Shown here piece by piece: positions 1-64,000 of a DNA stretch of 64,000 bases. The notes beneath the pieces were generated by a model. The model searched no databases and had not been told where the DNA came from. It saw only the letters and a list, made by a program, of their open reading frames with translations. The DNA is from Raja brachyura (lineage: Eukaryota): assembly GCA_963514005.1 (NCBI GenBank), contig OY740821.1:15066001-15130000 (forward strand). Direction: 5' to 3'. How positions within the stretch are numbered: position 1 is the stretch's first letter; each line of letters starts with the position of its first letter. A program made the position numbers and the translations under genes.

Positions 1-294
1 CGGCCAACATTATTTGGTTTCTCACCTACTCCAAGAAACTGTTATGACTGAAACAGTAAAAAATATATATAAATATATAAAACACCCGTCTATTGTGCCT
101 CGCTCAGGGTGCCAATAGTAACTCAGTAATTGGGCACACATGAGTGTAATGATGCGAGGACAGGAAATCTGTTCCAGTATGTCCTCTAGCTGATATTCAG
201 TTGGCATCATTATATTTGGGGAAGACATACATGGGTCGATAATGTCCAATACTTTTAAGACATGCTTGCGTTACTCTGCAATGCATATTCGAAC

Positions 295-349
295 CCATTT
301 GGCTAACATTATACCCAAAATTGCCATTTGGCTAACATTATACCCAAAA
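295..349 (+). repeat. Tandem duplication, 29-bp period, inside the DIRS 5' region
   Basis: ccatttggctaacattatacccaaaa at 295-320 and 324-349. Confidence 0.9.
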
Positions 350-1964
350 ACTGCAGGATTATGTGGGCAAGCTATAACCAGATTTATGATTGATGAAAAA
401 CTGCCCAAATAATTAAGGATATTTGCCTTATAAAACTTCTCATCCCTGCTTTGAGAAAACAAACAGGTTAAATACGAACCCCTCTATTAAGAGAAGGGAT
501 CTTCTGGTTCATTAACGGAAGTACAGAAACGTCATTCCATCACACATGGAATTTCTGGGAAACAACCTCTGGTTGGTTGTAAGATTACAATTGTTTTGTA
601 ATTCTGCATTAAATCTGATCGGCTTGGTGTTTGAATGTACCAGGAACTCGTCAGGTAGAGATAATATATCCCAGACACAAGTATGGGGGTTGCAGAGTAA
701 TTCTGGGACTCACAAACTTAAATTTATAGTTCAGTATAGGCATTTAAAAAAGTACACTTCAACACTGTAATGAAGTTGTTATTACAAGTTGCTATATGGC
801 TATTATTAGACCTAAAAAAGATGCCTTATTATTCAGGTACTTCAATTAATTGGATGGGTCAGCTGAAGGAATTACCTAATGGGTTAAATTCAGCCCTCAG
901 ATTGCTCACACAATTATTGAAATCAGCACTGGTGTTAATGAGGGCTCAGAATCACATTGTAATGACTTATCTAGAGGATATGTTAATTGTAAATGGGAGA
1001 CAGCTGAAGAACTGGGTTCAGCAACCATAACCCTATTGAAAGGCTAAGGTTCTGTACATCCAAACAACATGTAAGTTACAGGCAGCCCAAACAATTGATT
1101 ATTTGGGGTTTGTCTTTAATACAGTTGATATGTCAGTAACTTTACCAACAATTAAGGTTGGGGATGTTACAAATGCCTGTATTTGTCTTGGTAAAAAACA
1201 TTATCCCACCATCCAAGAAGTAGCTACGGTTACTGGTAAAGTGATGGCAGCATTCATGCTGTCGAATTGTGACCTCTGCATGATCAAAGTCTGCAAAGAC
1301 CAGAGTATAAGAGTAAAAAGCGTGCAGGTTATTGATTAGGTCCATGCAGTTACCAACTAAAAAGGTTGAGCTGAATTCAATGATGGATTCTCAATGTTGC
1401 ACAAGGTACTAGAAGTAAAAATGTGCTTGTTCAGCAGTCTTCAGTGTTTTTACAGACTGATGAGAGTGCTCTCGGATGGGGAGCTAAGGACAGCGACACC
1501 AGTTGTGGTGGTCGATGGACTGTCCAAGACTATTTAATTCTCCAAATACATGGTATGAATTATTTGGAGTTATTGGGGGCGTTTTATGCATAGCTGTTGT
1601 TCTACAATAAAGAACTTACATGTTCAATTACGAGTAGACAATACCACAACTGTGGGAGAAGACAATATTGTGGTAAAACAACAGATCACGAAAGTTCAAT
1701 GACAATACAGAATGAATGTTAAAATTCAAAAAGTTTCAAAAAAGATTGTCAGACAGTATGAGTACCAAATGTTGATCTGTTGTGTCTGGATTAAATTTCC
1801 AGTGGTCTAAATGTGTCTCGTGGTAGTCAGACCCAGGAGCATTAGCGGTGGATGCATTCTCGCTACATTGGGGAAGTATAGTCTTTTATGTTTTCCCCAT
1901 TTTGCCTGATTAGGCAATGTGTCACCAAAATGGAGCAAGTCTCCGCCGCAGGTTCCAAACTGGT

Positions 1965-2050
1965 ATTGCTTCTCGGCCTTTTGGCTAAAATCAAGTGTAG
2001 TATCTGTTCTTATCAGTTAATATCTGATACGTCCCTTATCTAGGGACCAT
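1965..2050 (+). pseudogene. RNU2: U2 snRNA 5' fragment (about nt 1-87), 3'-truncated
   Basis: ATTGCTTCTCGGCCTTTTGGCTAAAATCAAGTGTAGTATCTGTTCTTATCAGTTAATATCTGATACGTCCCTTATCTAGGGACCAT matches the U2 5' end, including the branch-pairing GTAGTA and stems IIa/IIb. No Sm site or 3' domain. Confidence 0.93.
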
Positions 2051-3346
2051 TACTACACAGCCATTGTTCCCATTGGTGCTCAGAATGATGATTCAGACAT
2101 TCATGACAAATCCCAGGTGCAGTAATTGTTGGTACATCCAGTAACAGCAGAAGTCATCCATTACATGACCGTATTAATTGTTAATCTGCAGGTTCTGATG
2201 GAATGTCGGATAGGACCATGGATGTCATAGCTGCAGCTTGGAGAGATAGCACTAAGAAACAATATATGTTTCACATAAGGAATGGGAAATTTTTTGTATA
2301 CAGTCAGATATATTTTATCATACTGCAAACATATCGGATGTATTGGAGTTCCTTGCTATGTTGCACCTGAGTTATAGTACCATGAATGGAGCTCGGAGTG
2401 TTTTGTCCTCCAATTTAGGACAATTTCAGAACGACAATTTATCGGGCCTCATCCGTTAATATCCCAATTTATGAGAGGAATTTTAATAAAATCATACCAA
2501 ACCCAGATATACAGAAATCTGGGATGTCAGTATAGTTCTCACATTGCTTCGGCAATGGACTCCAATTACGTCACTTTGTTTTCAGAAGTTAATATTTAAA
2601 ATGGTTATGCTCATGCCATTAATATCAGCACAATGAGTACAAACATTCCAAATGTTGTGGTTAGATTGTATGCAGTTGTCTGTAGATAAAATAACGTTTT
2701 ATGTCAATGATCTAAGCAAGCAAAGCAAGCCAAGAAAGGCTGGAACCAATGTAAATTTTAAGACATACTCTGCCAATTAAACATTGTGTGTGGTTAAGCA
2801 TTTGACTTAATATATATTGAATTAAGAGTCTCCGAGATTGTGAGACACCAATGTTCATTACCTACAAGAAACATATAAAAAGTGACAGTACAAACTATTC
2901 TAGATGGATAAACAGGTTCTGGATTAACTGGAGTAGACACTGATGTGTTAAATCTCACTCCACAAGGGCGGTATCAATGTCCGCGGCGAAGGTGGAGGAC
3001 GTGCCGCTCGACCAAATTCTGGAGATCGCAGGATGGTCTAAGGAAGAAACTTTCCTAGATTTATGATAAACCTGTGGTTACAGTGCCAGGGTTGCACATG
3101 CTGTGTTGGGTTCTGTTCAAAATTGTTTGCTTTGTTGCATATCATTTGTTGTTATTTCCCCTGGGATAGAGGGGTTATTATTTTTCTTTTTATTATTATT
3201 AAAATATTTATTGCATAATTTCAAGCAATATATTATTTACTTACTGCTGTGTAAACTGAAGCAGTGTGTCGTATGGAATGATCTACGGCATGAAAATCAC
3301 AGAGCTTTAAAATCTTCACGTAGTCACTCACGTGACTCCGAAGTAA

Positions 3347-3649
3347 AATAGTAAGATTAAACGAGAACTTACCTGTTCGAAGTTTGATCTTTATTTTATG
3401 AGGAGTTACGATGAGGGATTACGTGCCCTCCACTCCCGACCCTCATAATCTAAAAGATCATCTGGTAGTTCTAGTCTTGTGTGAGCCTTACTATCTTACT
3501 TCGGCTATTGGTTCTGTGTTTTTCACGCTGCTGCTTTGAAGTATGCCGAGCATGCGCCTGGCGGGGTCTTCACGTAATCCCTCATCGTAACTCCTCATAA
3601 AATAAAGATCAAACTTCGAACAGGTAAGTTCTCGTTTAATCTTACTATT
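3347..3649. repeat. Perfect 79-bp inverted repeat (DIRS ICR versus right terminus)
   Basis: 3347-3425 is the exact reverse complement of 3571-3649. Confidence 0.95.
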
Positions 3650-4211
3650 ATCTATCACTACTTCTTTGTGAACAATTCAAGGCCAGTATTGATTGAGAGG
3701 TTGGGTCCTTTGGAAAAGCTGAGCTGATGCCTGGTTTGCGATTTCTACAGCTGGTGCAAATGTGGTTGCATTACTGAGTAAAGTAATACTGGAATTGTTG
3801 CCATTTTATTTTGTCCAAGATTTTGGTGCCACAAAATAGAAATCTTACTGCAAAAATAAAACGACATGTGCACTGTTTCAAAATTAAATGTATGGATCCT
3901 TTGCTCTTAAATTCCTTCACTGATTATGTTGGTGTGCATTTTGTCATGAGAATATATTTTGAATTTAAATGTAACAGGACCATATATCCATTCTACAGAA
4001 AATAATTAAATTCTTCGAAAAAATGTATAAATCAAGCCTGCTGTTTCATGATCAGCGACCTAAAATAGTCAATTAGAGTTTTTGAAGACTCTTGTTTGGT
4101 CTTTTGAGCTTTGACTTCCATGTCACTCATTGCCATCTTGTGTTACTGTATCAAAATGTGCCCTACACTATTGAGCTTCCAGAGTTGATTGGAAATTGTG
4201 TTTTGCTCTAG

Positions 4212-4310
4212 ATTCAAACGAGGAATATTCGATGCTTGCCTGATGTTCTTGTTATTAACTGTGAAGTCAACAGCACAAAGGAAGCTGAATTTTGGAAATG
4301 CCAAGCTGAG
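4212..4310 (+). CDS. PAN2: PAN2 exon ([20 protein letters not shown]...QAE)
   Basis: ag/gt flanks, 99 nt, recognisable PAN2 peptide. Confidence 0.93.
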
Positions 4311-7300
4311 GTGTGTACAGAGGAATTAATTGTCATTATTTCAAATGCACCCTTTATATAAATCTATTGGGACTATTTTCAGCGGTTCCATCCCATTTGG
4401 GGAATGTAGGAAGTGGTGTTCAGTGTTCAAGAAGATTCTGAAATAAATGGGTGGTGCTGAAAGGAGAGAATGCCCGCCATCCCCTGATTGAAGAGAGAGT
4501 TGTTTGCTGTAACTGTAGATAACATTAGAATATTGTGTTGGTGGCAAAGTGAAGCTGAAGAGCAGTCAGCCTGATGAATGAAATGTAGTGCAATAATTTT
4601 AAACTATTTTCAAAAGCCGAGGATAGCTTTATATTCCGGAAATACAAGTTAGCACTTCAAAAGCCTTTTGAGTCTGCGCAGTGTTCCATTTCAAAACCAA
4701 TGTATTTTTCCTGAGGTTTGTTGCTAGAGGGTGCACTATTGAATTATATCGATGAGGAAAATGTTACAGGTAATACATTAGCTATTTTGGCTGGGATAGC
4801 AGAACGGGCTTTACTATTTCTAGTTGCTATCTCTCCTATTTAAAGCTGCTGTCAGCCAGGAGCCCCCAGAAAGTGAACGTGAAAGGGACTTGAACTTCAT
4901 TCTAGTGCCTTTCTTGATAAGTGCTTATCTGTGACTATGTGTGAGAATAGGCTAGAGTTTTGCTGTGATAGTTTCTATGTCAAAATATAATTCTTACTTG
5001 ATTGCATGAATCATAGTACATTAAATGAAATGTCAGGTACTGTGCATGAATTATTACCTTTATAAGAAGAAAACAATGAAGATGGGGACAGTTCGCATCT
5101 AACTGGTAGCTTAATTTGTTGCTTTTGAATATTTTAGCAGTACCATTTTTTTGTTTTGTGCAGTATGAATTGCGTAACAAAATGAGGAAGGAAGATTTGG
5201 AAGCAATAAAAATGAAAGAAAACAATCCAACAGAATGGTAGGGATTTTTTAAGTGTGCTACTGTCCGCATGTGGTGAGCTCAATTCAAGACATTTTATGG
5301 CATAACTATTGTCTTTGCTTTTTGTCTGCTCAAGAACAACATGTTGTCCCAACACCTGGACATGCAACAAGATTTTCCAGGTCAAATTTAAAAAAGAACA
5401 ATGCTTGCGAACTGTTGGTGTATTATTGTCACATGTATTAAAATACAGTCTGAAGGGGAAAAAAAGCATGCTACCCAGGCAAATCACACCATTCACAAGT
5501 GCATCAGGTTGTGTAAAAGAGAAAATAGAGTGCAGAATATAATGTTACAGCCGCAGAAATTGCAGCTGAATTTTTTTTTTAAAGTACATGAGCAGCACGG
5601 GGTCAATTGGGAATTCTTACCATGTGGGATGTCTGTTTAAGAATCTTTGACAGCAGGGAAGAAGCTGTTCTTGAACCTGGTGGTATGTACTATCAAGCTT
5701 TTGTATCGTCTTACTGACAGGAGAGGGGAGAAGATGGAATGGCTGCAGTGTGAGTGCTCCTTGATTATGTTGGCTGCTTTCCCAAGAGGAGGCTGTCTCT
5801 GTGATGGATTGGGCTGCATAACTGCAATTCCTTGTGGTCTTGGGCACAGCAGTTGCCATACCAAACTGAGGTGCATCTAGATAGGATGTTTTCCACGATG
5901 CATCTGTAGAAACTGAGAAGATTGGAAATATGATTAATTTCTTTAGCCTTCTGAGGAAATGGAGGTGATGGTGTGCATTCTTAGCCATAGTGTCCTTGTG
6001 GTTGTACCAGGACAAATTGGTGATATTTACATCTAGTAAATTGAAGTCTCGACCGTCTCCACTTCAATACCGTTGTTGCTGACTGGGGCACTTACCACCA
6101 CCTCATTTCCTGAAGTCGATGACTAGCTCCTTGATCTTGCTGATGTGGAGAGAGAGATTATCTTGACATAATGCTACTAAGCTCTCTATCTCCTTTCTGT
6201 TCTCTGTCTCGTCATTATTTGGTGGTGTTATCTGCTGCCCTGTAAATGCATTTGTGCTGAATTTTGGCCACCCAGTTTTGGGTGTATGGGGACTGTAGTA
6301 AGGCTTTGAGAATGCAGCCTTGCAGGGCACCTGTGTTGAGAATTATTGTGGAGTATTTTTTGTTGCCCATCCTTACTGATTACAGTCAATGGGTCAAGAA
6401 GTCGAGGATCCAGTTGCAGAGGAGTTGCTGAGTCCTAGGTCCAGGAGTTTGGAAATTAGTTTGGTTGGAATGATGGTGTTGAACACAGAGCTATTGTCAA
6501 TACATGTGAGTCTGCCACAGGTGTCTTTGACATGCATGTTTGTGCGTGAGAATCAAAGATGACAACTGCGTAATGTACCTTCTACTTCTTGAAGAATTTT
6601 TAACTAGTTTTACTGTTGTCTGACATCAGTGCCTCTATTCCCATGCAATAATTCAAATAGATCGACCAATTTCATCTTGATGTATTGAATGATATTGTAA
6701 AGTTCCATTTACCAGGAGATGCTTTGACTTTTTATCATCAGGGAAGCACTTTGTAATGCAGAAGGCCTGAGTTTCTATACATCAATTGAGGAATTGAAAA
6801 ATATTTGGATGCCAAATTCTATCAAGATGAAGCTGTCTAAAAACAAGGAGCTAGAAGTCACAAACTGGACTGAAAATGAAGGCGTATGTAATTAAGTTTA
6901 ATCCTTGATGTATCTTTTCAAACCTCCCCTTAAGAGATTGATTCTAATGTTTGTAAAATTTTAACTAAGATCAGACGGGTGATCAAAAATGAAATGTGAG
7001 CAGTGGTAAGTGGAGCTGTAATCAGGAAACTCAAATAGGCAGGTTACCTTTGGTATTGGAAAAGAGGGGCTAAGCAGTTTCCTCATTGTGGGGGGGAAAG
7101 GGAACCATGGGACCCAAGGATGAGCTGCTCAGAGCAGGTATCTGGAAGCAGATAATGTGCATCTCTCTGAATTGGTTTCCTTGCAAATCATTGTGTTTGT
7201 AAAAAAAAAAAGTGCATTTGAGGACTGTAAATCAGAGGAAAGATGGTAAGAAATAGGGTAGGTAAGCCAGTGACTGTTTTTCGTGGTAGGGGTGTCTAAA

Positions 7301-10300
7301 CGAAAGGGCATAGATTTAAGGTGAGGGAGAGGAGATTTAAAGGGGACCTGAGGGTTACATTATTCAGTAGTTGGTACCTGGAATAAGCTGCCAGAGGAGT
7401 TGGAAGGAGTAACATTTTAAAAGCCATCTGGGCAGGATAATTGAATGACAAAGTGTGGAGAGATATAGAAATTATGCAGATATGGGATTAACATAGATGG
7501 GCATGATGATCAGCATTGACACACTGGCTGATGAGCCTGTTTCTATGCTATACAACTCCAACTCTACGAAGTTGTCTTGATTATTAAGTTTCTAATTGAT
7601 GTCCCGGTTAATATTTTTATTGGGAAAGAAATGTTTGTAGATCACTATCCCTGAAAATTAGAATACTGTAATATCAAATTTGAGAAAAAACGTTTAGCAT
7701 TTAACTGATTTGCACAGTTGTGTAAGTACACTGGAACTGTTGACGGAACTAAAGTGTTGTAGTAACGTTTAGACATGCTAGAGGGAGCATTCTTACTTTC
7801 ACAGTTTTCTGCAAACTGAAATAGTAAAATGCTGTTGAGCCTGCCTGTTGCAAGGTGGATAGCTGAAATGTGCTGGGGAATTGAACTGTTCTATTCTGGT
7901 CCCTCTGTTGCTTTCTTTGTGGTTGGTTAAAAAGATATTCCAAACAAGAACCTTTAAATATATATTAAATATATTAATGATTTTTTGGAAACGTGTTATC
8001 CTGCATGCCCTTCCAGGCATTGTTAACTGGTTTGAATGTACCTTCTGTTTGGTCTCTGGATGATGTAGTTTTTGTATGTAGTCCTTTCTTTTCTCTTGGA
8101 GTTGGCAGCAATTCAGTATGGAACTTAATTTGTGTATGTTCCTGACACTAGAAAGAAAGACTTTGAAGTTCCCTGTTTTATCATATCTTAAGACCAATTT
8201 GAAGGAAGTTAAAGTGTAATTTAAACTTCAGCCAGACCAGATGCAGGTATTAAATTGATTAATATGCTATTGTAAAGATGATGATATGTACAAATTGGAA
8301 GAGCAGTCTTCCCTCTGAGTTGGAGACTTGGGATTTTGGGACAATGCCCAATAATTCAACGGTTTAAGGATTTTTGGGGGGGCGGAAGATTGGGTAAATG
8401 TTAATTTTAAAGATGTCTTGGAAGTTGCACGCATGTGGTTTCCAAAATTCCATTCTTATTTTTAACTGTGAAATTTGTGTTAACAACATCAATCTATTTC
8501 AAAGAGTTATTTATTTCCGATGCCTAGTTATAGCATCAAAACTTTTTTCTGTTTGTTTGAAGCAACAAATTGATGTTTGTTCAATATATTAATTTCCAGT
8601 TATTTGAGCCAATTGCTTGCTATGGTGGTTACTGAGCAGAATGTTTACTGATTACTTTGGCCCTAATCTGCAGCTGTCCGCTTCAGAAGATGAGGAGAAC
8701 ACCTATCTGTACGACCTGGTGGTGACCGTGGCTCATATTTTAGATCCTCGGACTGGTGGCAGTCTTGTGGCTCACATTAAAGTTGGGGAAACTTATCACC
8801 AGCGGAAGGAGGTGCAGTATAATTTGTATCCAAATGTCTTGTTATTGAAAAATTTTGGTACAGCAATAGAATGGTAATATAAAGAGTAGAAGCATTGATG
8901 CACTTTAAAACCTTCAGTTTTCTCAATGGATGAGTTTAACTTTTTAAATTTCTGCATTTGATAAATGTTTGATTATAGTTTACACTTCAACTTCTGTTAG
9001 ACTTTAAAGAAACCTTTTTTTTCCAAACATCCAAATGTTTAATTTCCCTTCCACCATCAGTGATCCAGAATACATCATCTTCAAACACAATAGTGACCAA
9101 AAATATTAAGTTTATTTTTACTGACTAGCAACTCAATCGATAAGATCACCACAGTTTAATCAAAAAAAGTAACCTTCCTTTCCTGCAATAATTTTTTATA
9201 TAGCCCGTTATTTTCCACACATCTAATGAGCATGGAATGTTTTGTTGGTCTTGGCACACAAGACAATTAGACACTCTTGACAGTTTAAGTTTCCAAAATG
9301 CAAAGCAAGTAAAGAGCATTACTTTAGCTTTTCACTGTACCCCAAATGGTAGCTGCCATCTTTAAGTGAATCTTTTACGTCATAAATTGGTACATGTAAA
9401 AGGCTTTACCACTAAATAAGAAGCACTTTGGACCATAAATCTCAAACTGGTTTCCTCAATTCAGGTCTGTAGCATAACATCAGTGAAGGAATCTGTTTAA
9501 TGCTAATTTATTTTGTTAGTGATACACATAGCTTGTGCAATAATGGAAAGAAAACCAATGTGTAATATTTGTGATGTTTCGCGAGTGCATTGGTGTTGGA
9601 AATCTCCTGTATTAGGTTTGGTGTAAGATCTGTAGCTCATGCAATGTTTTAATGTTTCAGGGTGTCACTCACAAACAATGGTATCTGTTTAATGACTTTC
9701 TCATAGAACCAATTGACAAGGTAATTGACATTTTTTGTCTTGAAGCTACTGTTCTATATTTTCAAAAATGCAATGAGTTTTTCATGCGTACACTTGGCTT
9801 AAATATTAAGTAGAAATATTCCTTTATAGTTTGCACAAATAATTTCCCCTCTTCTAAAACTTGCAGAAATTTATTTGTATGCCATCCACCCTATCACAGG
9901 CATCTTTTTGGCACACACCTTTGCCAGACCTGCTGAGAACGTCCAGCATTTGCTTTTTATTTCAATATGTAGGTATCCTAGCGAAGTAGATCAAATTAAG
10001 GGAAGATGGTTTTGTGCCCTGGTTCCACATACAGTTTGTTGGTTGTTTGGGGTGAGGAGGGGAGTGGTGTGGTCCAGAATAAGGAGGACTATTGGGGCAT
10101 TGCTCAACAGTATGTTATTAAGTAGCACTGCCACAAATCCTGTGTAGCTTACATGATGTTCATCTTGGGAATGGAAAGGAAGGGAAAGTAAACATTTCTT
10201 CTAAGTAGGGGACAAGTAAAACATGTTTTAAGTTGTTGAGATTGTGGTATATTTAAACATTTGTTTTGTTTTTCAGTGTGAAGCTGTGCAGTTTGATTTA

Positions 10301-13300
10301 AGTTGGAAGATCCCCTGCATTTTGTACTATGCTAGACGGAATCTGAATTCCAAGTATGATTTAACTAGTAGGTAACGTTTTGTGACGTGTGAATTGCTAA
10401 CTGGAGGTGGGTAGGATAATTTTTATCTTCTCCACTCCTGGTACAACAGAGCTGAGCTGCGCTTGGGTGCTAATAGTACACGTGTAAATATGGCGAGAAT
10501 GACTTTCTCTAATCTGGTATTCATTTTTAAATAAAAGGGAAACTCTACAATGGCTCAGTAAGCCATCATCAGGGCAATACTGACCTTTTACACCAGGTGT
10601 AATATCCACAGATTTGCTAAATTGCTAAAGATAAGGGGTTGGTTTCCTCTGAAACAATGAAATGTCTGCAGTTTCAGTTTTTTTCTGTTTGTGTTTTTGC
10701 CAATTCTACTTAAAATGATACAGCTATGAATAATTATAATGTCTTACTATTTTTTATGTTAACTGTGTAGCAACCACTTAAACCAGCAATGGTATTGTAA
10801 ACAGTTTGCACAATCTGCTGCTTTATTCTTGGTATGTAAGACCAAGATAATCAGTTTGCAAGATTCAACCTAGCTCATTTGGTAGTGGTGCCTTCTTCTA
10901 ATTCCTGTGAACTACTTGGTGATATTTCTCGCACGTACACTGGCCTGCTTTGTCAATATTTTTTTTTCTCTCTCCTTTAGTAAAGAATCCAATTGAGGCT
11001 AGTGTTTTGCTGGCAGAAGCATCTCTAGCTAGAAAGCAGCGAAAATGTCATGCAACATTTATCCCACTCATGTTGAATGAAATGCCCCAACCCAATGATT
11101 TAGTGGGTTTGGATGCAGAGTTCGTCACTCTGAATCAGGTACGTTTGTTGTTCTTGGGATAGAGGATGACTTGGTTCCGTTTGGGATACTCTTTTGTCTC
11201 GGTTCCTAGTGACAAGGTTGATTTGCTTGGTTTGGTGTTGCTTGTTCACAGGAAGAAGCAGAGCTTCGCAGTGATGGAACAAAATCCACCATTAAACCCA
11301 GTCAGATGTCAGTGGCAAGGATCACATGTGTGCGTGGTCAGGGACAAAATGAGGGGGTTCCCTTCATTGATGATTACATCTCTACACAGGAACAGGTAAT
11401 GTCATGAGTAATGATTCCTCTGATCTTGCTGCCTAATTTGGCAACTTCCGCTTTGTGGTTGATCGAGTATATTGTTTAAATCACTAATGTAAATCATTGC
11501 AGTGTTAATCAGCTGTGAGATACTCTGTTTCAGTTACTTCCTGGTTTTTAAGTCCACTATGTGGGTATTAATTTCTCTTTGCTAAGCAGAAAGGCACTAC
11601 ATAGAGATCAAACAACTTGTTTTGGCAGGAGGTGAAATCCTGGCAGCTCAGCGTGGTATCATTGTAAACCTGGCAGCAGGTTGGGCACAGTTCAGCTGCA
11701 GGATCTGCAGTGTGTGGGAAGAAGGAAGTATCTCTTCGGTTGGATAAATGTTATTTAGATTCTGTCTGAAAATGATCTTGTGTGCTTATTCCACAAATTT
11801 GTCCTTTGGAAAAAAAACAATAGGTTGTGGATTATCTAACCCAGTATTCTGGAATCAAACCTGGGGACCTTGATGCCAAAATCTCATCCAAACACCTAAC
11901 CACCTTGAAGTCAACGTACCTGAAACTAAGGTTCCTCATTGATGTTGGAGTGAAGTTTGTGGGACATGGGCTGCAGAAGGACTTCAGAGTCATAAATCTT
12001 ATGGTAGGTTTAGAAAGTTCACAAACATAATAATTGGGATAAGCTACTTGATGTGGCATCCTGTATTTGTGGACACTTCCATTATCTCCCTCCCTCGGCT
12101 CCATGTCAAATCTTGCAATGTTGGTAACTGGCCTTTTTGTTGCAACTAATTTAATGACGCTGATAAGTGGGAATGGTGTTTATGTTAAGTGAGGAAATAT
12201 TTTGTTTGTGATGTAGAGTACAAACTCTTAAATAGGAAAAGACTGGATTTACTCTTCCGGTAATAGTAAAACAGAATACTTATTAATACAAAACACACCA
12301 TGCAGAGGAACAGGCCACTCGGACAAGTAAAATGGATGAAGGGGTGCCAGTGGATGTAGTGTATCTGGACTTTCAGAAAGCGTATGATAAGGTCCTGCAC
12401 GGGAGACTGGTGACTAAAATTAGAACACATGGTATTAGGGGTAGGGTGTTGACATGGATAGAAAATAGGTTGGCAGACCGGAAGCAAAGAGTAGGAGTGA
12501 ACGGGTTCTTTCCAGAATGGCAGGCAGTGGCGAGTGGAGTGCTGCAAGGCTCGGTGTTGGGGCCGCAACTGTTTACCGTATATATTAATGATTTGGAAGA
12601 GGGAATTAGGAGCAACACGAGCAAGTTTGCGGATGACACAAAGCTGGGTGGCAGTGCGAACTGTGAAGAGGATGTTAGGAGGTTGCAGGGTGACCTGGAC
12701 AGGTTGAGTGAGTGGGCAAATGCATGGCAGATGCAGTATAATATAGATAAATGTGAGGTTATCCACTTTGGCGGCAAAAACAAGGGGGCAGATTATTATC
12801 GCAATGGGGTTAGGTTAGGTAAGGGGGAGGTACAGCGAGACATGGGCGTCCTTGTATACCGGTCACTGAAAGTTGGCTTACAGGTACAGCAGGCAGTGAA
12901 GAAAGCTCATGGAATGTTGGCCTTCATAACAAGAGGATTTCAGTATAGGAGTAAAGAGTTCTTCTGCAGTTGTTAGGGCTCTGGTGAGACAACATCTGGA
13001 GTATTGTGTACAGTTTTGGTCTGATAATTTGAGGAAGGACATCCTTGTGATTGAGGCAGTGCAGCGTAGGTTCACAAGATCGATCCCTGGGATGGCGGGA
13101 CTGTCATATGAGGAAAGATTGAAAATACTAGGCTTGTATTCACTGGAGTTTAGAAGGATGAAGGGGGATCTTATAGAAACATATAAAATTATAAATGGAC
13201 TGGACAAGCTAGATGCAGGAAAAATGTTCCCAATGTTGGGTGAGTGCAGAACCAGGGGCCACAGTCTTAGAATAAAGGGGAGGCCATTTAAGACAGAGGT

Positions 13301-16300
13301 GAGAAAAAACGTTTTCACCCAGAGAGTTATGAATTTATGGAATTCCCTGCCACAGAGGGCAGTGGAGGCCAAGTCACTGGATGGATTTAAGAGAGAGTTA
13401 GATAGAGCTCTTGGAGCTAGTGGGGTCAAGGGATATGGGGAGAAGGCAGGCACGGGTTATTGCTAGGGGATGATCAGCCATGATCACAACGAATGGCGGT
13501 GCTGGCTCGAAGGGCCGAATGGCCGCCTCCTGCACCTATTTATGTTTCAGCCCAGCAGTTCTGTACTGGCACTTTTCTCTACAAACCACCACAAGGTAAC
13601 ATTAGTATAAATTAGTGGGTGAGGTCTGAACCATTGATCCAGTAACGAGGGGTCCAGTGGTCCAATCCCACCACAACAATGTTGGATTTAAAGTTTTAAT
13701 AAATAATCTGATTTGAAAAGCTGATATGATATAATGATTAAGAAGCTACCAATATATCTATATCTATATCTCCCAACTAACCTCTGAAATGGATTGAGGG
13801 CACATGGGGATGAGTAATAAATCCTTGCCTTGCCAGTGGCAAATAAATCAAAAAATACCTTGAACCATTTTTGCTTTCTCTTTATTTCTCTCTGTCGAGT
13901 AACTATTTCATTTCCTTTTTAATTTAAACACAATAGCCTAGCTGCATTTGGGACAAATGTTTTAACTCTGATCCTAAATTAATGTTGCTTTTGTACAGAA
14001 AGAGATGCAAAATTTTGGAGTAACTCAGTGAGTCAGGCAGCATCCCTGGAGAACAGAGATGGGCGATGTTTTGGGTCAGATCCGTTGTTCTCCAGTGATG
14101 CTGCCTGACCCGCTGAGTTACTCTCGCATTTTGTGTCTGTCTTTGGTATAAACCAGCATCTGCATTTCCTTGTTATTATTTTCTTACAATCTCACTGTGC
14201 TCTTTGGCTACTCAGTGAAATTTCACACAGTACTGTTGTTCAAAAAGTGCAATTTAATCATTGCCAGTCGTTCCCAAATGGCAGCAAATCTACAAGGGCA
14301 GCCACTGATCTGCGAGAGATGTCTGATTTGCTGCAATACATCCACAAGATTAAAAAAAAAACCTGCATATGTTGAAGCAGGCCTACCAGCATTGACAAGA
14401 TTGCAATATAAAAAGCCCCTAAAATTGCTGACATAAGAAATGTTCAATTTGATGATGTTTATTGAGTCATATTTCACATGCCTTCAGGAGCCCCACCGAC
14501 CCCCCCCATACTCCCCAACTGTGTCCCTTTCATCTCTCTCATAAAGGCTGGTTTAAAAACTGGTGGGGGGGGAAAGGCTGGGAAAACAAACTGGTCATTT
14601 TTTTAGGGGGAGCCCAGCTTGCTTCAGGTCCAAATGTGGAAGTTAGATGGGTTTCAGTATGACCGGCATTATTTTTGATTTTGTTATGTCATTAAGTGAC
14701 ATAACTTTATTTTGATTAAACAAGCAAATATTATGTTTCATTATTACTCTGTGGAGCTTTAAGTGTCAATCACATGAAGATCAGGCCAGGGTAATGAGTG
14801 GCAGGTCTCCTTGCTGGAGGCATTAGAGAACCAGTTCTACTTCTGCAATAATAGGACACTTTTGAATGGCCCAAGTTATTCATTCTCAGTTTCCTTTGGG
14901 GTTTGAAATCTTCACTTGCAGGTTTAAGTCCCATAACTGTGTCACTCAACTACCATTGCTCCATGACTGGAGTTGCTCAAGCTGGATTTGCTTGCAGCTA
15001 ATGAACAAGTGGGTGTGGTTATTTTCCCACTTTGCTTCTCTCCAAAATGGTGATTCAGGTTTGGGTAATTTCTATATTGGGTAATGTCATCCAAGTTATT
15101 GTTTTCAGGTGAATAACAGCAATACATTTCTGGAGGGCATATTAGAAAGCAAATCTGGTCTTGCTTTGAATTGCCACCACAAGTTAAAAGGTACCCTGAC
15201 TTCCAATTGATCCTTGTTCAGACAAGCTGAAGATGATTCTTTGCTCTTATTGTATCACATCCAAATTGCGTTCCAGCACATTGCAGTACACTTTTGATAA
15301 CTGAGCAGACTTGGAGGTTTTGGAAGCGGAAATCTTTTTTCTAAAAATGAAAAATGGCTGATAAAACTGCAGTGAGGTTATTTGATCCACTGCCCATAGT
15401 TGCACCCCTATGCTAATCATGTGACTGCATTCATGTTTTGTAGCTGTCTGGCTGCTAACAACCTTTGTTGGCTCCCTGACAATCTTGTGAGCAGATAGAG
15501 CGGCAGCCAGGCCTCTATATGTTTCAGCCTGCAGGCTTGCTGGACTTTAACAGCTTGTGCTGTCGAACGCCTGTTTCACTGTTGCTAAATGTCTCAAAGC
15601 TTTTTTAAAATGTTTTTTTAATCAAAATATTAATGAAATAAAAACATGCTCATAGAATTAAAGAACCAAAAAAGCAGGATAAGCTTAATGAATGTTGCCA
15701 ATTCCAGTCAGATGGAAGGAACTACATGAAATGTGCCAGCTGCATCCTGTGTAAAACAGAGGTACAATATAATTACATTCAGCACCTTGGTTCAGCCAGT
15801 TATTGAATGCCCTGAGGTAAATCTATGAATGGAGCAAGACATTTGTTATGCCTATATCTGACCTCCAGTGCTTTTGTACTTTTGTGCTGCAGTGTGCAAG
15901 CGTTACAGTTGGAATGCACTGATATGCGTGTTGCAGTTTCTTTAGCACAATTGGGCTCAATGTTGCGAGTGAGTGAAGCTCCTAATTGGCAAAATCTATG
16001 TAGAAAATATGACCCATGGGGATAATGTAACAGGAAGCAGCTGCTCTCTGTGAATGGTTCGTTGTGAGATAATTGGGGCGTGGTGTATTTTGCAGAGAGT
16101 AGCATCCACAATTTGTATTGCTATTGCAATAACATAACCTTGCAAACGCAAAGACTTTAATAGATTGACATTATCAGGCTATTAAAAATGACTTTCAAAA
16201 ATATTCTCCTCTATCTGTTCAAAATACTCAATCCAATTCCAAGTTTTAGCTTCAGGAAATGTTGGGTTAGTTATATACATTTTAGGGTTGGAGTAATATA

Positions 16301-18249
16301 TTTTTCTGCCTTTTTCCATTTTCAGATTCCAAAGGAGCAAGTGATTGACACTGTGTACTTGTTTCACATGCCTCGGAAGAGGATGATCTCGCTGCGTTTC
16401 CTTGCATGGTATTTTCTAGGTCTGTATGTGTTACAACCCATTTTGACATTCATTTCTGTAGATCAACATGCATCATTCCAAACCTTTTTTTGCATTCATT
16501 GTGACTTATCAGTACGTTTAAGAAGTTAAAGTTGCTGATTGCATTGAGTTACAAAAATAGATGGGAGGGCATGTTGTGATGAAGAGATTTATACTTTGCA
16601 ACTGGTTATGGATGGGTTGAGTGAGTGGTGAAATATTAGCAAATTGAGTTTTATATGGGGAAAGTGAGATCATGCATTTCGGCAAGAGGAACCAAATGGC
16701 AAATTATTATTTAAATGGGTAGAGAGTGCATATGAATAGAGCACAGATTTGGATGTTCCTGTACATGAATCTCAATAGGTTAGCAAGCAGGTGCAGCAAA
16801 TGGCCAAGAAGGCAAATGACATATTGGCCATTATTGCAAGATGGTTGGAGTTGAGAAATTAGAAAATATTATTACAAATGTACAGGGTTGAGGCCACAGC
16901 TGGGGTACTGGGAACAGTTTTGGTCCCATTACTTTAGAAATGATACTAGAATTGGAGGCAGTCCAAAAGACACTCAAGAGTAGACACAATGTGCTGGAGT
17001 AACTCAGCAGGTGAGGCAGCATCTCTGGAGAGAAGGAATGGGCAACGTTTTGGGTTGAGACTCTTCTTCAGACATTCAAGAGTTCAATTCCTAGGATGAG
17101 AGGATTGTTCTATCATCAGCGACTAAAGTAATTAAATCTACATTCTTTGGAGTTTAGAAGAATGAGAGGTGATGTTGCTGAAACATATTAGATCCTTGAG
17201 GGGCATGATAGTGCAGATGTTGAGATGTTCAAGTGGACATAGTTTTAAATGACCACCCCCTAATCGTGTAACTGACATGTGTCGGGACATCTCACAGAGG
17301 GTGGTGAATCTCTGGCATTCTCTATCGCAGAGGATCTTGGAGGCTGGGTCATTGGTTTTTAAAGAGGTAGATAAATATTTGAAAGACTGGAATTGAGGGT
17401 TATAGGGAACTGGCACATAAGAGATGAGGTCTGGGACAGATCGGCCATTGTCATATTGAATGATGGGGCAGGGCTGAGTGGCTTACTCCTGCACCTATGT
17501 TCTTATGTTTTACTGAATGGCATAACATTGAGTACTGCAGTTAAACCTGCAGGAGAAAGGTGACTGCCCAGCATTTCAGTAGTTTGGGCTTTTGTTCATG
17601 AGATTGCTGCCTGATATGGGGAAAGCTGAATCTTGTGGATCTTGAAGATCCCATACCTGGTTAATGTTAATTACTATTATCTGGGGCAACAGCAGAGACA
17701 CGGCAGTTGGTATTCATACTGTTTAGCATCCTTCCTGGGGAAATCCAAAATGAGAGGGGCCAAGGTTCAGCTTCAAATGTGACTTTCTCCCAATTGAAAT
17801 CACCTGCTAATGCTCAGTGTGTAGGTTCAAGTGTAAAATGACTGCTTTGTTAATAAGAACTGGGGCATAACACAATTGGGAGTTAGTACTTGCAGGAAAG
17901 GTTGGGAAGAATTGGTCTAGAAATAGACAAGCTGATGGAGAGTAGAGAGGAGGTCTAGCTAGGCTTCTGCTGGAGGATGTTGTCCAGCCTTGCAAAATGT
18001 GCTCAAAAATGGAGAGATTGATTTGCGCTTTGTTGATTTCTTGGATAGAACTCAAAATTCAGGGTGAAACGCATGACAGCATAGAGGATGCCCGTACAGC
18101 ACTACAACTCTATCGAAAGTACCTGGAACTGACCAAGCACGGCATGGACGTAGATGAATTCCGAAAAATACTGAAAGGTCTATATGAGAAGGGCAGAAAG
18201 ATGGACTGGAAAGTACCAGAGTCTGAAGACGTCCAGAGCAGTCCAAAAA
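4212..18249 (+). CDS. PAN2: PAN2 poly(A) ribonuclease catalytic subunit, 3' half (pseudo-USP C-terminal part plus DEDD exonuclease), spliced
   Basis: Exons 4212-4310, 5164-5237, 6742-6883, 8674-8811, 9661-9720, 10277-10367, 10981-11138, 11252-11395, 11824-12003, 16326-16419, 18049-18249. All GT-AG and phase-compatible. DEDD residues present: LDAEF, HGLQKDF, HDSIED. Upstream exons lie outside the window and the last exon is unresolved. Confidence 0.96.
5164..5237 (+). CDS. PAN2: PAN2 exon ([13 protein letters not shown]...PTEW)
   Basis: Polypyrimidine tract plus cag/gtag. Phase 0 to 2 fits the neighbouring exons. Divergent peptide. Confidence 0.8.
5625..6525 (-). mobile_element. Rex1/Babar-type LINE RT fragment, decayed
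   Basis: Minus-strand peptides [20 protein letters not shown] and [13 protein letters not shown]. Confidence 0.8.
6742..6883 (+). CDS. PAN2: PAN2 exon (...[29 protein letters not shown]...)
   Basis: ag/gtatgt flanks, conserved peptide. Confidence 0.92.
7295..7565 (+). mobile_element. Old CR1 LINE 3' fragment
   Basis: gggcatagatttaaggtgagg...tggaataagctgccagagg...gcctgtttctatgctata resembles the CR1 3' ends elsewhere in the window. Confidence 0.7.
8674..8811 (+). CDS. PAN2: PAN2 exon (...[36 protein letters not shown])
   Basis: cag/gt flanks, conserved peptide. Confidence 0.93.
9661..9720 (+). CDS. PAN2: PAN2 exon ([20 protein letters not shown])
   Basis: cag/gtaatt flanks, conserved peptide. 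Confidence 0.95.
10277..10367 (+). CDS. PAN2: PAN2 exon ([30 protein letters not shown])
   Basis: cag/gtaggt flanks, phase 1 end. Confidence 0.93.
10981..11138 (+). CDS. PAN2: PAN2 exon ([12 protein letters not shown]...[12 protein letters not shown]), ExoI motif
   Basis: tag/gtacgt flanks, conserved peptide. Confidence 0.95.
11252..11395 (+). CDS. PAN2: PAN2 exon ([29 protein letters not shown]...TQEQ)
   Basis: cag/gtaatg flanks, conserved peptide. Confidence 0.95.
11824..12003 (+). CDS. PAN2: PAN2 exon ([18 protein letters not shown]...[13 protein letters not shown])
   Basis: tag/gtaggt flanks, conserved peptide. Confidence 0.95.
12321..13547 (+). mobile_element. Young 5'-truncated CR1 LINE (ORF2 RT plus 3' UTR)
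   Basis: [35 protein letters not shown] and LWNSLP motifs. 3' tail ggccgaatggcc..cctgcacctatttatgttt. Confidence 0.95.
13615..13842 (+). mobile_element. Ancient DeuSINE/SacSINE-like remnant
   Basis: aatcccaccac...aataaa..tctg... and the 3' aataaatccttgccttgccagt tail. Related remnants at ~22340-22460, ~40050-40480 and ~41350-41810. Confidence 0.5.
14001..14173. mobile_element. Penelope-derived fold-back element, hammerhead centre deleted
   Basis: Inverted arms ggagtaactcag..ggcagcatc..ctggaga / tctccag..gatgctgcc..ctgagttactc. Confidence 0.8.
16326..16419 (+). CDS. PAN2: PAN2 exon ([31 protein letters not shown])
   Basis: cag/gt flanks, conserved peptide. Confidence 0.95.
16570..17510 (+). 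mobile_element. Old CR1 LINE 3' part, interrupted by a Penelope-derived insert
   Basis: Degenerate match to 12680-13547. Confidence 0.75.
16982..17071 (-). mobile_element. Penelope-derived short element, degenerate hammerhead core
   Basis: Family consensus arm. Flanking duplication acactcaagagt / acattcaagagt. Confidence 0.8.
18049..18249 (+). CDS. PAN2: PAN2 exon ([18 protein letters not shown]...SSPK)
   Basis: tag/gtaagt flanks, conserved peptide with ExoIII motif. Confidence 0.95.
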
Positions 18250-20461
18250 GTAAGTGCCTCTTTTTTATTTCTTATTTTTGTGTAAAGAGATTTTATTGCA
18301 TAAACTTAAAATCTAAGAGATTATGCTTATCAAAAGATAGTGCTGAAGCCTTAGAAAATCAGACTTTTGGGGAACTGCATGGACATTGACCTTTAGCTGC
18401 AGCACACTGCTGAGGTAAAACTGTGCTGACTAAAGTGTATTGAATTTGGTGATTCAATTTTCTGCAACATGAGCTCAGCACAAAACCCTCCTTTAATTCA
18501 ATACTAATTAGCTATTATTTAGTCTGCAAGGCAGAGTGAGAAAAGGCATGCAGGGAATGTTTTTCTCTATCTGATTATGCTTACTTTTACCTCTCTGACT
18601 TGGTGTCAGCCCCTCCTTATCTTCTATCTTGCTGACGAGTTCCTTTTCTGCTGTCACCCTTGCCCTTGCAAGTCTCTTGTAAATTGCTCTTTTAATATTT
18701 CACTTTTATGCTGACCTTGCAAAATGTATCTTCAGTATCATTAGGTCTGATCAATGATTAATTCCCTGCTTGTCTGCTGCTGCTCTGCCCACCCCACGCC
18801 CTCTCCTCTACCCACTGTTTGCAAAACCCTTCAAGATTATTATTTTTTTAAGCCATCCAGTTAATGCTGGCACTAAAAGCCCAAAGCATAATATGTACCC
18901 TTTTCTCAGCACTGATGTTCTCTGTCTGAAACTTTATTTAACTTTTATTTTTAGTGTTTGTTTCATTCTATTTTAAGTCTATTTTGTTTGAATAGTAAGT
19001 GCAGAATTAGATGAGTGCAAGGATGTTAAGTCTCAAATCCAACAGTTGAACTAAAATGCAGAATATTTTAATAGTTTCTGAAAGTTTGGCTGGGTTTGTA
19101 TTATATGATAGGATTGATCCAGCCATCTGGATATGCCTTGATATACTCTGAACTAGTGCCTCGCAAGACTAAGAGTAGAAGGTTGCCACTTGAATAACAG
19201 TGATTCTGAGAATATTGGGTTGTATAATTTTGAGACTCGACGTGATTCATTTCTCAAATGTTTTGTATATAAGTAGCTTTTTGGCATGCCTTTAGCCGAC
19301 TTCATCTGCAACCCCACCCAAAACTGAAACAAAATGCTTGGTAGAATAATGTAGTGATGCAGGCATTTATTTTCTTGGTGGTAGTTCATACTTGTCATAA
19401 TTTGTCTGGAGTGATCTTTCACATTGTCTATTCTCTGTAGTTAGCAAAAGTTGTTGAATGTTGCATGAATTAAGAATATAGGGTTTCCCATTGAATTTTG
19501 ATATGCTATATATAAACAATACTTTTTAGGTGGGTTACAACAGACTTATGCAAATAATTAGGTGATTAACAGCCAGGTTTAAAGTTCATAATGTGCTTAA
19601 TTGTTGGTTCTCCTTCAGTTTGGTCAGTAGAGTGGAGGCTTAAGCTTGCGCCAAGACACCTGCTCTTATGGGACCTTGCAATGCGCAAATCAGTTGCTGT
19701 ATTTGCCTGCTCTTTCTATTATTGCAGTACCATCTCCAAAAACGTATGCTTTCAAATAAATTTATTGGGACTTCCTGAAAATGTTAAAAGGTGCTGCTCA
19801 AATGGACTCAATTGTTCTTTAAGCATCTTTTGTTTCAAAACTCCAAATCAATCCTGTTTTGCTTGCTAAATATCCCCATACCATGACTAAGGAGCTGCAA
19901 GAACTGGCTTCAGCAACCCTGCTGGGTAACCACAGCACACGTATGCATTAGAATGCTTGGTTATGCTCTCCATTTCTGCAAAAAAAGCAAACAGTCTGTT
20001 CTCATGTTGCAGAGTTGTAACATGATATAAAATCTGGAATATTTATGTACAATGAATCACTGATTAATTCACAACTGGATCTGGCATTGAACCTACTGCT
20101 GAGTGATGAAATGGAAGTTTCCTTTGATAGTTCCAGTGAAGTGGACAGAGCTAGCCTTGGTTGGTACTGAATTTCCAATGCCACCCAGAGAGAGGAGAGA
20201 TGGGTGGCTGGAATTGGAAATGCCCCCTGTATTGCATTTTTGGCGCAAAGTAAAGAAATAGAGGGAGCTCTACTCGGCAATGGGTGTAAAACCTGGAAGA
20301 ATGTTCCATTCCCTAGTACCTCTTTCGGCCTGATGATCACACAGTATTGGAATCCACTTTACGTACTCTTCATTCCCCATGATGAGTTAATGGGATTAAT
20401 CTTGATAGTTTTATAAAATGCAGATTCTACACCTTCAAGCTTGTTTTTTCTCTTAAATCAG

Positions 20462-20484
20462 GCTCTCAATTTTCTCACCTCTGA
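20462..20484 (+). CDS. PAN2: Candidate PAN2 terminal coding segment (SSQFSHL*)
   Basis: Best-looking polypyrimidine acceptor (cttgttttttctcttaaatcag) between 18249 and the polyA signal. The peptide is not clearly homologous, so this is tentative. Confidence 0.3.
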
Positions 20485-21720
20485 TGGGTTTAAATGTGAA
20501 GACACCGAATGAACTATCTAATCTAATGAAGAGTGAATCTGCAGCATTTGAGGGGAAAGAAGTTTGTATTTTTAACAAATTCCAGAAGAAATCTATTTCT
20601 AAGTGGAGATGGCTTGAAATGGTGCTTGACTGCCACAGTATTATATCGTGGAGCACTGATCTGACTGGATGAAGAATGAGAAAGAAGGTTGGATTCTTAG
20701 GAAAAAGAAACCATAAGGAATCGCTTTGGCAAAATGGAAACTGACGCGTTACGATATAAAACTAGGGAATACTAGAAATGCTCAAACCCAGGCACCCTTT
20801 GAGGAAAAAGCTAATGTTTTAACGTTGTTGAACTTTGCTATAATTGCACGTATCACTGCTGAGGACTGGCATTTTGTCAAGGCTTCAATCTCCAGAGGTT
20901 TATTGACAAACATTCCATGCTTTTTAAAAAAAATAATGTTCTTCCTATTTTCTTAAGCTTCACTTTTTATTTTAAGAATGAGTGCCCACCTTCGGCCGTG
21001 CTCATAGGACAGAATAACATTCCTGTGAAGGAAGAATGCTTAATTCAAATAGCACAGACATGGTTGGCAGATTTGGGCAGCTCTGAGATAGAACTTAAAT
21101 CTTTGTATTCGCCTATTCCAGGAAGAAAGCAGATAGGGGTGATATCATGCATCGCCCGCAGGTTGCACGTGCATCAGTATGTATCAGTAAAATCATTGCT
21201 TTCCAAGAAATAGTTGTCTTCCCTGTTGTAGATATTGTGTTTTATATCCTGTCATTCTGAATATGGTATTCCACAATTTTAATAACTCAACAAAATATTT
21301 TAGATTGTTTAATTGGACAATTAGATATGGGATTGATGTCATGATCTCAGTTTTACCAAATGTAACAGTCCACGCTCTTGAGCTTTGTATTTATGTCACT
21401 CCTCAGTCTTTCCAGATAGCCAGCAGGATGATGCAGAATCTTCAGTTACACTGCCGAGGTTCCTGAACTCTCAGGACTTTTAAAACTTAAAATGTGGCCT
21501 TGAGTTTACAAATCTCCAAATGGCTACCAATCTTTATTACAGTATTTTACACAGATATTCATATGGTGCGAAGCTCTATCAATATTCGGCGTTAAGTTGC
21601 GTACGTACCTGCATTGGAAGGAAAAATATTTGCACTTCCTATATTAAAAAAAAGAAAATGGAAGTTCTTTTAAAGATTTTCAGTTGAAAAAGTTCTCGTC
21701 TACCTTGCTTTTCTGAAGAT

Positions 21721-21726
21721 AATAAA
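21721..21726 (+). terminator. Probable PAN2 polyadenylation signal
   Basis: AATAAA followed by a T/GT-rich downstream element, at the end of a repeat-poor UTR-like stretch. Confidence 0.6.
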
Positions 21727-22053
21727 CTTTATTTTTTAATGAAATTCATGGTCTCTTTTTTTAACCCCAAATTCCTTGTCAGTGCTACACTAAGAGCAAA
21801 GTAACTATTGCGATTTGAGTCAAGCCTACTTGCATAGAATACACTAAGTTTCCACCTCGTTGATTTGGTTATGCTAGTTCATCGTTTGAAAAAGATTTAG
21901 CTCAGCATGAAACTAAGGATGGTTATTTTTGGGGGGGGGGGCTGCACTTAATTGGTTAATGTTAAAATCTATAATTGCAGACAGCCTCTAGAAAATAAAA
22001 AAAGTCCACTGAAAGAATAAATACATGATTTACAACACATGTATACATGATTT

Positions 22054-22328
22054 GCAGCGTGGAAGCAGGCAATTTGGTCCACTGAGTCCGTGCCAACCAG
22101 CGATCACCCCGTACACTAGCTCTATCTGACACACTAGGAACAATTTACAGTGTTTTGTTACTAAAGCCAATTAACCTACAAACCTGTACGTCTCTGGAGT
22201 GTTGGAGGAAACTGGAGCACCCAGAGAAAACCCACGCTGTCACAGGGAGAACGTTCAGACAGCATGCGGAGTCAGGATCGAACCCAGGTCTCTGGCCCTG
22301 TAAGGCAGCAACTACCACTGCGCCACTA
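22054..22328 (-). mobile_element. tRNA-derived V-SINE (HE1-like)
   Basis: Minus strand: A box tggcgcagtgg, B box gggttcgatcc, V-domain cgttctccctgtgac..tgggttttctc, CR1-like tail. Confidence 0.85.
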
Positions 22329-23430
22329 TTAATGGACCTAAAGATGGAATTCTCTTCCCAACAGCACCTTCGGAACAACTGTAGTGGTCGAATTCAGCTC
22401 ACCACCACCACCTTAAGGGCAATAAATGCTGGCCTAGCCAGTGATGCCCAGCTCCTATAAATACATTTTTAAAAGGATAATCTGTTTGCAGTGAATGCAA
22501 GCTTGGCATGTGAGTTTCTAAATGAATGATTGAGTTTGTTTTGAATGTTGTACATGGGACCCATCATGAACCAAATGCTGCTGTGGGACAACTCTAGTAT
22601 GTGGACCCAGTTTTGACTTTCAGCAAAACACTTTTCTTTCAGCGCAAACTCATTGAGAGTCAAACTTGCCTAACTAATCTGGTTGCGCAGATTTAAATCC
22701 AGAACTCTTCTGAAGTTTATCTGATGTTTCCCAGAATCCTGATCCTTGGGTTAGCATGTTGCTTGCAGAAGTACAATCCAAATACTATTGAAGTTGAAAG
22801 GGATGTACACCAATTCTATTATGCTCTAATTCTTTTACCGATATTTTATAAATGATTAATGTTCGACAAAGAGTTACAATGTGAAACATAGCCAATTAAC
22901 CCACATTAGACAATATGCTTTCCTGACTTAATTGCACTTTGTGTTTGCTATCACTGCTACAATATCTGATCTGAGTTCTCAGCTCTTTCTTTGAGAAGTA
23001 CTTTTTATGCTCTCAGCTCTCATATCGTGGTCCCAGCAACCACGTTAAACTTTTATTATTGAAGAACAATGTACAATTTTGGGGCTTCAAAGAGATCAGC
23101 AGCTGAGGACTGAGAAGAATGTTTAGCACCAAAGCAGACATTGGTCTCCTTTGATGTAGCATTGGCTATATAACTTGGAAGTGCTGCCTAAATTCCATTA
23201 TACATGTCTTAATGTTTGTTCATACACATGGAAAATACCAAGGCTGCCACAATTCATAACATAGCGTGGTGGAGAGCAAGGGTGATAAAATGCATGATTC
23301 ACTCAATTTATTGTACAAAACGTGCCATACTGTTTTTTCACATTCTGCAAACATTGTTCTGTTTATTCAATTTGGACTGTGAGGCATTCCACTTCCCAGT
23401 CACCATTTTAAGCATTATACTAGGTGGACT

Positions 23431-23628
23431 CAAAGTGCTGGAGTAACTCAGTGGGACAGGCACCATCTCCGGAGAGAAGGAATGGGTGACGTTTCAGGTC
23501 AAGACCCTTCTTCAGACTGAACAGTCACCCATTCCTTCTCTCCAGAGATGCTGCCTGTCCTGCTGAGTTACTCCAGCATTTTGTGTCTATCTTCAATTTA
23601 AACCAGCATCGGCCGTTCTTTCCTACAC
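23431..23628. mobile_element. Penelope-derived fold-back element with hammerhead core (minus strand, 23488-23515)
   Basis: Inverted arms. 14-bp TSD atactaggtRgact (23417-23430 / 23629-23642). Core CTGAAGA-A-GGGTC-TT-GACCT-GAAACGTC. Confidence 0.88.
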
Positions 23629-23899
23629 ATACTAGGTAGACTATTGCTTTGTCCTTTCCTTGCATTTATTGTTCTCTTGCTCTCAGCTCATTCAACTGTG
23701 CAGCCACGTGTTGGATGTACTGTGTGTTGTCAAGCATAGCTAATATCTTTTGCCCCTCACTGCTTTATCACTCCCCCATTCTGGGATGTAAATTGGCTAT
23801 CTTGCAAGAGACAGGTTTTCTTTTTTCTTTGTCCTTATCCAGTCCCTGAAGCATAAAGCAACACTGAATAGCAAATTTCTATTTTCTATTGGCCCCAAT

Positions 23900-24482
23900 T
23901 TTCTTCTTCTGTCATATGTCTTTTAGACCTGCAGCTGCATTGAGGAGAGCCAGGCCAATGTGTCATCGTCCAGGTCAATCAGACCTCGTTCACCATTCGG
24001 TGGCCGGTGTTTGGGGCAACTGGTGACTGTGCTCCACTGTCTGTGTTGGGTCCCCACACTCGCAGGAGGCGCCCGCTGTCCACAAGGGCTACAGCACCAA
24101 ACCGGGGCGCAGTACTCGGTGGCTGAAAACACCAGGGCCACTGTGGACATGCGCAGTGTCTTCATCGTGGCTCCCCATGTGGTGCCGGCTAGTGCGGCAC
24201 GGGCGCTTGTCTTTGCCTTGGCACCTTCCAGGTGTTGGTTGAATGACAACGTTCTGTCGAGTTTCACACCGAGGTACGTGGGGACAGGCTGGGACCGTAA
24301 CCGGGCGTTATCCACCATGACGTTCATCTCGTGGGTCACTTCCCTGTTGTTGAGATGGAACATTGAAGAGGTTGTCTTACCCATGCTGAGCTTGAGGCGC
24401 CAGTTCCTTAGGTATGAAGACAGTATGTTCATGTCTTCAGAGAGGCCCTCTTCTGCTGCTTCCCAGGATGGCTTACTCAGTA
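23900..24482 (-). mobile_element. Vingi/Ingi-type non-LTR retrotransposon, 5'-truncated with an internal deletion
   Basis: WRLKLS..KT..FHLNNR, YLGVKLDRTL, GTTWGA and EYCAPVW motifs. (GAA)n tail. 9-bp TSD ggccccaat at 23891-23899 and 24483-24491. Confidence 0.8.
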
Positions 24483-24602
24483 GGCCCCAATGAAGTGTCT
24501 GAAGCAGATAGGGCTTTACCTGGTGAGATTATGATGTTGACGGTCTGAATTTCTTCTGCACCATTTCTTCTCAGTTCTTCCATTGTCACTTATTTATTTA
24601 TC

Positions 24603-24923
24603 ATGTCATAGAGTGATAGTGTGGAAACAGGCCCTTTGGCCCAACTCGCCCACACCAGCCAACAATGTCCCAGCTACACTAGTCCCACTTGCCTGCGCTT
24701 GGTCCATATCCCTCCAAACCTGTCTGTTTCTTAAACAATGGGATAGTCCCAGCCTCAACTACCTCCTCTAGTGGCTTGTTCCATGCACCCACCACCCTTT
24801 GTGTGAAAGAGTTACCCCTCTGATTCCTATTAAATCTTTTCCTTCACCTTGAACCCATGTCCTCTGGTCCTCGATTCCCCTACTCTGGGCAAAAGACTCT
24901 GTGCATCTACCCGATCTATTCCT
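24603..24923 (-). mobile_element. CR1 LINE 3' fragment
   Basis: Reverse complement of the CR1 tail at 57185-57510. Confidence 0.85.
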
Positions 24924-26416
24924 TAGGTCTTCCTTTCCATTTTGTCATTTGTCCATGTGATTAAATTGATACGGTCAGTAAGTATGACTTCTGTATATGT
25001 CACTCAGAATCTATTTTGAACAGGACAAGTTTAGGAGGCCATTCTTATAATAAATCTTTCTCCCCAAACTAATTTCACAGCTGAATTTTCATGTTAATGT
25101 TGTGTTCACTATGCTCTGAATTGATGGCACCCTCCAGTTCCTTCATACTTTTGTTTTCTGTCAAGAAAAGGGGTTTATACTGTGACACACACAGCCCAAA
25201 TTTTAGTTCACTTTTGACAAAGACATTCCCATGTTTAGATTGTGCTTGCAAGTAGCAAGGGAAGCAGGGTCACTATTATTCCATGAGAGTGAGAAAGGCC
25301 CCACTTTTGCCAATTCTCCCAGTTTCCACCAAGCTAATGATCGAAGCCTTGAATATACTCAATGACTGAGCCTCTGCAACTCTGGTGGAGTGGAGAATTC
25401 CAAAGATTCACAATCCTCCAAGTGGAGAAATGTCTCCTTATTCACAGTCTCATATGGACAACCCCCTTATCCTGAGCCTGTTTGTTTTATAATCAACTGC
25501 CAAGAGACACTTAGCAATACCTCTCAGAATCTTGAGTCCCAATTAGATTACTTCTCACTCTTCATAGGGCAATCTCCATAATATACATTGCCCATCTTTC
25601 TTCAGGTAATGCAAGAGGTCATGGTACTGGGAGTTCTGGTTTCAACATTGGTGCAGATTTCAACATTAGACTCAGAATAAGGAAGATAAAAATAAAAAAA
25701 CAAAATATTTGTTGATGTTATCTGTCTCATTCAAAGAATAAAATGCAGAACTTAATCAAAGTCTTTGACCTTTTGGGATCAAATTATAACAAAAGCCTCA
25801 CTCTTTTTTTTACATTTCACATGTAAAACATTACCTAATTTGCTTCTACAACATTTTATTCTCGACTAACATAGTGAACAATGTCTAAAAGTGACCCAAT
25901 ATATAATATGCGCTGAATGTCAACTTGCACTGAGGTAACACTATCTGTGAACTAATTAACATTTTTGATTCTGGAAGTAGAGCCCAAGAGTGTTAAGTTT
26001 CAGCTTGGAATATTGCACAATGAAGGGGGAGCAGGGTGTGGCAAGATTATCTTTACATTGTCCCTTTACTTAATCTCTTGTTCCTCCAAGGAGATGAGTG
26101 AAGACACTGCACCCAGAATTGAAATACACACTTTTGTTCCTAGCTTTTCATTCCAGAGCCTTTAACACAATGGAACTTAATCTAGTTTCCCTCAATCCTA
26201 TGATCTTGAACTTTGCAAAACCTAAAGCCTGTTTTTTTTGCCCAGCTTGCTTTGTGCCCTGACCTTTGGGCTTTGAGCCTTTGTCTAGGTTTCTTAATTT
26301 AGACCAGACATTAAAAAGCATTCTGTAGATAAAATAAGGCACCAACAATTAAAGCAGCAATTATTGGCTTTTCTCTTAATCTTTAAATTTTGTGAAAAAT
26401 GTTGAGTTCAATGTTA

Positions 26417-26546
26417 TGTTTAAGAAGGAACTGCAGCTGCTGGAAAATTGAAGGTAGCCAAAAATGCTGGAGAAACTCAGCGGGTGAGGCGGCATCTATG
26501 AAGCAAAGGAAATAGGCAACGTTTCGGGTCGAGACCCTTCTTCAGA
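26417..26546 (-). mobile_element. Penelope-derived short element with hammerhead core (minus strand, 26518-26545)
   Basis: TSD caatgtta. Core CTGAAGA-A-GGGTC-TC-GACCC-GAAACGTT. Confidence 0.88.
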
Positions 26547-27423
26547 CAATGTTAAGTTACTTTATGTAAAACAGATTACAAAAGGCAGTTTAATTTCAAA
26601 CAATAACAATTTATTTTTGTTATTACCTGGGAAAATGCAGCAATTTGCCTTGGTTACTGTGTGTTTTAAGTTCAACCACCACTAGGCACTGACTTGAAGG
26701 AACGGATTGCCTTGTAGAGAATTAATCTTGTCAAATAAAGCAGAGACATGCTAATAGGCTGCACTGCCCATAGTTAAGGAGACAACTCTAGTACAAACTT
26801 GTGCTCTGTTTAGTGTTTGTCAGATACTGTTTCAGGGTAGATATTAGGCTCTACTGTACCATGATCATTGAACAAATGGAAACTCACATCCTAGTGTTAT
26901 TCACATGAAGCATGGAGACTTGGGCAAAGCACCAGTGGGCTCTTGGATCTATGTCAAAGATCAATGGCATCCACAGAAGAAATACATGATCTCACTTTTA
27001 AATGAATGGAGCTTTCCCACAGCTGTTGCATTATTGGTACATGGACAAACCATTAAGATTCTGCCTAAGGCTAATATGCAAGAGACCAACAGGAGTATTT
27101 TTGAGTTGGTAGACAGGGTAAAACCTGTAGCGGAGAACTTCAACCTGCTTCAGAACTTTTCTTTGGTTTGCAGCTGCTTTGTAAAACAAAAGATAGATTT
27201 AAAATAGCAAAATGCCTGTGATATAGTCACTGCCTCTTTCCCTTCTCCAATTTGTATATTTTATAGAACAAGGTAGATCTTTATTCTGGTATATTGTTTG
27301 AGTGTTATAAAACAATGTCTATTAAGCCCATTTAATGTTTATAAAAAATAATTGGCTAGGAATAGGACAATTAGATTCTTTTTTGTGACCCATTGCCTCT
27401 TAATTTTAGTGTGAAATAAAACT

Positions 27424-27913
27424 CTACTCTACTGAAAGTGCATTAATAATGGTCTCCAGGTGCTGTTGAGACCTGTAAGCCACAAGGCCTCCTGTGTTGG
27501 CCCATTTCTCGGTTTCTTTTGACCCTTCATCGGGCATCTTGTATTGAAGTTCTGGATTGACCCCAAGGCTTCTGCTCTTCACCTTAGCCAGGGTTTTGGC
27601 AAGATTTACAATGCCCCCTCCTACGGATTTCAAGATGGCATGTGGGGCACAGGTATCCCATTTAAAGGTAGTGTCTGCTGTGACAACATAAGCATCTGCC
27701 AAGCCAAGGATTGTACACAAGATTTTGTATCCTGCCCCTGAAGCATAGTACAGTTTGTCACCACAGAGATGAGCTAGTGCTTTTGTGATGTCTTCCTTCT
27801 CACTTGAGCTCATGACTATCGAAAGAAGGTTGTGATGTGCAGGAGGCTGCTTTGGTATGGAATGGATATTGGTTCCATTGTAGGAAATACCCCAGTAATA
27901 TTTCCCCTTCCAT
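27424..27913 (-). CDS. INPP1: INPP1-like coding exon 5 (WKGKYYWG...FKWDTCAPHAIL...SVE*)
   Basis: Poly-T gcag acceptor, stop TAG at 27426-27424. Confidence 0.95.
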
Positions 27914-30900
27914 CTGCAAAAAGAAAAAAAAAAATACATGAGGGGAATAATTTTACACCTTGACAAACCTAACAAGAACTACTTGTTATAATGCAGACAT
28001 TAGTTCCATCAAAAAGCTGTGAAGTGGTGTTGGTTATCTGCTAATTGTGATCTGGAGACCGACATAAACAGACCACTGATTTTCTGCAATATGGAAAATT
28101 ATGCAGAATGCAGCATTCATCATCCATCTCAAAAGGCCCATGAGAAGGTGGTAGGTAGCCACCTCTGTGAACTGTGCCATGTTACCCTAATAGTGCTATT
28201 TGGTAGGGAGTTCTAGGGTTTAAACCCAGCAATGACAAAGGAATAGTGATATATTTCCAAGTTTACACAAAGTGTTGCAATAACTCAGCAGGTCAGGCAG
28301 CATCTCTGGAGAAAATGGATAGGTGACATTTCAGTCTGAAAAAGGATTCCAACCCGAAACATCACCCATGTTCGCCAGGGATTCTGCACGACCTGCTGAA
28401 TTACCTCAGCACTTTGTCGTCTTTTGTAAACCAGCATCTGCAGTTGCTGGTCTCTATTTGTCTCGATAGTGCCCAACCCAGGCCACATAAAAAGATTTAC
28501 AAACTCACATTACAATTGCTCCATAATCTTAAATCTCTATTCCTTCACTGTAAATTACTCTATTGTAATTTTGTATTGTCTTTCTGCTGACCGGATTGCA
28601 CGCAACAAAAGCTTTTCACTGTACCTCGGTACACGTGACAATAAACTAAATTATAACTATTTCCAAGTCGTGGCTGTCTGCAATGTGAAGGGCAACCTGC
28701 AGGTGGTGGTGTTTCTATGTTCTGTTACTATTATATTTATAGGTGGCAGAGGTCACAGGTTTGGGAGGTGCTGTTGCAGAACCTTTGGCCAACTATTCTT
28801 TTGTATCTTGTAGTATTTTAGAAAATGCGTAGAGTTTTCTGTATGGCCTCAAAGAAAAGAACAATTGTCTTCAAACGGTGCTGGTTTTGATCGTCTTCCT
28901 TCTAACATTTATTTGCTCAGGATGCAGTATTTAGATTGGACTCTGACTACTCAAAATACTATTTGATTGACCAGGCAGATAACCAACACCCTTTCATTGC
29001 AAATACTGAAAATCACTCCACCTTAAGATGGGGTCCACATCGTTAAAAGGCACATTAATGACTCCCATTATTGGCTGTCCTGAGTTTCTATCAAAGACTC
29101 CAATGAGTACAGTAGCAGATTTCAGACCACTTGAGTGAATGCCAGATTTGTACTTCTCCTCAAATTGTCCTTTTATGTATTGATTGGTTGAATCTGTAAA
29201 ACAGAAACATATAAGATTTAAAATATATATACAAAGATTTTTTCAGTTAATTGAAATGTGCAGACCCACTAAATCCACGGCATTTGTACTTCTTGCTTTT
29301 TCTTTCATTTCTCTGAGAATCCAGGTGTCGCTGACAGGACCATCATTTATCACCCATTCCTAATTGCATCTTGGGGATGTGATGTGCTGGGCAAGGTGCC
29401 TTCTCAAACAACCCCACAGCAGTTAGGTGGAATTTGGTCGAACTGAAGAGTTTGCTGGGCCATTTCAGAGGGCAGCTATGGGTTAGACTGCCCCAAGTCT
29501 GGAGTTACATATTCATGTTGAGAATTCGCACAACACCCACAAGGAATTTTACTTTTATCACTTTCCAAAGCAGTTATTTTTCCAATCATCATTAGTCAAC
29601 TGCTGGAGGAAGAAACAAAAGGGTTTGGGCTGATGGGGGAAGGGAACATCTCTATCTGCTTGTGTGGATGCCTCCAAGACAATCAACTTCTTGATTTAGC
29701 TTTGCCTTGATCAGCAAAGTCAAAAGAATCCCACCTTCAGAAAACTTTAATCCACACCTATGTTGGGGAGAATTTATTTTTGTAAGATGGTTAAAGGTTT
29801 TACTTACCAATAGGATCAACCCATATTCCTATGGTGTCTATAGGAATGTCTATATTTAGTTCTTCTGAGGCTGGACCATCAATGTGGATATCTTCGTGGA
29901 TGCACTTGGCCAGAAGGCCAGCAGCTTTCAGATTCCCATCTAGCACTTTACTTATTAATTCTGCAGTTGCTTGCTCTGTTTTGCAGACTTTCACAATAAT
30001 TGTTTCACCTGTAATGAAAATAAAGAGCACAGGATTGTAATCCATCGGGGTCGTCAAAAAGAGTACCATGTGCAACTTTGGTCTCCTTATTTCAGGAGAT
30101 AAATGAGATACTGAGCCCATCCGTGGGAAGGAGACCAGTTAATGGCAGCCAATTAAGTAATTCACCCAAAGCTGGTTCAGCATTAACTGTTTGTTACTTC
30201 AACTCCCTCACATCTGAAAACCCGACTGCATTGCACATGCCATGAGATAACTTAAGAAGTGTCTTGTCACATACCCAAACCATTTTCAAAATGATTGGAT
30301 TCCTCTCCAGCGATGCGAGATGCAAGCTCCGGAAACTAATGGGAGAGAAAGATAACAACTAAAGTATCTAAATAAATTTACAGAGTTAATTTAAACAGTA
30401 GCCAGCAGATTTTAAAAGAAACCTCTTCATGAGTCTGTCCAAGACACCAACCCAAATTCTCTCCAAGCCAGGATCCCAGTGGAGTAGAGCAACAATTGAG
30501 GGCAGATGTTCTTTCACTCGTCCCCTTCCTTCCGATTAAAATTAATGTCTCACTTGAACTCATCAACATTCAGAGTACAGAAACAAGGAACAGCAGATGC
30601 TGGTTTACCAAGGAAAGACACAAAATGCTGGCTAACAGCAGGTCAGGCAGCATCCCAACAGAACATGGATAGGTGACGTTTTGGGTCAGGACCCTTCTTC
30701 AGACGAAACATCTCATATATTTTCTGGCCCTTAAAAGTGGGAAAGAACCATTCATTAACTATCAGCCTAGGATTCCAATGAATCAGCCACAAGGCAGATA
30801 TTATGTGCTTCTATCGCACACTAAGGATGTACCTCAGTCCCTGACCCTCCATTGTGGAGAACAATAACGTTTCCATTTCTAACTCTACACCAAAGCAAAC

Positions 30901-31259
30901 TTATCAAAAAAGCACAGAATTTAAGTGTGCCTTGCACCGTGTGCTTATGAATGATAAGATTATCACTGATTACAGAAAAGGGATTTCTTGCTTGAACCCA
31001 GGTATGGTTCAAGTGTGGTGTTTCACTCGGCCTACCTTTCGAGCATACTCAGTACCTTTTTCTCAAGGTCATGCTTAATCACTTCTTGAATGATGACATC
31101 TGCCAGGGTCTTGAAGTCTTGCACAAACTTCTTGTTTTTCTCCGGCCCTTTCTTCTCTTCGATCAGAAGCTGGAAGAGCTCTTCTTCTCGTTTGCAAGCC
31201 CTCGCTATATTTGCAGATTTCTCAGAAGCACAGAGCAACGCAGTTAGGAGACCAGCCAT
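27424..31259 (-). CDS. INPP1: Inositol polyphosphate 1-phosphatase (INPP1-like), complete, 375 aa, spliced
   Basis: Exons 31259-31056, 30335-30275, 30008-29808, 29193-29022, 27913-27424 (1128 nt, phases consistent). Motifs DFKTLAD, GEESN, WVDPIDST, GAGYK, FKWD. Orthology versus paralogy is unresolved. Confidence 0.93.
28264..28450. mobile_element. Penelope-derived fold-back element, degenerate hammerhead core
   Basis: Inverted arms around ctgaaaaaggattccaacccgaaacatc. Confidence 0.8.
28550..28652 (+). mobile_element. Rex/Babar-type LINE 3' tail
   Basis: gcttttcactgtacctcggtacacgtgacaataaactaaa, shared with ~39775-39870 and 60345-60620. Confidence 0.65.
29022..29193 (-). CDS. INPP1: INPP1-like coding exon 4 (DSTNQYIKG...GVINVPFNDVDPILR)
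   Basis: cag acceptor and donor gtggag (weak but phase-correct), 172 nt. Confidence 0.88.
29808..30008 (-). CDS. INPP1: INPP1-like coding exon 3 (GETIIVKVC...GIWVDPI)
   Basis: cag/gtaagt flanks, 201 nt. Confidence 0.94.
30275..30335 (-). CDS. INPP1: INPP1-like coding exon 2 (FPELASRIAGEESNHFENGL)
   Basis: tag/gtatgt flanks, 61 nt. Confidence 0.93.
30580..30703 (-). mobile_element. Penelope-derived short element (hammerhead G12 mutated)
   Basis: Family consensus arm ending gacccttcttcagac. Confidence 0.8.
31056..31259 (-). CDS. INPP1: INPP1-like coding exon 1 (MAGLLTALLCASEKSANIARAC...DFKTLAD...)
   Basis: Acceptor ends at 31287, ATG at 31259, donor gtactg. Confidence 0.94.
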
Positions 31260-31920
31260 TACTGAGATGTAATCTTTTAAGCACTGCTATAGAGAAGAAA
31301 AAAAACTATTATTGAAGCATGTGATGCTGGCTGCTCATTTATGGAAGGTCTCCATTGTATTAAAGGAGCAACATGCTCTAATTTTGCCTACCAAGGCTTT
31401 CTATACTATAGGAAATTAATTACTCAGTGGACACCCAGTTCTAAGTATGATAGTCTTAGCCAAATGGGATTCTAAGTAAGCACATTTTATCTGATTCTGG
31501 TTTCCCATGAGAAACCCAATAGTCAATAAAAATGGATTTTTGACTCGCTGTGCAAGCTCCTCTGATGGATTGTGTGCAGCTTTATAATTTAGAAAAAATG
31601 AGTACATCATTTAATTAAGATAGACATGGCGGGGCACTTAATGTGTCGCAAATGCAGTACATGGGAGCCAATGGAAACAATGGTGATCCACACTGAACAC
31701 CTCCACAGCATTGCAATTAAAGGAGGAATTCTTTGAATGAATTATAGTCTTGTCACTTAGATTTAATCTGCAATGCATTGTAACATTAAACATCAATTGT
31801 TTAAATCCCTGTCCATTTTCTAGGTGGAATTTTGTTCTCTGTACTTTTGCTAATCAGCTATGTGTTTCTCAGTAGTACCAGAATGAGCTCATTCGACATT
31901 TCAGGTAAATATTACATTTA

Positions 31921-32196
31921 TGCCCGTCCCACTTAGGAAACCTGAACGGAAACCTCTGGAGACTTTGCGCCCCACCCAAGGTTTCCGTGCGGTTCCCGGA
32001 GATTTTTGTCAGTCTCCCCAATGGTCGAAAGTGGTTTCCGTTTTAAAAATCGGTAATTTTTTAGTCGTAGCCGGTTGCGATGCTAGTTGAAGGTGGTTGC
32101 CGGAAGACAAAAACCTCTGGGAACCGCACAGAAACCTTGGGTGGGGCGCAAAGTCTCCAGAGGTTTCCATTCAGGTTTCCTGAGTGGGACAGGGCA
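31921..32196. mobile_element. PIF/Harbinger-type MITE with ~90-bp TIRs
   Basis: TIRs 31921-32010 and 32106-32196 (tgccc[t]gtcccact...). 3-bp TSD TTA at 31918-31920 and 32197-32199. Confidence 0.85.
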
Positions 32197-33792
32197 TTAG
32201 CAAACACGGTTAGCACTAGAAGTCCCATTTACTTTGCCACATTTCAGAGAACCAAAGCAAAGGAGGCCATTCCATCCATCATGGAAATTTAAATTGGTAC
32301 TAAATATATAAATAAGTGGCAATTCATGAGACACAAACTTTTAGGGTCTGCCAGTATCCCACCCAGGCAATTTCCTGAATACAAAGCCATCTCTCTTCTG
32401 ATTTGATCAGATCCAAACTAAAAGGTCAACAAATGTACTTTGGAGTGGAGAATTTATTAAATCTGGTTCACCAAAATACTACAAAAGGGCATTGCAGCCA
32501 ACACAAACAGCTGCTTGTAAAGGATCTTTATGGGCCGGCTTGGAAATAAAAATATCAGAGATGTTATGCTGGAATGCAACAGGAAAGGTTTCACAATAAC
32601 ATTTACTCCAACTGCATAGTGTGGTTCTCTGAAACAACATTACAACAGGTAAAGGTACACAGGAAAATCTCAGCATACAAATATTACAACCAAAACACTA
32701 TCCCAGTGCATGATTCCCAAACAGGCTTAAGTATTAAGTGCAGGGATTCAGTAATTCCTCTCAATCAAGCTCGGTGACCACAGACGTACTTGACTATAGT
32801 TATTTCACACACATAATTGACATGCAACTGTGCTCCACTCACTGCATCTTTCTGGAGAAATTGCAGCAGTTTGCTCCCTCTGCTCTTTTAAACAAGTGAC
32901 TCTGAGTAAATTGACTTTATTTTCTGTACAAAGGGCAATTTGGTGCGAGGAAAATAATTTGCTAATGCCATGTTTTCACCAAATAATCTGCCATATAAAT
33001 ATTGATTTAAAGGGAAGCCATTGCAAATGATTTGTTGGATGTAATGGTATACTCATTTACTAAATTTTAACCGTAGACAACCTCAAAATAATTTTTGTCT
33101 CAATGGGCAAATTGTTTTATGTTTAAAGCACATGATTGTAGACTTGGTACACTGATAATAATGGATTCAATAAACAGTAGCATAGTTGTTATGTTACTGG
33201 ATTCATAGCTCAGAGGGGTGGACTGTATTTGAATCTGTTGTGCACTAATGTAATTAATTCCGAACAGTATTCTGAAGTGGTTTAACAAGCCATTCGGTTG
33301 AGGCAATTTGAGGTGGGCGATAAATGCCAGAATATCAGCAACACCCACATTCAAAAGGTAAACTGGATTTACTGAATCTCTACACTGTGGCCAACTAGTG
33401 TTCGTACATGCAACCTTGTAATTAGAATGGAATGCACCTATCCTTTAATCAGTATGTGCCTTACATTGCTTGATGCATTCAGGTTTATGCCTTTAGGCTT
33501 GGCCATTCCAAATCTGTGTTTCCTGTCTATAAAACAGAATTTTGAAAGTGCTTGAGGCTTTTGACTATTCTAATTGTGCTACCACTCTGAAACAGCAGTC
33601 CATTTCATCCCACTACCCTGATTGTTTCCTCTAACTTTTGAACATTTCCATTTAAAAACTTTCATGCACATCCCTTTTTTAAATGATTATGCATTCTGAT
33701 TTTTCACACTTTATGGCAGTGCATTTCAAATCTGAATACCTTCCCAACACTCACTTTTAAGTGAGAAGGATCAGGCTTCAGGTTCCACTCCA

Positions 33793-34008
33793 GAGACACA
33801 ATGAACTGCAGATGCTGGTTTACAAAAAAAAGACAAACTGCTGCAGTAACTCAGCAGGTCAGGTAGCACCTCTGGAGAACATGGATAGGTGTCATTTCAG
33901 ATTGGAAGTCTTCTTCGGACTGAAGAAGGGTGCCGACCCGAAATGTCACCTATCCATGTTCCCCAGAGATGCTGCGTGTCCTGCTGAGTTACTCCGGCAT
34001 TTTGTTGT
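33793..34008. mobile_element. Penelope-derived fold-back element with near-intact hammerhead core (+, 33920-33947)
   Basis: Long inverted arms. Core CTGAAGA-A-GGGT-GCCG-ACCC-GAAATGTC. Confidence 0.85.
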
Positions 34009-34323
34009 CAATGCTGGAGTTGCGTTCTAGTGCAGTGCTGAAGGTGATATGTAAAGGTAAGTCCTAATATGCTCTCACATATGGATGTTGAAGATCTCAT
34101 GGCAATATTTATGAGTAAGCGAATTAGCCCTACATCCAGACCAACTTATAGCTCTTAACCAACATCATCAAAATGATTTATCAAGTCATTAACACACTTA
34201 TGTTCATGGGAGCTAGCTATGTGCAAACTGGTTTTCCTTTAGCATTTCAAATTACCCTTTCCTTAAAGCTCTCAGTAAAATTCCTTCTATTCCTTCATTC
34301 TATGCCAATCTTTCAGTTCTGAC

Positions 34324-35570
34324 GCAGGATCATTTCATTCCAAAAAGGAAGAAAGATTCTAAGGGGAGTAGGGGGCAACTGTGGCTGACAAGAGAAGTTA
34401 GGGATAAAATAAAACTAAAAGAAAAGATGTATAACACAGCAAAGAGTAGCCGGAAGCCAGAGGATTGAGAAACTTTCATAGGACAACAGAAGGAAACTAA
34501 ACGGGCAATACGAGCTGAAAAGATGAAGTACGAAGGGAAGCTGGCCAGGAATATAAAGGACAGTAAAAGCTTCTTTAGATATGTTAAGGGAAAAAGAGTA
34601 GCAAAGGCAAATGTGAGTCCCTTGAAGGCAGACATGGGTGAAATTATTATGGTCAACAAGGAAATGGCAGAAGAGTTGAATAGGTACTTCGGATCTGTCT
34701 TCACTAAGGAAGACACAAACAATCTCCCAGATGTACTGGAGGACAGAGGATCTAAGGGGGTAGAGGAACTGAAAGAAATGTTCATTAGGCGAGAAATAGT
34801 ATTGGGTAGGCTAATGGGACTGAAGGATGATAAATTCCTTGGGCCTGATGGTCTGCATCCCAGGGTCCTCAGGGAGGTGGCTCTAGAAATAGTGGACGCA
34901 TTGGTGATCATTTTCCAATGTTCAATAGATTCAGGATCAGTTCTTGTGGATTGGAGGATAGCTAATGTTATCCCACTTTTCAAGAAAGGAACGAGAGAGA
35001 AAACGGGGAATTACAGACCAATTAGCCTGACTTCAGTGGTGGGAAAGATGCTGGAGTCAATTATTAAAGAGGTAATAATGGGGCATTTGGATAGCAGTAA
35101 AAGGATTAGTCCAACTCAACATGGATTTATGAAAGGGAAATCATTCTTGACTAATCTGGATTTTTTTGAGGATGTGACAAGTAAAATGGATGAAGGGGTG
35201 CCAGTGGATGTAGTGTATCTAGACTTTCAGAAAGCCTTTGATAAGGTCCCGCACGGGAGACTGGTGACTAAAATTAGAACACATGGTATTGGGGGTAGGG
35301 TGTTGACATGGATAGAAAATTGGTTGGCAGACCAGAAACAAAGAGTCGGAGTGAACGGGTCCTTTTCAGAATGGCATGCAGTGGCGAGTGGAGTGCTGCA
35401 AGGCTCTGTGTTGGGGCCACAACTGTTTACCATATATATTAATGATTTGGAAGAGGGAATTAGGAGCAACACTAGCAAGTTTGCGGATGACACAAAGCTG
35501 GGTGGCAGTGTGAACTGTGAAGAGGATGTTAGGAGGTTGCAGGGTGATCTGGATAGGTTGAGTGAGTGGG
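34324..35570 (+). mobile_element. Young CR1 LINE internal ORF2 fragment, truncated at both ends
   Basis: GPDGLHPRVL, NYRPISLTSVVGK, QHGFMKGKS, YLDFQKAFDKV and FADD motifs. 35175-35570 is near-identical to 12321-12716. Confidence 0.95.
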
Positions 35571-35719
35571 TGGGACATATAGCTTACTGAGACAACAGTT
35601 TAGAGATGTGTACCAGCCTTTTGTAGCAAAGGTTTACAAGCCTGGCTCCAGTTGCACAAGGCTTGGTGAGGAATAATAGTTTTGAGTGTTGTATCCAAGG
35701 AAGAATATGCTTAACAGAT

Positions 35720-36215
35720 ACAGAAAATGCTAGAAGCAGTCAGCAGGTCAAGCAACATCCACGGAGGGGAAAACAGTCAATATTTCAGGTCTAGAACTCT
35801 TCAAAAGAACTGGAACGGTGAGAAAAATGTGTTCTAAATTGCAGAGAGATAGAAAGATGGTGAACAGAAGAAATGGGTGTGATAGAGTGCAGAACAAACC
35901 TGTGAAGGGAACAATTACTTCAAAAACTGATAGTTGGAGACAGATTTGCATTAAAAAAAATAAACAAATTGAAAGAGATATTGCCACATCTGTTGAATAG
36001 GAAAAGGTGACTACCTGTAATTAGTTTTAACTCGGTATTATGTCCCAAGGGGTGCAGCATGCTCAGATTAAATGCAAGGTGATGTTGCTCAAGTGGACAT
36101 CGTTGGAGCAATGTTGATGCCTAAAGACACTGCTCAGAGTGGGAGTGGGATGAACAATTAAAGTGGCAGGTGACTGGGAACACAGGGTTGTTGTTATGTG
36201 GGGGCGACCACCATA
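35720..36215 (-). mobile_element. Old Penelope-like remnant
   Basis: Degenerate family arm (cagaaaatgctagaag..cagcaggtcaagcaacatc) followed by purine-rich internal-like sequence. Confidence 0.5.
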
Positions 36216-36219
36216 AATA

Positions 36220-36386
36220 TGGAATATAGGTGCAGGAGTAGGCCATTTGGCCCTTCGAGCCAGCACCACTATTCAATATGATCATGGCTGATCATCCAAA
36301 ATTGGTACCCCTTTCCTGCTTTCTCCCATATCCCTTGATTCCGTTAGACCCAAGAGCTATATCTAACTTTCTCTTGAAAACATCTG
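36220..36386 (-). mobile_element. CR1 3' tail fragment
   Basis: Reverse complement of 13380-13540 and 46140-46300. Confidence 0.85.
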
Positions 36387-37639
36387 AAGTAGCCGTCCAT
36401 TTTGTGTTTCATTCAAGATCCCAGCAGTGTCACGTGCCTCTGCCAAGACAATCTTCCTTGGATCTCAGGCAGGATATAGAAACAGGTCGAGAGAGATTGG
36501 GGCACCACAAGGCTAGAAGGTGTTGGGGGTGGGGGGAAATGAGGTCAGTGATTGGCTGGAAGACAATGAGTTGCTGTTCAGTGGTGGGCTAGTTGCCCAG
36601 ATAGAGGCATGACCATGAAGAGGTATCCAACAGTTGCCATTCAGCTTATGCAAGCTAGAAGGCAGTTTTACAAACCACAACAGCCCCATCCTTACCAATA
36701 GATTTTGTGATGATATTAGAGTTGATCTTCAGTGAGCAAATGCTGCAAGTTCATGGGTTAGATTAGAGTACAGAAAAGCTGAATTAACGATCTACTATGA
36801 ATAAATCAAGACCAGTTAATAGGGCCCAAGGAGAGATCCAATTTTATCAGGAATTCTGAGACAGAATAAAGGGCTCGTGATCGTGGATGAGGATATACTT
36901 ACATACAACGTAGATTTACTAGATTAATTACCGAGGGGAGAATTACATGTGGGGGCAAGAAAATAATCTGATGGCCAATATTCTTGGTGATGTATTTGAA
37001 CATTTAAAGAAAAGAAACGCATTTAGTGACCGACCACTTTACAAATCCTTTCATAACATCAAGTGTGGTCACCGCCATGCCAAAGTAGTAAGTTTCGACA
37101 AACAGTAATGTGAATGCGGCCAGTTTATCTGTTTTAATTGTGTAGAATGTGCTTTGTTTTTAGTAACATCAGGCTATTTCGCGGTTGTGGGAGCAGATAA
37201 ATATTGCTCAGGAGACAGGAACTTACATCCCGCTCTTCTCAAAACAAAAAAAATACCAAGGAGACACAAGGAACTGCAGATGCCGATTTACAAAAAAAAA
37301 ACACGAAGTGCTGGTGTAACTCAGCGGGTCGGACACGATTTTAATACTTTTACCAAAGAGAACAGACTTCGTATCATAAAGATGACACCGCCAGGATAAC
37401 CATCTCTGAGCCTGGGTGGTTATTTTGTTTTTTTGTATGCTTGTCTCTGGAAGCAGCATGTAGAGTCTTCAGGTAACGTTATTTGTCATTTAACATAGAG
37501 ATGATGAGCGTTAGGAATCTCTGGGTGTCTCACACCGAGAGGGCCGTGGAGACACAGTAAGTCGCTAAGCATATTTAAGGCTGAGATAGGTTTTGTGCAT
37601 CAGTGGATGTGGGCAATTGAGCGATTTTAAATAGAGGTG

Positions 37640-38240
37640 GCGGTGACTGCCTATTATTTTTGTTGCATCCGGAGGAATAATAGACAGCGGCCTGCGCTTC
37701 TAGCCGACAGAGCGTCCCTCTTTAACCGGGCCGCTCCCTACCTTTCTCGCCAACAACAGATTTGCGCAAGGCTTTTGCGGCTATCTCAAGGTGGGCGAGC
37801 CACTCGATCCCGATTTGCTATCACTTACCTGTACTTCGCCGTCGACCTTCCACCAGCTCTGCTCCCCGCCGCTTCTAACAAGGATCAGTGGGGCGGAGGG
37901 AGGCAAAGTCGATAGCGCCCACCCATATAGAAGGGTTCTCAACCTCCCACACAGCAGCTCCGGAAAGGCGACCACAGTGCTTTAAAGGGACACCGCCACT
38001 TAGTATTCCAGGAAAAGAACAAAATATTTACAGCAAGGGAGCGATTTTACTTAATGGAGGGGGCGGAGAACTGCTCACTGATCATAAATGGAGAGGGAGC
38101 GCCGCACTGTGGGAGGAGCGGCAAGGAGGGAGCGTCGCACGACTGGATGGGGCGGTGCCTGCGCGGAGAAAGCGGTTCGCTGAGTGAGACTGTCGAATGC
38201 TGTGATGGGCGGTGCTGGGGGGCCTGGCGTCACACTTGCC
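37640..38240 (-). promoter_or_regulatory. CpG-island promoter and non-coding exon 1 of the INPP1-like gene
   Basis: CpG-rich, with GGGCGG boxes near 37891, 38060, 38150 and 38207. Strong minus-strand donor CAG|GTAAGT at 37829/37828. Confidence 0.75.
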
Positions 38241-38681
38241 AGTGGAAAGGAAATGTGAACGTTTACTTTGTTACCTTTCTCATTGAGCATGCCATGGCGT
38301 GATATTGAAGAGGAATATGAGTGCTCTCCCCACTTTCTGGGGTCATCATTTATTGTGTTTAATAATGGACATCAATTTAATTTCATTCGTTATTTGTAGG
38401 AGTCCGCTGTGTGAAAATTGGCTGCCCATTTTTCTACATTTTAAAAATATACATTTGCAGGAGCCTTTGGAGATTATGCTTCCTTGGAATGGGACTCTTA
38501 TCTGAAGCCTGCATGCACTTCTTTCTTTATCTGTTGATGAGCATGAATGCCTAAAACATCAATCAACTAGAATAACATTAACAAAATATGTTCTTCAATT
38601 TTTGAAGAGGTCTGATCAATAAATACCAGCTCATGAGTAAAACAGGACATCTGAGGCCTTATGACAATCTTTCAAAGCAGA

Positions 38682-38907
38682 CGGACATTGGAAAGACTGC
38701 AATACTGAAAATCACATTGACAGCTGGAACTATATTTTAATTTCCAAAGTTTCCTTTAAATACAAGGAATGAAACACACATTGATAGAGGGTGGCGGGCA
38801 TTGGAAAGACCGCAATACTGCAAATCACATTGACAGCTGGAACTATATTTTAATTTCCAAAGTTTCCTTTAAATACAAGGAATGAAACACACATTGATAG
38901 AGAGTGG
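38682..38907 (+). repeat. 113-bp tandem duplication
   Basis: Units 38682-38794 and 38795-38907 differ at about 4 positions. Confidence 0.92.
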
Positions 38908-39019
38908 TAAAGAATCCATATGGTACGCTTGCCTTCATTGATCGGGGCAATTAATATAAGAGCAGAGTTTTGGATGACCTCACCTTTATGGTGGGTTGAA
39001 CAAGGTTAATCCCAGATCA

Positions 39020-39094
39020 TTCTATTCAATTCAATTCAATTCAATCTTTATTGTCATTGTGCAGTGTACAATACAGAGACAACGAAATGCAGTT
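39020..39094 (-). mobile_element. LINE 3' end with (TTGAA)n microsatellite tail
   Basis: (ttcaa)4 followed by tctttattgtcattgtgcagtgtacaatacagagacaacgaaatgcagtt. Confidence 0.6.
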
Positions 39095-40186
39095 GGTATC
39101 TCCGAAGGGCGAACTTACGAATTAATATTAGGTCACTTACATTAAAGATTGATGTCACTGTCAAATGTCCTTTCTGTAGCCAGTGGTCAGCTTTGGCGAT
39201 AGTGCTGTGTTCATCCGTACAGCCATGTTGTACATGGTTTCCCCTCTTTGAAACCTAGAGAAACCTCTAGGTTTCCCCTCTTTGGTTTTTGAATTTGATA
39301 CTTTGTTGTATTTTAAGATTCTTTCAGTTTAGCCAGACAGTTTATTAGATTATTGCCTTGTGAATAAATAAGACCTTGTCTTTCATCAATATATTATGCC
39401 CTATTATTGTTCTCACCTTTGCAAGTATTTTTGTGGAAAGAATCTCTGCCTCCATTATCCTGTCATGTAGTGAATTCCAAATTCTCACCACTCACTGAAC
39501 AAAACTATTTCTTCTCATCTTAAATCTCTGCTCCCCAGTAGCTGAACTGTTTGATAAGGGATTTTTTTCTCTGTTTACCCTGTCCAGGGCGCTTATAAAT
39601 GTATACACTTCAAGTAAATCTCTCATCGATCCAAAAATATAATCAATCCCTAGTACGTTTTCCCTGGTGACATAACTTCAGTACTTTTTGCCTTGGTAAC
39701 ATTGTTATTCCTCTTCTCTGCACTCTAGTGCTATCAGATCCTCCCTTTATCCTTTAACAGTGCATTGTTGTCGGCTTGATTGTAGTCATGTATAGTCATT
39801 TCTTTGACTGGACAGTAAGCAAACAAGCTTATCACTGTAACTTGGTACACGTGACAATAATAAACTAAACAGTGATAACCAAAACTGTGCACTGTACTCC
39901 AGCTGTGGTCTCACTTGTTATAGTTGTAACAAAAAAAGTTTTTTTTTCCGTAATGCAAGTATTCCATATACCTTCTTAACCACTATTTCCTTGTCCTGCT
40001 AGCTTCAGGCCAAGGTTGCCATTTACCACTCATTAAACCAAAGCAGTATGAGGTGAACAGTGCACTGTGAATGAGTTACAGACTTCTGGACCAGTGATCC
40101 AGAGACAAGAATATGAATCCCACAATGGCAAATTTAAATGCAAATAATTAAATAGGTGACTGTGAAACTACCAGATTGTCATCAAA

Positions 40187-40353
40187 TGTGTAGGACGGAA
40201 CCGCAGATGCTGGTTTACACTGGGTTTACACCTGGTTTACACCGAAGAAACCGTCAGACTGAAGAAGAATCTCGACCCAAAACGTCACCCATTCCTTCTA
40301 TCCAGAGATGCTGCCTGTCCCAGTGAGTTACTCCAGCATTATGTGTCTATCTA
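40187..40353. mobile_element. Penelope-derived element, degenerate hammerhead core
   Basis: Exact 14-bp TSD agattgtcatcaaa (40173-40186 / 40354-40367). Internal ggtttacac triplication. Confidence 0.85.
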
Positions 40354-40667
40354 AGATTGTCATCAAAGTCTGGTTCATTTATGTCCTACGGGTCAGGAAA
40401 TCTGTTATCCTTACCCAGACTGGCCTGCATGTGACAACTGGTTGACTCCTGGTTTAGGGGCAATTGGATGCTGTTAGTTTAGAAACAATAAAAGTTAGAA
40501 AAAGAAAATCAGGGTGAAAGGACAATTTGTAAGGATTGTTGGTTTTTTTGTTGCTAAAAGATAGTTGGCACATCGCTAGGACTGTGTGGATTTTGAAATT
40601 TTATTTTCAATATTGATAAAAAGCTTTTTAAATTTACCTCCATTGATTTCTACATTAATTTTACTTC

Positions 40668-41250
40668 AGGGCGCCATAGCAACGGATGACCCGGGTGTCG
40701 TCGCTGTCTCACGGGGACCAATGGCGCGGCGTATTGTTGATCGTGACTAACGCGGCCCAGGATTGGATAGGTGGCGAGCGGCGGTGGGAGGAGAAGAGTT
40801 TGGCAAGATGGCGGACAGGACGGGGGTGGACATTAGCAAATTGAAGGTACAGGGAGCTGAAACCCAGGCGAGGTTCGGGGGAATCTTTGGGGACAGGATA
40901 AGCCGAGGATCGCGAGTCAGGGACTGCATTCTGAAGACGAAGCAGCCGCGAGGCTTCATCTTTTACTTGCTTGTCCTCCCGGAGACGCTACGGGGGGGGC
41001 TCTTTGCCGTTTGCCGCGGTCGATTCCCACCCCTTCCCCCTCTCCCCGCAACGGTCGCTCTGAGGATGGGGTTATTTTTCTGTTTCAAAGTCACCCACCG
41101 TAACTGCCTCCCGCCCCAACGCTTTAAGCGGCATAAACGTCGTGATGAGGAGCAACACATGGCTCCCACACGGCCTAGTGGATTAATGAACCATCGGAAC
41201 CAGGATCGAGTACACGCCTGTATCCTCATGGGTTACAAGTCGTATCACAT
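40668..41250 (+). promoter_or_regulatory. SARNP CpG-island promoter
   Basis: RFX X-box-like ggcgccatagcaac 40670-40683, CCAAT 40718, ATTGG 40762, YY1-type CAAGATGGCGG 40804-40814 over the ATG. Confidence 0.8.
40808..40846 (+). CDS. SARNP: SARNP exon 1 (MADRTGVDISKLK)
   Basis: Strong Kozak context aagATGg, donor gtacag. Confidence 0.9.
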
Positions 41251-44200
41251 GGGGTGTAATTCCTGAAGGCGTGGATGGATAAGCTTTTTTTTTGTTTGTT
41301 TTTTCAGAAAAAAAAATCTGAATCACGTCGAGATATAGTGTTTAAGTTACTGGAGCTGCATCCAGAGACCTGGAACATTGAGTTAAAGAAGGAACTGCAG
41401 ATGCTGGAGAATCGAGGGTTACACAAAAAGCTGGAGAAACTTCAGTCTGAAGAAGGGTCTCGACCCGAAACGTCGCCTATCTCCTTAGATGCTGCTGCAC
41501 CCGCTGAGTTTCTCCAGCTTTTTGTGTAACCCTGGAACATTGATCTCGTGACATGAATTCATCCCACCGTAGCGGCTGGGAGATTTAAATTCAAGTAATT
41601 CAATAAATCTGGATTAACCATTCAGTATCAATAATCAAAAGATATCTAATTGCCTTGTGGAAGGGGGGGAAACATAATAATGGCCTGCAGTAAGAAAAAT
41701 CGTATTTCTTACCCATTCTAGGTTATTATGTGATGGCAGACCCAGTAATCTGACTTTTAACAGCCACCTAAATTTGGAAGCAATTCGGACTGTATAATAA
41801 ATGGCAATTTTTTTTTTTTAATTGTCGGGGGGATGGCAGGTGCAGGGGAAATATGCAAATAACTGATTGATCCTCAAATTGTGAGGAGCAATGCTGATAC
41901 AGTTTTGAATAGAGGAAAGTATTTTAAATTATAAAAGGCTGTAACGAGGTGAGTAGCAAATGCTGTCTCCTTCAATTGAGGAGTTGAAGGTTCATCAATT
42001 TTAAACTTCTGGTAGAAAAATTAAGCTCTTCAGAGTTTGAAAATAAAGTAGTTGAGACAGAAACTATTGTATAATGAGGGCAGGATTATTTTTTTTAATA
42101 CAAGGGTATGGGGAAACAGTAGGATGATTGGATGAATCTAAGCCTCCACAATTCCAAACTTTGTTTTTACGTTATTTTAGTTGACTGAACTGAGACAAGA
42201 ATGTGTTTCCAGAGGACTAGATTCTAAAGGAAACAAACAGGATCTCATCCAGAGACTGCAGGCTTACCTGGAAGAACATGGTAACATTTTAATTACTATT
42301 TATTTATACTATATATACCGCACGTTATAAAGTTTGTTCAACATTTATAATTTAATCTAGTATGTACTTATGGCAGATTGTGCATTATTTCTCGTTAACC
42401 AGACATTGAATTTGCAAACAACAAGTCCATTGAGTTGTTAAGTGTTAATCTAAATTAATTCTAAATCATACACTTCTTGATCGCTATAAAGGTGACAGCA
42501 TTAGCAGTAGTTGATCAAACTGCTCAATCTGTACCCTTCCAAGTTATACTATCATATGATTTCTTCCTGTCACTAATTTATGTTTGAAAGCTCATGATTT
42601 AGTGGCTTTGCCTTCAGTGTAATTTTGTTCCAGTTTCTTTAAGCATATGCTTACTGATGTATTTATAAACATCTCTTTAAATGTAGCCCATGTATCCAAT
42701 TATCCTTTCCACAATGTTCTCAAGTCAGATTCTCTGATACACAAAATATAGCACCAAATGTTTAAGTCGTTTTTTTGAGGATTGCTTGGGTAATGAGAAA
42801 AGTACACAGTGGGAAACAAACAAGCAAATTCATGATTTTTGAATCCAGAATTATTAGAAATTGACTTTAAGGTTTTTCAGCTAACGAATTCAAAAGTTAT
42901 GACATCCCTTGTCTTAATCAGATGCTTTGACAGGATGGGATGTTTTGCATGTATTTGTGAAAGTGAGCCAAATGGTTATCTCATTTTTATTTGCGCCATG
43001 CATTGTATGTTGTCATGGACTTTGGATGCCATTGCAGTTCTTGCAGCTCATCCCTGTTCAAAGTCGCTATTTTAGGTGTGCAGTGGAAGAGTGCTTATTT
43101 TCTCTTCAATCTGGTCAAAAGACCTAGTTGAAACCATAGTCTCCTCCATGTGGATTTCCTCTGCATTTTTTCATTATGGCCTAGATAATATATGTGAGTT
43201 TTATATGTTGAAATGAAAAGGATGTTAAAATGATGGTGAGACACCATTTTAAAACTAAGTCTTAATGTCCATGTGTGAATTTGCAGTCCTTTCGCATGTT
43301 GTTTTGTATTCAGCAATACTATAAGCTTCCTTTAAAATGCATTTAATTGCAATGTGGTTTAAAACAATAATTAAATTAGTTGATATTTATATTGTTTGTG
43401 GCTTCTGTACTGAGTCAGCTGATGTCGGCCATATAAATAGTTGGGTATTCGAACAAAACTTAAAAATAACGGAAAAGCTCACCACTTCAGACAGACTGCA
43501 CATGGAGAGCAGGGAAAAGTTATGAGTGCACTTGTCTGTTTTGCGCTTCTGGGTTAGAGTAGAAAATTAGCATACATTTTGCATGCGCCAGGCTGTGATG
43601 CCCCTTTTTGGCTGAATAGTTCAATAAAACATGAATACAATAGATTATTATCAAGAAAAGTAGGTAAGCAAGCAGAGCTGGTTAACGATTACAAATCTTG
43701 AATCCATCTAGAAAATATTTCTGTCGTATACTTTAACAGTGATCTGCAATATATGTCGTATTGGTTACAGTGCACCAGCTTAATGTCATCACACAGCAAA
43801 TGCAGCATGTAAGGGGATGGGGCTGAATATATTTTGTTGTGAAGTATGTGTGCTCTTTAACCCTAATTCTAGGGAAAGTTCTTTATTTTATGCTGTGCAT
43901 CCTTTTAAACTACAATATTCTAATACTTTCTAGAGCTTGACCTTCAATAGAGTGACTGAGTATGTAGGTAATTAACTGTTAAATCTAGTCCTTCTGTGAG
44001 ATCAAACTAGTAATGGTCCTGTTTAAATATGCTGCTTTCTGTTACAGCTGAGGAAGAAGTGAATGAAGAAGATGTTCTAGCTGAAGATACAGAGGTAGAT
44101 ATCATCTCAGTGTATCGTTGCTCACCGGAATGTTGTGGCATCAACGTTAAAACGTAGTTAAAGCTATCTTTGTCTAGTTCTACATATGGCAATTCACATC

Positions 44201-47200
44201 TAGGGTTCTGCCGTGACTCTTTTTACTGATGGTACTAGGATTGTGGAGATGAGCAAGTCAACATGTCTGCAGTCATGACTTATTGGGTCTGTTTTATGTT
44301 TCTTAAGTAGAATATAATTGAAACACTATTCTTGGGCCTTAAGGGAGATGCCACGAAAGCCTTGGGCTGGGGTGCAATGAGAGCAATCTCGGGCTAAGGG
44401 ATTGAACTCGGCTGCGGAGTAATTTCTTCACCCAGAGTTGGGAATCTTTAAGTTCTTCGCCATTGAGATTTGACTGCTCAATCGTTAAGTATGTTTGATG
44501 CTGTGACTGTTTAAATTTTTGCGTTATGAGATTTGGCATTGGAGGCAACATCATGTTAGGTGATGGGCTGAGATTTATGGGTTTGTATATGTTAGTCAAT
44601 AAGTTTGATGAACCTTTTTGAATATTAGATTTCTGGGGAAAATTACATAACAGTATCTAAATCCTTGGCTGAATGTTGAGAATGTGCGTTGCCTTGAAAT
44701 GACCAATGAATAGGTTAGTTTGACAAAGTGTTAAAGAAGGAACTGCAGATGCTGGAGAATCGAGGGTTACACAAAAAGCTGGAGAAACTCAGCGGGTGCA
44801 GCAGCATCTAAGGAGTGAAGGAGATAGGCGACGTTTCGGGTCGAGACCCTTAGTTTGACATATCGCTTTGCACTGTATTCTTGATTAGAGTCAAGCATCC
44901 TAGAAACGGACCCTTTGGACAACTTGCCCCTACTGACCAACATGCACCATCTACACTAGCCCACCTATCCGTATTTGCCCCATATCACTCCAAACCATTC
45001 CTATTCATGTATCTGTCTAAATGTCTTTTAAATCGTGTTATACTATGTGCCTCAACTACTTCACTCTTTGTGTGGAAAAAGTTGCCCCTCAGTTTCCTAT
45101 TAAATCTTTCCCCTCTCACTGTAAACTTATGTCGCCTGCTACTTGGTTCCCCTACTCTTGGTAAAAGACTGTGCATTCACCCTATCTATTCCTCTCGTGA
45201 TCTTGTACACCTTTTTAAGGCATAGAGAGAGAGAGAGGGGTAGATAGTACGGGTGTCATGGGTTATAGGGAGAAGGCAGGAGCATGGGGTTAGGAGGGAG
45301 AGATAGGTCAGCCATGATTGAATGGTGGAGTAGGCTTGATGGACCGAATGGCCCATTTCTGCTCCTATCAATTGTAACACCCCTATAAGATCACCTCTCA
45401 TCCTCCTGCCCTCTTAAGTAATACAGTCCTAGCCTGTTCAACCTCGCCCTATTGTTCAGGCCCTCAAGTCCTGGCAACATCTTTGTAAACCTACTAGCCA
45501 CTATTTCCTGCTTAACAACGTCCTTCATATAGCACGGTGACCAAAACTGAACACTTATTCCAAATGTGGCCTAACGTCTTGTACAACTTTAACATAACAT
45601 CCCAACTTCTATACTCGGTCAGATTAGTTAGAAGAATTTATGCTTTAATACAGGGCATTTTCATAGCTGATCAAAATCTCAGCTTGTATAACAGGAAAAA
45701 TGCATTTAAGAAATAAGAAAATAAAAGCAAGCTCCAGTTATTTGATTATTTAGCAAAGTTATGCAATATGGGATATCTATGAATGCTGAACAATTTTAGT
45801 GCATCATATTCTGGGAAGGATGTGGCAATTGGAGGAGTGCAGCAATTTTTCATGCGGACACTGCATATGAAGAAAGACTGGATAGACTCGGCTTGTACTC
45901 GCTGGAATTTAGGAGATTGAGGGGGGATCTTATAGAGACGTACAAAATTCTTACGGGGTTGGACAGGCTAGATGCAGGAAGATTGTTCCCGATGTTGGGG
46001 AACTCCAGAACAAGGGGTCACAGTTTATGGATAAGGGGGAAGTCTTTTAGGACCGAGATGAGAAGATCATTTTTCACAAAGAGAGTGGTGAGTATGTGGA
46101 ATTCTCTGCCACAGAAGGTAGTTGAGGCCAGTTCATTGGCTATATTTAAGAGGGAGTTAGATGTGGCCCTTGTGGTTAAAGGGATCAGGGGGTATGGAGA
46201 GTAGGCAGGTACAGGATACTGATTTGGATGATCAGCCATGATCATATTGAATGGCGGTGCAGGCTCAAAGGGCCGAATGGCCTACTCCTGCGCCTATTTT
46301 CTATGATTCTATGCAGAATACGGGGATATTTGGAAGAACAACAGTTTAAATTTGATATGTTTTAATCTGAATGAGTTTTATAGTTAATATTTAGAGATAT
46401 TTGTCTATCAAAGGTGATTATGTGGAATAAAAACATTACTTTGAGTTGACCTCTATCCTGCCAATATTCATGGAGAACAGTCAAAATATTGGAAATTCTG
46501 GAGATGTGATGGAGCATGATGTCTCTATCTCTCATGTTAGCCACTGGAAAACAGAATGCATTGACGTTTTTACCCTGAACTCCTATGTTTCAGCAAAGAC
46601 TAAAGTGTCTGTTGTTTTAATTGTATAAATACTTATTTCCTGAAAACATTGATGTTCTTCACTTCACACACAGGAAGAGGAACAACAGCAGAAAGCTGAG
46701 CCAGAAGTTGAAGGTCAAACTGTTGCTGCCAAGGAACCAGAAGAGTAAATATTACTAATTTCAGTTTCGCATTATTTTGCTGTGTAACTTGCCATCTATA
46801 TACAGAGAGTTGGAATTATGCTGATAAACTACACATTCTGCTCCCATTTTTGATAGAATTTCCAAGGAAAAATGTCAAACGTGCACTTGTGCTAGCACTG
46901 AATGTAATTGGAAGATATTGTTCATAACTCAAATATTTTCAATGCAAGGTGGAAATGATCTTATTGACTTTGGTTGCGTGTTGAATATTTGATGTTTCAA
47001 ATTTTACTGCTAAATTAGGCTTATCAAAATTGTTTTGTCTTTCAGCCTACAATCAATCTTAATTCTGCTCTAAGATGCTACTTTAAGATTAATGAGAAGT
47101 GTGCTACATATATGGTCCTCAACATTGCTCTTTATAGGTTGATTAACCTGTACATTAGATGCACAGTCTTTTCCCCAAAGTAGGGCTAATCAAGAGCCAT

Positions 47201-50200
47201 ATGATATAGGTTAAATGTGAGAGGGAAAAGAATAGGTGCTTGAGGGACAATTTTATTCTCACAGATGGTGGTGGGTATATGGAATGAGCTACCAGAGGAG
47301 ATGGTTGAGGCAGGTGCTAGAGACAATGTTTAAAAGACATTTGCACAGGTACTTGGGTAAGAAGGGAGGGATATGGACCAAATGCATGCAGTTGAGACTA
47401 GTGTAGATGGGGCAACTTGGTCGGCATGGACATGTTTGGTGAATGGGCCTGTTTCCATGCCGTATGACCCTAAAGATTACTAGTGATGTCTCAATTTCTG
47501 GTTGTCCTCCTCTTACTCTATGACCTACTGTTTAGCTGCTGCTTTAAGTAATATTTTTGGAATGGTGATCCAGTGTGGATTTCAAACTGGGTCATTTGAA
47601 TGTGAATCATTGTCCCATTCCTAGAACTCTTGCCTTGATGAATGAGTGACATTTTTGGATCTGGTGAAGATTTTTTTGCAAATTATAATCTACCCCTTTT
47701 TCTTAATTTAAAAACGGTCTCTTCTGGGGTGGGGGAGGAGGGTTATTGCTATTTAAAATGAATATATGTTTTTGATTTCCCTATTCTAAAAGTGCTTATT
47801 TTTCAGAACTGCAGCAAAGAAGTTGGTTAAAATAGTGGGACCACTGACAGAGAGCGAGGTGAGTATCAAGGTACTTTTGCAAATTTCCCTGACATTGTGT
47901 TTTACTTGCACTAATAATAATTTTTACGACTGCATGTCTTGTAGATATTTGGTAGCCACAATTAAATGTTTATTCTAACAACGTAACTAATCCTAGTATC
48001 CCTTTATTATTTGAACATACGTTTCACTCGTTTGTACCTCTAATAACTGAGGTTGCTGGCACAGTCTCCACCACTTGCAGCTGGTGTGTTCATGTGAGTG
48101 TGATTTGCCTATTACATGATGACTTGTATAACCCATATGTGGGTTGTGTTAGTGATGCAATAGGTTGAGGTACATTGCTGATGAGTCGCAACAGACGGTT
48201 TTCAGCATAACTTTCGCACAGCTGCAGCATGCCCATGGCCTTACCAGTGCTCTTTGTGGTATGTGCAGGACCCATCCACCCGCATTCCTTTTGTTCACTG
48301 ATATTTCTGAATTTTGAATACAAAAAAACACTGAAGAGTACATACTAAGAGTGGTTTTTTTTTTGGGGGGGGGGGCATAACTCTGGTTGCCAACAGTTTA
48401 ATAACATTGTTGAACTCTGGACAAAGGCAGAAAAGTGTAACAGTGCTGACTCCAGTGGACTCCTGCAGCATCTAAAAGGAACACTAAACGCAGGCGAGTG
48501 GCTGTGGTAGCAGATACAACAGTGTTAATATTTGGACAGTGTAACCAGATAGGTAAGAGTGAAAGTGTGGACAAGGGCTGCAGGTAAGTGTGCCAAATCT
48601 AGACACTGGTAGAAGATTATGTGCTAAATTTTGCACAATTACAGCACTAAATTCTAGTCAATGGTAGCGGATTATAGCATCATTAAATTCTGAACCATAG
48701 TAGCATTAAAGTCTATGCACTTATTGCAATTAACCTGGGCACAGGCAAGAGACTACTACAGCTGAACATTAGACAACTGCAGCACATTATAGCAGTATTA
48801 ATCTCTGTACATCGGCGGCTTATAATGACGCTAAACTGGGCAGTGGTGGCGGCAGAACAAAACAATGCTTAACATGGCAGCGGCAGAATGAAATGCTAAA
48901 CTAGACACTGGCGGCTCTGACAAAAATGGCACTAAACTGAGCAGCAAGCAGCAATTTATAATGGCATAAAACTGGGTAGTAGCGGCTCGACAAAATGGGC
49001 AACAGTGGCTCGGAACAAAATGGCGCTAAACTGGGCATTGGCAGTGCTTTATGACGGCACTAAACTGGACATTGGCGGTGGTTTGAAATGGTGAAACCAT
49101 AGCAGCTCTGAATGAAATAGCGCTAAATTGGGCAGTGGTGGCTCAGAGCAAAATGATGCTAAACTGGCTAGTGGCGGCTCAGAATGAAATGGCGCTACAT
49201 TGGGCAGTTGTGGCACCAGTCTATAATTACACTAAACAGTGGCAGTAAATTGGACAATGCGCTAAATTTGTTGGTTGTATTGTGGCAGATTATAGCAATG
49301 CTAAAGTATTATGAGCAAGTGACCACTATCATAACTGTACTCAACTCTGAATGGACGCAGCAGGTAAATATGCTAATTCCTGGTCATTGGCACTAAATTA
49401 TAATGGCGCTAAACATCATTCTCCCTGTGGCACTGGCTCATTTTGAACTTTTGAGGTTTTAGTTGCGTCATTTGTCGTTATTTGAAACCAAATGCAACAA
49501 ATTCGTAAGTTTGTCAATTTCCTGTGCACTATGTTGCAGGTTGGTGAGTGCAATTGTTTCTACCCAAAGTAAAATAGAGCATTTAAGATGCTATTCAGTG
49601 TTGAATGAGGTTTGATCAATATAAATTACTGTCTGATAAGTGGCGATTGTTCCAGGTGAGTATCTGTATACCATCATCAGAGGACTTCCCTCAAGCATAT
49701 TTAAACATAATAATGGGTGATATTGGAGTTTGATATTGGATACTCTCTTGGGTACAGTAGTTGGAAAGTCTTGGATTTGAGCTTGTGTCTGGTCTTTAAG
49801 TGCCATTGTGCAACTCGATTGTGACCCTTGGGTGATCTCAACCTGGAGGGAAAATGACAGCAACAATGGCAATTGTTTTGGCCTAATCTTGGCTCTTTAT
49901 TCTGTTTAAAATTACATTTGTACTCCATACACTTGGAGTTACTGTATTGTATTTAGGATTATTTTACCCCCATAATTTATTTATTTTGCTCTCAAAGAAC
50001 TTGATGTTATTTAATCTTTTTCTTCTCTACATACAGAGGCTAAAGAAAAGAGCAGAGCGCTTCAATGTGCCAGGGACAGCTGAGAGTAAGAAAGCTGCTC
50101 GCGCTGCACGGTAATAACTGTTGCATAAAATTAAGATTTGCAAATACATTCCAACCTTAAGACTGAAGCGTTGATCTTGTCTTGGGGGATAACAAAAATA

Positions 50201-53200
50201 AACTTTCAATCATATTGGCAGTGGAACTGTTGTCATATGTTGTGCATATGTAACCAATACAGAGAGCACCATGCAAGAGTGATGTGAGCAATTATATAGA
50301 TATTGTCTCGTTCATTGGTGAGCAGCAATGGTAAACATACCTGCTTACTTGAATATCTATTATCACATTTGCTTGTATCCGCTATCGTCCTTAACTCCAG
50401 TTCTTCATTCTCCAGTTTTGCATAGATAATTACAGTCAGCAAAATAATTAGAAGTGTAAATGAATATGATATTTAGGCAATATGCATTTAAAATAATTTA
50501 TTAGAAGAGGCTAAGAATTAATATAGATAGCACAGAGAATATCACTTGGCCAGCATTTGGGGGCTGAAGCTTAAGAAAATGAGAATGTATACCAGGATAG
50601 AGGTATTTCAGCTACCAGGTTAGTTTGGAGAAGCTGTTGTTCTAGAAGCAGCGACGGTCAAGGGATTTAATCAGTGTACAAAACTGTTTAGATAGTGTAA
50701 GTAGAGGGAGAGCGTACTCATTAGTAGTTGCTCCAAGGATCAGGACACGTGATTTTAAACTTTGGGCAAAAGGGTAAATGAGTGGGGTGGAACCATTTTA
50801 ATGCAGAATGGTTATGCCGTGGAACTCGCCACGTGTTTGGGTGCTGGAATTGGTCCTGGTTTGTGTAGCAAGATACAGTGAAAAACTCTTTTGTATACCA
50901 TCCACGCAGGTCATTTTGTACATGAGCGCAACAGGCAGTGCAAAAGAGATAATTAACAACGTGCAGAATCTGGTGTGACAGCCACAGAGAAAATACAGAT
51001 AATGGGGAAAAAAGCGCAAGGGGGGCGCAAGGGCAATAGATTTGAAGATCAGGAGTTTGTTCCTAGTGCAAGAGATCTGATCAAACGACGGCGAAGCTGT
51101 TCCCTGCTGTCATCGACATAGAATAGTCAATCTGGGCTATAAAAATGGAATTGGATAGGAAAGGGCAGAAAGATTTTCAGAGCTTTGGGGAAGGAACTGG
51201 GGAATAAGATCAATGACCGTGCTCTGCATGAATTGCTGCCTCTTGTGCTGTTTTGATTCTGATTTGTCCAAACCATTCCAACTATTTGAATTAAAATACT
51301 GTCCAGCAGATGGCAGCATTGATGCAACAATCTGTGTTTTTCCCCCAAATGGCATTTTGGAGCAAGCTGATTCTAACCTGCAGTACCTTTTTCTATTCTG
51401 AGAATCTAACCATTTTCTTTATTTCTACAACAGATTTGGGCTACCTATTGCAACAAAAGGTAAGAACAAAATCACTCTGTTTCCAAAATTGTAGATGCTA
51501 TTAAACTTAGAATTCATCTGAGAAAGAAAACCAAGAGCAGCAACATCATCCAACCTCCCCCAAACTTAGTAAACTTGGTGTCAGTGTATTTAGAATAGTG
51601 ATAATGTCAGTGACTGGTGGAGGAGAAATAACTAATATGCATAATGCACATTTTTCCCTTCTCAATATATCCAACAAAAGAGATTATTTGTATCAAGATT
51701 TAAAAAAAATCTTTCTGTTGGACCTGCATTAAATTGTTTTTCTTGCTGTTGCAATTATACCCCATATTATTCCAGCATACTTAATCTATGCAATGCAGTA
51801 TTTAGTGTCAATGCTGCACAGGGCCATTAAAGACATGACCATACAGTAATCTAGTCAATGTTTGAGCATGTATTTACTGTTCTCATGCCTTAAAATGTTG
51901 CCCAAGCTGATGTGTAAAAATGAGTTGTTTTTCTTTTTCAGGTACTGCTGGAAATACTAAAACTGTGGTAAGTTTATGAATATACTTCCCATCAGTCCTG
52001 TATCTCATCTGTTCTGCATCAGCATTTTTGAGTAATTGATTTTTCCCTCCAAACCTTGTGCTCCCATGGAATCAAATATGGTAACAAATACATTGTTTTT
52101 GGTTTTAAAGTCTTTTGATTTGCTGGAACTGAAGTTGGAAAGAACATTGTCCAGTGTTTAAAATGGCTTCCATTTGGAATAGCTTGCAACCTGTGGTCTA
52201 AAGGTGGAGTCCATCATATGCAACAATGCTCTAACCTGAATTGACCTTTATGTGTATATGAATTTACATGTATTTGGAAAAGCACATCATTTACAGTCAT
52301 ATGAATTCAAATATCTATTTCAAATTGATCTTAAAGACTTCTCAGGTTTTTCATCCTTGTTTCATCTCCTGCATTTAATCTTTGTGTGTGTTCCTGTGCA
52401 ATCCATTGTAAGATCATCCACATTCAAGGCACAATATAACCATTGTTTTTCATCTCCATGCTTCAATGTCTGGCTTATGAATATCAATTTTTTTTAAATT
52501 GTCCCATGATTTGTGGCCATACACTTTATTAACCCTCCTTTTAAAGGTGCATGTTAGTGTATTATAGGTGGTGAAAGCAAGCATTATTCTGACCATATTG
52601 GGAGGGAGAAGTACAATTTAGCTAGACTGCAATACATCAAACTTAAATATTCTGAGAGATGACTCTTAATTTTCAGATCAGTGCAGAAAAATTGAGAGAG
52701 AGGGCTGAAAGATTTGGTATGAATGTTTCGTCACTCTCAAAAAAGGTAGGTGCCACCTCTCCATTTAAGATGCAAATTGGGTTTTTTTAGTTGGAACTTA
52801 TTTTCATGCAAGGGCTGGGAAATGGTTGAGTTGCAATTGTTTTAAACAGATAGGCTTAATTTCCAAATTTTGTTCGCTTTTCCTCCTTTTCATATTGCTT
52901 TGTTATGAACAGCTTTCAAATTAAGGGGATGGGCCCCTTCAGCAGTCACTGAGAAGAAGGCAACTTAAAAACATGACTTGCAAAGAAATGGCACACCTCA
53001 GCAGGATGTAAATTCCATTTATTTTTTTAATGGCATTTGCACACATTGATTATGATGAATTGTCGTGGAGGTTCTGGCTAATAGACTTTTGATTACATGT
53101 GTTTGTCTTGATGAGCTTTGAAGGAATTTTGAATGTGTTCGCTACAGATAAGTGTTCCTGGGTCATGGGATACACTTATGAAATCATTCTCGGATATTGA

Positions 53201-56200
53201 TGTTATTTGCGTTACTGAAACCATTCATTATATAATGTATTGTTCAAGCTTTACAAACCTAATGAGAGAATAAATGAGTAGTAGACCTTTGTTTTATAAT
53301 GCTGTTGCAGCGCAAAACAGTAACTGAATTTGTCAATCCCCTCTGTTCCATCTAATAATTAGAGGCGTGTTGACTCTTACATCCAATTACTCGTTGCTAA
53401 CCTGAGTCTGTTGTTCTATTGGAATCTAATTAACGTTTACAACTGTTGCTGGTGCACCTTACAGTTACAATATTTGTTTGAAGGTTTCCAGTTACCAAAT
53501 ATTTCCAGTTTCCAGTTATAAAATATATAAATAATACCTCAAAGTATATATTACACCTAATGTTGTGCATTTTGCAAAGTGCTGGTTGTGGTATTGCTAG
53601 TTGAGTGATGAGTAATGTCGATTTGATGCATGGCAGAAAGGAGGGGATGGACAAATCTGGCTTGTAGGTTGGCTAATTGTTTAACACCTCCTGTCTTTTT
53701 TCCAACCAAGTTTAAAAGTTTAATTATCATAAGGTGTTTTAAATGTTGTCCCCATTTAGACTCCTTGCAGCATGTTGTGAGATAATGACCCGCTTGCTTT
53801 ACATTGAAACCACACTTCTCTGCATTAAATATCCACGTTGCCATTACTTTTGAAACTACACATATTCAGCCATTATTCCATTTTGTGCATGCAGTGAATG
53901 TAAACTTTTATTATGCAGCACACTTCAATGGGCTCCATCTGTCACCTGCGGTTTTTGCTGCCTTGAGTCCGCAAACAATTTGGCTTTGTGTTAAGAGTAC
54001 TGCTTGTGTGAGCCACTTAAGGCAACAATATGTTCTTTCTACCCCCTCCTGAGCTCTTGTGGCGCCCTCCGTCAAGCCACGCTAGTTGATGTAATGAGTG
54101 TTGACAGCAGGATGAACATGACTGGCAGCTACAAAAATTGTAGCCCAGTGAAGTTGTCATTGTCATTGGCCGCTTGCTGTGCGAAGGGACTGATTGTGAT
54201 TGATGTGTGCACCGTCTCTTTGTCTGTCCACAGCACTGTATCGATCTGCTTCATCCCACTTCATAACACAATGGTAACTGCTTACAATGCAAACCTGAGG
54301 GGCCAGGGATTGCAATATCTAAGCCAATGAACAAAACCAAAAGCTAGGTGTGTGTGTGTACAGTCCTGCTTTCCCTTCGGCCTTGTAAATTCCTCCTCAA
54401 GACTAATTTTGAAATGAAAAAGATCCTTTCCTCATGGAACTGTCACATTTTTCTTAATGTCTTCCTGTGATACTCTGAGGTGTAGCCTCCATGAGATGCT
54501 GAACACGTTAAAAATACATTTGTGTAGTTTCGAAAGTGATCGGTAAACTCTGGCATTCCAGTAATATTAAAATGTTCTCTTTATTTGTCTGCATCCAAGG
54601 TGCATTCTCCACAAAACAATTCTAGTATTTGAATGTGGAGAAAATTGACTTCAACTGCAAGAGAGGCTGACTGATTTTGTTTTCTCTCCTTTCCTCTAAT
54701 GACTTTAGTTTTAATTTTCACTCAATTGCTTTGTTCTGTTTGAATTTACACTGCAAATTGAATCCTAGTGCTTCTCTCAAGATGTACTAAAATATACTTT
54801 GGAACTATTTTGTGACATAATTTCCGAATGTTCCTTGTGTTAGTCAGACGTTCAAATTATTTGTTTTAAATGTCATTTTCTTGGTGTTTAAAGACTAATT
54901 TGCCATGTTGAGTTGACTACTTGCGTCGGGGCAATTTGAATGCAGAAAGAAGGAACGGCAGATGCTGGTTTACATTAAAAGAAAGTGCTGGAGTAACTCA
55001 GCGGGACAGGCAGCATCTCTGGCGAACATGGATAGGTACAAAGTGCTGGAGTAATTCAGCGGGTCAGGCAGCATCTCCGGAGAACATGGATGGGTGATAT
55101 TTTGGGTCGGGACCCTTCTTCAGACCGTTTTTTTTTTTTTGTTTTTTTTTTTAAATTAGGGTTGGAGAGAATTTCTTTCCTTGCATTCTTTTGCCCCTCT
55201 AGATCAGTCTGAAGAAGTTTCCTGACTCTCAACATCACCTATCCACATTGTCCAGGGATGCTGCTTGACCTACTGAGTTAGTTCAGCACTTCGAATTTGT
55301 CCTGCTGCCGTGATCCATATTCCCACCTTCAGAGCTTTGTTGTCGTTGCTTCCAACTTGACAAGGATTTGCTTTATGCAAGTTATTTTTGATGGGGGATG
55401 CTGGTGAATTAAATTGAGGTTGCTTGAGAAACTAAAGGCCCGTGTAAGTTACATTGATGGAAGCAAGTGCAAGAAAGGAAGTTTACATTGCCACAAAGTA
55501 AATTCTTTATCACCAGTGCGGTTTAACCAACATCAAGCATACAGTGCGGAATAATTTATTTGGTGTAAAAAATTTTGCTCCTGTTTGAGAAGCTGCTTTT
55601 CAAATTCAGTTTGCACTTTTTTGTAAATAACAACTTTACACCACTTTGTGCAATGGCAACTCAAGCTTTAATGTAACTACAGCTGTTCTGTTCTGTCAAA
55701 CTTGTCATCTGGTGTTGTATTAACATTTGAAGTTTCAAAGGGGAAAGAGATTACGTTGAATCCTCCTGTAATAGTTGTCTTGTCCGGGGAAATGAGAGTT
55801 TCCTGGACAAGACCTACAGTGAGATTGTCACACCAAGGATACAGGAAGAGTGAAGATGGGTGACTGAGAAAGAGCAGTAAACGTGGATTGTAGGAGACCC
55901 CGTTGGCTGTACCTACTGAAAACAGGTATGCCCTCTTGGGAGCGGATGACATGACAAGATTGAGTGGTAGCCAGGGCTGTGACTCCAACCCTGATGCTGA
56001 GGCTCGACGGGGAAGAGTGACGTCAGGCAGAGCCATAGTGTTGGGAGACTCCATTGTTAGAGGTGTGGACAGGAGATTCTGCGGCAACAGGCAAGACTCC
56101 AGGATGGTGTGCTGCCTCCCTGGTGCCAAGGTCCAGGACGTCTCGGAGCGGCTGCACGCCATCCTCAAGAATGAATGGGGAGTGATGGGGAGCAGCCGGA

Positions 56201-59200
56201 GGCTGTTGTGCATGTTGGCACAAATGATATAGGTCGGAAGAGGAAGACGGTTCTGCAACAAGAATTTACGGGAATTGGGTAGAAGACTGAAATGCAGGAT
56301 CTGCAGGGTAGTGATCTCAGGATTGCTTCCAGTACCTCGTGCTAGTGAAGGTAAGATTAGGAAGATGGGGGAAATGAATATGTGGCTGAGGAGTTGGTGC
56401 AGGGGGCAGGGATTCAGATTTCTGGATCATTGGGATCTCTTCCGGGGCAGGGGTGACCTGTATAAAAGGGATGGGTTGCACCTAAACTGGAGGGGGACCA
56501 ACATTCTAGAGGGAAGGTTCTAGGGTTTCAACTAGATTGGCAAGGGGGTGGGATCTCGTGCAGGACAGAGGCATGTGAGAGTCTAGAAGTTGGTATGGAG
56601 GGTGGTATGGGAAAGGTTAGTGGACAGAATAGGCAGGTGAGAGGCGGAGACTGAGGAAGGAGGTTTTATTTACCCTGCACGTATTTTAATGAGAGGGGTG
56701 TGACGCGTAAAGCTGATGAGCTTAGGGCATGGATAGGTACGAGCGACTGGGACATTGTAGCCATGACTGAAACCTGGTTAAGGGAGGGTTCAGGACTGGC
56801 AGCTGAATGTTCTGGGGTACAGGAGCTTCAGGAGAGACAGCGCGAGGGAAACACGGGGGGGGGGGGGGGTTGCATTGTTGGTTAAGGAGGATGTCGTGGC
56901 TGTGTTCAGAGGTGACATTACGGACGGTTCGTCTAGTGAGGCTATATGGGTGGAGCTGAGAAACAAAAAAGGGATGATCACTTTGTTGGGGGTGTATTAC
57001 AGACCCCTGAATAGTCAACTGGAATTCGAAGAACAAATGTGCTGGTAGATTGCAGACATCTGCAGGATGTTGCCAGGACTAGAGGGTGTGAGCTATTGGG
57101 AGAGATTCAGTAGGCTGGGTCTCTATTCCATGGAGCACAGGAGGATAAGGGGTGATCTTATGGAGGTGCATAAGATCATGAGAGGAATAGATCGGGTAGA
57201 TGCACAGAGTCTTTTGCCTGGAGTAGGGGAATCGAGACCCAGAGGTCATAGGTTCAAGGTGAAGGGGAAAAGATTTAATAGGAATCTGAGGGGTAACTTT
57301 TTCACACAAAGGGTGGTTGGTGGGTGTATGGAACAAGCTGCCAGAGGAGGTAGTTGAGGCTGGGACTATCCCATTGTTTAAGAAACAATTAGATAGGTAC
57401 ATGGATATGACGGGTTTCGAGGGATATGGACCAAGCGCAGGCAAGTGGGACTAGTGTAGCTGGGACATTGTTGGGCGAGTTGGGCCAAAGGGCCTGTTTC
57501 CATACTCTGACTATTATGGGGTTTTCAATTTTTCAAATTTGTCTAGCACCATTTAACAAAAAATTAGATTTTAGTTTAGAGATACAGCGTGGAAACAGGT
57601 CCGCGCCGACCAGCGATCCCCGCAAATTAACACTATCCTACACACGGGACAGTTTTTACATTCACCAAGCCAATTAACTTACAAACCTGTACGTCTTTGG
57701 AGTGTGGGAGGAAACCGAAGATCTTGGAGAAAACCCACGCAGGTGACGGGGAGAACGTACAAACTCCGTGCAGACAGCACTCGTAGTCAGGATCGAATCC
57801 GGGTCTCCGGCACTGCATTTGCTGTATGGCAGCAATTCTGCCGCTGCGCCACCGTGATCTTGCAAAATAGTACACAGCAATACCTCGCATTTATGTAGTG
57901 CCTTTAGCATCAAGGACTTGAGTTGCATAATGTGCTACCAGAACAATTGACCAAAGCTTGGTCAGAGGTGAGTTGAAGGAGAGATTGGGAGAACAGTATT
58001 CTGGGTTATATGGAAAGAATAGATAAGGATAATTCCATAGATGTCTTATCTAGATTTCCAGAAGGTATTTAGTAAGGTGCTGCACACACTCGGAGAAAAT
58101 ATTGAGTTAGGAGGTGAGTGGTGGAATAGCTAGTTATCGGGCATCGACATTAAACAGAGTGGCGTAAGGTGGAAAGGTACCACAAGGATCAGTGATGGAA
58201 CAATGTTTGCGGTTTGTAACTATTTGGACTTGGAATCAAAAACATACATCTTGGATGCAATCGGAGGGTGGACACGAAATTGGGGGACAATTATGCCAGC
58301 AACCAGAGACACAAACACTGGCCTTCCCACTTACTGAGTTGGAGAAAATTGCTGTTTCTGCAGAGCCAAATGTCAGGTAAGCATTATAACAGATCTGAGA
58401 GATGCTCGAGAGCATCGCTGCCAATAAGCCCTTGAAATGCAGCCTGTAGACCTGAGGAGAAAAGGGTACTGAGAACAGGATGTTTTGTTCCCCCTGGTTC
58501 CAACTTAATGTGTTGCTTTTGAATTGAAAATCTACTTTTCAGAGGTCTGATTCTAATCCAAGACGTCGACCTATCACTTTGTAGTGTTGTTTGTTGTTAT
58601 CGTCAACACTAAATCATTTGTCATCAGTAAGAGCCTCTTGTTTGTCTTTCAAATTGCTACATAACCAAGACATGGCTATTCTGTGCTTGAGTCCCTTTAA
58701 TAGGGCAGAATCCCACTTGATACCAACAGCTTCATTCAGCATAGCATACTTCACCATTTTGAAGCTGCTTTGTATTGCACAGATGAGTGATGTTTGCAAA
58801 ACGGTGAAAGCTGGGAGGTTGAATTTCAGGTTTTTTTACTTGCGTGCATCAAAAGAGGTGTATTACCAATAAACTAGAACATTTAGAGTCTTGTAGCCAT
58901 TTAATAAGGGATACTCAAAGTTTGATATCCCATTGTATGTTTTCTATTTCTAGCTCATTGAGACATGACTGTACATGAGTTCTTAATGCAGCGGTATATT
59001 ATCTGCCCCACCAATGTCATTATGCTTTACTTGGGTTTAACTGAAGAATTACTTTACTTTAACCCTTTGCTGTCCTGGAGGCACAGGAAACATTGAAACT
59101 TGTGCAATACATTAGCTGTTAGGAATCTTTTTTGACCTATTCATTTCAAATTTTTAATGATTTTTGGCTGCAGGGCAATCCCAGTCCTCTGGTTTTACCC

Positions 59201-60685
59201 AAGTGTTAATTCTTCAGTACTAATGTCTGCCTTGTATTATGTTGCATTGTGCATGCCTGTTGGGCTGAATATATCTGCCCTCGAACAATTTTGATCACAA
59301 TCTTTAATGTGTATTTGTTTTTCTTGTAGACTGAAGATGACGAGAAAATGAAGAAGAGGAAGGAGCGATTCGGAATTGTGACCAGTTCAGGAGGAGGTGG
59401 AGATGATGTGGAGGTAATCAAGCTAGTACAATTATCTAACACCTTGGAAACCCACCAGCTCTACCCTTTAGATATGTTCATAATCAGTTGCATAAAGTGC
59501 AGGTAAATTAACCTTTGGCTGTTAGTTTTAGTACTTTGAAGTCTATGAAGTGATTAAATAATGTAATATGATTATAACTGACAAAGTCTTGATTTTAATT
59601 ATTTTAAATCAAAGATGAATAGACTTGCCAGTGCAGGGTTCAATAGGCGATGGGACCGTGGGTGGAATTCAGATATAGATCAGCTGTGGCACCATGGAAT
59701 GCAAGAACTGTCTCAATGGGCTCCTCTCATTCCTATGTTCTGATCAGTTTGTTGTCATATACACCAAGGTGCAATTAAATTTATTCTTCACATGAAGCTC
59801 GCAGAGTGGACTAATTGGATTTAATTGCATTCCAGTTAAGCGGCTGTAGATATAACATTAAATATGCTATAAAAACCATCCACAGGCTGTGCATAATTTA
59901 TTCCATCAGGAAGAGAATGATGGTGGATGTGAGTGTCCTGATCACCCATTGATCCATGAGTTGTCATAGTGGTATAACCATCATGGTAGTTAGATCATTA
60001 GAGTCGATCTAATGAACAGGCTGTTCCCAGGTAATGAATGGGTTCCCTTTGTACAGGCATCTAAGTCGAGTTTAATCTGTAAATACATAGAACTCACTTG
60101 ATATGATAACTGTATTACCACAGCATTGTAATGAATGGTATCAAAACATAGTAATTGTTCTTTCTTACCAATCCTATCAGTTGAGAGAAAGACGAATGTA
60201 GTTTTGCCATCTGTAGGGAGGAATGTCAGACTTTTGAATTTATATTACGGGAGCTTGATCGTATGTCGGCATGCCAATTAGCTGGGCATTAGTAACCAGG
60301 AAACTGCCGGTAATAAGAACATTATCGTAATTGTAAATCACCCCTTCTGTTATCAAGCTTCTGAACGGTCCTTCCATAAGCTAGGGTACTGTCCAATTCG
60401 CCTCTACCCCATTGTTGACATTGGACTTTGTCTCGGGAACTGATACGCTACAATGCTAAGAACTACATTCTACACTCTGTATCTTCCACTTTGCTCCACC
60501 TAATGCTCTTGAGCTGGACTTGTTTGCATGTATGTATAATATTATCTTATCTGTTTGGATAGCATGCAAAGCAAAGCTTTTCACTCAACTCTGTACACGT
60601 GACAATAATAAAACCTAAACCTTTCCAATCCTTTTTTTCCCAGGCAAAGAAGAGGAAAAGAGCAGAACGTTTTGGGATTGTCTGA
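40808..60685 (+). CDS. SARNP: SAP domain-containing ribonucleoprotein (SARNP/CIP29/Tho1), complete, 209 aa, spliced
   Basis: Exons 40808-40846, 42181-42280, 44048-44094, 46674-46744, 47807-47858, 50037-50110, 51434-51459, 51942-51967, 52677-52745, 59330-59413, 60644-60685 (630 nt, all GT-AG, phases consistent). SAP domain plus five RxxRF[GN] DDX39B-binding motifs. Confidence 0.96.
41382..41530. mobile_element. Young Penelope-derived fold-back element in SARNP intron 1
   Basis: 13-bp TSD cctggaacattga (41369-41381 / 41531-41543), partial inverted arms. Confidence 0.9.
41447..41474 (+). ncRNA. Minimal (type I, dimer-type) hammerhead ribozyme core
   Basis: CUGAAGA-A-GGGUC-UC-GACCC-GAAA-CG-UC: conserved core, 5-bp helix II, palindromic ACGU replacing helix III. 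Helix I is very short and activity is untested. Confidence 0.7.
42181..42280 (+). CDS. SARNP: SARNP exon 2, SAP domain (LTELRQECVSRGLDSKGNKQDLIQRLQAYLEEH)
   Basis: tag/gtaac flanks. Confidence 0.95.
44048..44094 (+). CDS. SARNP: SARNP exon 3 (AEEEVNEEDVLAEDTE)
   Basis: cag/gtag flanks. Confidence 0.93.
44726..44849 (-). mobile_element. Young Penelope-derived element, same subfamily as 41382
   Basis: 11-bp TSD ttagtttgaca (44715-44725 / 44850-44860). Truncated just before CUGAAGA. Confidence 0.9.
44885..45615 (-). mobile_element. CR1 3' fragment with a nested plus-strand CR1 tail (~45215-45370)
   Basis: Minus-strand RGDLIG / RRHKFTVRGERFNRKLRGNFF peptides. Confidence 0.8.
45864..46312 (+). 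mobile_element. CR1 3' fragment
   Basis: [19 protein letters not shown]...WNSLP plus tail. Confidence 0.92.
46674..46744 (+). CDS. SARNP: SARNP exon 4 (EEEQQQKAEPEVEGQTVAAKEPE)
   Basis: cag/gtaaat flanks, phase fits. Confidence 0.85.
47135..47470 (+). mobile_element. Old CR1 3' fragment
   Basis: Degenerate match to 57190-57510. Confidence 0.75.
47807..47858 (+). CDS. SARNP: SARNP exon 5 (TAAKKLVKIVGPLTESE)
   Basis: cag/gtgagt flanks. Confidence 0.9.
48400..49415. repeat. Degenerate ~36-bp minisatellite
   Basis: Approximate consensus ATGGCGCTAAACTGGGCAGTGGCGGCTCAGAACAAA. CTAAA-like anchors at 48896, 48932, 49026, 49060, 49123, 49159, 49195 and 49232, with adjacent full units 34-37 bp apart. 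Confidence 0.8.
50037..50110 (+). CDS. SARNP: SARNP exon 6 (RLKKRAERFNVPGTAESKKAARAA)
   Basis: cag/gtaata flanks. Confidence 0.95.
51434..51459 (+). CDS. SARNP: SARNP exon 7, microexon (RFGLPIATK)
   Basis: cag/gtaaga flanks, 26 nt. Confidence 0.9.
51942..51967 (+). CDS. SARNP: SARNP exon 8, microexon (GTAGNTKTV)
   Basis: cag/gtaagt flanks, 26 nt, restores phase. Confidence 0.87.
52677..52745 (+). CDS. SARNP: SARNP exon 9 (ISAEKLRERAERFGMNVSSLSKK)
   Basis: cag/gtaggt flanks. Confidence 0.94.
54945..55291. mobile_element. Composite Penelope-derived element (tandem plus inverted arms, poly-T spacer)
   Basis: Two tandem arms, then an inverted arm. Degenerate hammerhead cores on both strands. 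Confidence 0.8.
55777..57515 (+). mobile_element. CR1 LINE: ORF1 esterase, ORF2 endonuclease N-terminus, then fused to the 3' end
   Basis: SGNH motifs GDS, GTND (frameshifted) and DGLH. APE motifs AMTETWL, GGGVA and GVYYRPL. Abrupt jump at ~57066 to MLPGLEG..RGDL and the tail. Confidence 0.88.
57564..57857 (-). mobile_element. tRNA-derived V-SINE (HE1-like), young
   Basis: A box tggcgcagcgg, B box ggattcgatcc, V-domain, CpGs retained. Confidence 0.88.
59330..59413 (+). CDS. SARNP: SARNP exon 10 (TEDDEKMKKRKERFGIVTSSGGGGDDVE)
   Basis: tag/gtaatc flanks. Confidence 0.95.
60342..60620 (+). mobile_element. Rex/Babar-type LINE 3' end
   Basis: PSVIKLLNG-like ORF end, then a UTR ending gcttttcact..gtacacgtgacaataataaaacctaaac. 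Confidence 0.7.
60644..60685 (+). CDS. SARNP: SARNP exon 11 (AKKRKRAERFGIV*)
   Basis: cag acceptor, TGA stop. Confidence 0.95.
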   Translation, partial: AKKRKRAERFGIV

Positions 60686-60982
60686 TAACACCTTGCTTTT
60701 TTTTTTACCAAGAATATTTTAAATGTGTATCAAGTAGATTTTTTTTAGGATACTTTTTAAACTGAAAATGTGCTTTATTTCCCTATTGTGTATCAGTTTG
60801 CAGTAATGGTGTTTGCAAGATGTCCGGAATTAGATGACTTATTTAATTACAACTGCTAGATTGTACAATTGCCTCGAGGAATAAGATGCTGCAATGGCAT
60901 GGACTGCGCATCACTGTTGCAGCCAAGAGATAATCTTAGTGGAGCTTTGTGCAGGTACTGTACAACTGAGTGAAATTTGTTA

Positions 60983-60988
60983 ATTAAA
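60983..60988 (+). terminator. Candidate SARNP polyadenylation signal
   Basis: ATTAAA about 300 nt after the stop, followed by GT/T-rich sequence. Confidence 0.45.
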
Positions 60989-63900
60989 GAGGTTGCTTTT
61001 GTTTAAAAACAGTGCAAGCTGGGAAAAAAAATCTGATTTGTAAATGAAAGTGCACGTGATTTATTTGTCGTGATACTATTGCCACACCATGTTTTTAAAC
61101 ATTTAAGCAAATTAAAACCCTGATAGACGGGTGGGGGAGGGGGGGGTGAATAAGATTGTGGGAACCTCTTCAATATGGACTCTGCCAGACACATGATGGA
61201 AGTAGTTCTAGAAATAAGGCTACTTGGAGAAGATGCACCACACAACCTATTCCTCAGCCCAGTGTGGAATATTTCAATTCTATTGAACGCAAAGGGGTAG
61301 TAGATATGTGATTTTGTTTTGTATATATATAGAGAGAGAGAGACAGACAGATGGTGGTTAATATTTTCTGATATTTGATTGTTGGCATCAGATGAAATGG
61401 GTTTAGAGATGTTGGTTACCATTGTATACATCAACTGCCATCCATCTGATTTGTTTCCTAATTTATACTGCATACCACATGACTCGGTCATTATTCATTC
61501 TCTTTCCAACCCAAAGGTAGTGAAAACCTGATTTAACCTGAAAACCTTAGTTTAAGACATAAGTTGTACCAAGATTGTGCACAGGTATTTGTCTGATCAT
61601 TGTACACTCCCTGCTAGCTATGTTTTTTCTAATATAAATAACTGAAGTAATTGAGACTACAAGCTTGTGTGTGCAATCAAGAAAGGACGTTGATTTGTGT
61701 CTCATTTGCTTCATTGTTGGCTTTACTTTGATCATGGCAACCAGCATGTACTTTTTTTCCAAATTTTTAATGGTGGGGTTGTTTTTTTTAATGTTCCACT
61801 GAGTTTTGTTTATTTTGCTAAAGAGCAAAAGGGACTAATGACAGGTTAGCTGGTCCATGGGGAATTGGATAGTAAAATAGCATTGGGTGATATCCAGTGT
61901 GTCGTGTACAGACATGAAATAACCTGCTAAATCCTGTTGTGCAGCATTTTCATTTTGAAATTCAGGTGGCCCAAAGCATTTTAGTCTGCAACCACCTAAC
62001 TATCCATTAAGAAAAACGTGACATTCCATTCTCTCATTTCTTTCCAACTCTGTCTTCTAACAGGCCTTGATTTACTAGAACAATAAATATTTGATCATAA
62101 TGGGTGGTATGTGATATAAACCTGGTGACTTGTTTCCTACAGACTGGCAGGTAGTGTGATGTGATGTAAAACTCCTTGTTTAAGCACCATTTCACATTGA
62201 TAAATTTGCAATGTTCATGTTAGATGTATCCACACACGTGAATAGTTTGAATTGTAATTGGTTTAAAGCTTGTTTCCTCATTTGAAGAAAAAACACCCTC
62301 CAGTCCCCCAATAAAGTCAACTTTTCAAGTTGCTGGACTACATTTTCTACAAATTCATGTGCCAATATTCTTTGTCGTCTTAAAATGTTCTTTGTATGTG
62401 ATCTCTGATACAAGTTCTACAGTCGGACATTTCATTCTGTCCAGCTTCTTCCATATCTGGCAGTATAATATTTGTTTCCTTGTTTACATGATATCATGTC
62501 ATACCACGCCTGGTTTTTGTTTTTGCAACAGGATATTGGACTGTAGAGGCATTGTTGCAAGTCTTCTCTTGCCTGACTCCAACATTTAATGGCCTCTATC
62601 CAGCATGCTGTCTTTGACTCGCCTGTAACATTTTCTCTCCGTTGTCCATCCGATCACTCGTGCAAACACGATGGTAAATGTTAGTGTAGTTTGCCATGGT
62701 TAGCTGAAAGCAGCTGATCAGGATCCTGTGCTTACATTGTGTACACTTGTAGCAGAGGTGACGGAACAGAAGGCCTGTGGATGCCGAGTCCATATGGTGC
62801 TGCTGCAAATTCAATACAACGCAGCAAACAAAATTGGGATCTTCGTCGTTGATGCCTCGACCCCACAGAAAGAAAATTGTCACAACATGTTTCCCTATGT
62901 CTCAAAGTCTCGAGTGTATTAATCGATGTGGTTATAAAACAAACTGATTTCTCGCATCTTTACTGACGCCAGACAAGTTTGAAATTCTGCTTTGGATTGT
63001 AAGCATCTTGAGAAAAATGAGTTTGGACATTCTCAACTGAGTTATTTGTCGGATATTGGCATACAGCACATAATTGCCTATGGTTTAGCACTAATTAGGT
63101 AACCTTTATCTAAAGATCAGAAGGTGGGTTATAAAGGAAATGGGGGGAATATGCTGGTGCAGGAGGGGTGCTCTTGAGATTGGATGCTTTTTAATTTTAC
63201 TTCTATTTTGTCTGCCTTGGAGCTTTAGAAATTTATGTTATGGAAAGAACCCATTCAGCCCATATTCTCCCTCGCATTTCCAGAACGACCTTGCAGTGTT
63301 GAGCTATCTATCCACTTTCCCATCTGAAGAATGCCTTGGATATTCTTTGCATTTTAAAAGGGTTTTTAAATTCTGCTTCTGTCTTTGAATAGTGGGCAGC
63401 TTAACTACCTGTAATTTTATTTTGGGACAGAGCAACTTTCAAATTAAATTGAAGAACTGTCCTACACTGAATCATTGAAGAAGTGGAAATTACTTGATTG
63501 CACTGGTGACAGTATATTGAAGTTAACATTTTGGCTGCATCTTTCCTTCTTGCTCGGGGAAACTTGCAAACTAGTTTTCTCCATAATGCAGAGATTCTGG
63601 ACAGTTTAAGCCTACAGCAAAGGCATTTCAGATCTTTGAGATTGAAGGGATGCTGAAGAATATTGTCATTTGATTAGAATAAATTAGGATAATCAATTCA
63701 GTGTTTCTACTACAGAGGTGTACTTTAATTTGATTTTATTCTGCTATGTAAGCAATCAGTTTAAAATGAACCCAATGATTCAATAGTACTGGAGGATACA
63801 GCCTAGTTGCAGTGTATTTTTGGATATGTTTGGGTAAAGTAGGAAAAATATATCACTGGTATGTAATTTATCCCTCAAACTAGGTTCTGTGACACATTTG

Positions 63901-64000
63901 ACCTTGTGTAAAATACTCAAGGTACTGTTGTAGCAAATTGTGGCATGTGTAGGAATCAATTTGTCATGCATTGTCAAATTACTTGCCCTACCCACCACGT

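Follow-up and report, generated by a model that had tools for sequence, protein, structure and literature searches.

Short hammerhead-bearing repeats of Raja brachyura as likely dead-end copies of a Penelope-like terminal repeat

A 64-kb stretch of the Raja brachyura genome (hereafter the window) contains short repeats built around a minimal hammerhead ribozyme core. On first inspection these repeats were predicted to form a dense, non-autonomous and retrozyme-like family that seeds the introns of housekeeping genes. The locus raises two questions: from which element do the repeats derive, and does the ribozyme take any part in their spread?

Repeat copies in the window

All 13 predicted insertions were recovered by blastn and a profile HMM, which resolved them into 20 arms and found an extra third arm at 55204-55298 in the copy at 54945 (Table 1). 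The four cores described as intact or near-intact lie exactly where the original prediction had placed them. Seven of the 13 insertions are head-to-head composites, an arrangement that had gone unmentioned. None of the 13 consists of head-to-tail tandem units of about 150-450 bp with a hammerhead in each; such units were seen only at rare loci outside the window, L220 and L260, the latter with a 311-bp unit whose junction recurs at L226.

Table 1. Repeat arms, cores and host exons located in the 64-kb window
Position	Strand	Feature	Details
13998..14176	.	Two decayed arms, head-to-head composite	core partial only; TSD of at least 8 bp not found
16978..17073	-	Single arm, degenerate core and short tail	8-bp TSD
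23421..23631	.	Head-to-head composite	9-bp TSD; minus-strand core 23488-23515 passes descriptor, buried in predicted fold-back hairpin
26414..26547	-	Single arm, long tail, core 26518-26545 intact	8-bp TSD
28260..28456	.	Head-to-head composite, degenerate core	blastn/profile HMM
30577..30704	-	Single arm, CpG-decayed core, long tail	blastn/profile HMM
33792..34006	.	Head-to-head composite, two cores	plus-strand core 33920-33947 near-intact
35712..35802	-	Old decayed core and tail, parent element still attached	
36028..36198	-	Broken C-terminal GIY-YIG endonuclease remnant of Penelope-like ORF	tblastn E 1.2e-6, 45% identity
37261..37332	-	Tail without core	blastn/profile HMM
40186..40352	.	Composite: short inverted tail piece and direct arm, degenerate core	14-bp TSD
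40808..40846	+	Host gene coding exon 1	ATG, 13 codons, GT donor
41382..41531	.	Young composite: inverted arm 41382-41441 and direct arm from 41443	13-bp TSD
41447..41474	+	Minimal type I hammerhead core	putative cut after 41474; host pre-mRNA sense strand
42181..42279	+	Host gene exon 2, SAP domain	Pfam SAP E 6.5e-13
44725..44851	-	Young single arm, start inside core	122/123 identity to intact element; 11-bp TSD
54942..55298	.	Three-arm composite: minus arm with internal duplication, spacer of about 78 bp, plus arm	

The young composite at 41382 consists of an inverted arm with 60/60 identity to the intact element described below and a direct arm that differs from it solely by an 8-bp deletion. 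Its core at 41447 lies, as predicted, on the sense strand of the intron between coding exon 1 and the SAP-domain exon of a host gene that we take to be SARNP. The composite at 28260 is flanked by two minus-strand exons of the inositol-monophosphatase family. A tRNA search of the window found none, and therefore no tRNA-derived SINE head is present there.

The repeat alone accounts for 4.4% of the sampled DNA, corresponding to an estimated one million insertions genome-wide, which bears out the very high copy number originally proposed. Given this abundance the window is not dense: it has 2.0 insertions per 10 kb as compared with a sampled mean of 3.58 (bootstrap 2.95-4.24), and a density below the genome mean speaks against the supposed preference for housekeeping introns.

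The hammerhead core

The exact 27-nt core occurs 60,059 times genome-wide, while its reversed pattern does not occur at all. A structural descriptor gave 26 matches in 380 kb of sampled genome versus 0-2 in each of ten Markov shuffles, and four matches within the window. The recurrence of the core is not due to chance. The four window cores share the minimal hammerhead pattern, namely CUGANGA, an extra base, a helix II closed by G-C, GAAA, a palindrome and NUH, and an intact core is found in 21 of 97 full-length sampled arms. Helix II had been described as kept across copies with a varying loop. A 4-bp stem closed by a 4-nt loop (CUCG, CCCG or UUCG in the subfamily consensuses) is the better reading, and the supposed loop variation across copies is mostly CpG decay. 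For the core comparison, 109 of 203 arms were complete enough to be aligned and 76 were assigned to subfamilies. A search for other hammerhead families with CUGAY cores returned 2,053 matches, the first 100 of which were all variants of this same family.

The parent element

Both the core and the tail of the repeats are shared with intact Penelope-like elements, in agreement with the Penelope-type hammerhead that had been suggested. The anticipated autonomous partner, with RT, GIY-YIG and the same termini, was also found: intact ORFs of 1,192 aa, free of stops and 98.9-99.2% identical at the DNA level, are flanked by the same core and tail. These ORFs carry YIDD and IY-C-x-x-C..C-YIG and combine the RT with a CCHH-bearing GIY-YIG at the C-terminus in a single frame. 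Pfam RVT_1 and GIY-YIG match the ORF below their curated cut-offs and match 48 and 44 of 55 aligned relatives, respectively. The CX2-5CxxC linker between RT and EN, which is diagnostic of the Neptune clade (PMC8557442, PMC3846280), is present as C-x4-C-x2-C at residue 1059 and is invariant among the 55 aligned proteins. A PDB search with the single protein gave no match, and a profile search retrieved bacterial RTs only and weakly (best E 0.0023); TERT, to which the RTs of Penelope-like elements are sister, was not among the matches of either, and NCBIfam gave no match. The parent is almost certainly a very young Neptune-type Penelope-like retroelement.

The ORF of this element begins about 163 nt after the hammerhead, and a UTR lies upstream in six of the 11 copies that continue into the ORF. 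The pseudo-LTR arrangement is represented by L053, a partial tandem with an inverted truncated copy. Each of the seven tail subfamilies has at least one copy joined to its own endonuclease gene end, in a mixed and non-random set of copies where the link for subfamily E consists of two copies, one of them (L048) probably an artefact. Within the window, the broken endonuclease remnant lies about 225 bp upstream of the 35802 core. The repeats are almost certainly dead-end cDNA insertions of the terminal repeat of this Neptune-type element, a pseudo-LTR made of the minimal hammerhead and a 65-100-nt tail. At 4.4% of sampled DNA, this suggests that Penelope repeats make up a major and possibly mis-annotated share of the Raja brachyura genome.

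Copy ends and the origin of the repeats

Copy ends were compared among 99 young arms from the first 2.7 Mb of one contig, comprising 46 short, 24 inverted and 29 long arms. The 5' start of short copies is sharp and falls 2-5 nt ahead of the core, in most cases preceded by an untemplated G: 35 of the 46 begin between -10 and +2, with a peak at -3 (11 copies), and none of the 99 arms begins at -11 to -60. Six apparent starts at +51 turned out to be alignment artefacts of a TGC expansion. In the sampled blocks, 133 of 183 arms lack an exact core start and were left unclassed. TSDs of at least 9 bp within 15 nt were found for 18 of 46 short copies versus 8 of 2000 shuffled pairings. Overall, TSD length varies from 8 to 17 bp, the 3' ends fall near +94 and +129, and the tail is present at one end only. 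Head-to-head insertions join an end at +88..97 to an end at +121..130 in ten of ten cases (11 of 11 arm pairs), and all ten composites are asymmetric.

The extra G is also evident genome-wide, where the base before a -3 start is G in 4,404 cases versus A or T in 5,073 (46% versus about 28% expected). At the position-0 control the counts are 729 G versus 1,282 C, with the C side inflated by inverted junctions. Among 30 copies with the G, seven have a TSD of at least 9 bp; the G lies outside the TSD in all seven and is the sole extra base in three. Template-jump junctions with extra bases and starts at -5 to -2 have G as the adjacent base in 14 of 15 cases (p 5e-7 against 0.3).

The best explanation of these ends, and one that we consider likely, is a capped leader copied by twin internal priming. 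The RNA would start just before the hammerhead, a position that we infer from DNA junctions, and would be capped at its 5' end. RT would be primed from nicked target DNA at two internal sites, near +94 and +129. Priming in the 3' repeat would generate ordinary 5'-truncated copies with UTR and ORF, whereas priming in the leader would let RT run off the RNA after 100-130 nt, with the cap copied as an extra G. Joined to the target, the run-off cDNA would form a short copy with an 8-17-bp TSD; combined with a second cDNA primed on the other target strand at the other site, it would form a head-to-head composite; and a jump, either into the 3' repeat or onto an acceptor between +185 and +260, would yield tandems and regenerate the pseudo-LTR. 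The hammerhead may travel as a passenger, kept in active lineages and unneeded in inserted copies. Published biochemistry is consistent with this model: in vitro, two internal RT start sites, nicking and extension of both strands and a dispensable hammerhead have been described (PMC11167929), and a 5' G is known as a cap mark in retro-insertions (PMC9578705).

Several points count against the capped start. An RT with a cap-independent preference for adding C would yield the same G, and the +2 starts likewise carry G (2/2). Four near-full-length copies begin near +16, +34, +82 and +125 and not at -3, and of 53 jumped segments 30 have their start past +30. Finally, a pyrimidine tract with CAG upstream of the core resembles a splice acceptor. 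This resemblance bears on the alternative that survives best, though we consider it unlikely, in which the Penelope origin is retained but the 5' boundary is a 3' splice site or a hard RT stop, and the G is a cap-independent terminal addition. In all UTR-bearing subfamilies a pyrimidine-rich stretch ending in YCAG lies just before the core, often with CTGAC, and the D. virilis Penelope has a 75-bp intron that lies 46 bp downstream of the start site and has its end at helix I (PMC2377424, PMC4209133). However, 35 short copies have no common 5' exon upstream, TSDs mostly abut the boundary (0-6 nt), no peak of starts follows the putative branch A, 29 of 99 arms read through the boundary, and the G excess is found at -4/-3 with none at 0. 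Ribozyme self-cutting at -4/-3 was rejected as the cause of the boundary because the youngest subfamily lacks NUH there and keeps the same boundary.

A separate non-autonomous family, retrozyme- or SINE-like, whose short copies would themselves be transcribed and then mobilized in trans by the Penelope protein, is quite improbable. Short copies do vastly outnumber ORF-bearing ones, with exact matches genome-wide numbering 84,207 for the tail, 13,093 for the UTR just upstream and 726 for the ORF start, so that repeat-only insertions are about 100-fold commoner than ORF starts. Short copies would also contain the inferred start site and the promoter-like motifs downstream of it, and the rare tandem derivative at L260, with its junction recurring at L226, fits such a family. 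Yet tandem derivatives make up less than 1% of copies and the window copies are not tandem, an endonuclease-linked parent exists for all seven tail subfamilies, 29 of 99 young arms run on into UTR or ORF, and young short copies equal the leader of the intact element almost base for base. The window copy at 35720, with its endonuclease remnant upstream, speaks against independence as well. By analogy with Anolis, the +130..+260 region that short copies lack may be needed for protein binding (PMC11167929).

The capped-leader model can be extended further, although this extension is tentative and rather doubtful. The 28-nt hammerhead might be kept mainly as a DNA core promoter and capped leader. 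Replication would then be akin to retroviral strong-stop synthesis: a dimeric RT would make leader cDNAs from both target strands, these would occupy about 4% of the genome, and their jumps to short RNAs with ends near +200 would both rebuild pseudo-LTRs and yield retrozyme-like tandem units. Promoter-like motifs include an initiator at -3 and, counted from its A, CGANC at +18..+22 and a 4/5 DPE match at +28..+32. The promoter idea was kept out of the main model because these motifs were chosen post hoc, the CGG part of the MTE fails (1/3), and subfamily B has a broken CGANC while keeping its helix II pairing.

Ribozyme activity of the copies

The original prediction held that catalytic bases no better conserved than their flanks would tell against working ribozymes. 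At the level of copies this is the case, because catalytic bases decay like the flanks: 52 of 757 non-CpG catalytic positions are mismatched versus 349 of 4477 downstream (p = 0.42). Activity of the inserted copies is unsupported; judging from sequence and predicted folds they look inactive, and the hammerhead within them is probably not functional. It is very improbable that the hammerheads act in vivo, with cleaved RNA serving as template and host pre-mRNA being cut by intact copies in sense orientation such as 41447. In favor of activity, the 11 catalytic positions are equal in five of six subfamily consensuses (the exception, a group of four copies, has a single CpG change) while 16 of the 33 positions that follow the core vary, and the Anolis hammerhead cleaves with its protein present (PMC11167929). 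Nevertheless, N7, a free position, varies no more than the catalytic positions do. Similarly, two of 46 short copies begin exactly at the cleavage site, +28, but this hint is gone genome-wide, with 166 starts at +28 versus 123 at the control +31, near background.

Structural predictions point the same way. Helix I has 2 bp, as opposed to the 4-5 bp expected of minimal hammerheads, and a predicted probability of 0. In context, helix II of the 41447 core has a predicted probability of 0.02. The active dimer is predicted at -12.7 kcal/mol versus -19.7 kcal/mol for the best dimer fold, and three window cores lie within predicted fold-back hairpins. Helix II shows no two-sided changes among subfamilies and a single one-sided change, U-A to U.G. 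An Rfam search at E up to 5 matched no hammerhead family, giving only partial U2 and hairpin-type chance matches.

Comparison with known systems

As a ribozyme find the family is ordinary, since both the motif class and its host element have been described; minimal hammerheads in Penelope repeats have been known since 2014 (Cervera and De la Pena 2014, PMC4209133). We found no account in the literature of the Raja brachyura family or of a capped leader, nor a prior report of the sharp 5' start behind an untemplated G and the consistent pairing of the two 3' ends; Repbase or Dfam may already hold the family. Its value is that of a natural experiment, in which repeat ends record how the poorly understood Penelope-like elements copy themselves. 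About one million insertions and near-identical intact ORFs yield junction statistics that bear on how pseudo-LTRs, head-to-head repeats and one-sided tails arise in these elements, and on what the hammerhead is for. The statistics favor a sense template that is capped, twin priming at internal sites and template jumps, and they point away from any use of cleaved RNA.

The minimal hammerheads of metazoan Penelope pseudo-LTRs (PMC4209133) agree with it in their type I core, in the extra nucleotide that precedes helix II, in the closing G-C pair and in the palindrome that takes the place of helix III. They likewise occur mostly as solo or opposite-strand copies from truncated elements, and in fish they are found in Neptune elements. 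The Raja brachyura family differs in its 2-bp helix I and 4-bp helix II, and in scale, with 60,059 exact cores and about one million insertions versus about 4,000 in coelacanth and about 9,000 in Xenopus. The accessible parts of that survey and its supplement file 2 name no cartilaginous fish.

Animal non-LTR retrozymes (Cervera and de la Pena 2020, PMC7229834; Li et al. 2026, bioRxiv 10.64898/2026.07.22.740005) are similarly short hammerhead units related to Penelope pseudo-LTRs, and the 311-bp tandem at L260 is of this type. In contrast, the window copies are solo or head-to-head, their hammerhead is minimal rather than canonical, and the parents are coding. A type I hammerhead of the canonical form, with the loop 1-loop 2 contacts that mark retrozymes, was not found, as seen from the 2-bp helix I and the lack of an Rfam match.

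The Anolis Poseidon element PAc (Frangieh et al. 2024, PMC11167929) has two internal RT start sites defining the tail, as proposed here. Its hammerhead is likewise unneeded for insertion, and no RNA ends were reported at the cut site. PAc belongs to another clade, and the accessible text of that in vitro work neither maps the 5' end of the RNA nor deals with copying of the cap or acceptors for jumps. The ORF of PAc starts within the hammerhead, in contrast to the later start in Raja brachyura.

EN+ elements of the Neptune clade (Craig et al. 2021, PMC8557442; Arkhipova et al. 2013, PMC3846280) share with the present element a single ORF for RT and C-terminal GIY-YIG with the CX2-5CxxC linker and CCHH motif, the occurrence as partial tandems with an inverted 5'-truncated copy, a variable TSD and a tail of 30-40 bp confined to one end. 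The N-terminal region is longer in the present element (1,192 aa), and its repeat-only copies are in roughly 100-fold excess over ORF starts. Whereas self-priming on an antisense template has been suggested for such elements (PMC3846280), the junctions in Raja brachyura favor a capped sense template with twin priming.

Origin of the window repeats

The repeats in the window almost certainly derive from a Penelope-like retroelement. A Penelope-type ORF end lies directly upstream in four among the first 20 genomic hammerhead cores. A search with the protein of that ORF end scored 111 of 152,444 candidates, each of them 98-100% identical. Three of eight long loci contain a stop-free ORF of 1,192 aa (pairwise identity 98.9-99.2%) that includes YIDD, the linker C-x4-C-x2-C and a GIY-YIG containing internal cysteines. 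The Pfam RT and GIY-YIG matches of this protein fall under the cut-off; 48 and 44 of 55 aligned relatives, respectively, do match. Locus L053 comprises a truncated copy, a repeat, the full ORF, another repeat and an inverted copy, the textbook Penelope-like layout (PMC8557442). These ORFs, flanked by repeats at L053, supply the autonomous RT and GIY-YIG partner envisaged in the original prediction. Its separate non-autonomous, retrozyme-like family is not supported and not needed, since the window copies at 41382 and 44726 are almost base-for-base matches to the repeat of the intact element, an endonuclease remnant is still attached to the old copy at 35720, and each of the seven tail subfamilies includes at least one copy linked to an endonuclease.

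Copy number

The four predicted hammerhead cores (41447, 23488, 26518 and 33920) were found in place, and all 13 window insertions were recovered, as 20 arms (single stretches of repeat), by profile HMM and also by blastn. Seven of the 13 are head-to-head composites of two opposed arms, and six carry target-site duplications (TSDs) of 8-14 bp. The exact 27-nt core has 60,059 matches in the 2.70-Gb genome, presumably that of a cartilaginous fish (reversed control, 0). Across 38 sampled 10-kb blocks, placed at round coordinates of the large contigs, 136 insertions make up 4.4% of bases (reversed control, 0). The mean density of these sampled blocks, 3.58 insertions per 10 kb (bootstrap 2.95-4.24), corresponds to an estimated 0.97 million insertions genome-wide (0.80-1.14 million). 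The very high copy number expected for the family is thus borne out, whereas the window itself, described as dense, has 2.0 copies per 10 kb and lies under the sampled mean. Exact genomic matches numbered 84,207 for a tail 22-mer, 13,093 for a UTR 20-mer and 726 for an ORF-start 26-mer.

Ends of short copies

Element positions are counted from the C of CUGA as 0, with the putative cut after +27. Junctions were anchored on the tail 22-mer; of the first 100 matches listed, 96 were used, together with three more in the fetched stretches. These 99 arms comprise 46 short, 24 inverted and 29 long ones (the long arms run on into the UTR or ORF); 35 of the 46 short arms start at -10 to +2, most often at -3, and no arm among the 99 starts at -11 to -60. 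The 3' ends cluster at two sites, near +94 and near +129, and all ten head-to-head insertions with both arms scored have one of each within one TSD-flanked unit. Genome-wide, the base preceding the -3 start is G in 4,404 cases and A or T in 5,073 (expected G share 28%); before position-0 starts, G occurs 729 times and C 1,282 times. Seven G-copies have a clear TSD, with the G outside it in all seven and the sole extra base in three. A 5' G serves as a cap-copying mark in retro-insertions (PMC9578705). The initiator consensus of PMC5580651 is matched by the sequence at -3.

Several individual features were also observed. At L098 (G000:C1:1207499-1207812), head-to-head arms lie ~150 bp of other sequence apart within a 15-bp TSD, both starting with G + AGT. 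Short copy L047 sits within the UTR of a further copy of this element. A TGAC/CGAC word occurs 3-8 nt upstream of the boundary in the otherwise unalignable UTRs of subfamilies A, B2, C and E; possible roles for it are pairing with the cleavage site and binding of a factor.

Fusions and tandem units

The 60 stretches fetched for the ORF start contain 64 matches to it. Of these, 11 continue into the ORF, six of them as partial tandems; the other 53 end at +173 to +284, mostly fused to the -7 to +2 boundary of the next arm or to its UTR. Core fusions (n = 24) have their acceptor at +185 to +259, and G is the adjacent base in 14 of the 15 cases that combine extra bases with a start at -5 to -2. 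Leader and ORF start are fused back to UTR or core in tandem units of 311 bp and 191 bp at L260, L226 and L220. The 311-bp unit has at least three junctions at L260 (G000:C1:162939334-162940421), and an identical junction is found at L226.

Proposed copying mechanism

The insertions originate from the repeat of the element. They show a sharply defined 5' boundary, two alternative 3' ends, an untemplated G, TSDs and fusions. Judging from the DNA junctions, we favor run-off copying of a capped leader as the likely explanation. The capped RNA would start at -5 to -2 and the RT, which by analogy with PMC11167929 probably acts as a dimer and nicks both strands, would prime internally at +94 and +129. 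Primed in the leader, it would run off the cap, and the cDNA would join the target, a second cDNA or another template; a jump to another template would rebuild the pseudo-LTRs and occasionally make tandem units such as that at L260. Among single loci, L080-L082 (G000:C1:659957-660363) best illustrates run-off and jumping: it is one TSD-flanked insertion with three arms, namely an inverted one, a leader to +230 and a second leader. Counting against a capped -5 to -2 start, four near-full-length copies begin at about +16, +34, +82 and +125, 30 of the 53 jumped segments start beyond +30, and +2 starts carry G too.

The sharp boundary also resembles a splice acceptor, as in the Penelope of D. virilis (PMC4209133, PMC2377424), but no shared 5' exon was found upstream of the 35 short copies examined. 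Self-priming on an antisense template, proposed in 2013 (PMC3846280), explains neither the sense-strand G nor why the two 3' ends are always combined with each other.

Hammerhead conservation and folding

At the level of subfamily consensuses, the 11 catalytic positions do not vary apart from a single CpG change in a group of four copies. N7, a free position, is constant as well, and 16 of the 33 positions immediately downstream vary. Covariation in helix II did not emerge, U-A to U.G being the sole change among these consensuses. Nor is the core conserved above its flanks within copies, with non-CpG catalytic mismatches at 52/757 vs 349/4477 downstream (p 0.42); an intact core is retained in 21 of 97 full sampled arms. 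In RNAfold predictions for the four window cores in context, helix II does not exceed a probability of 0.18 and helix I has a probability of 0; three of these contexts are fold-back hairpins. The active dimer form is predicted at -12.7 vs -19.7 kcal/mol for the best dimer fold. Genome-wide, 166 copies start at the cut site vs 123 at a control position. Decay, folding and start counts agree with the low activity reported for minimal hammerheads (PMC4209133) and with the protein-assisted, dispensable hammerhead cleavage of the Anolis element (PMC11167929).

Host genes and other features

As predicted, the 41447 core is in sense orientation within intron 1 of a SAP-domain gene, which we take to be SARNP; hammerhead cutting of this pre-mRNA at the putative site 41474 is unlikely. 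The U2 snRNA fragment is probably a pseudogene, and the inverted repeats are possibly MITE-type elements. Outside the window, several Penelope copies lie inside LINEs like those whose fragments are listed below.

Additional features annotated in the window
Feature	Position	Strand	Remarks
U2 snRNA 5' half	1965-2065	+	Rfam 91 bits; 3' half absent
Long inverted repeat	3347-3649		79 bp, 100%
Exon of further host gene	8608-8874	+	Pfam UCH_1 match
LINE-type retrotransposon fragments	12287-13541, 34469-35587, 45864-46304 and others		RT matches
Exons of further host gene	27427-27978, 28997-29242	-	Pfam inositol-monophosphatase matches
Long inverted repeat	31923-32193		88 bp, 93%; unrelated to 3347-3649
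Endonuclease remnant	36028-36198		attached to 35720 copy
Tandem duplication	38682-38907		113 bp
Degenerate array	48898-49206		36-97-bp

Comparison with known elements

Searches of openly accessible article text returned no account of the scale of this family, of a capped leader or of these junction rules. The element itself is of a known kind, Penelope-like, with a linker that marks it as probably Neptune-type following PMC3846280 and PMC8557442. The 311-bp junction recurring at a second locus makes L260 and L226 a candidate retrozyme-like lineage, and the formation of such tandem units by jumps would correspond to the route of retrozyme birth proposed in bioRxiv 10.64898/2026.07.22.740005.
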